Numbered from the stretch's first letter, positions 1-64,000 are shown. The stretch is DNA of 64,000 bases from Kudoa neothunni (GCA_964304625.1 OZ199840.1:3485631-3549630); one strand, 5' to 3'. Numbers and translations: made by a program. The notes: generated by a model not told the origin, from the sequence alone.

Positions 1-109
1 GAATATGGCGCACATTGAAGTCAATATCGCTTAGTTTTAAGTGACAATCGACATCATAAAACATACACAAAGCAATAATTAATTATATAATAATTAATAA
101 TAATAATAT

Positions 110-530
110 TCGACGTGTCCTTCACCCGAATAGAATCAGAATGGGTTGAGACTTATTCTTGCCTCATTTAGAATCGTATGACCCTTTTTTGGTTAATCCT
201 AATATAATATTGATCAATTTTGTATTCATATTATTTGTTATCCGTTTATTAACCATGTCTACACGAAAGTCTTTCCTAATGAAAGTTGGATTATCATGAG
301 TTTCAATTGACGCTATTTTTGAAGGAATGCAGGACTAAAGGGATTAATTTGTAAGGTGCATCGATAAATTAAGTTAGATCTGATCGAATACATTTTAATT
401 TTGGTGAGAAACAAAGTATATATTAATTTATTTCAAATTTCAATGCTATAAATAGTTTAATTTAAAAAAATCAATATCTTTTCAAGAAAAAGTGGGCCGC
501 AATAGAAAAAATAGTTTGGAAACACGTGTT
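110..530. mobile_element. Degenerate hAT-type non-autonomous element (3' part), dispersed repeat
   Basis: Colinear similarity to ~16610-17075, e.g. TTTTCAAGAAAAAGTGGGCCGCAAT..TTTGGAAACAC vs TTTTCAAGAAAGAGTGGGACGCGAT..TTGGGAACGC, and shared ATCGATAAATTAAGTTA; the end resembles Charlie/Buster termini. Boundaries approximate. Confidence 0.55.
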
Positions 531-533
531 TAA

Positions 534-602
534 CCGAAAATTCAGTATCCGAAAAGAAAATGCTAGATCCCGACATTTTCGGATAAACGGGGCTCGACTG
601 TA
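534..602. mobile_element. Solo terminus of a pogo/Tigger-like element
   Basis: ...TTCGGATAAACGGGGCTCGACTG-TA, the reverse complement of a CAGTCGAGCCCCGTTTATCCG-type TIR followed by TA; partner end not found in the window. Confidence 0.4.
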
Positions 603-1330
603 TTTAAAAGGAAGAGGCTATTGTGATGGATCATAATATCCATGTAAAGATAGTTAATTAATTTTGGCCCATCACTACTGCGCCTTGATGTTATAAATAA
701 TTAAATACAATCGATTCTTAAAAGGACACTCCACACATCAACTATAAATGAGAGTTGTTTAGATTGAAATATGCTGATGCGCACGCACAAATGCTATTAA
801 GATAAAAATATCTATTGCAATAACCTCTGCCTTTCAAAAATTGAAATATACCTCGCCTAATTTAATATGATATTTTTAGTTAGCGACATAAAATGTAGAT
901 TCTGTGTGAAATTGGTAAAAAAATAATTCCTCGATCACACGTAATTTTCGTGAGCTTAACATAAACTGTAATAAAGTATATCTGCTTCGTGAACGTCGCT
1001 TTTACTAAAAATCCCCAAAATAATCCCTTTATTGTGTTATAAATTATAACATTTCACAAGTAAAATACGGATGTTTATCGTAAACAAACCCCTAGAATTA
1101 TATAGTCACGTGAGCAGGTTATCTTGATTTGTCGTTTCCTGAAGCCAGTTCAGCAATTTGACGACTTTAACAGCGTTTAAATTGTCCACTTGATTTAGTT
1201 CTATTGTGGATTAGTATATATCTGAATAAATTCGTATTCTTTTGAATAGTCTAATAATATATTGTTAGTTCATTAAAGTTAAATCGGAGATCTATCGAAT
1301 ATTACTGTAATAGGGACTGAAATTTGAAAA

Positions 1331-4300
1331 ATGGCTACCTCAAAAATATTGGAGCAACTAAGAAAGCTGATGAGTGATCCCAAATATTGCCCTGTTAATC
1401 TCAGTGCATACATTGTCCCTTCATCGGACGCTCATAATGTACATTTAATTTGTCGATTATTATTATTAGCAATTATTATTATTATTTTAGAGTGAATATA
1501 CGGCCGATTTTGATAAACGAAGAGAATATTTGAGCAAATTCACCGGCTCCGCAGGTATACAGTAAAATGCGATGTGGAGTTAGTTAGATGTGTACTTCCT
1601 AAAGGCACATGTGTGGTGACAAGTGATAAAGCTCTTTTATGGACGGATGGGAGATATTTTCTTCAAGCGTCCAAAGAATTAGATGAAAATTGGACTCTAA
1701 TGAAATCATGTGATTTTTTGATTGTAGCATTAATGGCACACATGTTGAAATGCTATGTATTAGATTAATAACTAAAATATTTAAATGAATTATAATAAGC
1801 TAGTTGCAAAAATGTCTCAATTAACCCTCGAATACCTGGCAAAAAAGTTACGCGAATGCTTGAAGGGGACAGCTGTGGTCCTATGCAATTTAATTGTAAC
1901 ATAATTATATTTGAAACTATATGACTATAAAGATAAATAAAACAATAGAACAGCTTGGTTTTAAGTTAAAAAAAGAGAAAAAAATTAATTTAAACCATTA
2001 AAATCAAATTTTTTAGGCGCTCGCATTAAAAAAATAAATAATTTGCAAATATAAACTCACACAAAATCGATATCGTATAAAAGAAACAAATTAACATTAG
2101 TTCATATAATTTTTGTATTTAAAATAAATTTATAACTTTCAAAATTGTTATTTTATGATTGTAATTAGCGGTTTAATTTAGATGGCGTTTTGATTTATTA
2201 GCAAAAAACCATTATAATAAAGATATAATCAATAAATTATTTTTTTTATAACTAAAAATGATAATTTGACATAAAAAATACAAAACAATTTAATATTTTA
2301 CAACATCAAACTGAATTACATGCCCGATCTATCTATACCATCTCATTATAATGACATTAATTCTAATCGTTTTGTCTAAAATCTAAATAGGTAAATTACA
2401 CAAATATGATATATTTTGTAGATATAATCAAATTTAATAAAAAATTTAAATGCGTATAAAAATATGGCGAAATAAAGTAGATAAATAATACAATATATTT
2501 TATTTTTTGTTACACAACTCGCATTCTATATTTTCGATTCGGTGATTTTTGCAGACAAATTTGTTGCAATTTGAGCAAATTCTCCTGCTTTTTTCTTGTT
2601 TGTTGAGCAAATATGGCATGTACCTCTTCCAGAAGGAGGTTCCTTCCTTTTTATTGTGATGGCTTCAAAGTTGATGTCATCGTTTCCTAGCAATTCTTCA
2701 GCTAACATTTTTAAAAACGCTCTTCGGGATTGTTTTTTATGGGTATTTTTGAATTGCTGGTTTCGATAAACGTACGAAAAATACGCATTATGGGCGATTA
2801 TATCGATGATGTTAAAGAAAATCGCCAACGACGAGTGGCTCTTTTGGTGGAATAGCAGCGGAAAATTTGGTCAAGCGTATCAACCCCTCCTTTGGTTTGG
2901 TTGTAATAATTTATGATCTCTGGTTTTTTCGACTCAGGATCAATATCACAATCTCGATGTGTGGAGCTTATAAGTACCACAGATCTATTTTTCTTGGGAT
3001 TGTATTTTACCAACGTAACTTTATCCTGGAATAAAAATCTCACATCGTTTGGTATTCCCTTTGATGATTGAAATTCAGAGATGAGAAATTTTTTATTTTT
3101 ACGGACAGTCCCTACAATTGTTGTTTTATGAGACATTAAGTATCTCGCAACTGACAATGTGGTAAAAAAATTGTCCGTGGTAACATTACGACCTTTTCTT
3201 AAATAAGGTGTAACTAAATCCTTTTCCAATATATATCTTTGCATTGCATACATATGCGTTTGTTGCATAACACAGCGCCCATATTTTTATCCCATACTTT
3301 CCAGGCTTAGAAGGAATGAACATTTTGAAGGGGCGACGGCCTCTGAATGTGACAAGCTGTTCATCCACACAGTCAGTTGGGAAGATGGGTTGTAACTTTC
3401 TTTACACGTCTTTATATACTCATCAAATATATATCTGATGGAGCAAGTTTATCCTCTCTATCCCTGGTTCTTCACTTGTCGAATCTGAGACAAGTTGCAA
3501 AATCTTCAAAGCGATTTCTTGTAATTTTTGCAATTAGTGATTGAAGACCATATTTTTCAGTCCAAAATTCTCGGATGTTTTCATTTTCGCCGTTCATCAC
3601 GCCAATTAATAAGATAGCTCCCGAAAAAAACTTTCAACTCGGCCATATTTATCTTTTTGATATTTGTTTTTTCTTGTTCAATAAATTTGTTGGTACAATA
3701 TTGGTCCTCTTCCAACATTTTATTGGTCAAAAAATTATTAAAAGCCCTCATAGGAGTATGGCCATTCCAGAAAGCTTTATTTGTGAATGCCGCTTTTACA
3801 TTATAAATATTTTCCATTGTAGGCCTTCTTTCAACCCTAGTTGGAGTTTTATACCATTTTTCTCCATCTTTGGAGACAACAAAGGGAGCATGGGTCATAT
3901 CTTCAATGCTCGCATCATCATCATCATCATCGTCGTCGTCATTGTTGACTGGCTCATTAATTATTTCATCCAAGTCCTCCGAACTACTTTTAATGTATAA
4001 TGTATCGTCAGCACTTTCACGATCATCCTCAAAAAAAATTTGTTCTTCTCCAGAATTCATTTTTTAAGCAAATTCTCGTTGCACGTGCAAATTTCTAAAA
4101 TAAATTCGATTTATATTTTCGACTAAACATATAATCAGCCATAAATAGTTTTAGAATATTTTAAATTGCTTATGAAATACAATATTAAATTTAGAATGAT
4201 GTACTTATAGTACCAAATATTAATTTCGTTAACAATTACACGTGGATCGGAATGGTCCATCTCAGGTATTTACTTAACTTTTTTTGTTTACTTATTTACA

Positions 4301-7300
4301 CAAAAATTCTCAAAACTTACAGTTCTATTATTTTAAAATGTAATAAAACATAATTAAAGCATAAAATAGGAATACATTTAAAAAGTTTAAAAAAATGTAT
4401 GCAAAAAGATATTAAAAATTTTATCTCTCGTGGTCCAACCTAGGTATTCGAGGGTTAAGCAACAATAGAGTTCATCATATTAGATAAATTTCTATTCAGA
4501 GAAGAATAACTTATTTTATTAGAATAAAGCTTATAATAACGGAATTCATGATATTCTGTGGCGCTCTAGAGTAATTTGCTGGTATTTCAAATTGATTCAA
4601 TTGAATCATAATGTTGAATAATTGCAATTTTTTACCAAAATCTCTTTCATCTCTCACAATGCCGAACGCTCGGATGTGTAATTTAGTGGATTAATCGAAT
4701 TAAAATTAGAAGTAACCACTGCCAAATCCAATAGTAAGGCCTTGAATTTTACAAGAAATACATTTTTTAAAGGTTATTCCATATTTTTGAGTATAACGTT
4801 AGACCTAAAGACTGTATACATCGAAAAGTTTACGATGTTGGTCACAACGATTTGAAAAAATGCTAACTAACCTATATCGAGACCCGAGACCTTACTGTGT
4901 ATCTAATAATTTTGGTTAATATTTAAAATAGACCTTGTCTTTATAATTTAAATATATTGAATCTCTTTAAGTGAGGTTCATGTAATATTTTTTGAATATG
5001 ATGAAAATTGTTTTCAACTCTGAATATTTAATTCAATACAAATATTAGAAAAAAAATATTCGCTCTGACTTTCAAGTTTGAGACGGTATAAATTATGTAA
5101 TTACAGCAGGCTGTTTGAATAAGGCCTAACCCCTTTTTAAATTGAGCCTAAATTATCCCAACAATAAATACTCATTATTACCGTATAACTAACTTTAATC
5201 CTTCAGAAATTAATTAAATTTAGTTAATCATTTCATTATTATAAGTCAAAAGTCTTGTAATAGTTATTATTATAATATTATTACAGAATTATCGCTATTA
5301 TAGAAACTAATTGTTTGTTTAGTCACCGCTAATGTACCCACTATTGAAGAATGGCTTGCGAATAATCTGCCTGATGGTTGTGTTGTGGGAACGGATCCCT
5401 TACTAGTTTCATATAGTAATTATCTATAAGAATCAATAGCGAATTATGTTTTTTATCTCGTTCTTTAAGAACAATGGCAAAGAATATCTGATTCACTTTC
5501 ACAGAGTAATAAGAAATTAGTTGCTGTCGAACAGAACCTGGTGGATATTATTTGGAAACGTGATGGCAAGAAAGATATGCCATTTTCGGAAATTTTTATT
5601 CACCCTATGAAATATTGCGGTTAGTTGTTAAAACGTGATGGGTTGAATTCACACCACATCCCCTATCTTTAGGGATGTCATGGGAAGATAAAATAAAACA
5701 GATACAGGAAAAAATGGTACAGAAAAAGGCTGACTATCTTCTCCTCTCCAGTCTCGACAGTATTAGCTGTATGCCGAAATTTCAGTTGAAACTGTGTTTC
5801 TGAGATCAATACAAAAAATAGGGTTGTTCAATCTTAGAGGCAGTGATGTTTTAAATAATCCAGTTTTCAAAGCATATGCCATTATATCTGCTATTAACAA
5901 TGATATTGAGTGAGTTAGATTTGATTTTGACACAGGTATTGATTTGAGGGTTGTTAGTTTGTTTTTGCATGTCGAAAATGTCCCAGATGATGTAGTTCGC
6001 CATCTGACCACCACAGATTCATCGTTAAGAGTTAATATCAGAAAATATGACACTATTAAATCTGCTGTCAAGTCGTTGTCTAACGCCAACCACAAAATAT
6101 GGGTATCTAAATCCGCCAAAAAAGGATGGATTATGTTGGTTGATGCTTTTCACATTTTTAGATTAATAATGAATGCCCAGCTGCATTTTCACTGGATTTC
6201 CACAAACAAAATCTAATGGTGATGCAATGTCATGTCTGTGTGATGAAATCTCTCAAAAATGAGGTCGAACAACAAGGAATCCGACAGGCCAGTGTATAAG
6301 TTAATTACGTTTTGTGCGGTGATAAAATACTCTCCCTAAAAAATAGATTAGAGATTCGGCTGCCTTGTGCCAATATTTTGGATTTCTTGAAGATGAGGTT
6401 TGAAATAGATTTCAGTTATTTCTAATTAAGCTGTCTAATTTTTAAGATCCATAAGCGTACACTGAATGAGGTTACTGCGGCTCAACAACTGAGAAAATTC
6501 CGAGAGTGATTCAATGTTGAGCGGGATTAAAATATGTTTCCCGCATTTAGACAAATGGATTTGTTTGTTGATCTCAGCTTCCCTACAATTTCATCGTCTG
6601 GACCCAACTGTGCTATTATGCATTATTGGTGAGAATTTTTTTTTGATTATTAATTTAAGTTATCTCTTAGCGCCGAAAATGTTCCCCAACCTGCCATACT
6701 AGATCCTAATAGTATCTATTTGTGCGACTCTGGTGGTCAGTATTGGTATGTGTGAATTGTGGATTGACCCTAATAATAATTTTTTTAATATTATTATTAA
6801 CATTATTATTATTGATTAGGGATGGCACCACTGATATCACAAGAACCCTTCACTACGGAAAACCATCCGAAAAAGAGATTGTATGCCATTTCAACTTTTT
6901 AATCATCATCACCATTTTACACTTACACATGCTGATCTGAATAATAGCTCGCATTCACATTGGTGCTCAAAGGTCATATCAATCTAGCCAAATTTATATT
7001 TCCTGAAGACACGCCCGGTCATTCGTTGGATGCTGTTGCAAGACAACCACTTTGGTCTATTGGTCTTGATTACAATCATGGGACAGGGCATGGTATTGGA
7101 TGTTTCCTCAATGTTCACGAAGGTCCTCAATGCATTTCACTTCGAGCCACTGAGGATCACGGACTAAAAGAAGGAATGCTTCTTTCAAACGGTAATAATT
7201 ATTGTTTATTTCTAATGTTACATAACGTGGACTTTTTCTGAAGAACCCGGTTATTATGAAGATGGTCACTTTGGTATTCGAATAGAAAATATGATGTTTG

Positions 7301-7656
7301 TCAAAGAAAAGAAAGATATGCCGGTTAGTGGATTATTTTGGAGTTTTCTAATTGTTTCATTCAAAAGAACAATTTCAATGGGAAAAAATACATGACGTTC
7401 GAAACTGTCTCACTGGTAACCATAATTATTTGGATATTTGTCATAATTGGTAATGTTGATCAATTCGAAATTCGTTGATTAGGTGCCGATTCAAAGGTCT
7501 ATGATTGATCCTACGCTTCTTAGTAAAGAAGAAATCGAATGGCTTAATACATATCATCAAGAATGTCTTGAAAAGGTGGGTCCTCTTCTTGAAAAGATGA
7601 ATATGGTCCAAGGCTTGAAATGGCTTCAGAAAAACACTCAACCTTTATCCTTCTAA
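1331..7656 (+). CDS. XPNPEP1: Xaa-Pro aminopeptidase 1 (cytosolic aminopeptidase P, M24B), multi-exon
   Basis: Spliced by eye: [25 protein letters not shown]|[29 protein letters not shown]; WLFNLRGSD; [11 protein letters not shown]; DSGGQY|DGTTDITRT; [14 protein letters not shown]; [18 protein letters not shown]; stop TAA 7654-7656. Most introns are ~40-70 nt; intron 3 (1710-5322) is expanded by insertions. Confidence 0.95.
1825..4454 (-). mobile_element. piggyBac transposon with intact ends, inserted in XPNPEP1 intron 3
   Basis: TTAA at 1821-1824 and 4455-4458; perfect 13-bp TIR CCCTCGAATACCT / AGGTATTCGAGGG; internal transposase remnants. Confidence 0.95.
2526..4060 (-). pseudogene. Frameshifted piggyBac (PGBD4-like) transposase
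   Basis: Acidic N-terminus; [50 protein letters not shown] and a C-terminal CxxC, spread over at least four reading-frame segments. Confidence 0.92.
4600..4865. repeat. Dispersed repeat copy 1 (also at ~54060-54315), probable transposon fragment
   Basis: CAATTTTTTACCAAAATCTCTTTCATC..ATGTGTAATTTAGTGGATTAATCG closely matches 54082-54153 and similarity continues to CATCGAAAA. Confidence 0.75.
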
Positions 7657-10019
7657 TATGATTAGTTTATTTTGTCTCTCACTAAATAATTTTTCCGAAT
7701 AACTAGATATATAATCTTTTCTGTGAGAGATTTGAAAATATTTGTTCTTTTAATACGTATATTGAAATCAACTTCCGTATGCAGTTATAATTTATGAATT
7801 ATAACTTATAAATTTGAGCGATTTTTTAAATAGATTAAAAAACTATCATATATGTTTTTAAACTCTTTCTAAAACACAAAACTTGTCACTATGTTGAACA
7901 ATTGTATCATATGTTTTTTATGCTCTCTACAACGTAAAAATTGGCAAACTGAGGAAGAGCCATCATATTTTGAACAACTAGTATAAGAATAATGAGAGAA
8001 TAAGGAGCTGTCGCTGTCGCTGTATTCGGGAGAGGGTAACTTGTTTAATCGCATTTGCGCATGCGGACTGATATCGCGTGTATGGTGTTTCGTTATTTAT
8101 TCATTATTAACTCGATAGAATTTCCGTAAATTCTTAGAAATGACACTTATCAATATTTTAAATTATTTTATTTGGTAGGTGGTTTTATGTTAATCTTTTT
8201 GGTATATGGCAAAAAAAATTTCAAGTTATTTTTCTGAAAGGTTTTATAAAGATAAAAGATTACAAAAGCTGGGAGAAATTATGTTCCATTAATACGCTAT
8301 AATATTGTTGGCAAAATTCACTTGGGTAGAAATCAACCCCATTTTACTTAGAAGGTTAATGTAAGAAAACTCCATTGAACCCCAAACATGTAATATGAGG
8401 TCAATATGGCAAATGTCTGTTGAGAGAAAATTATATGCGTTTCAACACAGATCAATCGTGTATAGGCCAATCAAATTTAATATAACTTGTAAATTCTAAG
8501 GTAGCATATGAAAAAACAATAATTATTGTTACTGATATTTATGGAAAAATGTTTCATCTATCAAATCGCTTAAAATAACTCTTATTGCTATATCTAATCT
8601 TCGAATTTTATGGTCCATTATTGTTGAGTAATAATAATAATAATCTCTCGTTATCTCCCAATTTATTACTCGATTAAAATATATTTTTATTTAGAATATG
8701 TATAGAAGCTTTTTTTAATTTTGAAAGAAACTATGTTTTATATTAGTAAAATCAGATTATGATGATTGGAAAGGTATTAGCAGTTTAACTCAGTTTTGTT
8801 ATATTTATTAGAAATATAATAATTTAATCTCTGTGTTGCGTTAGTTATTAAAATCGATGCATCATTTATCGATTTATTTGAAAAATAGTAATGGTTTCGA
8901 TATATAAACTAATTTGAATACTGTTGTAACTGGATTAAAAATTATTTTGGTTAATAAAATGTACATACTTATTTATTGTCTAAATATTAGAAAAAAAATT
9001 AATCCTATTAATTATATTTTCAACATATTAATATTATATTGCTATTAAATTGAAATATAACAAAATAAGTTACCTAAATCCATATAGTACACCTACAGTT
9101 TGTGAAAGAGTGAAATATAATGAAATATCCCCGGAACTAGAATTTATAGAGTATAAAAACAATTGGATGACTAAAAATCTTTAAAAGCCTTAGGAATATT
9201 AGATCATAATTGTGTTTTTAATTTTAAAGATATAATTAAGATCAATATTTGATGAATAAATTCCTTTTATTATTTATCCTTCATTTCAATAGAAAAGGCC
9301 AGCATGTATAACTATACAAAATATTTGTAGTAGATCCGTATAAAAAGTAGGCTCACTTGTAACTTTGACCTTTTTTAAATGGAGACTTAATTTTTTTAAG
9401 GTGGGAATATAAATTGACTTAATCAGCTGCGATTATGATTAAGAAGACAGAAAATCCGAACTATATATTTGAATTCAGCGTTATATCATCTTATATTTTT
9501 ATATACTATAAAATTGTACAAATATTTAAGCGAATCACAGTCGCGATAATACATGATATTGTTATTTTAAATAGTTTGAATGAAAACAATCGTGAAATAA
9601 CTCTATAATGTAGTTTCGAATATAGATAAATTAGGAGGATGTTTTCGTACTGAGAAAGTTATGTACCTAGGTTGACACGATTCTTACAAAATTACATCGT
9701 AACGTTATTCTTAAATATACCAGATAGATAAAACAACAAATGCAGGTGGTTTAAAATGAATTCAGCACCAATTATGCGTATTATTTTTAGGACCATCGTT
9801 AATTAAAACTGCGATGACTCCTCGTTCGAAAAAATTAAATGCATAATACGAGATATAGTTACTTTTGGGAGACAATAATTTTTGATTAAAAAATCTATTC
9901 AATAAATTCTAAGCAGGTGTCAAAATATAATTGGTTTGAGATAATAATGAAATTAAGTTATTTTATTGCAAAAAATTCAGAATATTCGATTTTTTATGGT
10001 TTTGACTTTTATATCAACT

Positions 10020-10688
10020 TCATCTGGAATTTTGGGAATGTGCATTGTTGCTTTGACCTTGAATGTAGGATGGAGGGTCCAACTGTTGGGCGAGGTAATC
10101 GTCGTAGATCGGTGGCATTGCATAAGGCGCTAGTTCAGCGGTCAAACCACCATAAACGTTTGCAAGGGCATCTCTTAACGCTAAAATCAGTTAAATACTA
10201 ATTAAATCAATAGATTATTACAAATGTGACTGGTTCTTTGATTGAATCTCCTAGGAGGAAGGGTAATAAAACGTCTGCTGTAACGCCTTAATGCTAGATA
10301 CACCACCAAACAAACCAAAAATATTATAAGCATAATTGTCGTTGCGTAGAAAAATTTATCACCGCTAACTAAAATTTAAAAATTTTTTGTTTAGTTAAAA
10401 ATCTCACTAATTAAAAACAAGGTACTCGATTGACAGCTGTTGCAACATTCCAAAAGGCGAACATTTTCATGACAGTTTTTGAAATTACATCCAAGACGAA
10501 TACAGTCTCGAATGATATTAGCGCTATTCTCATAACATACACACACTAAACAAGGATCTTCTTTGTATGGAAGGTAATACTCACCGAATTTGATTAACGA
10601 ACCTACTGAATCTAGGCATCCTATTAGGGAAGATGAACTTTTATGGTACATGACTACAGACTACAGAGGGGAAGAGAATACCTTGCAT
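10020..10688 (-). CDS. DGCR2/IDD-like single-pass membrane protein: 10-Cys VWC domain, TM, two PPxY motifs (array member 1)
   Basis: Exons 10620-10426 (GCLDSVGSLIKFGEYYLPYKEDPCLVCVC..C..C..C..CCNSC), 10368-~10231 (TM TTIMLIIFLVCLVVYLAL then RRYSRR), 10180-10020 (..MPPIYDDYLAQQLDPPSY..stop). First exon/signal peptide unresolved. Confidence 0.75.
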
Positions 10689-10873
10689 GATACGTCTTTT
10701 CAATCCTTACTATAATTTCAATTGGTTTATTTAAATATAAACCTCGTAACGAGCTTTATATTTAGTCAGATTAATGACTGAACTAAACAAAACCTAGTTT
10801 TAATTGAATTTTACAGTGTCATATAGCTTTCAAAACCAACTGAAACCCCTCAGGTACTAGGATAATGTGGATC

Positions 10874-12133
10874 CAGTGGGTGGCAGGTAATACGTACTTT
10901 TGCTTTCTCATATACAATTTACTACTTGTTGAACATATTACTTAAGTTGACGTTCATAAACTTAATTTGGTTGAGTTTTTATATCTAAAAAATAATTTTC
11001 CAACAAGAAATCAATAAAATCTTGTACTTCTAACGCATCGTTGTGTAATACGCATCTTTTTCCCTGAAATTGACTTCAAAATCACTTTCAGGTACTACTT
11101 GATTTGTATGTATGGTTGATATAAATCTTCATAATATGCTTATAATCAATAAAAAAGACGATGCAATAAAATATTTGAAGTTAATATAAAAAACTTAAAA
11201 CCACACCATTAAAAATTATGTTGTTATTTTCATATTAGTTTTAAGTAGTAACCTATCCGCGAAATTACAAATTATGGAATTATATGAAAATGGAACTATA
11301 AATATTAAACAACTAAACAAACGATGAATCCGACGAAAAATCTGCGAATTGATTACTTGAATAAGGTTAAATATTTCAGAGTTATTCCTCATTGAAAATT
11401 ATTTTTAAACGTAATGAGATTGTGAAGAAAATTATGTAAAATGTCTATGATGTTAGCTATGGTTGGTTTTAAGGTTTTAAAGAACAGTTTAATCTGCATA
11501 GGTTAAACTTCTATAGGGATCCGAGAATCGTTGGTGAATGTACGCCAAAAAATAACCCTAAAAATTTATAAACTCGAGATGAGGTTGAAATTTAACTAAG
11601 ACAAATCATGATTCAATTTTGTTGCAATTCTCTGTACAGGAAATATTAAAAGTAGCGAAAGAAGTCTTTTCGGTTGAACAGGGCGATTTTCAACCACTTA
11701 AAATATTATTAAAGTATCACTTTAAAAATATTACATATCGAAACAAAGACGATGAAAAAAATAATTAAATTTTACAGTTATCCAAGAGACATTAGTACAT
11801 CCTATTCAGAACCAGTCAATTAATAAATATCTAAATCACAAAACCATTTAGATGTCTCAAATGTCTCAAATAAGGGATTTAAAACAAAAAATGGTTCTAT
11901 TTATTTCTAAAAATAAAATTAAAACTTAGAAGATTTGCGTAACATATACATGGAGTACAAGAAACAAGTTAAATTAATAGATGCCCTTTAAAGTAAATTA
12001 TTACAATAATAATCAAAGAAAATTGAATGTTGAATGTACGCATGCGCATAAAATGCATATTACCCCTCTTTGCTAGTTAATTCGCATTTTTTCTCCGATT
12101 CAAAAGGGAATGCGTATTACCCGCCATCCACTG
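10874..12133 (+). mobile_element. pogo/Tigger-like element, internally deleted
   Basis: TIRs CAGTGGGTGGCAGGTAATACG / CGTATTACCCGCCATCCACTG-TA; remnants KLQIMELYENG and SYGWF*GFKEQFNL (CENP-B-type HTH). Confidence 0.8.
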
Positions 12134-13364
12134 TATAAAGAATAGAATTATGTAAATAATAATAATATTTGAAATTTAAACATTACAGATTAAATACTTA
12201 GACAAGTAAATAAAAACAAGTTCCTTTGAGAACTTAATTTGTATTGAACATTAAATTAATAAATTGATAAATAATTATTTTGATACACAACTAATAAAAT
12301 ATTGACGTAAAATAATGTAAAAATATACCTTATTTTGTGATGAATATTGTGATAAATATCGTGATAATTAGAAATCATTTCACACTTATCAGTATTTATA
12401 ATATAAAGAAATCGTGAATCTATTATCGTATCCATTTGTCTGCAGGTGTAAATATACATAATATGATCAACATATTGTGAGGATGGCCCCTTTTTCGCAT
12501 TTCTTAATTGTAGTTGTTGATATTCTTGTTAATATGGTATATTACTTTGATATTATATTTAAATAAAACAACAAAATGTTCTTTAAGACAATTAAAATTT
12601 TTTTTAGCAATTTTCGATTGCGCGCCAATTATCCAAAATTTTAATCCTATTGATTCATTAAAATAAATAGTCATAGCTTCAATATTGAGATTAAATAGAC
12701 ATTTCGTTACAAAAATTGAAATTATTTACTATTTAATTTCATTAAATCAATATTGAAGGGAAAACAACGATTATTTTTGGTAATAAAAAAGACAGAGTGT
12801 TAATCTGAAGATTTATCAAATTTATCTCATAACTTTATATAAATCCGTTGTTTATGGTTCTCAGGCATTGGGTCGCTTGACATCAACTTGGATGGGTATT
12901 AATAAAATGTTTAATAATTATATCAATTTCCCACAAATTTTAATGTAATGTGTCAATAATACTTTAAATATAATTATATTAATTTTTGTATATTTCCAAA
13001 CACATTTAATACCTAACATTAAGCCAATCTATATACTTTTTGAATATTTATGTATATTACTCAGATTATCATATAACTTGAAGAGTATACTCCGCTAACT
13101 TGGAAATATAAAAGGGTAATATTGAATTGGATATATTAAGTGCTAAATTTTAACAATTTATGATTTATGAATTATACATATTTATAATTTAAATTTGCAT
13201 CATTTGTAACCATAAGCTAAAGAAATAGAAACTATCAAATATTAAAATTCATCTTAGATTTTAAGCTAGATATAGTAACGTAGTAATTTTGATTTTTATT
13301 TAAAAAACAACGCTAGTTTAAAAAATATAGCACTAACGTAGAACCTAACATTGTCTAATATTAA

Positions 13365-14446
13365 CTCTTGGAACTCCGAATTTAATTCATTGATTGAAAA
13401 AATTTAAGTTGCTCATTCTGTTGAATTTCCAATAATTTTTTATAAAATATCGAAAAATTGGAGCAGTCATTCAAAAAATTAATGACATACACATGGTGCT
13501 AAATGGCAACATTGGAACGCGGCTTATTTCAATGTGTGGGGGTGCGGATATATTTGTTTTTAACCAAGAAATTACTCTTTCATCATCATCATCATCTGAA
13601 ATAAAATATTAAATTATTGATTACTATTTAAATAGTCCAAACAGCAGTTTCTGTTTTTATTGAGATACAAATGGATATTACACTTGATGCATATATGTTC
13701 AAATAATCAATCATTGAAGAACCGGTTGAGATAAATGAAACATTCAAATATAATATCCTCAGCTTGTTCAAAAATGTCAGTTGTTTCAATATCATTGTTT
13801 ATTTAAATTTTCGCGTTCATTGTCTAATTTAAACGATAGTTGTCTTACTCCCCATCACTAGAACAATATTCGGATACAAAACCACCATATTGACTATACA
13901 AAATGGAATCAGGTTCCATTCCAACAACTGATTTTGGCCCACCTGATAATAATATGATTTTTTAAAAGCCTGTTCTGTTTATTCCTCTCCCATTTTAATC
14001 ATAATCCATTCCGAAGAATATAAACACACTTAAATCTTAAATCGAGGGCCGAACGTTTCCCTGTGACGACGCTCGCTTTACTCGCTGGCCCTATGTTACC
14101 AAACGGCAACAAGGATTACTCTGTCCCTATAGTACACATATCAAAACATATTTTCTCCGTAGATCCATTTTTAGGATAAACTTATTTAATATTATATGTG
14201 TAAATTTTTTAATTTTATTGAAACCTCAAAATTCCAAGTTCAATTGCAGGATACTTTTAGCCTTAAAGTTTGATATTCATCTGTATTTCTCTTGATATAA
14301 AACATATAAATTTTTATAATTCATTTATATAAAATAAACTATATTGTTATAATAAAGATGGATTTATAAAATGTAATTTAATGGTTAAAACACTCACAAA
14401 ATTAAAATGTTGCCATTTGGCAGCGTTGGCGTTGGAGTTCAAAGGG
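13365..14446. mobile_element. Non-autonomous piggyBac-type element
   Basis: TTAA flanks (13361-13364, 14447-14450); imperfect TIR CTCTTGGAACTCC / GGAGTTCAAAGGG; inverted subterminal motif AAATGGCAACATT at 13501 and ~14407-14419. Confidence 0.75.
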
Positions 14447-15143
14447 TTAAATAACCGTTTAGTTTGAATTCTTAACTTAATTATTTAATGTTCTGTCAGA
14501 TAAATAATATTCTCAGCAGGATATAATAACATTATTGAAACCAAATAATCAATAGCTTGATAACTTGAACTAAAAAGAGAAGTAAAAAATAATATATTCG
14601 GCCAATGAATCAATAAATATATTTCGACCTGATTTTAAATTAAAAAAATGTGGCGTTATAATTTATTGTTTAAATATTAATTTTCTGTAATTATAACCAA
14701 TATGTTTCATAAAAAATAATAAATTTGTTTGTGACATAAGTTTAAATTAAATTATTAAAAAATTAACATTAGGTAATCAGTTTTACGCAATTTCCTCAAA
14801 ACCGCGAAAAAATGTGCAAAATCAATGCGTCATGTGCTCACAACATGCATGCATAATTTCGAATCTTTATAAATTTTGTAGAAATATATACTCTTACTTC
14901 ATATATTTGTTATACATCGAGCTATTCAAATGGAATTGTATATATACATTTAAATAACCGGGAATTATTGATTCTATCAAGATTATTAATGAATTTTATC
15001 CGATTTGATTGTTATATACAAAATTTCGCTAAAAATAGATTAATTTAAACATTGATATTTACTTAAGAAAAATATAAAGGTATGATAATTAACTAGCATC
15101 TGCGAATAAATATAATATTGATATATTAGATAAAAAAGTATAA

Positions 15144-15963
15144 TTAGACACAATTTTGTTTTGGTAGAGGAAATGAATTTTCTCCTTTTAATTCATTTGT
15201 GGTGACTAATGAGGAATAATGTGGAGGTTCTTCATTGTGTACAATGTAGGGTGGAGGTTGGGGTTCAGAGGGTGAATCGTAAGGATAATGTGATATCGGT
15301 TCGAAGTCAATGGAAAGCAGCGGTTGTACGGGAGGGTCACCAGACATCTCATCTTAATAATGTAAAAATGAACAGAGCAGTAGATTTCGTCGAAAATTAA
15401 TACCATCCACTTGTTGAGTTCCAAGTGTGGATGTCTTTTTCATATGACAGCACTCATGATACACTGATATACAAAATAATATGAAGGCGAAACCAAGCAG
15501 AGCACAATAAATATTCCAGCCCATGTATTCAATGTCATTGCGCCGATTATTCCTTCTAGGGATGTGATAATTTGTGACATCACCTTACCAAGAAGTTATA
15601 TAAGAATTAGCCTAGAGGTCGAACCGACAAACAACGTTTAGATACTAGTGGTATTAGTTTTGTTGCAACAATGTTCCTGTGCGTATTTACTATCCAAATA
15701 AAAAAAATTAGATCCGCAGACCACATTAGAGCAAAGCGTTCCTAAATCAAATTTTTGACGGGAACAGATACACTGCACACATGGCAGATCTTTATTCATC
15801 ACGTAATACTCATTCGACCGAACTGCAGTGTTGTCTGGTTCAAAACAAATATACGCGTCTATTGATGTAAAAATAAACATCGCATTAAACATTGAGGAAT
15901 TCAATAACAATATTAACCGGTGGGAAGTAGAAAATAATTCAACAGTAACACTAATAGAAGCAT
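15144..15963 (-). CDS. DGCR2-like membrane protein: signal peptide, 8-Cys VWC-like domain, TM, two PPxY (array member 2)
   Basis: Four exons, all introns phase 1: MLLLVLLLNYFLLPT|DAYICFEPDN..PCVQCIC..HCC|..MGWNIYCALLGFAFILFCISVYHECC..|..QPPPY..EPPHY..stop. Confidence 0.85.
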
Positions 15964-16334
15964 CAACCACGAGGCTATATTAAAAAGGGCTTATGTCACT
16001 GAATCCGTTTTATTAAGGAAGCGGCTATTCATACGAGACCGTATAATCCCTTCTCGGGGCCATCTATTCTTGCGTCGATGAATACCTTTTTTCCTACTTT
16101 AGATATTTTGAATCTGAATTTAAAAATATTTGATTACATTTTTTTCCTATAAAATCTTGAATTTTGAATTCTTATAAATTGTAATTTTAATCTTTTCACG
16201 CCGAGATTTTTTTGACTGAGAAAAAATATTTGATAACATATATGACAATTTTAAGGCAAAATAAATCATGTGTATCAATTTTGGGCTTGATCATGCTAAA
16301 ATAAAAAAGTCACATGCATGATGTTATATAGCAT

Positions 16335-17075
16335 CACTCGGCCGTCCCAAATTTTCAAAAACGGGAGTCACCAAAGTACGGCCCTCCGATACATTCAATC
16401 CGGCCTGCGGCGTCCCCCCTTTTAATTCTATTGTGCTTATGCGTACTTATTTGTATCGGTTCGCTTGAGGATTGCCGTTAAATTACTTTTGCAGGTGAGT
16501 ACTGATTAAAATTCTTCATTTAATTCCTTATAGTATGTTTTTAAATTTAATTAAAACTAACGCGAACTTGTCAGCTTTGCTTGAAGATTTCGCATCGAGA
16601 CGTTTCTTAATAAACTTTAACGTGGTGTTTAGCTCAAAAGAATCGAAATGGTTTTACTCTCAACCTTGTCTCATTTATAATCGTGATTTCCCCCGATTTT
16701 GATTTAACCTAATGTAGTATTGATTATTTATTTTCGGTTTGTAAGCCCCGTCCGTATACATAAATCTTGCCTGATGTTAGTTGGATCATCGTGAGTTTCC
16801 TTTCGCGCTGTTTTTGACCAAGTGGAGATTGAAAGAGTTAATTTTTCAGGTAAATCGATAAATTAAGTTAAATTTGATTAAAAAAATTTCACGTTTAATG
16901 CGAAAATAAGTATATATTAATCGCTTTCAAATATTAATGTGACAGGAAGTCAGATTAAAAATTATAAGTGGTCGAAATTAAAATACCAATATTTTTAAAA
17001 AAAGGTTGGAAACAGAATTTTTTTCAAGAAAGAGTGGGACGCGATGAAAACAAAGATTGGGAACGCCAAACTAGA
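16335..17075. mobile_element. Degenerate hAT (Charlie/Buster-like) non-autonomous element
   Basis: CGGCCC/CGGCCTGCGG subterminal-like motifs at ~16340-16410; 3' half homologous to 110-530. Boundaries approximate. Confidence 0.55.
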
Positions 17076-18865
17076 CGTAGTTATTAATCTAATCTTTCTG
17101 GTTGATATACGTATGTTTTTTGTCATTCATTAAAATTGCTCACTCGTTGTTAGTCGTAATATTTTAAATGATGTCATGTTTAAATGATTTATTCTATTAA
17201 TGATCGTTTATAATCGTTCTATCCAAACTACATACGCATTATTTACTACATTGGTAAAAACATAATTCTACTAAAAGAAAATCACTGCCACCCATATAAA
17301 TTATAGATTTATTTAATATTTAGCTAATAAGAGTTACAAAATAATTAAATAAACTAGAAATAAAGAAAATTTTTAATAATTATAGACAAATCTATCCTCT
17401 ATTTAAGATCGGCTCTAATCGCATATTCTCGGGGTTTATATTTTTTTCGAAATTCGATATGAATTCGTCTACAAATTTCTTTTAAATATTGCGAATAAGT
17501 TTTTAAATGCATTTGAGATAAAATAATGCAAGAAAATTGTGGGGCCATATATGATCCCAAAAGCTCCAAGTTTATAGTAAGTTCCGGACCACTCCACTCG
17601 GAAGGTTAAAAACAGATAAACAAACATTTGACCAAAAATTAATTTTCGAAGATGCGATATTCATTAACCCTGAATTATAGGTAAAGCTGCTCCCCTAATT
17701 TATGACTACATTAAGGTTTACTATACCAAATATTTTATATCGATTTAAAGTTTATTTAATAATTATATAAATTTATAAGAGTTTTATTGAGAATTAGATT
17801 GTAAATATGATGTTCTTCTCATAATTAAAAACTAAATTTAAAGTATTATTATCGTAGAAAATCCAAATCTGAACATTTTCCCCAAATTAATTAATCAAAC
17901 CTTAATTCATACAAAAATTATAAGAAACTATATTTAATCCAATAAGATATATTTAAAATTTCACGATATAAACTACCAATCTTTATCATAAATTAACCAA
18001 TAAAAGTAGTCAAAATATGGACTAAATTAAAAATATGAATATTTTAATAAAATAAACAATTTAAAAACAAAAAAATGTGTTTATAAGTAATCATACGTTT
18101 ATTCGTTAGGATTATACAAATCCCGCTGTGTGGTGTGAGAAGCTATTAATCGAAAATAATTTAAGAACAAACATCAACTTATTTATTTGTCATCTATGCG
18201 ATGAAGATTTTAAATACATAAAAAGTTTCCACGACCTAATTAATTTATTTTTATGTAAAAAATTGTATTAAAAATATATTATTTTATTCAAAAATATAGC
18301 TCTATTCGGGCGACAATAATTTCAGTTGACTTTTGGGCATAAATCGTGCTTATTTGCCATTATTCTCCTAAAACTTAATAGGATAAAACTGTGTATTGGT
18401 TTTATTGATGAAGAAGCAGATCCAATAAAATATTAAATAGAACTTTCATAAACTAAAATTATATTCTATAGATTATTAAATTTTATAATTAACAAAATTA
18501 ATCAATTCATAAAATCCATAACTAAAATTTGAAACCTATATAGATATTACCAAAAAATGTATCCTCTTTATTAAATTTATTTTTAAATTTTATTATAAAA
18601 ATTCTTACGTAATAAGTCGTCTCTTCTGTTAGAATTTAGAATGGTATTAGTTCATTTCTTTGTATAAGATTTTGGATTATAGAAAATACCTTTAAATAAA
18701 TGTAAATATGAAGCAAATATTACAACAATTTAACATATATCAAGAAATAAAATTTTACATCAATTTTCTGAAATCTCTATTTCTAACCTATAATATATAA
18801 TAAGTTATTATGAACCACTATTAGAGGCTTGCAGAAAACGAATGAAATGAAAAACGAATAAAAAA

Positions 18866-19674
18866 TTATTCTGGAGGATCTTGCGTATCTTTCCTATTAG
18901 ATGTATTAACGTTATCTAATGTTGAATATTCAGGTGGTTGTTCGCCTTCGACAGCGTAGGGAGGGGGTTGTGGTTCCGGTGTCAAATAAATAAAAATCGG
19001 CGGTGCCAGTTGACAATCATTTTCGGGCTGAGTATGCATTGGTATTGGTGATTCGTTAGAATTTTGGTCTAAAAGATTAGAAATTATCTTATACATTAGT
19101 TCCATATATAGTGGTACTATTTGGTAGTCGGACATCAGGGTTGAGTGAATTACTCTTGTAATTATATTGGAGATAGATGAACGTACCATAGATTGCCAGC
19201 GCTAATAATACGACACCTAGTGTCATAAGCATGTGTCGACTTCTTGTTTTTCTGTCGTTAATTGCGTGATGATTTGTTTTTGTATAACCTTTTTCTGGAG
19301 TACTCCCTAGACAGCCAAGTAAACATGGAATTTCCTATTCGAGTGATAATTTAATTACTAATGGTGATGGTTTCGTTGCAACAATGTTTTCGTGCGTACT
19401 TGCTATCCATCCCAAAAAGATTGAATCCACAATGAACCTTCACGCAAAACAATTGACGATCATCTATTTTTAAACAGGGACACTGAACACATGGAGTATT
19501 CCCATTTTCTACATAATAATCAGGCGAGCTAACAGTTGAATTGTCCGGCTCAAAACATATTAACGATTCCGTACGTACTACAGTAACATCATACTGAATG
19601 AAATTGAAGATTTAAAATGAAATGTTACTTAAAGTAGGTAGAAATGAGAAAGAATATAAAACAATTTCCAGCAT
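18866..19674 (-). CDS. DGCR2-like membrane protein: signal peptide, 8-Cys VWC-like domain, TM, two PPxY (array member 3)
   Basis: MLEIVLYSFSFLPTL|..ICFEPDNSTVSSPDYYVENGNTPCVQCPCLKIDDRQLFCVKVHCGFNLFGMDSKYARKHCC (exon 19577-19359, missed by the ORF track)|..MLMTLGVVLLALAIYGTFIYL..|..QPPPY..QPPEY. Confidence 0.85.
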
Positions 19675-21769
19675 CTATCAACTGGCTATATTCAAGCAGA
19701 TGTATAGCCAATGAATCTATTATATTGAGATTCAATCTGATTATTAACGTGCACTAATAATGATAAAATTATTTATTTATTTGAGGAATTTCTTATACAG
19801 AAAATATTATTATATATTAAAGCTATTAGTAGTTTTTGTGTGACCATGAAAACGTTAATCAGGCTGGTTACTAGCTCAGTGATTATTTAAGTGTAAACCT
19901 CAAATAAAGAGTGTTTGAATAAGTGATTAAAGTGTCGTGATAACGAACATTTAACTATCTGATGTCAATACTATTATATTAGAAATAATAACAGTTTATA
20001 TGAAAACTCTTTCTCGATATCTCAATGATAATAACCGTTGGCTTCAATAAAAGTTTCCTATCAATTAAATTATGTTTGGAGTTTAAATTGGTTTATTATC
20101 CTGAAGAATGACATTCCGAGATCCAATGAACGTAGTCAAATCCACAATAGACTTTTTCATAAATTATACCTTAATTTATACAAAAGTTTATCATTTATAT
20201 AAAAATGGGAAAATGTCCAAAAATAATTCATTATTTGATATATATTTTTAAGTGGATAAAATTAATACTTTTTATCGTTTTGTAGCATTTTTATCAACCA
20301 TGTAAAATCTTTTAAATTGTCATATTTATAAATAATATTCCTTCTAATATATTAAAACATTAAAACTATGTATTCCATCAAGAAATTATAAATTTTTTTT
20401 AATGAATTTGATAGTATTTAATGTTTCAAGCATACGTTCGTCGAAGATATGTATAATAAAAATATTTAAGTGACTTTGTTTATCTATTGTCTAGTTTCAA
20501 CTTTATCTTTACTGAATTTATTGATTTAAATAAAACAGCTATTCAAACCCAACTTATAAAATGAATTCACGTATTTTTGAAATTTCTTTAGTTATGATCA
20601 TTCCCCGAGAAGTATAAAGCAATGTTACTCTATTCGTACGGCGTAAGAATAGCTGGTGAAAATTTGGACAATTTTGATGGAACATGAAACTTTATCATGA
20701 CGAATGATAAGGGATGTTGGAGCTCGGATAATCTCTAAGGTCAGCGAGAGAATGATTAGTAGTTAGAAATCACTTTGCATATAATATATCCAGACAAATT
20801 TGTCCAACTTTTTTTAAATGTCTTATTTTTTCATTTTTACTTGTTGAAAGGGTGAATAATCGCAAAAATATGTTTCAAAACTAATAAATTATTACAAATT
20901 CACCAAAAAAGGAAATATAATCGTGATTTATTTCATGACGAAAACTCTTCAAATAGAGGTTCTTATCATTAGGGAAATGCTTTATTTCCAATTAAAATAT
21001 GCGTGGTGTAAGTTCACCAAAGGCAAGTTAAAATTATACAATTTAATCGTTCATTCTTCAAGCCATGAAATACAGAATTTCAGGCTAAAAATAACATGCC
21101 TAAATTTATATAAATCAAGACTTTTATAATGAAATGTTTTAAATGAGAAAATTTTTTTTTATTTTTTGCATCATGAATTGCAACGCGCAGTCTTATCATG
21201 TCCACAGATTATTTTGGAATTTTCGCGAGGCGTGTTGTGCATGCTGAAATTCTGAACTATTAAATTATATAATAGCTCGTTGAGGTTAGAGAGATCAATC
21301 GTTAAGCTATCGTTACAAATGGTTATTTAATATTCAAAAAAATTTTATTTTAGTTAATACCTAAATAAATAAAATTCTAATTGAAAATTATCTACTTGAC
21401 TAATTTTTCTTTATTTTAATGGTTGAATTTTAGTTCATAAAAATATAAAGTCATCTAGGTATAGTTATTTTGTTCAACCATCGCGTAAATGGCTGTAACG
21501 CAATTATTTGAAGTTAATGGAATTGAACCGACTCAAAAACAAAGTTTGATGAATTAAATTAGTAATAATCGCATTTTCGAGCATCACTTATCAATGAAAT
21601 AGTTTTCATTCTATCGAAAAATATTGTATATCTCTAATTTAACTAACTTTAAGTAGCGCTTTTCGGAATGAATACTTTTTCCTACCGAAACTATCAAAAC
21701 CACCAAAAGAAATAAAATGTTTTGCTCTACAATAAAAGATCTTATTCGAATATAGGAATTTTTCAGCAT

Positions 21770-21923
21770 ATCGACTAAGTAACGTCATAACATTAAAATT
21801 TCTGAGTAAATTATAAATTTTGATATATAATTAAATATCAGTTTGGGTTTTACAAAAAATCTTGCTTTTCCTAATTTTTCCGACGAAAATATGACCGGAT
21901 ATCCGATTTGGTCGGCAATGCTG
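21770..21923. repeat. hAT-like terminal fragment, dispersed repeat (also at ~48715-48865)
   Basis: Shared TTTCTGAGTAAATTATAAATT, ATATAATTAAATAT and TTTTACAAAAAAT; ends GGCAATGCTG / GGCAACGCTG (CAG.GTTGCC-type TIR). Confidence 0.6.
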
Positions 21924-23565
21924 CGAATGACACTCCTTTTTTATGTATTCAAATAGCAGACACAGAATTTTGATTAGAATTTTCTCATTGAAGAAAAACG
22001 ATAAAATAATGTATTAACATAACTCATAGATTTATAAATAACCTTTTATTTTAACAATACTCTTTTATGGTTACTATAGTGGCAACTTTAAATAAACATT
22101 TTTGACACTTTCAGACGAACAAATACATTAAAATTATAGCAGATGTTAGAGTAACACAAGAATTCCTGAAATTATGGAAATAAGCAGGCACTAATATCAC
22201 TAGAATTTTACAAAAGGTGGTACGTCCGAAAGCTTTAGTTGTAAGAACTGACTACAACAATGCGGCTTTTTGTTTCCATTGATGCATCTTTCAATATCTC
22301 ACGAAGGTGTGCGGATCAAAGGAAGATTTAGCTACTTACATGATTATCTAACGATTCAAACAAACATGGATGATCGGTTGCACACTATGGGAGTCAAATA
22401 TTGTTGACTTTGTATCCAATTCAATTAATCACGATGTGTGTTTGATGAATATATAACTTATCGTATCCAAACTAGTTGTTCCCACCCCTTTATTTTGGCG
22501 TAAAAAAGTTACTTTTGGAAAGGGATGGCGCGAGATCGGATCACAATTTGGAATAATACTTTAAAAATTTTAAAAATAACATAGTTATATATTTTTCAAT
22601 ATATAAATTGTAAAAAAGTAATGAATACATGATTATTTTTCTTGGTTTGATAAATTTTCTTGTACTATACCGCAGAAATATCTTACGAGACGCTTTTAAT
22701 TCATAAAATTAATGAACGACATTTTTAATTATTTCATTAAATAAGAAGAGAGAGTTACTAGTAATAAATTAAAAAGTAATAAAATGGAAATTAATATTGG
22801 TTTATCGACATATTTTAAAATAGTAAAATTGCGCTGGAACGATAAAATGCAATCATCTTTACTTAATTCTTCGAGCTAACTAATTCTACATTAAAGTAAG
22901 ATTAATTACTTTCGAAATTCTAAGTGAGCTACGCCTTATCGTATACAGAACCAGAGTGTATTTAGTTTTTTCATCAAACAGGGGAAGTCCGCCTTGAGTT
23001 GGGAAGCGCTGTTCTAATTTAATTTATTAGAAATGTAAATGCATGAAAGGATAGACTCTATTATTAATTTTTAGCCGGCTATATTAATACCTCACTCAAG
23101 AAAAATAAGAGAATAGTTTGGAGACCACTTGCATATTAATGAACTAGACTACTTAGCACTAAATTCCAATAAGAATTGCCCGAATTTTAATTATTGAGGT
23201 ATTATAAGAAAATCTAATTTGTAAATTATGCACATAATAATATACAGTATTTTTAGCTATATATTTTATTTTAGCCAAGCACAATAAAACGAGTATACAG
23301 GCCGGTTTATAAACTCACGCCGTTTTAATATATTTTATTATTAAATATAAAAGGTATTTTCAAGTGAAATTCAAATAAATTAATACATATTATTCAATTA
23401 TTTAGATATTAAAATAACATCTAAATAAGTAGCTAGATTGAAAATTACTTTATATATTTAGTAGGTTGTTTGAGAATCTATCTTGAGATGTGCATTTTTC
23501 GAAACGTATCACTTTTTATACCTAACAAATATTATATGCATTAATGAGATATATATTTATATATA

Positions 23566-24399
23566 CAGTCAATGACCGGCATTATCCATTTTTTAAAAAT
23601 CAACACAATGTGAATAATCAAATGTACAAGCTATATATAATATTTTTTTAATGTTTGTATTAATGAATTTGGATATTAATAATATAATAAGGTTGAGAAA
23701 GTTCGAGATTGTTAATCACGTGACTAGTATGTTTAAGCACTTTTTTCGGAACATTTTTGAAAGAATTAAATGAAATGAACAAAAATCAATTCAAAACATG
23801 GAATAATAAAATAAGTCCACAATATCTCCCCAAAAGTTGCCAATTTTTTTACTATAAAGAACCAGACATATCCTTCATATCCAACCCCTATGGCATCTTA
23901 AAAGACAAAAATAAATTTATTTAAATGATTGAACACAAGCCGATTATTGTTTTAATTTGCAAATTTATTAAAATTAATTTAAAAAAGTATCCAAGTTTGA
24001 CAAAAGAGATCGATCAATCATGATAGCGATGATGAAAATTAGATTTCAAAATATTTGTACGAATTTTTTGTGGCCGAAATAATAAATTATTTTATTTTTA
24101 AATTATAAAAATTATTTGTTTCTTAAATGTAAGCAATTTAGTTATATTAAATAGTTACGAATATTATTATACGGGCGCGCTAATTAGTACGTAAAACTAG
24201 GTGTTACCAATTTCACACACATTTTCCGCGATTCGAGAAGGATTACTTTAAAACGGTTGACGACTGTGCTTTCATTAAAAAAGTATTAAACGGTTTACCA
24301 AAATTTGCGTTTTTGAATTAAGTTATCTAGAAAATTATTGAATAATTTTCTGTGACAATCGCTCAGCTCAGAAAAGTACGTAAAACCGGTCACTGACTA
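23566..24399. mobile_element. Tc1/mariner-superfamily MITE
   Basis: TA-CAGTCAATGACCGG ... CCGGTCACTGACTA-TA inverted ends; repeated AGTACGTAAAAC at ~24186 and ~24375. Confidence 0.7.
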
Positions 24400-24460
24400 T
24401 ATATATACATATGTAATCAATAAAACAATTTTTTTATTTAACTAGAAAATATAGCTAATT

Positions 24461-25245
24461 TTAATTATATTTTGGTGGATGTTGTACATTTTTTTTATCG
24501 GGTTTATTTGTTTTATTTGATTTATCGTAACGAGGTGGTTCTTGATCATGAGCGGAGTAAATTGGTGGTTCAGGATGATATGACGAATCAGCAGGATTTT
24601 GAGTAGTCATTTCAAAGTAATTTGGTGGTTTGGGCTGTGTGTTGAAATTTGGGGAAGTTGAAGCTAAAAGTGAAACAATCATTAAATAAATTTTACATTT
24701 CAGAAATTTACTATTTTGATGTCGATTGTTCGAATTTGTAATATTTTTTTTATAAATCCATTCGTAATAAATCGAGAGTATAAATAATGCGAAAGAAAAA
24801 AGTATGAACACAGTAACATAAGTCCAATTTGAAACAGTTTGAATGTAATTTCCAAATTCAATTTCCTTTAGTCTTCTTTGAGGGATTTTTGCTAATCAAA
24901 AATCGATGTAGACCGTAGTAATATACATGTATATATACGTGTAGTTAGAATATATTTGCAACAATGTTTGACGGCGTATTTACTATAATATTGCATAATT
25001 TCAAAATAACAATGAATCGCTGAACAACGAATTTTTGAAGTGGAAGTTGGCTCATCGCAACGACACTGAAAGCACGGCAAATCTTTATTTACCACATAAA
25101 ATTTCCCCACTGGAACAGTAGTATTGTCTGGCTCCATGCAATGAAATGTCTCCGTATCTATATTCGTATATTATATAGGGATTCCTAAAATTATGCCACT
25201 TGTAGCTTGCAGTAATGAAAAGAAATATAGCACGATTTCAAGCAT
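24461..25245 (-). CDS. DGCR2-like membrane protein: signal peptide, 8-Cys VWC-like domain, TM, four PPxY (array member 4)
   Basis: MLEIVLYFFSLLQAT|..HCMEPDN..PCFQCRC..C..C..SKYAVKHCC|..WTYVTVFILFSFALFILSIYY..|PPNY, PPIY, PPRY, PPKY. Confidence 0.85.
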
Positions 25246-28200
25246 CTTTCACCAAATGTACTATAGAAGCTTAAGACAAAAGAAACTGTTCTATTGAATT
25301 CTAATCTGATTACTGCAACCGCATATGACTCTTGAAGTATTTGATGGTGGTTACTCATTTAACTTAATATTACTTTATACTGAAAGTTATATGATGTTTT
25401 CCATCGTTCCAACATAAATCAATGTATGAAATGAGAAAATGAAATATTTTTGTAAAAAACTGTCAATTGTAGAATACGAATAAGTCATTATATAATCGTA
25501 TTAACGAATTTTATCCATTTTATAGATGAATACAATAATACTATCAATAATAGTATGTCTCTAAAGGTCAACAGCCAAGATGGTAAAAATAGAAACATGG
25601 TTGTTTTAAATCATATTTCATCAAGCACTGGATGAATTAATAAGTATACTTGCAATAGTTATAATACTTTACATTGTTCAATCGAATAAATTTTTCTAAC
25701 TATAATAGTTAAAAACTTAAATTATTGATACGCTCCTGGGTTTTTCTCACTCATATTAATAATAAAATTGGAATTTATTAGAATAAAATAGGCAATAATC
25801 CATCAAATTCCTCCTGTTCATTCAAAATTTTATTTATAACTACTATTTTAAAATTTTTAAAGAAATCAAGGTAAGTTAGCGATTCATTTTTAGTTGTTCG
25901 TTATATGAATATAAATATATGTAAACTTCGTTTCGTAATTTTCCTTGTAATAATCCAAACTTAGTATATTTGATCCATTATTAGGCCCTGAAAAATTCCC
26001 CCTAAAAAATTACAGGCATAATGTATAAAGGGTTTTTAAATATCACCACAAGGGCCCCATTTAAAATGACTAATAAAATATGGGTAATTTAAAAAAAACA
26101 ACGCAGAATAGTATATATATTGTAGAATTTATTGATATAAATTTTTATCTCCATTATATTGAAAATTACATTTGTAGAACAATGCCATATTACCGGTTTC
26201 CAAACATGATAAATGTTTCATCATTGAGAAATTTCCTACAAGAAAAACATGAAAGTTAATTTAAACGAGCATGCGAAGATAAAATAGTAGTTTTCTATCT
26301 AATAAGTTTTAATTAAAGTTGAGAAATGCATAATAAAAATAGTTTTATTATTTTGATATATCTGTTCAATTAAATGTAAATAATTCGAATCAAGAGAATA
26401 TTATTTTTAAAAAATTAATATGCGTATAAAAATAAAAACAATTAGTTTATAGTCAAATTTTATCAAATTGAAACACCATAAAATTATATAATTCCATAAA
26501 TATTACACTTGTGACTGTATTAACTTTTAAAATTTCAGAATATGACGAAACCTGTTATGTTATTTAATGTAATTTATTATTACTCGAACTATTAAATGAG
26601 TGATGTTTATTTTGATAACATATTATTAGTCGATATAATATATAATGGTATTTTACATTGGTTTAAAAATTTAAAACGGAAAATTAAACGAGTGTATTAT
26701 AAAATATTTCTTCTATGACTATGACTAAAACGGCTCATGATCTCAAAAGGAATGTTTCTGTGGTCGTAAAAATATTATTGTATTTTTTATATCTTCAGCT
26801 GTTTAAAATTTATATTTTTTGATATGAATGATAACAAAATAAAATTTTCTTTTAATATTAGTTTTAATAGCACCTCCAACGCTGAGCCATCCTAGTTTCT
26901 GAGCTTGAAATTGTTTTAGATTGAAACTCCATTCGATTTTTTCTATGCTATTAATAATACACCTTATGAATACGAAAAAGGTACCGTACATTACAACGGA
27001 TGGATATATTTACTACAATAACGCTTACATCAAACTTTTGATTTTGAAAATATAAATAACAATTAAATTACTGTAAATAAAATAATCAGTTTATTTTTAT
27101 TTTTAAATTGACAAATTACGTATGAATTTTGTCGTAATTTTGTTAAAGAATTTATGTCTGTATTGGATTTTAAATAAAATTAATTATAAATATCACAGTT
27201 TTTATCACGAATGGTGTATTCACTAACACAAAGGTCACCAAAGTACAGTCTGGGTCTCCTCATTAAAACTCACTTCGCGTGTGTGCACATGAAACTATGT
27301 CAGTTCTCTTGGAGACCGTCTGTACTTGATTATAGTAGATGTGTGTTGATTAAAACCACTTATTTAATTCCTTATGATGGATTTATTGATTTTAAATTAA
27401 AATTAAAAAAAAATCAACACATTAATATGGCAATGTTGTGAATGTAAAGCATACCATTCGACAGGTACACTTTTCAATGATTATTCGAAGGAAATGCATC
27501 CAATAATTTAAAATACTTAATTAATTAAAACTTAGAATTTAAAATTAAATAAATAAAATAAAAACGTTCTTTAATTTTTTATAAAAAACAAATGAAACTA
27601 TTGTTTATCTTAGGTATTATAGAAAATATTTGAGTTTCACTTTTCCAAAATAAATAGAGATTTATAGTTAGGATTATTAGACTGCTTGCTGTTTAAATTT
27701 AGTGCCTGGGGTTTTCAGGCCTTGTAAAACCAATAATTTATAATTGAAATGCAGTAACTCTATTTTTCAACAAATTAAGTAAACTATTTCCAACATATTA
27801 TGTAATTATTCGTTTAACACCATTATTAAAATAATAATATAGTCCAAAATATTATGGATGGGCCGGTAGTTAATCTGACAATAGTAAAATTTTGATCAAT
27901 CCTTTCAATATATTTATACACTAACATGTAATTATACTGCAATAATTCCACATATTTAAAAAATAACAATTAGGAGATTTTTTATTTAATAATTCCATAA
28001 TTAATTATTATATTTAATGAATTAAAAAACTACAATTAAATATAGGTTATCAAAATGACGCTTATTACGAAGATATTATTGGATTGTTTCATTCGAGAAT
28101 AATTAAATGCAAATAAATGATTTGTTTTATACTGTAAATCCGCTAATATTCATTTGATGCCAATCTAAATTACTTTCTGTTGGTTTTAATTTCCTAAAAA

Positions 28201-28406
28201 ATAAAGAAAACCATTAAAATTTGTTGAGATAAAAATTTTAATTATTATAAACATATTATGAAGCTATTAATCTAAATATAATATTAATAATGAATAATTA
28301 ATTCAATTGATTCGTTATGAAAATAATTTATTCGTTAGTTGTACAAATGAGAATTATCCGTTTGAATGCAACCCGAAAAGCCGATTGTTTTATAATTAGG
28401 TCCATT

Positions 28407-31399
28407 ATGTTAGGGTGTGAAATTATCTACTTTTTGTTAGGTATATAATTGGTTTTATTATAATATTAATTCTTAATTTAGTAGTATTTATCTCAAATAA
28501 TGTTAATGCTGTGGACACATCAAGTCCTTCAGCTACAACTACTCCTCCAACAGAAACCCTTTCTTATCGAATTATGAAGGATAGTAATGATAATATAGAC
28601 AAAATTAAAATCAATCTTGGTGGTTCTAATTATGCTACCAACAAAAAGTGCCGATTAATGAGATCAAATGAGGCCGAAATCATAACGGCCGGTACGACAC
28701 CAACAGTAGCCAAGTTTATAGATATCAGCGGTTGTCAAGCCACTGAAAAAACTGGCGCAAGTGATAAATGTGTTGTCGATTGTGACACTAATGTGAATAT
28801 AATCACATACGATATACTTTCTCCGAGAACTAAATACCTATACGTAAATGTGGATGCTTCTACTAATGCTGTTACAGCAACTGGAAAGGAACAAGGCGGA
28901 AAGGTATTCGGATACCCAATACGTAAAATACTTAAACTAATTATATGCAATTAATCAATCAAATTTAGTTTTATTGGCTAATCCTCAAGTCGCCGTAACT
29001 ACAGAGACTACTGCTACCAACCTTAAAATTGAAGCTAAAACTTGGACACATGTGGATTGTCCAATTTATTACAAAGATATTAAATATGTTTCAGGCACTA
29101 AGGGTAGTACTTATAGTGGTGCAAATACATTAAATCAAGTCGAATTTGATTTATTGTTACCACATTACGAAATGAGATGCGAAAATTATCCCAGTTTTTT
29201 CTATGGCATGCCAAATGAGTATATGAAGAAAAATATTGCTATTTATGAACCCCAATATTATATTGTTGCTAAAGGTGATGATAAAATTGGAATTAAATTC
29301 ACCAATACCCCATCATCAGAAATATGTCTCTTCAGTCTTAAAAATGGCCAAACTGGGGAAGGCGCTCAAACTTATACGTCTGTTTGTGGTGGAACCGCTA
29401 AAAGCTGTTATGCCCCTTGTAAAGATGTCGTGTTAGATGGTATTGCAGATAAAAAAATCTACGATATTTTAATCCAAACCAGATATCACGACATAATGGC
29501 CACTGGAGATAAATTAGAGGGATACCAACAGAAAAAATTCGGTAATCGTTTACTTAATATCTTATCTTATTCATTGTCCTAGCTATTTCTGAGCCATCTG
29601 GTGGATCTGAGCCATCTGGTGGATTACTAACAGATTACACCAAGGTGGGTGTTACTATTAATGGTGTCCCCTTCAAAGCAGGTGATAATGAACCAAAATT
29701 TAGCACATGCACTCTCAGACACTACTTTGCTGATAAACCTAAACAAACATCATTAACTGAGACGAAATGTAAAGAAGGCGAGTCACAAGAAACAAATTGC
29801 AAAGATGATTGCAGTAATTACGTGATCCAAGGACTTGCAGCAGGAAAAGCATACATGGTTGAAATTGGTTCTACAGGTATAACGGGCCTGAATGATTTCA
29901 AAGAATATGTATTCATAAGAACGAGTAAGTTATTTAATTCAAGTTTAAATTAATTTCGAACTATAAAGATCATAATACTGAAAAAAACATATCAAACTAC
30001 TGAACCAAACCAAAACAGATACAACCAGCTTCACTTACAGCCGTTGGCGGAACAGCAGAACCGGCAATAACAGATGAACCTACTTGCGAATATTTCGTAA
30101 GTCCTGCAGAGCTGAATAGTTTTTATCCTGCAAAATGTACCAGCAGTAATCCATGTAGAGGATTGTGTAGAGACCAAGTAACAATAGAAGACCTCGAGCC
30201 AAACACACCCTATGATATCAGAGTGATTTTCACATAGAGATTATGCAATTACTGAGTATAAAAAATGTAAAAACAGGTTATTAAACTTAAAATTTACTCT
30301 TTAGATTTTAATTATTTAAACTAGATCTAACAACATTGACGATAACACATAAAATCAAATCAGATGGTTTGATATTGAATGCACAATTATCCGCAGTAAA
30401 TCCAATTGCAACTTGCAGTTATACTGTGAAAGAGAAGAATGGAAACGATTATAAAGACGTTTACACTTGTCCAGAGGTTACGAGAGTCACCACACCAGCT
30501 TCTACGGCAGCACCGAAATCCCCTCAAAAGGTTGCATCAACATTCAGTCGCACAGAATCAAATATTGCTAGAATTGCAGCGTCTACATTATCGGAAGATT
30601 CAACTATCCAACTAGCTGGTATTGCTAATAATATATCCTCAAATTCAAACACTTGTTCATCAAATCCTCTTTGCAGTTCCATTATATTTTCCAGTTATGA
30701 TGCAACAAAGGAGTATAAAATATTAGTTACCGCAATCGGAAAGTCAGCCGAAAAAGACTATATAATGGAACCAAGTATTAAAAAAATTATAATCCTTAAG
30801 AAATCAGTTATAAATTAGATTTATATTAGGTGCACCAAAAGAAAACCCAACTGACTCTGCTAAGTTAATAGTAGTCACTATTACACGCGATGGTGACAAT
30901 TTTATTATAAACTCTCATCTTCCAGCTAGTATGAATGACCGATCAAAATGCAAGTGGGAGTTACGTAACAGTAGTATCAAGTCGAAATGCTATTATAAAA
31001 TCATGCATGGGAGCTGTTGTGGACGGATGCTCTACATTTGAAACCTGTAAAGAATTTCGAATAAATGGTTTGCCCGACGGAAACGATTATCACTTGACTG
31101 TATACAGTGCTAAAGATTCTAAAATTTTTGGTGGCGCTGACATCCAACAGGGTACATTATTTTTTATATAAATAATTAAATTTTATATATCGTAGGAGCG
31201 AAGAGCAGCTCAGGGTGAGATTATTCTTATACTTTGATTTGAATTAACTTTGTTTAGTGGAAAAACAAAGCTAATGTACACATATTTGCATTATTAATAA
31301 ATGAAATAAATTATTTATAGAATAATTATTGTATCGGTTGCAGGAGTCTTGGTGATAGCGATGGTTGGTGTCGTGATAATGAAGAAGAAAAAAGATTAA
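28407..31399 (+). CDS. Type I surface protein with ~6-7 Cys-decorated FN3-like repeats; frameshifted (pseudogene or assembly error)
   Basis: Signal peptide MLGCEIIYFLLVVFISNNVNA; repeats end in FN3-like motifs (YVIQGLAAGKAYMVEI, VTIEDLEPNTPYDIRV, FRINGLPDGNDYHLTV); TM IIIIVSVAGVLVIAMVGVVIM then KKKKD-stop. Stops at 30001 and 30235 and a frame change near 30970. Confidence 0.75.
29588..29623 (+). repeat. Perfect 18-bp tandem duplication encoding SEPSGG x2
   Basis: TCTGAGCCATCTGGTGGA twice, in frame. Confidence 0.9.
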
Positions 31400-32604
31400 T
31401 TGATTTTCATTGAATTTTGGTTATTAACTGATTAAGTTACTTTTAATGAGTTATATTTATATTATTTATACCATTTCAAACTATATGTTACATATAAAAA
31501 TGATATATACTTTATTGAAATTTTGATTTTCTCTTCTATATAATTAAAGGTACGTTATTTCTTACAATATAAATACAATGTTTGCTTTCTTCGGTCGATT
31601 TCTAAAATGACCTACTATATAATATTTATCATTCAAAATAGTATGCATATAGTTAAAATAATTTTCTACTAAACTTTGGTTTATTAATTTATTTAATTTT
31701 CTTCTTCGACTATAATCTATGCACAAATAAAAATATTTTTAAAAAATAAAATACGTATAGATGATTAAATTAATTAAGAATACTTTTTAATATTTAGGGG
31801 GAGTTTATTTATAATTTTTTTTATTCTGTATTTAAATAAGCATATAAAAATAGTTAACTACCGCATGCTCATTTGAACAAATTATCTAATAATAAATTTT
31901 GCTAAAACTTTTAAATTTACTTCAAAATCGAAATTAGACCATATTTATATAGTTATTTATAGTAAATATAATTTTCGTAAATATTTTAAACAAAAATGCA
32001 ATCCAGAAAATTTATTGTTTGTTCGCCTGCAAGAATATGTTTATTATATTCTTATCAACTTTAACTCTTAAAACTTAAGTATACCAAATAGACGATGGAG
32101 ACGAGAAAATAAAAATGAATTGTATCTGTAATTAGATAATTAGATTTTTCGGATTGACGTAATTAAATCTCATCACGTAGATTGTTTTATTTTCTAACTG
32201 TAAAATTTCAAAATTTCCCGTCTTTCGTATTTTCTCATTCAATAATGAGGAAAAGAAGGATTTTCAATGATATATTTGAATTATTAAATTTATTTCCTTT
32301 ATATAATGAAATATGTGCTCCGAAAAATGTTGAAATTAATTAAAATCTTCATTAAATTTTTTATTAATTGATTTTCGATACTTTAGAAATGATTTTTTAT
32401 AAAATATAATGAATTTTTCTGCATTATGATCATGTCACATCACATTGGGAAAAAAGTAAAAAAAGATATTTGAGATTATGAATGATCATCAGTTGCGCTC
32501 ATAAAACCCAAATTGAAAATACAAAAGATATATCCAGATCTCTGTTAAACAATATAGTTGGATGCAGTTACCAGATAATCTTAAACTTTCGGAATTTGTG
32601 CTGT

Positions 32605-33311
32605 TTAATATAAGTAATAATATGTTTTCTGAGCTGGTGGTTGTTGTTCGGTGTCGTTGGTTTTTCTTCGATCACCTATATAAAATAAAACTATGTACAA
32701 GTGTGTAATCAAATAAAAACATACGTAAATTATTGTCATTAATTTGTTTCTGATGTTTTTTCCACAACACCACTCCAGTTGTCGCCAATAATATTGCCAT
32801 AATAATACCACAAGTTACTGCAATGGAGATCATTATTATTTTTATCTTTTTCCATCTTTTTCTTTGTGATACCAGGATGTCTTCAGAATCGTCTGTATAT
32901 CATTATTGTTATAATAAGAATCATAAATGTTAAGGTTATATCGTTAAGATTACTTTGGTCATAATCACAACATTGTGTTAGAGCATAGACACTCACTCCT
33001 TGAGGGATGTTTGCGCCGCATTCCAACTCTTGACACACTTCTTCGTTACTAGAGAGGCACAAACACATCCTACAATTTTGTATGTAATTCGGAATGTAGA
33101 ATTCTCCCTCAAAGACCAAATAGCCATCAGGTTCTCGACACGTATACGCTCCTGGAGGTATTACTGTAGGGTGCAGATATTCAAGTGTTTCTATGAAATC
33201 TTCATACAATTTAACAGCTATAATAGTAATTAAACGAATTCACGTTAAAATAAAGATACTGGATAAATTAATCAGTCCAATGAAACATATGAACCTGATC
33301 ATGGCGTTCAT
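32605..33311 (-). CDS. DGCR2-like membrane protein: signal peptide, 8-Cys VWC-like domain, TM, short Tyr-rich tail without PPxY (array member 5)
   Basis: MNAMIRFICFIGLINLS|..TCREPDGYLVFEGEFYIPNYIQNCRMCLC..C..C..SVYALTQCC|..IIMISIAVTCGIIMAILLATTGVVLW..|..QQPPAQKTYYYLY-stop; phase-1 introns. Confidence 0.85.
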
Positions 33312-34648
33312 AATTTGTTTTTAATTAACGCCCTAGTGTATCTTTATGCAGTTTTATGAATGGAACAGATTAGAATAAGAGTTTTATACGTATAAATCCT
33401 ACAAAAACTTCTAATTCATTCGAATTACAAATAAAAAATGTATTTTTTTATTCATTGAAACACTAAATGTAGATTGGTTCTTTCAAATTTTTCAGAATAT
33501 AAACTCCACAATATAAGGTTATATCAAGTGAAAATTGAAAGATTTTTGTATTTTAAAGATGAATCATATATAATATTATATCATATTTAATATGTGAAGT
33601 TCATCTCTGAATTTGAACGAAAAACAACCTCTGTTTCGACCACGCATTTCGTTCACATTCTTGTTAGATATTTTTCTGGTTCAATATAAACCGATCTAAC
33701 CCCCTAATATAAACCAAGCGTGCAATACATAATTGTGTTTATCTACTTCTCAAAGTAACAATTGAAAGAGATTATTTTTCTACAACTGTCGTTAGGGGGT
33801 TTTTATAGTACCGTTTAAAATACTGGTTTAGACTCGAATAAATCAACAATTAAAGAGCTCTCAACTCACTTATAATTTCATAATTCTCCATTTCCCAGCG
33901 AATTACTTCATTATCCTTGATATTTGTTTGTTGTGATTATTTGGAGCAAATCAATGAATTAGTTAATAAAGGATTGCGTAATCGCTTTATTAGCAAAGTA
34001 CGAAATTGATTTAACTCATTACACTTGTAGAAAATAAATATTTTTTATTTATTTTAATTAGATATTAGTTGTTATAAAGTAATAAATAATTAAAACCTAG
34101 AATAAATGGTTTTGAGAAACAATATAATTTTTGGGATAACTCTTATAAAAAAGTGACTATTCCCGTAAATCCATCTAATCGCATGTCACCAGTTTTGACT
34201 TTATTTAATTAAAACACATAACAGATTTTACTTAATCTTCCGATGACCTGGAAAAGTGAATAAAAATGCGTCACTGACGCACTTTAAGCAACTATCCGTG
34301 CTCAATATATAAAATACGGATATTTCAAATAAACTGTTATCATCTTATTAATTATAAACAATAATTTTGTCGAAATAATATTAAATCTTTATTTTCAAAA
34401 TATGTGTGTTGATTTTATGATCTAACAACATTATTTAATGCAGACAATCGATTTCTCTTTCTATCGTATATTTTATCTGTAGGTATTAACATTTAATTAC
34501 AACTTTTGATGATATAAATTCGATTGTCACCTCTTCAACTTTTGTTTCAACATTAGCGGATTCAATTATTAAAGAACTAGGTTCGTCAAAGTTTTTAATG
34601 TAGGCGTATGGTTATCTCTTGAATCAACTCAAGAGTCTCAACTAGCTT

Positions 34649-35160
34649 GGACAATATGGCATAGTGGTGTTAGGTCTAGATCGCACACCCTGAGGTTGCA
34701 AGTTCGAAGTCTATTCCGGGCATTCCTGTACCCCTACCCCTAATCCGAGATTAAGTAGGAAGGCCGTAGTAACCTAATCGCAAGGATCCATGATTTACCG
34801 TGGCTTTGCTTTCAGCTGGGAGGGGAGCCTGGTGGAAGGGTAGAACTTGGGTGCTCATAAACGCCTGGGTACAGGAGGGAAATAAAACCCAGTAGGGGTT
34901 TCCGTAAAGCCGATACCCGTATTCAGACGACTTTCCTAGACTAATTCTGTATTAATCCAGGGTATGGTTGGGGTGGTTAACTCCGAAGCGAGGATGTTTA
35001 ATGGGTTAAAATCCCACAATATCGCATAAACGTAAGTCGCTTTAATATTTAATATGACGCTGCGATGCCTAAAACGTAAATGGAGAAGGACTAATCTAAT
35101 CTGCCCGAACTTCACAACCTAACAAGTTGCACCAGGGGTTTGATCTTGTAAACAAAAAAA
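34649..35160 (+). mobile_element. tRNA-headed SINE-like element with structured body
   Basis: GC-rich island; Pol III A-box TGGCATAGTGG (34657) and B-box-like AGTTCGAAGTC (34701); several internal helices; A-rich end; no clear TSD. Confidence 0.6.
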
Positions 35161-35618
35161 TCGAAAATTTCAGTTGTGAAGTCATTACTTCTCAATTGAC
35201 ATTTTAGGAGTTCTCATATTCGTCTACTCTAAGAATATTATTTTCTGACATAGTTAAATAGAGTGTCCTTAAGATTACTCCCCTTATAAAAACTTGAAAC
35301 ATCTAAGATTCTACCTTCAATGAGAGAAACATATTTCTAAAAATTCACCAATTTAAGAACACTGGAATCATCAAATGAAAACTTGTATCCCATTCACTAT
35401 AACTTGGGGTTCGGTCCGTCCACCGTACCGTTACAAAGTGAAATGCTTAGAATATAATAAAACTTATATAAAGCAAGAATATATTTTATACACTTGCTAT
35501 CTTAAAATTTACGTAAAAAACTAGTTGATTGCATGTTTTAAATATAAATGAAAACATTTTAAGCCGGTGAGCGCGAGTAATCAATATTCATAATTACAAT
35601 AAATCATAGAAAATCGAT

Positions 35619-36115
35619 TTAAAAACATTCAACAAGTGATTCATATGATGGCGGTTCAGATTCTGAGAGTGTGCTGAAATAGTGGTATGTTGAAGTACTT
35701 TCATTAGCGTCAAATTCAGGTGGGTTTGGTTGATCTTTGATTTTCAGTCCAACAACTCGATCATTTGAGGAGTATACAATTTCGCATGGAACCACAGATT
35801 CGTTCGCTAAACCAAAAATATAGGTTTAAAAAATACCTGTAGTCTACAATGAGTTATGTTACGTCTGATAGGAAACGGATAACCCAAGTTCACTGTTCCA
35901 GCACGATTTGAAAATGGTGAACTGGAATCTGATGACCTGCTGTGGTAGCATTTGATTGAATAGTACAATATCATTGGGGCCAGTATCATCGCAACAGCTA
36001 CCAACACTACGAATCCGAATCCATTGTCTACACTGTACATTTCCTCATATCCTGAGAGAAAGGTTTCCAGTTGAATATGTTTCAAGGTTGGATAAAATTT
36101 TTCGGTTCTATGCAT
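35619..36115 (-). CDS. Single-pass membrane protein with PPSY tail and no Cys-rich ectodomain (probable array member 6)
   Basis: TM FGFVVLVAVAMILAPMILYYSI; last exon reads ..PNPPEF..SEPPSYESLVECF-stop; splice phase of the last intron unresolved. Confidence 0.55.
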
Positions 36116-37899
36116 AAATGGAGGTGAAAATAGTTATCACAATAAACGTCATAACTTGAATGTGATTACGTCATTATCGATATTCATATGAAATATGACA
36201 TCGCTATTACCCAATCTAGTTACACCAATGTGACATCGTTTTCTATTAGCTAATATGAATCCGCAACGTGATTTGTGCGTTAAAAGAATAAAAACATTGT
36301 TCCGCGATATTACCCATCCAAGTTATATGAAAAATATTTTCAGAAATCAGTCATCAATAAATTTTTATTTATAGAGTATATCCTCAGAAATATATGACGC
36401 ACCCAATACGTATATTTCGTCAATAGTTGTTGATGTTTGAAAAATTTATAATTAACTTGCGTCATCTACTAACATTAACTTTTTTGGGATTCATGAACAA
36501 TCAATTTCAGAATATTTTTTGTTGGTGTACTCACCGTGAAATAGATAACCGTTAGTAGTGTATAACCCAATTCTAATCTAGATACATATAGCCCTTCTCT
36601 GACACCCTCCGCGACCATTGCGTTTGTACCTTAAGAAGTTCAAGACGTTATTCAAAACTAGACAACAAAGTTTCAAGGAACTTAATTCTAAAAATTCGTA
36701 ATTTAGAAAAACTGTTAGAGAAAATAATATGATAGGTTTAGTATTTGATAAGAAAAATGATTTATTTTATCTAAAAATGAGTTTGAATTGTTCTGAAAAA
36801 ATTAATGGAAGAAATATTTTTCATATTTTTAAATAAAAATATTAGAGCACGGCGAATCTCCACAATAAATTGGTTTATTAATGGAAATAAATAATTTTTG
36901 TGCCGTCCAAATTTCTTGTCATTAACCTTCTAAGGAAAATGCGACAGATTTCTATCCCATTATTATTTGGAGGGTGGAAATTTTTCAGCCACTGAAAAGG
37001 TTAATGATGTTAAATTTTGGCAACAATTTTAAATTATCGATAATTTCACATAAACAAGTCTTAAGTCTATTAGGCAATAATGCAAAATATCCATATTATC
37101 GTCTGAGATCTGGAATATACGGGACTGAAAAGTCTCTTAGACACATCCAAAAATAATACATTAATCCCTTCAATTTACTCCTAAATGGGGTAAAATTATA
37201 ATATTTTAAAGTAATATCATGCTGAACATTGTTAAAAATGAAATAAAGGATAATATCATTTTAGAAGAGCATAAAAAATAGAAAAATCTGTATACATTAA
37301 TTTATAAAACGATATTTGTTAACTTCTCCGGGACAATGCGAGGTCATTAACGAATTCAACCTGCTCATTTTTTATTTTATCATGTATGTTTTGATCTCTC
37401 CTGCTGTTAATTTTCCTTTTTCACTCTTAATATCTGTTAGCGTTTTTTAAAATAATAATTAATTTATAAATTAGTAATGATTCTTATTTTTTGGTTTAAG
37501 TACAGCATTATTTTTAAATTTTATCAAATTTAAAGAATAATAAATTTACACTTTAATATCATCATAATTAATAATCCACTAATATTATTAAAATATATGA
37601 ATAGGAAGTTGAAATCATCATATTTCTAACCTAAATAACATTTACAATTGCGCGGATGTTCATTTTCAATTTGGACATTACCTAATTTTCATTTATACAT
37701 AACGATTATTTTTTAAAAATTTCTATACTTAATTAATTTTATCCCTTCGTTATCCTTATTATGGACTGGAAATAATCAGTCATAGCCAAACCAATAATCA
37801 ACTGGATATTAGGATCCGTTTCAATCGCCACTTTGGTTTTTACACAGCAAACCCAGATCAATACCAACATGTTTTGAGGACTACGAGAGGATTAAATAT

Positions 37900-39650
37900 A
37901 ATAAGTAATGGATTTGTCATTGGAATTCACTTTTATTTTGATAGTGTGCAAAAATAGGTATGATTCTAATGTGAATATTTTCTATGGATTACGTATAATG
38001 ACAACTGAGATGATTAAATAAATGATTGTCTCAAATATGAAAATATCGAGAACGATTTAGAACTTGAAGGAGATTTGTCGGATGTTTCTTCATACAATGA
38101 TATTTCTGAGTCATTAATTAGATGCGACCATTAAAATTTCCATCTCTGTCAGAACTTGAGTGGGAATTGGCGGAAGGAACCAAAACAGAAACCAGCTTTC
38201 ATAATAAAATGAATATTAAACCTGATCTTATATAAAGTTCCTAATGAAAATTTAATTCAATAACAGATTGTCTAACGCTCATTTTTGTAGATCTAATTAC
38301 GTAAAAAATGGTAAGTTACACTATAACTATTGGACAAAAAACTTGAGATAGATGAACAAAAATCAATTTTTATGAATAAGCTTAAAACTTTTTAAGGTGT
38401 ATTGATGGCATCTGATAGATACGGGAAGAGAAAGTTATCTTTTAATAAATTTGGAGCACGAATTTCACGTTTAAGCAATATTTTTATCCAACTCCTCCAC
38501 TAACAGTATCAGTTTAATTTGATTTATCTTACTTTTCAAATCAATAAAAAGAAACTTGTTTATTGAGGATACGCGATCCTGAAGATAATCTAGGAGCTGT
38601 TCGCCAAAATTATTCGTCTGGAATGTTCGTAAACGTTGATCAGCGGATGGTCATTTTTTAAAACAATTGTCCTTTTCATATCTTCACCAATGATAACCTC
38701 GAATGTTATGGCATGAAAATAAGGATGGAAGCCGATGTAAAAAACTCTTTTCTACTAAGAATTTAACCATATCTGAGAAACGTTGGGGGTAGAAGAGAAA
38801 TCAAACAAAGAATAACGGGAATAAAGGACTTAATTGACCCTACTAAGGAACGTGCCGTGGGTTGGTTACGAGCAATTTTTTACTTCGGTTACTCTAGAAT
38901 TATTTCTATTAGAAAAAAATGCCATCGTGACGAATTATCTAAGGCGAAATAATACTTCTTTCCATAAAAATCTAGATTTTAAAGGAAGTCAAGAGTTATC
39001 TTAAGTTTTTTGTTATTTTGGCCATATTATCCTAGTTTTGTATCTCCCTAAAAAATTGAAATATTCTACTGCCATTTGCCAAGTATAATGACTCAGAAGT
39101 CGAAACAGAGATAGAAAGGAAACACAAATTATAATCCATTAGAACCAACCGAAGGATGATGTATATAATGAGTAGCAATAGCCTAAATTATACTAATGTG
39201 CATGCTCTAACAGAAGATGGTCTTTTTTCAAACTGATTGAAACTGATACATTAAATTCGTTCACGATATAAATTGGAAAATATCCATATTGAAGAAAACG
39301 TGATTTTAACCACAGGAATAATTTCATTCGAGAGTCGGCTACATAGATTGGTCACGATGAGAACTTTAATTCGACAAAATTAACTTAATCATCTTAACAC
39401 TCATTAAAAGAGAGGTTTTAAAATCTTTAATAAGTGATTTCGAATTCATCTAATTAATGTTTATTCAGAAACAGAGCTGTTCGTTAATAGAAATTGTTGT
39501 TATTTAACGCCAAAGGAAAAATTATAGGAAGATGGAAATCCAATGTGACAATTATGAAAAATACGTTTTGCATAAATATAAAAAACTTTCTATACATTGT
39601 GTATTGTAGAAAATTTATATTAGTTTTTGTCTGAAAGCTTATACGTTATG
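37900..39650 (+). pseudogene. Highly decayed piggyBac transposase relic
   Basis: ~38635-38900 reads VDQRMVIF*NNCPFHIF..YGMKIRMEADVKNSF..PYL..FFTSVTL, matching the piggyBac DEQ..YGIK..DNFFTS blocks; many stops; boundaries approximate. Confidence 0.65.
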
Positions 39651-40149
39651 TAATTATTTTTTGTTTTCTTCATATAAACCTATATTTTGGCCTGTTAGTA
39701 TTGATTATACAAATTAGGATTTTAAATATTAATTTTCTGCTTAAGTGAAGATTTTTAATGCTACATTTATGATGTAAAATTATAAGAAACGATGATTTAA
39801 TTCTACATCAAAATAATATCAGCCCAAATATTTTTATTATAATTTAACGCTCCAAGTAAACTAAGGTGTGTTTCCACCCCAAATGATTATTGATTATTGG
39901 GGTAATTTTTATCATCATAAAAATGAATAATATAATTCACGTTTCTACTAATCTTCTATACTTACGCAATTTATAATAATCGGAAACAAAATTTTATTTT
40001 TTATCAAAATAATTAACTCCACAACCACCTCAAAATATAATCAGGGTGTATCAACGTACCAACATCACAAATTTTTTGGATAAATCGTTAAATAACTTTT
40101 CAGATAACAAAAACTAATTTAACATAGTTAACTCGAATGAGAGAAATGT

Positions 40150-41720
40150 AATGGGTGCTTGTGATTGTATTGGTAATTGTTCTAACACTGACCCTTTAAA
40201 ATTATCATTTCTCTCTTGTTGATAATATATCATCAGATAATGATGATGATGATGATGATGGCATCACAAGATTCATTATTTGATAAAAGTGGAGTGTTAT
40301 GAGCAGTTGAAACATCCATAACTTATATAGCATTAACAGAAAATATTATCAGTCATCATCCAGATCTTTATCCCTTCATATCTCAAAATATTAAAGAAGC
40401 GGTTGATACTTTCAAGTTGTTATTTAATCAAGATATGTACAATTTTATTATAAAATTCACAAATTAATATGGCGAAACAAAGCTATAGTTGCACTGAAGC
40501 AAAATTAGACAGAGTCGGACTTGATGGTCTCACTAGATACTTAACTTTAATGGGCATCCATAGAGACAACAAAGATCTCGCTAAAGAATTATTTGAATCA
40601 GAGGAAGGCCGAAGAATATATCACGATCTCTTTTCGTTAACATAATTTCGACAAATTATACGAACATGTTATATCGATGGCTCAAAAACTAGAAGCCTGA
40701 TAACAGTTACGGACAAATTTTGTCATACCCCTGATCTTTGGAAAATTTGGGTTGATTTACTTAATCGTAACTTTCGCCCATATGAAGATCTGTGCATCGA
40801 TGAACAACTTTTTGCAGTCAGAAGTCGCGGCTAATTCAAACGGTACATACCAATGAAGCTTACCATGTATGGGATTAAGTTTTCTTTATTAGTTCATCCA
40901 GAATCAACATATATTCACAATTCGTCCATCTCATCTACTTAGGTGGACAGTCTCATAATGACACAACAATCGTCAATGTTGGAAAAAACATTTTTTGTAG
41001 TTTACAGAATCATTCTAAAACTCTTGGGAGTACATAGTTTCTGGCACATTTTCACGTCAGTTGAATTAACCGATGGATTGTTAAATAGAAAACTTACAAT
41101 TATTGTAACAACGAGAGCAAACAAACGTTATATTCCATTTTATCTACACCTTCAAAAAAAGAATGCTCTGTAATCATCTCCTCCCGTATTTTATTAGAAA
41201 AAGATAATATTAAGATTTTTTCAGAATGAGAAAACTGTATGTGTGCTTTTCTCTGCTTCATGTAACATCCACAGTGCAACTGAAGCACCATTTAAAGCTG
41301 ACCTCGTAATACAGTATTAACATAATAAGGGGGTTGACACAATCACAAGATGGCTGGCGTCGATAAATGTCAGAAGAGTAGTAATGGCGAATTATAAATT
41401 GTGGGCCAAGGTTAGGGAGACTAAAGTATTGCGTGGCTTTAACCCCCAAGCATTAATGTTGATTTTATTTCATCAATGACATCATCCGAATACCATATCA
41501 TTGAATTTTTAAAGATCAGGGACATTTTAAAACACATATACCATTATATAAAAGTTGTAGAATACAAAAGAGCGTCATAAAATAACACAACCCAAAATAC
41601 ACAGACTCTCGTCGCAAAAGAATGTCAAAATGTCACCTAAAATGAATTATTTCTGTAGAACTCAAATTAAAGTTTCCAAGATTTTATCAAGTTGTGTTAC
41701 ACATGAAGCATTGTGCGACC
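40150..41720 (+). pseudogene. Decayed piggyBac transposase relic
   Basis: (GAT)n acidic start; CIDEQLFAVRSRG*FKRYIPMKLTMYGIKF (~40794-40883); KGVDT near 41330. Confidence 0.8.
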
Positions 41721-44440
41721 AAGTTTCAAGGACAGGTATAAATTTTCTTTATACAAAAACTATTAATAGTTGGTACCATTATTATAGTGGTGTTTTCTTT
41801 ATAACGATGATAGAAAACGATTATAAAATTGATGGTATTGGTTAGGTAACTCAAATTAATGAGTCATTGACGGCTAAAGCGAAAAATAGCGTATGAGCAT
41901 GATCAAAGATGAGGTGAGTTTTGATGTATAAGACATTAATGAAAACAGAGAATTTGTGGTAATAGTAACAAATACAAGATAGAACTGAGGTTATGCATCT
42001 ATGCTGTGTGGAAAGATCTATTAGAAAGTTGAAGCATCATCCACTTTATCAACGAATAAGAAATAATGAAATAAAAGATATCCTAGTGGATTCTTCTCAT
42101 CAAAATACTACAGTGAATCAGTCAAAAAATGTTAGGGCACAGCACTCACGAATTAGAGTGATTCCAGGTTAAAAGGACTCCGGGCTTACGCAGCTTTTCC
42201 ATCCGCTGAAATGAGTTTTGATTTTATTTGCTCTAAAATTTTTTCTGAGCAAATTTTAATCGAATATATAAAGATTAAACATATTTTAAAACCAACTATT
42301 CCTAAATGTGACATGTGTGATAGATATGACAAAATAATTATAAATCCGATGACATCTGAAAAACGCTCTCTTGTACTCATTATTTCGTATATTTTATAAA
42401 ATTGTGTTCCGTTTCTTAAATAAATAATAACCTGGAAATTTTTGTCGTCTATTGTAACATAATAAAGGGTTCATGCTGTCCCCACTTTTGTCGAAATATG
42501 ATTTGGTCAGAATTTATAAGTCATTTTTTGATGCTGAATTTATATCAAATAATATTATTTTTTAAGTAATAACATAATTGTAAAAAAAAGAAAAAAAAAT
42601 GAACCGAAGATAATTCTATATATGCATTAAAATATGGCGAAAAAGTGCGTATTTGTCTAATTAATAATAAATTGGGAGTATATTTTCAGTCAGATGAATC
42701 AAAGCCTTATTATACATAGATTGTATCCTTGGATTTCATTGAAATTGTCGTTAAATTAAGTGTTCAGCGATTAACCTTAATGCAAACATTGTAATTTTAT
42801 TTTGTCTAAATATTATAATTATTTACGTTGATACTGAGGCGATTCAAATATGTTGATGGGGAAAAGTGTATCAAAGTATACGCCGGATAAAGATTTTGAT
42901 CTGAACAAAAAAATTATTTACTTCTATCTCTACATCTTTTTCTATTATTTAACTCCATTAAAAAATGTTTCACAAATTTGTTGAGTCGGGTAAAAAAATA
43001 AATTTTATCAAAGAGATTATATTATTTAGAGTTAAATGTACACCTCAAAGTTGATAATTAAGGTCCGGTATTGATACATACCTTCCCAGGAATGATCATG
43101 ATTTTAATTTGGTTAATCAAAATCGTTCAAAGTATAATACTTTAAAAAATTTTTAGTTTGATTCCTTCTATGGATTGACTTTAAAGAATAATATAATTTC
43201 CGATGTTTTTAAGAATTTGCTCAATGTTGAATATTTCCCCCACCGAAACTGGGAAGGTCGCTCTAGTGCTAGTTATCAACTAACAGAATGTTTTTTCCTC
43301 CGAGTTGGCTCGACATTCGAAGTTAGGAAAACCCTTTGATGTTGGATACATTTCTTATTTTTTACTCTCATGAAGTTTTTGAAAGCAGGTGACATTATGC
43401 CACAATCGTTTTAATTAAGTTCAATCTATAGAGAGAAACCCATTCTGTTGAAACTCTTAGATTCATCTTATTTCACACCAAGCTGAATTAGTTATAATTT
43501 TTAACAAATTAATCTAGATCTCTTAGAAAATTTGCTACGTTGAATTTCTGAAACCTGTGATCGCAAAAGTTAAATATACGCCAAAAACTACACAACTATA
43601 TTGTATATTTTTCGCCAATTTCAAACACGCTCATTTCTAGGAAAATTATTATACTAAGTAATTTTATTATTTAATCTTCACAAATTGTATTAAAAATAAA
43701 ACAAAAAATTCATGTGATATTCCGCGTAAAAGCTCGAAATTAAAACACACAGCTACCCAACTACAAGAATTCAAACGTGGAGGGCGGATCTCACTAAAGC
43801 CCCTTGGTCATTCTTTGATAATCCCCAACCTCCAAATCAAAGTAACCCCTGTCAAAAGCATTATTGAAATCCGTAGAACAATCTTAAAGTCAATATGTGT
43901 ATTGTTGATGATACTGTAATTATTGTTTTGAAAATGGACTGAATAAATGCAGTTTCCAAACCAAATGAAGGTTCTGCATTCAATCAATAATCGATTCGAA
44001 TGACACTCTCATTGTGGAAATTAATATTAGATCATATATTAAAATAAAATAACAGCAATATCCGCGAGCTTATCGATATCAATACACGTCAATCTCAACT
44101 GTAAAGATTAAATAGGAGCAGGTATGATATCCGTTCGTTTCTCGGTAAATGTCGCATGGGAGATTAATTCTGCGGTTGATATTAATTATTTATTTTGATT
44201 GTATCTATGGAACTTTTTTATAATTTAAATACTATTCAAAAAAATTCATAAATCTCATAGTGACAAATAGATTATTGAAAATAAATGAGTAAACAAGTTA
44301 GATCAAATACACAGTACAACTGATGGATTAGCGTATTTCACTGAATCCGTCAACGTAGAATCATCTTATTTTGACTATAAGCTGAGTCGGTATTGGAGTA
44401 GGAGAGAAAGTTCCACACATTATATTGTTGATTGAAGGTG

Positions 44441-45409
44441 ATGAGTCGTAGCATTATTGATAATGATAATGAGGATCAAAATGAGTTTGACACAAAAAAA
44501 TTCTCACTTTCAGGACTTTTGAGGCTGTTCTGCTGTCCTCCATTACCATCTAGTATAGGAAATAAGTTGGCATTTTTGAAAATACCTCCAACCTATTATG
44601 TTTCTCGAAATCCCGACGGCGATGGATACAATTTTCATTTGAAACCTTCGAGTGGATGGGAGTTGTCACATCGCGATAGAAAATACACCATGTTTAATTA
44701 TATCAACTCACGAAGTGGAAACAAATTAGCATCGTTATATCTAAAAATTTATGATACTCCTGTCTACACTATCCTATTCAGTCATGGTAATGCTGTTGAT
44801 ATTGGAAATTCGTGTGGTTATTTGATTGAGTTGGCGATTCGTCTCAAAGTGAACATATTCTGCTTCGATTACAGCGGTTATGGGTTGAGTGAGGGTGTTG
44901 CTACGGAAAAAAATGTTTGTCTCGACATAAGAGCTGCCTGCTCCTTTCTCCAGTCCAGATACGGCATTCATCCGAGAAACGTCATTCTCTATGGGCAAAG
45001 TATTGGAACAGTTCCTACCATTGATCTTGCTACGGAAAAATATTTTGCCGGTGTAATTCTTCATTCTTCGTTGGCATCTGGATTGCGTGTAGTGTTTCCT
45101 AATTTGGCTCGAAATTTGTGGTGTGATGTGTTCAAAAGTTCATCCAAAATATCCAAAGTACTCTCACCCACACTGATTATACATGGTCGTAAAGATGATA
45201 TTGTGAGTTTCTCTCACGGAACTCTCCTCTACGACCTCGCTACCAATCCGGTTAGACCGCTTTGGATCGATGAGGCCGGCCACAATGATATCGAATTCTT
45301 CCCTGATTACTACGTTAGATTGAAAGAATTTATCTATGAAGATCTTCCTGGATTTGCTGTTCGACTTGAGAACCCCTCAAACGAACAAAGTCAAACCAAA
45401 CTATCCTAA
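44441..45409 (+). CDS. ABHD17: Alpha/beta hydrolase ABHD17 (protein depalmitoylase), intronless CDS
   Basis: LFCCPPLPSSIGNKLAF, ILFSHGNAVDIG, DYSGYGLSEG, GQSIGTVPT (nucleophile Ser), IHGRKDDIV, AGHNDIE. First ATG at 44441 (the ORF track starts at TTG 44432). Confidence 0.96.
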   Translation: MSRSIIDNDNEDQNEFDTKKFSLSGLLRLFCCPPLPSSIGNKLAFLKIPPTYYVSRNPDGDGYNFHLKPSSGWELSHRDRKYTMFNYINSRSGNKLASLYLKIYDTPVYTILFSHGNAVDIGNSCGYLIELAIRLKVNIFCFDYSGYGLSEGVATEKNVCLDIRAACSFLQSRYGIHPRNVILYGQSIGTVPTIDLATEKYFAGVILHSSLASGLRVVFPNLARNLWCDVFKSSSKISKVLSPTLIIHGRKDDIVSFSHGTLLYDLATNPVRPLWIDEAGHNDIEFFPDYYVRLKEFIYEDLPGFAVRLENPSNEQSQTKLS

Positions 45410-48400
45410 GTAGTGATAATGCCTGTATTTGTAAACTCGATGGATATTTTTTATGGTGACTACCTTGTTGTTATTAATTATTTATTGTGGGTTTTATTTT
45501 TGAGCGTTTGTGAAGTACCGACTACCATTAATTCTGCTTATTCCATATTAATGACGAATATTAACTTTAATTTTTGTTTTTGAATTTTTTGTCGTTTAAT
45601 TTTCCTTTTTCTAGTAGGTACTGTAAGTACTTACTTTAAGATTCTATTCGTATTTACTCACATTCCCTAGTGCAATAATGTTTAAATTTTATCTTTATAA
45701 ATTTTTTATAGAATTAAATTTTGCAAAATATTGATTAAATAGCTTCCAATATGTTAATTATTCATGAAAATATAGTGAAAAATTTAATAATCTATAGATA
45801 ATAACTTAATCCACTTGTGTTATAGAATGTCTTTTCCGATATTATTGGAAATGGTTTTAGTCTTGAAAATGGAACATTAGATGGAGAAGTGATGATGTTG
45901 ATAACAATATTGTTAATAATTGAATAAAACGAGTTTATTAGAAGACATGATAAAAATAAATACGTTTTAGAAGATACTACCACGTTTAAAGGCAGTTGGC
46001 TTAAGGAAAGTTGCAATAAGGGGCTAACTGAGCTTTAAAAAACTAAAACAATTAACGAGTGAGTCATCATGTAACAAACCGCTCTTTTTGAAAGGAATAA
46101 TCATAATTTATATTTTTGGTAATGTTAAAAGGTTTTCCTTTTAGCTTTTTAGAATCAACATTTTATTGCAAAATATAAAGAACAAAAATCTGTTGTATTC
46201 TGTGCTTTTTTTTGAATAGATAGATGAAAACTAATAACGAAAATATTCATAGAAGAAGAAAAAATAACTTTAATTTTAATATTAATCCCCTTCACTTACT
46301 CATTTATTTGTTACATTTAATAAAATCGAATTCTATTTACTTTAAAGAGCCATTGAATGCTTTGAAACGTAAAATCTTAACCCTATAAATATTCCAAAGA
46401 TTGTCTATTCGAATATCTAAAACTATTTCTGTATTTTCGAAGGAGAAAAATTTCGTTATTTTAGTTAGTAATATCGATCAATTCTGTAAACTATGCTGTA
46501 AATGGTTTTGGAGCAGTTGAATATTCGACTATGAAAGACTGTAATAAGAGCTTAATATTTAGCGCAGTATAAACTTCTCTCCTTAGTATTATCAGTAAAC
46601 TTTACAATAAAAATATAATATCGATCATAAAAATATTTTATTCTTTTTTATTACATAATTTAATTTTTAACGTTTTAAATTAAAATATTGGCGTAAAATT
46701 ATAATGTTTAATAGTAATTAAATATAACAAATTCGCAATAGTAGAATGATGGCTGTGATAATGCAGGAGAGAGAAAAAAGCTTGTATATTGTAGGAATGA
46801 TCCTAATATTAGTGATTAGATTGATTTTTCCAGTAGCTCAGCTAGAGCCTCTCAATAATATTAAGAAAATTTGAATTAATGATGCTGCAGTGACGATTTT
46901 CTCATTATATCTCCTCAAGGAAATTCTGTGTGATGTTATTGAAAACAAAAAATTAACACTTTTTAGTAATAAAGTCTTTATTAAATTTTCAGAATTTTAT
47001 TAATTTCTTTTTATTAAGTATTTTTTATTAATTCACTTGAATTTGTATGGTTAAAGTAATTTTATATTAATTAAATTTCTTACCAAAACTCAATACATTA
47101 ATATTTAATAATTCTTCGTAATATTTGAAGCGATACTCATATTTAAACTCGTTTAATGTGCAAAATAAAATAAAAATAGTCATATATATTAGATTAATAA
47201 AAAAACTAATTCTACGATAACACTAATAAAAAATTGTAATCAAATCTTGAAAAATAAATATTTGTTTTGGAAATTAAAAAAAATAAGAAAAAATACCATT
47301 ATGACTTACGCAATAAAGTCAATTTAACTTATATCTCAGGTAGTTAATATCAAATTGAATATTATCATATGAAATTTGATAATTGTTTACGTTCAATAAT
47401 ATTTATTTTCCAATCTAAATAAAAGTTATTACGTTACGTTTCTTTAAATAAATAATGTATTGGCAATTGAATAACGTAGCGATTAAAACTCTGGAAATTA
47501 ATTGACAATGACAATCAATACATTAAGGACTTGATAATTTTTTGAATATCAAAAAGTACGAACTCATCTGCATGGCAACTAGTTGATTTAAAAATGGGAA
47601 TCTTCCTCTAAGTTCCTATGACACATACCAATGGATCCAATCAGTTGTCATACCAGGTAAAAACTCCTGGAAAAGAGAGCTCCTATCGAAAATATTCAAG
47701 GAGAAATTCAAACTAGTGATAAAGTAATTCCAAATTTGCATCTTTTAAGTTTCATATATTATTTTGACATTAATTATTCACTTATTGCGAAAATATTAAC
47801 TATCTGTATCACTGAATACCCCAGTATTTCCTAGTTTGGTGATAACTACGACATTTCGAAAATTTAAACCTTCAAAACCCTTGTTGATTAATGATTAATC
47901 GTAATAAAAATATATATCAAAATAATCGTATGATGTTATGTGTTTATTAAAGGAGATAATCAATAAAAACAGTTATTTTAACAATAATTTCAAAAAGTTT
48001 TTCCCCAGCGAATTTATATTTAAGTATTGCATTGGGTAACCGTTAGTACGCACTTACATCAATATGATGTATTCAAAGTTTATATTAGGTGATGCGTTCG
48101 ATAATGTTATTATGTTTGTAAAAAGATAAGAGTCTTTAAAATAACTTTGAATTAAACTAAGAAATTATCAATCTATTGTATCACGTGACTAATCGATAAT
48201 ACTCACATTTCTCGACCAAACCACGTAGATTTTATTTGGGATTATTGGAAACGAGGGTAAAATTTAAATTTTAAAAGTTTAATTTTTTTTAAATATTGGA
48301 AATAATGGAAAGTTATTCCAAAATGTATCTAAAGAGTAATAATAGTCGGCATTCGACATTTTCCACTGTATTCAAATTAAATAGCAAGGTGAACCTTTTT

Positions 48401-48714
48401 AAAATTTGTAGGGTCAAAATATGAAAACTTTTTTTTCGTGTAGTGATAAAAATAATTAAAATTTATAATTTCGTAGGACCGACTATACACTAAATTTTAT
48501 CCCAATGTAAAAAGACTTAAATATTTTATCAGCAAATAAATTTTAATTCTATCGGAAAATACTTCACATCTTTACTTCCTCTAGCTCTGATTAACGCTTC
48601 TCCGGAGATAACATTTTCTCTTCTGAAATTATTGGAAACATCAGAAGAAATAGCATGTAGTGCTCTACATTGGATAATCTAGTTCTAATGAGGAGATTTT
48701 TCAACACATCGACC

Positions 48715-48865
48715 AAATGATGTCATAAATTTGAATTTTCTGAGTAAATTATAAATTAACGTAATATTTACACATATAATTAAATATTAGTTCCATTTTT
48801 ACAAAAAATTATGATTTTTTACGGCAAAAATTTTTCCGTAAGTCCAACTTGTGTTGGCAACGCTG
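48715..48865. repeat. hAT-like terminal fragment, second copy
   Basis: Homologous to 21770-21923. Confidence 0.6.
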
Positions 48866-50311
48866 ATAACAACTAATGACACCTGAATATTATTAACCGG
48901 TCCAATAGTCATTTCTTTTTTTAATAACATTAAATAGTTATTTTAACTCATTTTTAGGTTTTGCATAATAAAGTTTATTAAAAAATATACTTAATTTAGC
49001 AAATTTATAATTTTTAAGGGAGAACGACGAGAATCACCATTCAATTAAATTGTAAAACGAAAAAAAGTTTGCCGCTCAAATAATATCAATAATCGAACAT
49101 TACAATAAAAATATTTTCGAGGATTAATATTTCAATCGGCTAACGATTTTTAATGAGGTAAACAATAATATAACATAAAAAATCAAAGTGGCTATTGGCA
49201 CGATAAATATTTTCAGATGACACTAGTTGTTATTGTATTTAATTATTTTTTTATATATGAGAAGAGTGGAGAAAAATAATTAAACAACAGATTCTAAAAA
49301 ATAATTTTATTACAGTTTGAGCAAGAATTGCTGAGAATAAAAATTTACGATGAAAATGGCCTCTGCCTAAAAAATATTAATTATGTATTATTTCCATTCT
49401 AGCCTCAGAAAAATTAAAAATATGTTCAAATTTCGTTCCATAAATACATTGTTTTCAATTGCAAGAGTTCTCTCCATTCAAAAAACAAAGTTGAAACTTC
49501 TAGTAACGTTTAATTTAATCCTATACATTGTTCACGCGTGCGCCATATCATGTAAAATTTAAATCTTAACGATTTCAGATTATGCATGACAAGCATCATT
49601 ATATTCGATATTTTTATTAAATTACATTTATTGTATTAACGACAGATATAAATCGAAATTAACTACCTAAAGTATAAACTACATGTCATCTTAATATTAC
49701 ACCGATTTGAACGGTTGTTCCCATAAGTTAATTAAATCGCGCATCCATATCTCGATAAGTCGTGATGTCATCCTTGTCCTTGTATGGGAATTAAAATCGT
49801 TTAATATAAAATAGGATCATGTTAACCACCTTGAGATTAGTATTGCGTTGCGTCTACCTACTTTAAAACCCAAACTTCTTCTCGCTATATTATAAGCTGT
49901 TATTGGATAGAAGATTGTAATGAACAACTGCAAATAGACCAAACACGAATTGGAATGATACCCACAGGGATTAAGCAAAGAAACTACGCCAATGTCGGTC
50001 ACATGATTAAAACAATGAATGTACACAAAGTGGGCGGTTATGGAACACTTTTGTTAGGCGGAGATAAAATAGGGGTTATAATAGATTGTTTTCAGGCAAC
50101 GCGTACAACAAAATAATTGTTTTTGGTTGATTTTGTTGTTCAAAAATACTATAAATCGTTTAATACCATGAACTAAGCTACAACAAGTGTATTAATCGTG
50201 AGACTACGCTTGTTTATTAGTGATTAGTGTGTGGCACGGCTGCACTATCGAATTTTTGTTGATTACTGTACGTGTTTCTAAGTAGATTAACACAGTGAAT
50301 CAACCGACGTG

Positions 50312-52083
50312 ATGCTGAGGCGTTATGTGGTAAACCTATGGGCAAATCAGCACCAGGTGTTAACGAGTTGCAGGTCGAGTCGCAGGCTGCCTTGCGTATC
50401 ACTTACCCCATTCAGAGCGTGGTTTACATCCGATAGCGGTAAGCATGTGCCCTATTTGAGGGAACCTATGGACAGGAATGTGTTCAAATCACCGCAAATC
50501 ATGACGGCAAAGCAAGCAGTTAGTGAGATACAATCAAGTAATTTTGCGCTGGTCCAACAATTTAAGTCTTATGCGGTGGAATTGATTTTAAATTGTAGAT
50601 CAACGTGTTTTTGTTCACAGTGCTGCTATGGTGCCAACTTTATTACTGAAAGCATTAGCAACACATAGCATCGATAAAAACCTAAAAAATGTTAGAGTCT
50701 ATCATATCCACATTGATGGTGAACCAATTATCACTCATCCAGATTGTTATGGCCATTTGAGGAGTTGTTCCTTCTTCACAGGGGCCAACTGTAGAAAAGC
50801 TGTTGCGGATGGATACGCTGACTTTGTGCCGATTTTTTTGAGTGAAATTTCCATGTTATTCCTAAGGAATATTATTCCATTGGATTATGCGTTAATTCAA
50901 GTGTCACCTCCTGATGAACATGGCTATTGTACGTTGGGATCGAGTGTGGATGTTACTCGCTCAGCTTTGCAGACTGCAAAAAAGGTTATTGCGCTAGTAA
51001 ACAGCAATGTGCCCAGAGTTTTCGGCTGGGGTGTTATTCATCAATCTAACATTGATATTATGGTTCAGCATGACGAACCATTGATACAGCATAAACCTCG
51101 AGCACCCACACAACAAGATATAACCATTGGTAAATTGATTGCAGAGAATCTGGTTGAAGATGGTGCCACATTACAATTAGGTATTCATTTTATAGTTTGA
51201 TTATATATGTATAACATTAATTATGAGTTATCATCGGCTATTTTTGTATATATAGGCATCGGAGCTATTCCTGATATGGTATTGAAATATTTGGACAATC
51301 ATAAAGGTTTGGGTGTTCATTCGGAAATGGTCAGTGATGGTATTGTCGATCTGTACATGTCGGGGGTTATCAACAATAGCCACAAGGCTGTACTGCCCGG
51401 AAAAACTGTCTCAAGTTTCGCCATCGGTTCCAACAAGTTGTATGATTTTATGCATGAAAATACCTCATTCGGTAAGTTAAATAACAATAGTGCTGTTGAC
51501 AGTGTTGAATATTTGTGATAGTGATGACTGAGACCAGTTTTACCAATGATATCTCGGTGATTGGAAAAAACCCCAAGGTGACCGCTATCAATTCTTGTAT
51601 TGAAGTAGATTTAACGGGCCAAGTGTGCGCTGATTCTATCGGTACACGAATCTATTCTGGTAAGTTTAATTAATTAATTAAAATAAATTTATATTTCTAT
51701 TTTCTATTAAGGTGTGGGTGGCCAACTCGATTTTGTTACAGGAGCTGCTAGAGCTGAGGACGGCAAAGGCAAACCCATCCTAGCCATGCACTCTTGCACC
51801 AAAAAAGGTGAATCGAAAATTGTCCCTATATTAAAATCGGGTATATATTTGTGTGTGTTTTTTTTTCGCTGCTATTTGAATGCTGGTTGGAATAGGTTCT
51901 GGTGTGGTAACAACCAGGTCCCATGTCCATTACATGGTCACAGAATATGGTATCGCTTATCTATTTGGAAAGAATCTCATTCAACGTGCCTATGAACTAA
52001 TTAAAATTGCACATCCGTCACACAGAGAAACATTAGAAAAAGCCGCTTTCGAACGTCTCAAGGCTATGCCATCACCTGATTAA
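50312..52083 (+). CDS. Mitochondrial acetyl-CoA hydrolase/transferase family protein (acetate:succinate CoA-transferase subfamily IB / 4-hydroxybutyrate CoA-transferase-like), 6 exons
   Basis: Arg-rich N-terminal presequence; VPIFLSEI, VSPPDEHGYCTLG, DGATLQLG|IGAIPD, HSEM (catalytic Glu), INSCIEVDLTGQVCADSIG, GVGGQLDF, VTEYGIAYL, LIKIAHPSHRE. Confidence 0.93.
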
Positions 52084-53449
52084 CACCTACATAAAGATAT
52101 TGGTGTTTTAACAGCATTTTGATACTCACCACTAACAACAACTATTTATGATGGAATTTAGTGTTTCATTTTTTATTTGTTTTATCTTGGATATTTTCGT
52201 TCAAAAATTATTTCCATTAGTATTGTCTGGATTATGGAGTCTACAACAATTTTTATCGCATTCCATATTTTCTTAAAAAGAGATCCTGTTTCCCCTTTTG
52301 AAAAATGTCGATTTTTAACTTTGAATCAAACTTTCTATCACGTTGAAATTTTTTAGCGATTAATTTACGTATTTTTATTTATTTTCGCATAAAAACTCAA
52401 ATGCATTCAATCAAATCTAAATTAATTTATCGATGGGCCCTAAAAATTGTCATCTTTTGTTCTCCAATACGTCATTAACAGCGACAAGCGAGTCTCATGG
52501 TAATCTAACCCACATTCGACAAGACTTTAGTGTATATGGAGCTTATAAAACAAAAATAAATAATCTAGATAGAATATTAATCAATAATATATATGATTAA
52601 TCAAAAAGGGGGAAGAAAACGATCATAAATGAGTCAAGATTGGAAGTAAAAGCATTCTGATTCTGTAGAGATAAAGACCACGTTAAATGTTATTATTTAT
52701 TTCTATATAATTAGTCATTATTTTATGATATTATTAGTCCCACAAGAATAAACGATATCGGAAATTATCCATGTCACACCATTGCTCAGGATTTTCCGCA
52801 TCCCAACAGAGTCATTCATTAAACGATACAAATATTTCATGAAATAAAGTTAGGAAACATTGGTATAGGATTCACTATTTTAATATTTAGAAGACCAAAA
52901 TTATTTCCAATCTCTCATGTATCGGAACAATCTAGATATTCTTTTTTTCATGTTTTTAATAATTCCATCATTAAACTTTTTCGTATCCAGTATTCATTTA
53001 AAATTTAACATGAGAAAAAATTGTACCCCTTTGACGCATTATTTTGAAAATTCTCTCCTAATCATTTGTAAAATCTTCGATGTATTAATTTCAAAATACA
53101 GTAAGATTTCGATATTGAGCGCTTAAGGGGGACCTGAACTTTACTGCCCAATAAGAAATCACCGCCCACTATCGAGGTTCCCACGAGCGCCACTCGAATA
53201 AATTTTTTATTTTTTAACGAAAAAATGATCTATTTTGTTTGTATTATTAGATTAAAGATGTGAAAGGCATCGATCTAATAATATACGAACTTTTCTTTAT
53301 CTTACGAGAACTTTAGATCAAGAGTTTTCAAAATATCAAGAAGATAATTGAAGACATCTAAACATTTTTTAATCGTTAATATTTAACAGAAAATTCATAA
53401 ATTCCTTTAAAATAAGGGGTCTCTTTAAATTTACCAATGACACTATGTG

Positions 53450-54315
53450 GAAATCTTATCTCTACAAATTAAACACTCTATAACTCTATTACAGGTTTTT
53501 TGATTGTTTTATTTCCTTTTAATTCAACTCCTTCTTTGTATCATATGTTCGTTGAGTGCATTTACCTTAGGGATGAGCAGTCTTACAGAGATTTAATGTT
53601 TTATTTTCCATATCCACTTTTTACCTAATAAATTTTGAATACCTAATCATTAACAATATGAGAATCAACTTACCTCCGTCTCCGAGAAGAATGGAATTTT
53701 TAAACACCAGCGAATCTAAAATTTTTAAGGAAACCTTCTGTTCCACTCAAACCAGCGATTTAAGATCATCAGCAAAAAGCTCTTTCTTCTCAGTGATTGT
53801 AACTCTAGAATATTTGTCATTTTTTGGTGTTACGATACAAACCCTTTATATAACACAATTTGAAGTTGGATGTTTTTTTAATTTATAATTCTTTTACTGA
53901 GAGAAACAACATTGAAATTCATTATATCAGTTTTATTAGATAAAATTCTATTCGGAGATGAATAACTAATTTTAATTTGAATAGAATTCACATTAACAGA
54001 ATTCACGATATTCTATAGCGTTATAGAGTAATTTTTTGGAATTTTAGATCGAGGTAGTTGAATCATAATATTGGATAGTTACAATTTTTTGCCAAAATTT
54101 CTTTCATCCTTCACAATACCGAACGTTCGAATGTGTAATTTAGTGGATTAATCGGACTAAAATTGAAGAAACTACTGCCCGATGGCAAGACTCTCAATTT
54201 TACAAAAATGCAGGTTTTAAATATTATTTCGTATTTTTAAGTATAACACCAGGGTAGAAGACTATATACATCGAAAATGTTACAATATTAGTTGCAGAAA
54301 TTTCTAAAAAAATGT
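53450..54315 (-). mobile_element. Decayed transposon fragment, possibly Mutator/IS256-like
   Basis: Minus-strand reading KHP..RVCIV..KKELFADDLKSL recalls the MULE/IS256 region after the second Asp; 54060-54315 is repeated at 4600-4865. Confidence 0.3.
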
Positions 54316-57257
54316 TGGTTATTTTAAATCAAACTTTACAAGATCGAGACCGTACTATAAATCGGAAGTTGGAAATAGTTTTTAAAATTTTTATTTGCGG
54401 TTTTTAAAAAAATATAATTTATATTTAATTGTAAAATTTTTTTCTTCAAATATAATTTGTCCTGGTTTAAAAATATCTTAAATATTGGAAAAGTTGACAT
54501 TAATTTAAAAAAGTTGTACAATGAATATTGTTTTGTATTATTCTATAAAAATCTTTATTGTCATTATTTATAAGTTTATAATATATACATTTCCAGGAAA
54601 AATATATAAACTAAAATCCAATCCTCTGTACCTCTTTTTAAAATCTATAAATGTAATTAGTTACGAACTAATTTTGAAAGCGAAAGGTTGACGTCAAAAT
54701 TGTCGCGCATGTGCAAAGATTTGATCGATGCGTGCAGCATATTGATTATGTTGATTTGTTTTGCTTACAAATTAGATACAAAATAAATTTTCAATCGATT
54801 ATAACACCTACAAATAGGATTTTTATTTTATTTTTTTCTTTTAATTGCATGATAATGGTTGTTAAAAATTTTTAGAACATTCTAACTGTTTAAATCTTTA
54901 TAACTAACCATTTATACGTAATGTATTATCTGAAGAACGCAGAAAATACATTTGGCATCACAGGTTGAAATAATTTTTTAGCTAGATGAAAATCGAATTT
55001 CGGATTATATTGCTTTTCGCTAAATTAGCTAAAAGATTTAATAAATTAAGTTAAATTTTTTGAATTATTTGTTATACTTTTACTAAGCGAATGAAAACGT
55101 TCCAGAATTGTAACTGTTGCATATTATATATATTTGATTAATTTATCAAATTAAATTATATTATTTTAATTTTCTCTTCTGTGATTCCTTCCCATCAAGT
55201 TATACAGAATTTTTTAAAAGTAAAATTCGATCCTTATAAGGTATTTAAATACATAAAATAATTTTGTAATATCTTGATTATAATGCTGAAAATTAACTCC
55301 CCATAAAAAAATAAAGTGACTTAGTCATGCTATTTTTAAATATAGTTAGAGGTTTAAAATAACTAAATTTGGGTTATAATACAATAAGAGTGGTGTGTTT
55401 ATGATAAATTAATTTTCAAGTTAATTATATTGTTGGCTGAAACGTAATCTTGGCTCTACAGGAGGTAACCGATTTTTCGCACTTTTTATACGCGTGCCAC
55501 ACGGGAAAAGTAAAGTTTAACCCTACCAGTTTATACAACGATATTAATCTGTCCTCGTTTTGTTTAAATTATATTATTAAATAATATATTACATTCGGTT
55601 TACAATATAATTATGGACCCTTATGAACCCATCTAAATTATAGGATGTGCAAAAAATACCTTAAGAAAAAAAGAATTCTCGTCAATATGTTTACATTAAT
55701 TATTATTAATATGGATACACCTATTAAAATTAGAACCATTACGTTATTATAATTATCTTATTTCTCTTGGAGTAGAATACCTTCAGTGAATACGGGGAAA
55801 AACATGATAAAGTAGCCAGTAAATGTTTGTAAATAGTTGTATCCATGCGTAAGTCCGAATTTTCGTATAGCAATACGTACGATTATCAAAGATAACAAAA
55901 TTGATTATTAAAAAACAGTTTTAAGGAGAATGAGACGAATAATATACATACATTATACAAATTTGCCATCCAACTAAGGGAAAATTATTTCTTTCGCGTG
56001 CTCATCAGAGCAAAAATAGGATTAAAGATGGAAAAATGTGCGAAAAATCGGTTAACTACTCTACTGTATATAGCCAGAGGGCATAGAATAAGTGGAATAG
56101 AGGTATTCAAATTCTACTCCACTTCCAGTACCATAAAGTCAATTATAGAAAATGATAATGGTGACTTTTTAAGAACATCAATTAAATATCTTAAAATTTT
56201 TATTAATAAGCCCACATTGGGCATTTATAATTATGGTTAGAGTCGAACCATAATAAATGTGCCTTAAAATTAAGTCAGAAACAGTAACATTGATTTAGAA
56301 ATAATTTAATAACTAATATGTTCTCATAATTATCAATATGGGTAGATTAAAAACAGTTATTTAAGAATTTAATCTCAATAGATTAGTTGTTTTCGATATT
56401 TACACCAAATCCTTCATTTTTTCAACCATAGACTAGATATTAAGGCTAATTATGTCAAATTTTGCAGAAGAATTTTAACTTTACTAGAATTCGGAATCTT
56501 TTGGTTACAGTGAGTAAAGTATCTTTCCACTTAGCAGTTAAAAAACAAACAACTGGTTGAGATAAAAAATTTTAGCGTACCTGTTTCCATGTTTTTTCAT
56601 AATCAATGTCTAAAGACTGATTTTATATTATTACGCTATATAAAATATTCTTAGTATCAAATACGGGATTATATTGGTGTAAAAAAATGAATTTTCTCGT
56701 TTCATTTACCAATCATTAAATATTTTTGTATGAATCAATGTTAAAATGAAACTTTTAGTTGAAAGAAATACAAATTGAAAAGACTCAATTTTTAACGCTA
56801 TATGCCGTAGCTTTAGCTTTAAAATATCAGAATAATTGGCATTTCATCAACAGTTATTCTTCTATATATTTTTTTTAAATTCGATATTATGGATTAATAA
56901 ATAATAAACTTTCCAAAAATTTTTCTGAATTATAAAAATCTCTTCACATAATTAGATTTTAATGTCAACAAGTAAATAAAATAGATGTTTATAGATGAAG
57001 TGGAAATTGACTGAGATATAAAAAAATAAACTCTCATTGTGCATGCACATATTATTTGATGAGGTTTTGTATTATAGCGGTTGGAATTGAGTATTAAAAC
57101 CGAAATCTTAGGTCAGATTAGGTTAGATCGAATATATAACCCAGTTTGTGGAGTCTATTGACAAAAGGTGCCAAACTCACAGTTTGATGTCAAGGGAAAA
57201 ATAAAATACAAGTTTGCTAGGGGAATGGTCTGTTTCACACTATTGAAGAACTAATCA

Positions 57258-58067
57258 ATGGTGATGGTTGGACTAAGATTTCTATGTATTATCGGAATTT
57301 GTTTATTAGTTGAAGGTTTATAAACAGTTAAATTTGATTCGAAATGAATTGAATAAACATAAAGGTTTGCCATCTGCGCGAAAAGGAGCCAAAGGTAAGA
57401 GTTCAGTTGAGGGTGATTTATCGTCATCTGAAAATAACAAACTGACCAACGATCCAAACAACGATGATATAATGAAAGTTACAATGAAAAAATCTCAGAA
57501 AAAAACAGAGTAAACGAATATTTTTTATTTATAACTAATATATAGCTCAATTAGAAAGAAAGAAAATCCTGAGGTTGAGCAAAATGACAGTAAATCGGAA
57601 AATGAAAGTAATTTGAAAATCTGATATCTTATAAATGATTTTTAGATGGCGAAGAGAACATAATGTTAAAATCAGGTATTTATAATGATTGATAGCGAAG
57701 TTGATGATGACATTTAATTATTATTGAGTGGCCACTTCAAAAAATAAACGAAAAAACCCCCGATTCAAAAAACCTCCAAAAAAGGCGACCACCAAACGAC
57801 AACAAATTCAGTCTCAATTAAACAACACAATCAACTTTCAGATAGATGCACAAAATAATAACCAAACTAATGTACATTCCAATATACATTATAATATCAC
57901 TTTCAAAATATTTAAATTCGTAGAGTATCAATGATGGACCAGGAATAATTGATGTTTGGAGAAAAAACAGCTTCCAATCGGAAAATCAAACCAACTTATT
58001 ATCCAACGCTACCGCTAACACCATTCCTGCTGAATTGAAGAATATTTTCGAGAAAAATATTTTATGA
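57258..58067 (+). CDS. Hypothetical secreted low-complexity (K/N/Q-rich) protein, ~6 exons
   Basis: Signal peptide MVMVGLRFLCIIGICLLVEG; GT-AG introns join the exons in frame to ..ELKNIFEKNIL-stop (58065-58067). Confidence 0.6.
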
Positions 58068-58282
58068 TATAAATAATAAATGAAAACAGTTTACATTTGT
58101 GATATTTGAGAATGTGTGTCCTGTTTTTTTGCTTAAATTATCGTATTTTTTTAAAATCTATTGATCTAAGAAACTTTTCATACCTATATCAATGGTATCC
58201 AAGGCACGTTTGTTTATCGCAGGCCAAAAAGGAGATAGTCGGTCCTCAAAAATTAAAACACCCACTAAATTCGAGCCTTAAA

Positions 58283-60504
58283 ATGTCAGATGATAGTTCC
58301 GAGATAGATTCATCGAAAGCAAGTAATCTAAACAATACCAACTACACTGTTCATTTCTCTCACACACGAACTAATCGAATAATAGGGTGTGCTAAAGTCA
58401 AAGTTGCCATTTCACTTATAATCACAATTATTGTGGTTTCTCTTGCTATTATTTTTGCTTTGGTTATTAGTCTTTGTTGTTTGAGCGATGATTGGAAAAT
58501 TACACACGATTTTGAATACTCAGATGAGCCGCCATTCTACAAAAAGGGTGCAGTTGCCTCTGATCAAGTTTATTGTTCACGTTTGGGTAATTCGATTTTA
58601 TTAAACACAATATTCGTCTGTCCAATCTGACATAAACACACCTTTTATGTAATTTATCACAGGTCGAAGGATTCTCCAAAAAAATGGTAGCGCCGTTGAC
58701 GCCGCCATTGCCACTGCAATCTGCCTCGGTATAGTCAATATGCACAGTTCTGGTATAGGAGGCGGTGGTACAATGTTGGTATACACACCAAAACCTTCTT
58801 CGTTGGGCAACTATTCGATAGACTATTACGATTATCGAGAGACCGCCTCAAGAAAAGTCAATAGCTCTTTTCATCATTTTAAATCGCCTCAAATCAAAAT
58901 AGGTATGAATCAATATTTAGATTGACCTAAATTCTAAATAGTGAATTCTAGGTGCATTATCTATTTGTACTCCGGGAGAAATTCATGGTCTATACACAGC
59001 ATGGAAAGAACACGGAAATCTCCCTTGGAATGAGCTTATTGAGCCCTCACTGAAATTGCTCAAAATAGGAATGCCTATGCATAAAAGACTTCACGAAGCT
59101 GCAAACTACATGCTCAAATATATACTGAATGACGAAGGACTATCGTAAGCAGTTTCAATTTATATTTATCACAAAGATGGAATTTAAAAATAAATTTAAG
59201 AAAATTACTCCTCAAACCAGGAACCAACAAGACCTACAACCAAAACGAACATTTTACAAATGAAGCTCTCTTCCAAACAATGAATATCATAAAAGATGAC
59301 CCAATGTCATTCTACACTGGAAATCTATCGAAACAAATCGCAAAAGAAATCCAAAAAAACGGTGGTATTGTGGATGAGATAGATCTGCGAAACTACCGAA
59401 CCATCAAAAGAAATCCTACAGTGTATGATATCGACAGCGAGTTGAAATTGTTTTCAACTGGGCCGCCTTATTCTGGTGACTTGTTGGCGTTTGTTCTCAA
59501 CATTATCAAATCGTACAATATTACATCTTCTATGTTGGAAAATAATTCTCTACCTGCTGATGTTTATCATAAAATTGTGGAAACATTTAAATTTGCTTAC
59601 GCATTAAGAAAATACTATTCAGATCCTGATTACTCCACGATATCACTCAATGAGGTGATTCAATGATTAATTTATATTTCAATTATACGATAATTACATA
59701 TATAGTTGTACTCGGAAATATTAAGCAAAAATTTCACCCAACTTATCCTCAAAAATATCAACAATGTCACTCACCCATCCAATTACTACATGGGCACTGT
59801 CAATATAACAGTTGATCATGGCACCACTCACGTGTGTGTTGTTGCTGCAGACGGTTCCGTCGCAAGTCTCACAAACAGCATAAACATTTGGTAGATTGCA
59901 AGTTGTTTTCTAAAAATAATCTTAATCTAACTGCTAGGTTTGGATCAGGATTTCGCTCACCGAAACTTGGAATACTTTTCAATAATCATATGGACGATTT
60001 CTCTTACGATAACTACACCAATGCTTACAATCTAAGACCATCACCCTACAACGAGGTGGAACCAAATAAACGAAGTTTCTCATCGATGATCCCCACCATA
60101 ATAACAAAAAATGGCAAATTCTATGTGGTAGTAGGAGGTTCAGGTGGTACAAGAATTTTAACCTCAGTCGCTTCTGTAATTAAAAAAATTAACATTACAA
60201 GAAATAAATCGAATATAATCACTTTTAGGTGCTTATTTATAAATTATGGCTAAACGACTCACTGGACCAAGCCATAGAAAGACCTCGTGTCCATCACCAA
60301 CTTTTACCCAACGCCATTATAATTGATAGAATGTTTTCTCTACCCAACGATACAATCGCTCAACTGCATCACCAATACAAGCATCACATAGCCTTCACCT
60401 CAATTCCCGAATACTCTGCAGTACAGGCTATACTTCAAGATGGCAATGGAAATATCTACGCCAAAAGCGACCCTAGAAAATATGGTCAGGCTGTTGGGAT
60501 GTAG
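58283..60504 (+). CDS. GGT1: Gamma-glutamyltranspeptidase (glutathione hydrolase), type II membrane, multi-exon
   Basis: N-terminal TM; GAVASD..CSRLG, GSAVDAAIA, SSGIGGG, DYRETA, TPGEIHG, DHG-TTH autocleavage Thr, FGSG..LFNNHMDDFS, SSMIPT, GGSGG, PRVHHQL, SDPRKYG. Confidence 0.93.
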
Positions 60505-61450
60505 GTAGTTCACTCCAGGCAGATTGAATTTTAGAGATAGTTTTTATGTGTTTTTATCAATTCATTAATTTTTTATTAATTTTTCCCGCGAATATTATAA
60601 TCGTTGAATAAATATAATTTAACCGAATAAAATACTACAATTAATAATTCAAATGAATGAGACAACACAGAAAATAAGTTCAACTGAATAATACAAGACA
60701 AAATATAATTTAACTCAATTGTTCTTAACTTTTCTTTCTTGCTAACCCCCAATGTGTTTGATGGACTTATCGCAGAACCCATCATGTTTTAATGCATAAT
60801 CTAATCGTACATTTGAAAATTTTACCTCGTTCATTCCCGTTATTCATTTTAATGGAAAGATTAAAAAGATATAAAATTATTGTTAAGTTATTTATTTTTA
60901 AAAAAATAAAATTCAAATTGTATCTAAATATGAGATTAGATTAGTTAAATTAAAAAATATCGATGCAAAAGAAAATGCGGGGACTAAAGGGTTGTTAACT
61001 TAAATTAATTATCGAATGTCCCCAATTTTATTAAAATGTTCATTATGTAAATTAATTATGTAATGTTTTTTATACATAACATATATATATTACTAAACTT
61101 TTAATCACAAATACGGTAATTGTTTTTGGTATTAAAATAAAAAATTAAATAAAATTTGTTGAATTATTATATATACATATTAAATGTTTCAAAGTAAAAT
61201 CCATTAAATTTTTATCCGAAAAAGCTTTTATAATAATCAAAGTATTTTTTCTATATAAAATCTCTGTTCGCGTTAGTTACGATGCTTATTAAAATAGAGT
61301 TAACAAAGAAGAAATTATTGTATAATAGAATGCGAGATTATAGCAAAAACTATCTTTTCTATAAAATAATAGACATTAAATAATATTGATGATATTTTTG
61401 TAGTTTGTTTTGATCAGTTTGTTCACAGAATTTTGACATAGTATTTAAAA

Positions 61451-61629
61451 CAGGGATTCTTAACTGGGGGGGGGGGGGGGGGGGGGGGGCGGGGGGGGGG
61501 GTGCGAACTTTGGTCTCAGGTGGTGCGAGATCCGATCAAAATTGAAAATAATTTTTGAAAAAATTCGAAGTCAGTTACACCTTATCATATGCAAGGGGGT
61601 GCGAGTCCAGTTTTAATTAGAAATCGCTG
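61451..61629. mobile_element. 179-bp hAT (Buster-type) MITE with 8-bp TSD and internal poly-G
   Basis: TSD ATTTAAAA at 61443-61450 and 61630-61637; ends CAGGGATTCTTAA / TTAGAAATCGCTG; a related end CCCCAGATTAAGAATCGCTG finishes at 62067. Confidence 0.8.
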
Positions 61630-62204
61630 ATTTAAAAGAATAACGCGCATATGAGCGATTCGTGACTTTGGATTTATGGTAACAAGCATGGCGTTTAGTT
61701 TCGCAATATTGGGCTGTTGTAACAGGAGTAATCATTCTAATCGCATAATTTGCAACCTTCTATAAATATTTTTTAAAGTTTTTAGTTTTTATCAAATAAC
61801 CTATTGAATAATTTTTGCGTTTACAGATTGTTTTACAAAATAAATAATAACACAAGGAAATTTATAACAACAATAAATTTTTATAAGAAACAGTAACGCA
61901 AGGGTATATATCAAACTTTTAATAATTACACTAAAGTTAAAAAATACCTAATTGTAATGTATTTATGTATGTATGTTATGTATGACGATAAAAATTGGAT
62001 TCGGTTTTTATTGAAGTCACTAACGGACTCCCTTAGGGGCTCGTGAACCCCAGATTAAGAATCGCTGATTTAACTGGATAAAGAAGACAAAAACAGGTTT
62101 GTTGAATCATATCCAAATCAAATAGCAATATATAAATGAGCATTTATATAAAAAACAATATATTCAGTTCAAATGTAAGAAAAAATTATTTTTGAATTTC
62201 CTCT

Positions 62205-62691
62205 TCATTTTCGGGTTTTTATAATCACCACAAGATTGTTGCAATTAAGACGGTGAAGAAAATACCACTTGTTTTTCTGCAAATCGTATTCATGCTTGTT
62301 CTTCACAAATTCCATAAATGACAACACATCATGTATTTTAACGATGTTGGAGTCGCTGTAAAAAAAGAAATCTTGATTGTATTTCTCGAAAGCCGACAAA
62401 AAAGTTATTTTATCGCTGGTATCATTAAAAACCATTTGGGTGGCATCTGTAAAGCTGGTACCAAAAGCAATGTTATAAATATCCATCACACTCGATTTTA
62501 GTTCATCGTGCATGGATGAATGACACATCCGCAGCGAATTACATGTCATAGTGGGATTTTTAAAAATACATTGAGTTCTAACCAATCTAAATATATAATT
62601 ACGTTTCCTATGAACATAAAATATTATTATATTCAGCTCACATATTGCCTCTCTTTGTTAAATATTTAGTAATTAAACTACGGAGAACCAT
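62205..62691 (-). CDS. MRPL50: Mitochondrial ribosomal protein mL50-like, 2 exons
   Basis: Exon 62691-62642 (MVLRSLITKYLTKRGN, presequence-like) spliced in phase 2 to 62586-62205; ELKSSVMDIYNIAFGTS..FNDTSDKITFL..SNIVKIHDVLSFMEF..NNLVVI aligns by eye with mL50. Confidence 0.6.
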
Positions 62692-62771
62692 CGTTATTGA
62701 ATTTGCCTTGCCAAGCTCTGCCACGTGACCATATTAAATGACGGATCCCGGGCGTGATTTTTTATTTGAAA
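62692..62771. promoter_or_regulatory. Candidate 80-bp bidirectional promoter with E-box CACGTGAC
   Basis: Gap between divergent ATGs at 62691 and 62772; CCACGTGACC at 62721-62730. Confidence 0.45.
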
Positions 62772-63489
62772 ATGGATGCTGATAATCGATATCCGAATTT
62801 CGATGATGCAGTTGAGATCTTTGATAGCGTTAATAAAGAAAACGCGCCTAACCGATTTGTTAGAAAGTGGAAATCCCTCCACATCCGGTGCAACTAAATT
62901 GCTTCCCAATATTCTCTCGAAAGCGAAAACCAAACCATTACGACTGGATTTAGATTTGTATTTAAATCTAATCGGAAACAGTTTAAAATATTTTTCTAAA
63001 TATGAAGCTGTTCAGTTTGATCTTTTTAAATAATTGATGCGTGTAGAATTGGATCCACCCAAGGATTGACTGCTTTGAAAGACCTGCTCTCAACTTACCG
63101 TGTTAATAAAAAAGCATCCGCAGTATGATTTCTATTGCGAAGGATACATAATCTGATCGACTGACTTAGTGTGAAAATTTACAAATTTTAATGGATCAGA
63201 TAAAATTGTGGGCTCATCAAATGCACCCCAAAATCAAATTTGATGATGTGGTCGATAAATTGTTATATCTGTCTAGTAATAAAAAATTTCAAGTAAAATA
63301 GTTGAGTGGCTGAACTTATTTTTGAAGTTTTCACGTTAATATTGATTTTAGATGATTTGTAGAGAAAATTATACCGCACCCGACAGTCGTCAGTCAGAGG
63401 CGATATTTGATGAACAACCAAACACTAATGATCTCTCTGAAAATTTGAACTATCAAAATTACTCACCCGTACCACCCCCCACCCGCTGA
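62772..63489 (+). CDS. TIPIN: TIMELESS-interacting protein (Swi3/Csm3 domain), multi-exon
   Basis: KPLRLDLDL|IGSTQGLTALKDLL..|CENLQILMDQIKLWAHQMHPKIKFDDVVDKLLYLSSNKKFQ| matches the Swi3 core (WAH..PK..F.D). 5' splicing unresolved; the C-terminus may extend to 63617 if the C-run at ~63475 contains an indel. Confidence 0.8.
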
Positions 63490-64000
63490 TGATTGTAATT
63501 ATGGAAAATCTTTTGAATATGTTTGATGAGAGTGATCTTGAGGTAATCTACGTTCCAAAAATGTGCCAACTAATTTCCCCGCTATTTTAGGATCGAGATC
63601 TTGAAGACCAATTTTAACGCTAATTATTTATCAAATATTGGATATGTGCATACATTTTTTGATGTGTTTTTTTATTTTACCGTCAAACTTAATTAAAAAT
63701 TTCCGTTTATTACTTTGAATATCTACTCTTGAATGTCTTACGAAGATTGTCCTTATGATTAAGGGTGGTTAAATTATTTAATTTAATAATCGATTAAATA
63801 TAATTGCAATTATTACATAATTTTATAATTTAGCGTCATCGAAGTTCTTATATCTCTATATAAAGAAATTTAGAGTAGTTTTTTCGATCACGAATAAAAG
63901 TAAGACAAAAACTCATCATTTTTTTAAATATTATTAAAAATTTTAAATATAGAAAATTGAAGAAACAATTTTTTTAATTATTTTATTTAAACTATAATAG

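Follow-up and report, generated by a model that had tools for sequence, protein, structure and literature searches.

What kind of gene family occupies the minus strand of this window (the whole 64-kb stretch of Kudoa neothunni DNA that was analysed), and what might its products do? A sequence-only reading had proposed six co-oriented genes, 3–8 kb apart, for minimal DGCR2-like receptors with a diversifying ectodomain. We find five genes with a Cys domain (M1–M5) in the region at 10.0–33.3 kb, and the best explanation, to which we assign a probability of roughly 55%, is that they encode VWC-TM adaptors or receptors, with PPxY tails in four of them, a lineage-restricted variant of the known design of PY-motif membrane adaptors. 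The VWC module, the PPxY trafficking signal and the PY-adaptor design are already known; what is new is their lineage-restricted combination.

Layout of the array

Each of M1–M5 has separate exons for the Cys domain, the TM segment and the tail, and the predicted proteins are about 160–210 aa long with a single membrane span. The Cys exons have AG/GT flanks and are phase 1 in all five; every predicted junction in these genes, tail exons included, is phase 1, and the exon lengths fit. These exon-intron models are predictions of splicing made from the genomic DNA. The Cys pattern common to M1–M5, C-x21-C-x2-C-x-C...C-x4-C...CC, is as first described: six-frame translation finds the full pattern five times in the window versus 0 in 200 shuffles, and eight Cys columns are invariant across the Cys exons. 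Short signal-peptide exons (15–17 aa, with introns of 42–96 nt leading to the Cys exon) were located for M2, M4 and M5, and the candidate for M3 is weak. For M1 only the last three exons had been described, and a search upstream of its Cys exon indeed found no signal-peptide exon; nor did a search find a recognisable signal peptide in M1-type members.

The family genes all run on the minus strand. In M1, which has an in-frame ATG at 10651, the Cys exon (10426-10620) carries a 10-Cys VWC-type domain, C-x21-CxxCxC-x10-C-x4-C-x4-C-x8-CCxxC; the TM exon (10231-10368) contains ATTIMLIIFLVCLVVYLAL followed by RRYSRR, and the tail exon (10020-10180) contains MPPIY and DPPSY and then a stop. M2 begins with a signal-peptide exon (15918-15963; MLLLVLLLNYFLLPT) and a 59-nt phase-1 intron, followed by an 8-Cys VWC-like exon (15646-15858), a TM exon recognised by its hydrophobicity (15404-15583) and a tail exon with PPPY and EPPHYSSL (15144-15352). 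M3 has the weak signal-peptide candidate at 19847-19799, an 8-Cys VWC-like exon (19359-19577), a TM exon (19118-19306) whose donor is the best phase-1 choice, another donor at 19183 giving a shorter TM segment, and a tail exon with PPPY and QPPEYSTL (18866-19068). M4 consists of a signal-peptide exon (25200-25245; MLEIVLYFFSLLQAT) with a 42-nt intron after it, an 8-Cys VWC-like exon (24939-25157), a hydrophobic TM exon (24712-24891) and a tail exon (24461-24663) with four PPxY motifs (PPNY, PPIY, PPRY and PPKY). M5 follows the same plan, with a signal-peptide exon (33260-33311; MNAMIRFICFIGLINLS), a 96-nt intron, an 8-Cys exon (32954-33163) and a TM exon again marked by hydrophobicity (32725-32892); its tail exon (32605-32675) is short (23 codons), lacks PPxY and ends in QQPPAQKTYYYLY before the stop. 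The intergenic gaps measure 2.3–7.4 kb, slightly shorter at both ends than first stated, and an unrelated plus-strand gene (~28.5–31.2 kb) separates M4 and M5.

The sixth gene, M6 (36115-35619), shares the orientation of the other five and does not belong to their family. Its first exon (35863-36115, minus strand) encodes a Met, an ectodomain of ~32 aa without Cys and then a TM segment, and its tail exon (35619-35806, minus strand) ends in EPPSYESLVECF and a stop. We ruled it out as a member and count the array as five family genes plus one neighbour: it lacks a Cys domain, is single-copy in this genome and, apart from a PPxY(S/E)SL motif, bears no detectable similarity to M1–M5. M6 is best described as a separate, conserved gene whose predicted product is a TM protein with a short ectodomain and a PPSY motif in its tail.

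A syntenic locus, with ABHD17, M6 and two VWC-TM-PY genes, was found in one unannotated relative. There the order is ABHD17 / M6 / VWC-TM-APPY / VWC-TM-LPSY, and the M6 orthologue is 65% identical. M6 has stayed beside the array since before this one known relative split off. The synteny anchor in the window is an ABHD17-type hydrolase gene on the plus strand (44432-45409). Besides its match in the relative, this gene shows about 49% identity to many phyla; no nematode match was close, and we rejected a nematode origin on that ground.

Identity of the ectodomain

The proposal that the ectodomain is of the VWC type is supported by profile matches in both directions. A family profile finds bivalve kielin/chordin-like proteins (E 3.7e-17 and 5.4e-12), and the stretches matched are exactly their VWC repeats. 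Conversely, a profile of bona fide VWC repeats matches M1 at 10439-10618 and, run against the whole 40-Mb genome, matches five members of the VWC-TM family only. Aligned with hhalign, the family and bona fide VWC repeats match at 97.1% probability (E 5.6e-11) over C1–C6, marking the SD1 half of the Cys domain as the conserved one. Searches were run with single exons rather than joined spliced models, and in Pfam the single window exons gave no VWC match at E up to 10 and no SVWC match. The relative's two members do align with Pfam VWC (17.6 and 14.9 bits; E 0.005 and 0.03), below the gathering threshold of 27.6 bits for PF00093. M1 has ten cysteines, the VWC count, and M2–M5 have eight, without C7 and C10; genome-wide, ten of 11 members lack these two, and both members at the relative's locus keep all ten. 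When the family alignment was searched against proteins, P0006 was the sole match; a length window and word index restrict that search, so its blank is weak evidence.

Fold comparisons are weak and point consistently in the same direction, toward VWC and FnI. An AF2 model of the Cys domain has a pLDDT of 79 (59–69 in the C-terminal third), and the Atlas folds closest to it, with weak TM scores of 0.48–0.53, are those of NELL2, VWCE and mucin VWC. Structural matches in the PDB do not exceed Z 3.1 and are likewise weak, although FnI and VWC are enriched among them; neither Foldseek nor VIA-align found a significant PDB match for the model. The sole match of a PDB sequence profile search is Crossveinless-2 VWC1 (E about 6), and language-model look-alikes of the domain are Crim1-like proteins. 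In both sequence and fold, the Cys domain is best matched by kielin/chordin-like proteins, Crim1, Crossveinless-2 and NELL, and Crim1 is also membrane-anchored; however, these proteins are large, have multiple VWC repeats of ten cysteines, are mostly secreted and lack a PY tail.

This kinship raises the possibility of a membrane-tethered BMP/TGF-beta sink, a "mini-Crim1/chordin" whose single VWCs catch the organism's own or host BMP-type ligands and whose PY tail clears them, the genes replacing secreted multi-VWC antagonists seemingly missing from a compact genome. We consider this improbable. In the complex of Crossveinless-2 VWC1 with BMP-2 (3bk3) it is the SD1 half (C1–C6) that binds BMP, the same half that is conserved here; the VWC profile detects no VWC exon outside this family, the genome has at least three TGF-beta-type ligand loci, including those at C1:9613802, C1:2155671 and C1:591779, and the look-alikes are Crim1-like. 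On the other hand, BMP binding is absent from many VWC domains, the C7–C10 pair is gone in the ten members noted above, and other VWC genes are missing only by exon-wise searches of limited sensitivity. Slightly more doubtful again is the broader proposal that the one-VWC, PY-tailed family is the organism's BMP/TGF-beta control system, in which minimal traps would couple capture to ubiquitin-dependent clearance with M6 as co-adaptor, chordin, CV2 and Crim1 types being apparently missing.

Membrane span, tails and known counterparts

In the TM exons the Kyte-Doolittle means over 19 residues are 2.1–2.8, with basic residues after the helix, and the probable topology places the Cys domain outside and the PPxY tail inside. 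PPxY motifs are strongly enriched: ten tails contain 20, versus 0.9 expected and a maximum of six in 5000 shuffles. In the window there are two each in M1, M2 and M3, four in M4 and one in M6, so the PPxY tails first ascribed to the whole array are present in M1–M4 (and in M6, a non-member) and absent from M5. The motif often reads PPxYxxL, which is compatible with YxxPhi.

The likeness to DGCR2 is partial. This vertebrate type I membrane protein (also IDD or SEZ-12) has the order SP-LDL-lectin-VWFC-TM-ICD (PMC10362570) and is listed among PY-containing two-hybrid partners of WWP1 (PMC13133773, Table 1); its VWFC adjoining the membrane, single TM and reported PY tail recur in the family, whose VWC-TM-PY order recalls the membrane-proximal part of DGCR2. 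The family lacks the LDLa and C-type lectin domains of DGCR2, as well as the TVV PDZ ligand at its C-terminus. Only the 15–17-aa signal exon precedes the Cys exon, with no Pfam match to LDLa, and there is neither an exon nor room there for a lectin domain. The six window C-termini (…NSR, …NCV, …PPE, …KYN, …YLY and …ECF) include no T/SxV PDZ ligand. That DGCR2 is missing from the family-profile matches is uninformative, because a one-VWC protein could not reach the E-value threshold of that search. Membership in the DGCR2 group is not supported.

The Shisa-like/STMC6 proteins (Shisa, WBP1, VOPP1, TMEM92 and CYYR1) share the design and the presumed mechanism; the part of PMC5578492 that cites Pei & Grishin 2012 describes them as small single-pass proteins having a Cys-rich N-terminal ectodomain, a TM and a proline-rich PPxY tail that recruits NEDD4-family ligases. 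The family too has a single TM and a PY-rich tail, but the Shisa-like ectodomain is C*C*CC*CC, as opposed to C-x21-CxxCxC-…-C-x4-C-…-CC, and we detected no homology between them. The PY-motif adaptor class of PMC5578492 also takes in Commissureless, PRRG1-4 and yeast Rcr1, short TM proteins whose L/PPxY binds Nedd4/Rsp5 and sorts partner receptors. These show no sequence similarity to the family, and their ectodomain is a Gla domain or none; M6, whose ectodomain is short and free of Cys and whose tail carries PPSYESL, comes nearest to their design.

If M1–M5 are indeed VWC-TM-PPxY adaptors or receptors, each would have a signal peptide (not found in the 10-Cys M1 type), then one VWC disulfide domain and a TM helix, and would end in a short tail in the cytoplasm. 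The VWC domain might bind an extracellular or luminal partner, either a TGF-beta/BMP-type ligand or another ectodomain, and the tail would bring in a WW-domain protein together with the endocytic machinery, so that the bound partner could be ubiquitinated, internalised or sent to lysosomes. Shisa-like/WBP1/VOPP1, PRRG and Comm offer precedents by analogy for such PY-adaptor logic, in an architecture like that of membrane-proximal DGCR2. Against this reading, our genome scan detected no NEDD4-type C2-WW-HECT gene and found three WW loci (two encoding WW+FF proteins and one a single WW without a clear class) and a single HECT locus unlinked to any of them. Four partial WW matches, at C3:8568014, C2:981902, C1:9435725 and C1:4549330, suggest intron-split exons, and a control search for E2 enzymes in the same genome succeeded.

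Basic clusters adjoin the TM helix in M2 (RRNNRR), M3 (RKTRSR), M4 (QRR) and M5 (QRKRWKK), and convertase cleavage at such clusters outside the membrane would turn the proteins into precursors of shed, cytokine-like single-VWC ligands, similar to the secreted arthropod SVWC/Vago proteins. Those proteins have a single VWC-type domain with eight cysteines, the number found in the 8-Cys members. They lack a TM helix or tail, however, and no Pfam SVWC match was obtained in the family; the basic clusters are not kept in M1 or in L007–L010. Conserved PY tails suggest that the membrane-bound form has a function, and we regard a shed ligand as quite unlikely.

Family, age and selection

The genome holds 11 family members, five in the array and the copies mostly dispersed, and eight of the 11 have PY tails with 2–4 PPxY each; M5, L006 and L011 are the three without the motif. 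L006, on another chromosome, is the closest relative of M5 (52% identity). Branching is not resolved in a tree built from all 11 Cys domains. The family is lineage-restricted, and the five array genes are old paralogues.

The suggestion of a diversifying ectodomain is not borne out. When closest paralogues are compared, conservation is highest in the Cys exon (54% aa identity, versus 37% for the tail and 22% for the TM), and its dN/dS is 0.2–0.36, a range limited by saturated dS of at least 1; the Cys exon is under purifying selection. The idea of variant surface antigens or host-interface proteins shaped by diversifying selection could draw on the mean identity of only 23% at non-Cys residues, and on the relative's VWC members being ~36% identical to their best window match versus 70% for the neighbouring ABHD17. 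It is nevertheless very unlikely, with the ectodomain as the most conserved part, only 11 anciently diverged and mostly dispersed copies, and no trace among them of recent duplicates, of gene conversion or of hypervariable patches. Claims of antigenic variation find no current support in this VWC-TM-PPxY family. Least credible of all are decaying, non-functional or chance ORFs without expression, which would fit the missing signal-peptide exon of M1 and the weak candidate of M3 but not the intact frames, the phase-1 structure kept in all copies, the invariant cysteines with dN/dS below 0.4 (dS saturated), the syntenic locus conserved in the relative or a Cys pattern that shuffling fails to produce.

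If they are expressed, the VWC-TM-PPxY genes would constitute a previously unannotated, lineage-restricted family that joins VWC and PPxY in the smallest possible form. They would offer a natural setting in which to ask what a lone VWC binds and how a PY tail controls receptor turnover, and would bear on the control of TGF-beta-type signalling in a very reduced animal genome.

Gene structures of the array

The window (G000:C3:3485631-3549630) comes from an AT-rich animal genome (40.3 Mb in four contigs, about 30% GC), and the introns of the genes studied are mostly 42–63 nt, the longest reaching 221 nt. A six-frame scan of the window for CxxCxC plus the rest of the cysteine pattern described in the sequence-only reading gave exactly five matches, each of them minus-strand: 10.6, 15.8, 19.5, 25.1 and 33.1 kb (genes M1 to M5, separated by gaps of 2.3–7.4 kb); no match to the full pattern was seen in 200 shuffles of the window sequence. 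Every Cys ORF is bounded by a predicted phase-1 AG acceptor and GT donor, and is followed by a transmembrane (TM) exon (19-residue hydropathy 2.1–2.8, with basic residues after the helix) and then a tail exon, all of lengths compatible with phase-1 joining. Splice sites are sequence predictions, and all searches used single exons as queries. Short upstream signal-peptide exons with phase-1 donors, previously read in members 2–5, are present for M2, M4 and M5, but the M3 candidate is weak; none was found for M1, the sole window member with ten cysteines (it adds C7 and C10 of CCxxC; M2–M5 have eight). M1, M2 and M3 carry two PPxY motifs each and M4 four, but the 23-codon tail of M5 has none.

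The gene once counted as a sixth member (M6; 36115–35619, minus strand) encodes a Met and about 32 aa of ectodomain lacking Cys, followed by a TM helix and a tail whose one PPxY is PPSY. With no Cys domain and a single copy by genome search, it counts as a neighbor, which leaves five family genes in the array rather than six.

Basic clusters (RRNNRR, RKTRSR, QRR and QRKRWKK) lie just outside the TM helix in exons 15583–15404, 19306–19118, 24891–24712 and 32892–32725. These candidate convertase or shedding sites are conserved neither in M1 nor in members L007–L010 elsewhere in the genome. Between M4 and M5 is an unrelated plus-strand run of ORFs (28511–31171; 147, 202, 102, 160 and 78 aa) in which Cys-containing modules recur and for which Pfam gave no match. 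A minus-strand ORF at 2798–3268 resembles, by eye, a piggyBac-type transposase fragment (GGVDTLDQ).

The ectodomain as a VWC-type domain

Direct Pfam scans of the window exons gave no match, the Pfam VWC model found nothing in the whole genome, and a PDB profile search returned only Crossveinless-2 VWC1 (E about 6). A search of 1.84 billion representatives with an 11-member family profile (A2), at a threshold out of reach for single-VWC proteins, returned seven proteins. The best were a kielin/chordin-like (KCP-like) protein of Mya arenaria (3.7e-17), in which Pfam detects VWC at 1.2e-28, and a Tegillarca granosa protein (5.4e-12); the stretches matched are precisely VWC repeats, at 13–27 bits each. 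Aligned by hhalign to bona fide VWC repeats from KCP-like proteins (A3; Pfam assigns 8 of its 12 rows to VWC and four to VWC2L_2nd), A2 scored 97.1% probability (E 5.6e-11) across cysteines C1–C6. Reciprocally, A3 matched the six-frame genome at five places, each belonging to the family (L011, M4, M1, L007 and M3), and nowhere else. The AF2 model of the M1 domain (pLDDT 79) has NELL2, NELL2-like, mucin-like and VWCE proteins as its nearest ESM-Atlas shapes (TM by query 0.48–0.53); its PDB matches are weak (Z no higher than 3.1) but fall mostly on FnI modules and VWC domains. As a lead only, language-model look-alikes of a relative's VWC+TM ORF are Crim1-like and VWFC proteins (score 0.83).

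Since the profile, hhalign and reciprocal tests agree and the weak structure matches point the same way, we conclude that the ectodomain is a diverged VWC-type domain, as first proposed. Its N-terminal half is conserved, and in most members the C-terminal sub-domain has lost both C7 and C10, which pair in one disulfide in canonical VWC domains.

Copies, relatives and constraint

Genome-wide profile searching finds 11 Cys exons, a count unchanged on iteration: five in the window, a tandem pair on contig C2 and two singles on each of C1 and C3. Pairwise identity of the Cys domains averages 32% (23% outside Cys columns), and their tree is unresolved. PY-rich tails occur in 8/11 members; the tails of M5, L006 and L011, a subgroup of their own, are short and have no PY. 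Ten tails hold 20 PPxY motifs where composition predicts 0.9. The second tandem (L007 and L008; G000:C2:518310-523067), on another chromosome, has tails with PPPY/PPKY and PPSY/PPGY/PPQY, and shares with M4 a juxtamembrane motif, Y-x-C/E-x-Y-K-K/R-N…N-x-Q-N-G.

The only member found outside this genome, P0006, lies on L012, a 4-kb contig (20% GC) from run SRR31175926; when the family alignment was run through a word-indexed search covering 5.8 billion proteins, nothing further came up, which is weak evidence given the limits of the tool. The contig carries an ABHD17-type gene (minus strand), an M6 orthologue, VWC-TM-APPY and VWC-TM-LPSY, in the order and orientation of the window's ABHD17, M6, M5 and onward, so the gene cluster was in place before these species diverged. 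The M6 tail is 65% identical between them and ABHD17 70%, and the L012 VWC domains reach only about 36% identity with their closest window counterpart, M1. In the 10-Cys (M1-type) genes of both species, a Met lies 0–14 codons before cysteine C1 (window 10651 for M1, 10 codons; L012:2660 and L012:3252, none for g2 and 14 for g3) and there is no recognizable signal-peptide exon; these genes may encode N-out type III membrane proteins.

The ABHD17-type gene (depalmitoylase-like) is intron-less and divergent beside M6 in both species (window 44432–45409, plus strand; L012:567–1529, minus strand); apart from its SRR31175926 relative, its matches are spread over many animal phyla and share about 49% identity with it. 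Juxtamembrane cysteines in several family members (e.g., YHECCH in M2 and CKRCRK in L011) could be palmitoylated, and the ABHD17 adjacency may be coincidence.

The ectodomains had been thought to be diversifying, possibly as a variant-antigen system, and the per-exon comparison points the other way. In the closest paralogue pairs (M2–M3, M5–L006 and L007–L008) the Cys exon is 52%–57% identical, with dN/dS of 0.22–0.36 and saturated dS (at least 0.95); for M2–M3, identity falls to 22% in the TM exon and 37% in the tail. By these comparisons the ectodomain is the protein's most constrained part and the duplications are old, which argues against a variant-antigen role; no sign of antigenic diversification was seen.

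Possible partners and place among known adaptors

The layout of Cys-rich ectodomain, single TM helix and PPxY tail is already known from transmembrane adaptors for NEDD4-family ligases (PMC5578492), and Shisa-like/STMC6, WBP1, VOPP1, CYYR1, PRRG and Comm share this overall design with the window family. By analogy, the PPxY tails would recruit such ligases. On the ligand side, at least three genes for TGF-beta-type ligands are present, and therefore an endogenous class of VWC ligand exists. The weak point of the mechanism is the partner for the tails. Exon-wise WW searches of the genome found two WW+FF genes (PRP40/TCERG1-like by eye), one lone WW, and four partial matches that may be intron-split exons; the sole HECT locus found (C1:5156818-5157778) lies inside a 2518-aa frame, distant from all WW matches. 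A link to NEDD4 is therefore something we can still only infer. The search method itself works, as a control for E2 enzymes recovered 17 pieces, and the HECT/WW repertoire of this animal (one HECT locus and three clear WW loci) may be strongly reduced.

The proposed likeness to DGCR2 is apt at the level of architecture. Vertebrate DGCR2 is organized as SP-LDL-lectin-VWFC-TM-ICD with a TVV PDZ ligand (PMC10362570), and is listed as a PY-bearing two-hybrid match of WWP1 (PMC13133773, Table 1). Membership in that family fails, however, on the LDLa, lectin and PDZ tail, all three of which the window family lacks. M1–M5 belong to a genuine gene family whose structure is conserved, set apart from the DGCR2 family by domain content. 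The family is lineage-restricted and adds a new variant, with a VWC-type ectodomain, to the PY-motif single-pass adaptor/receptor class.
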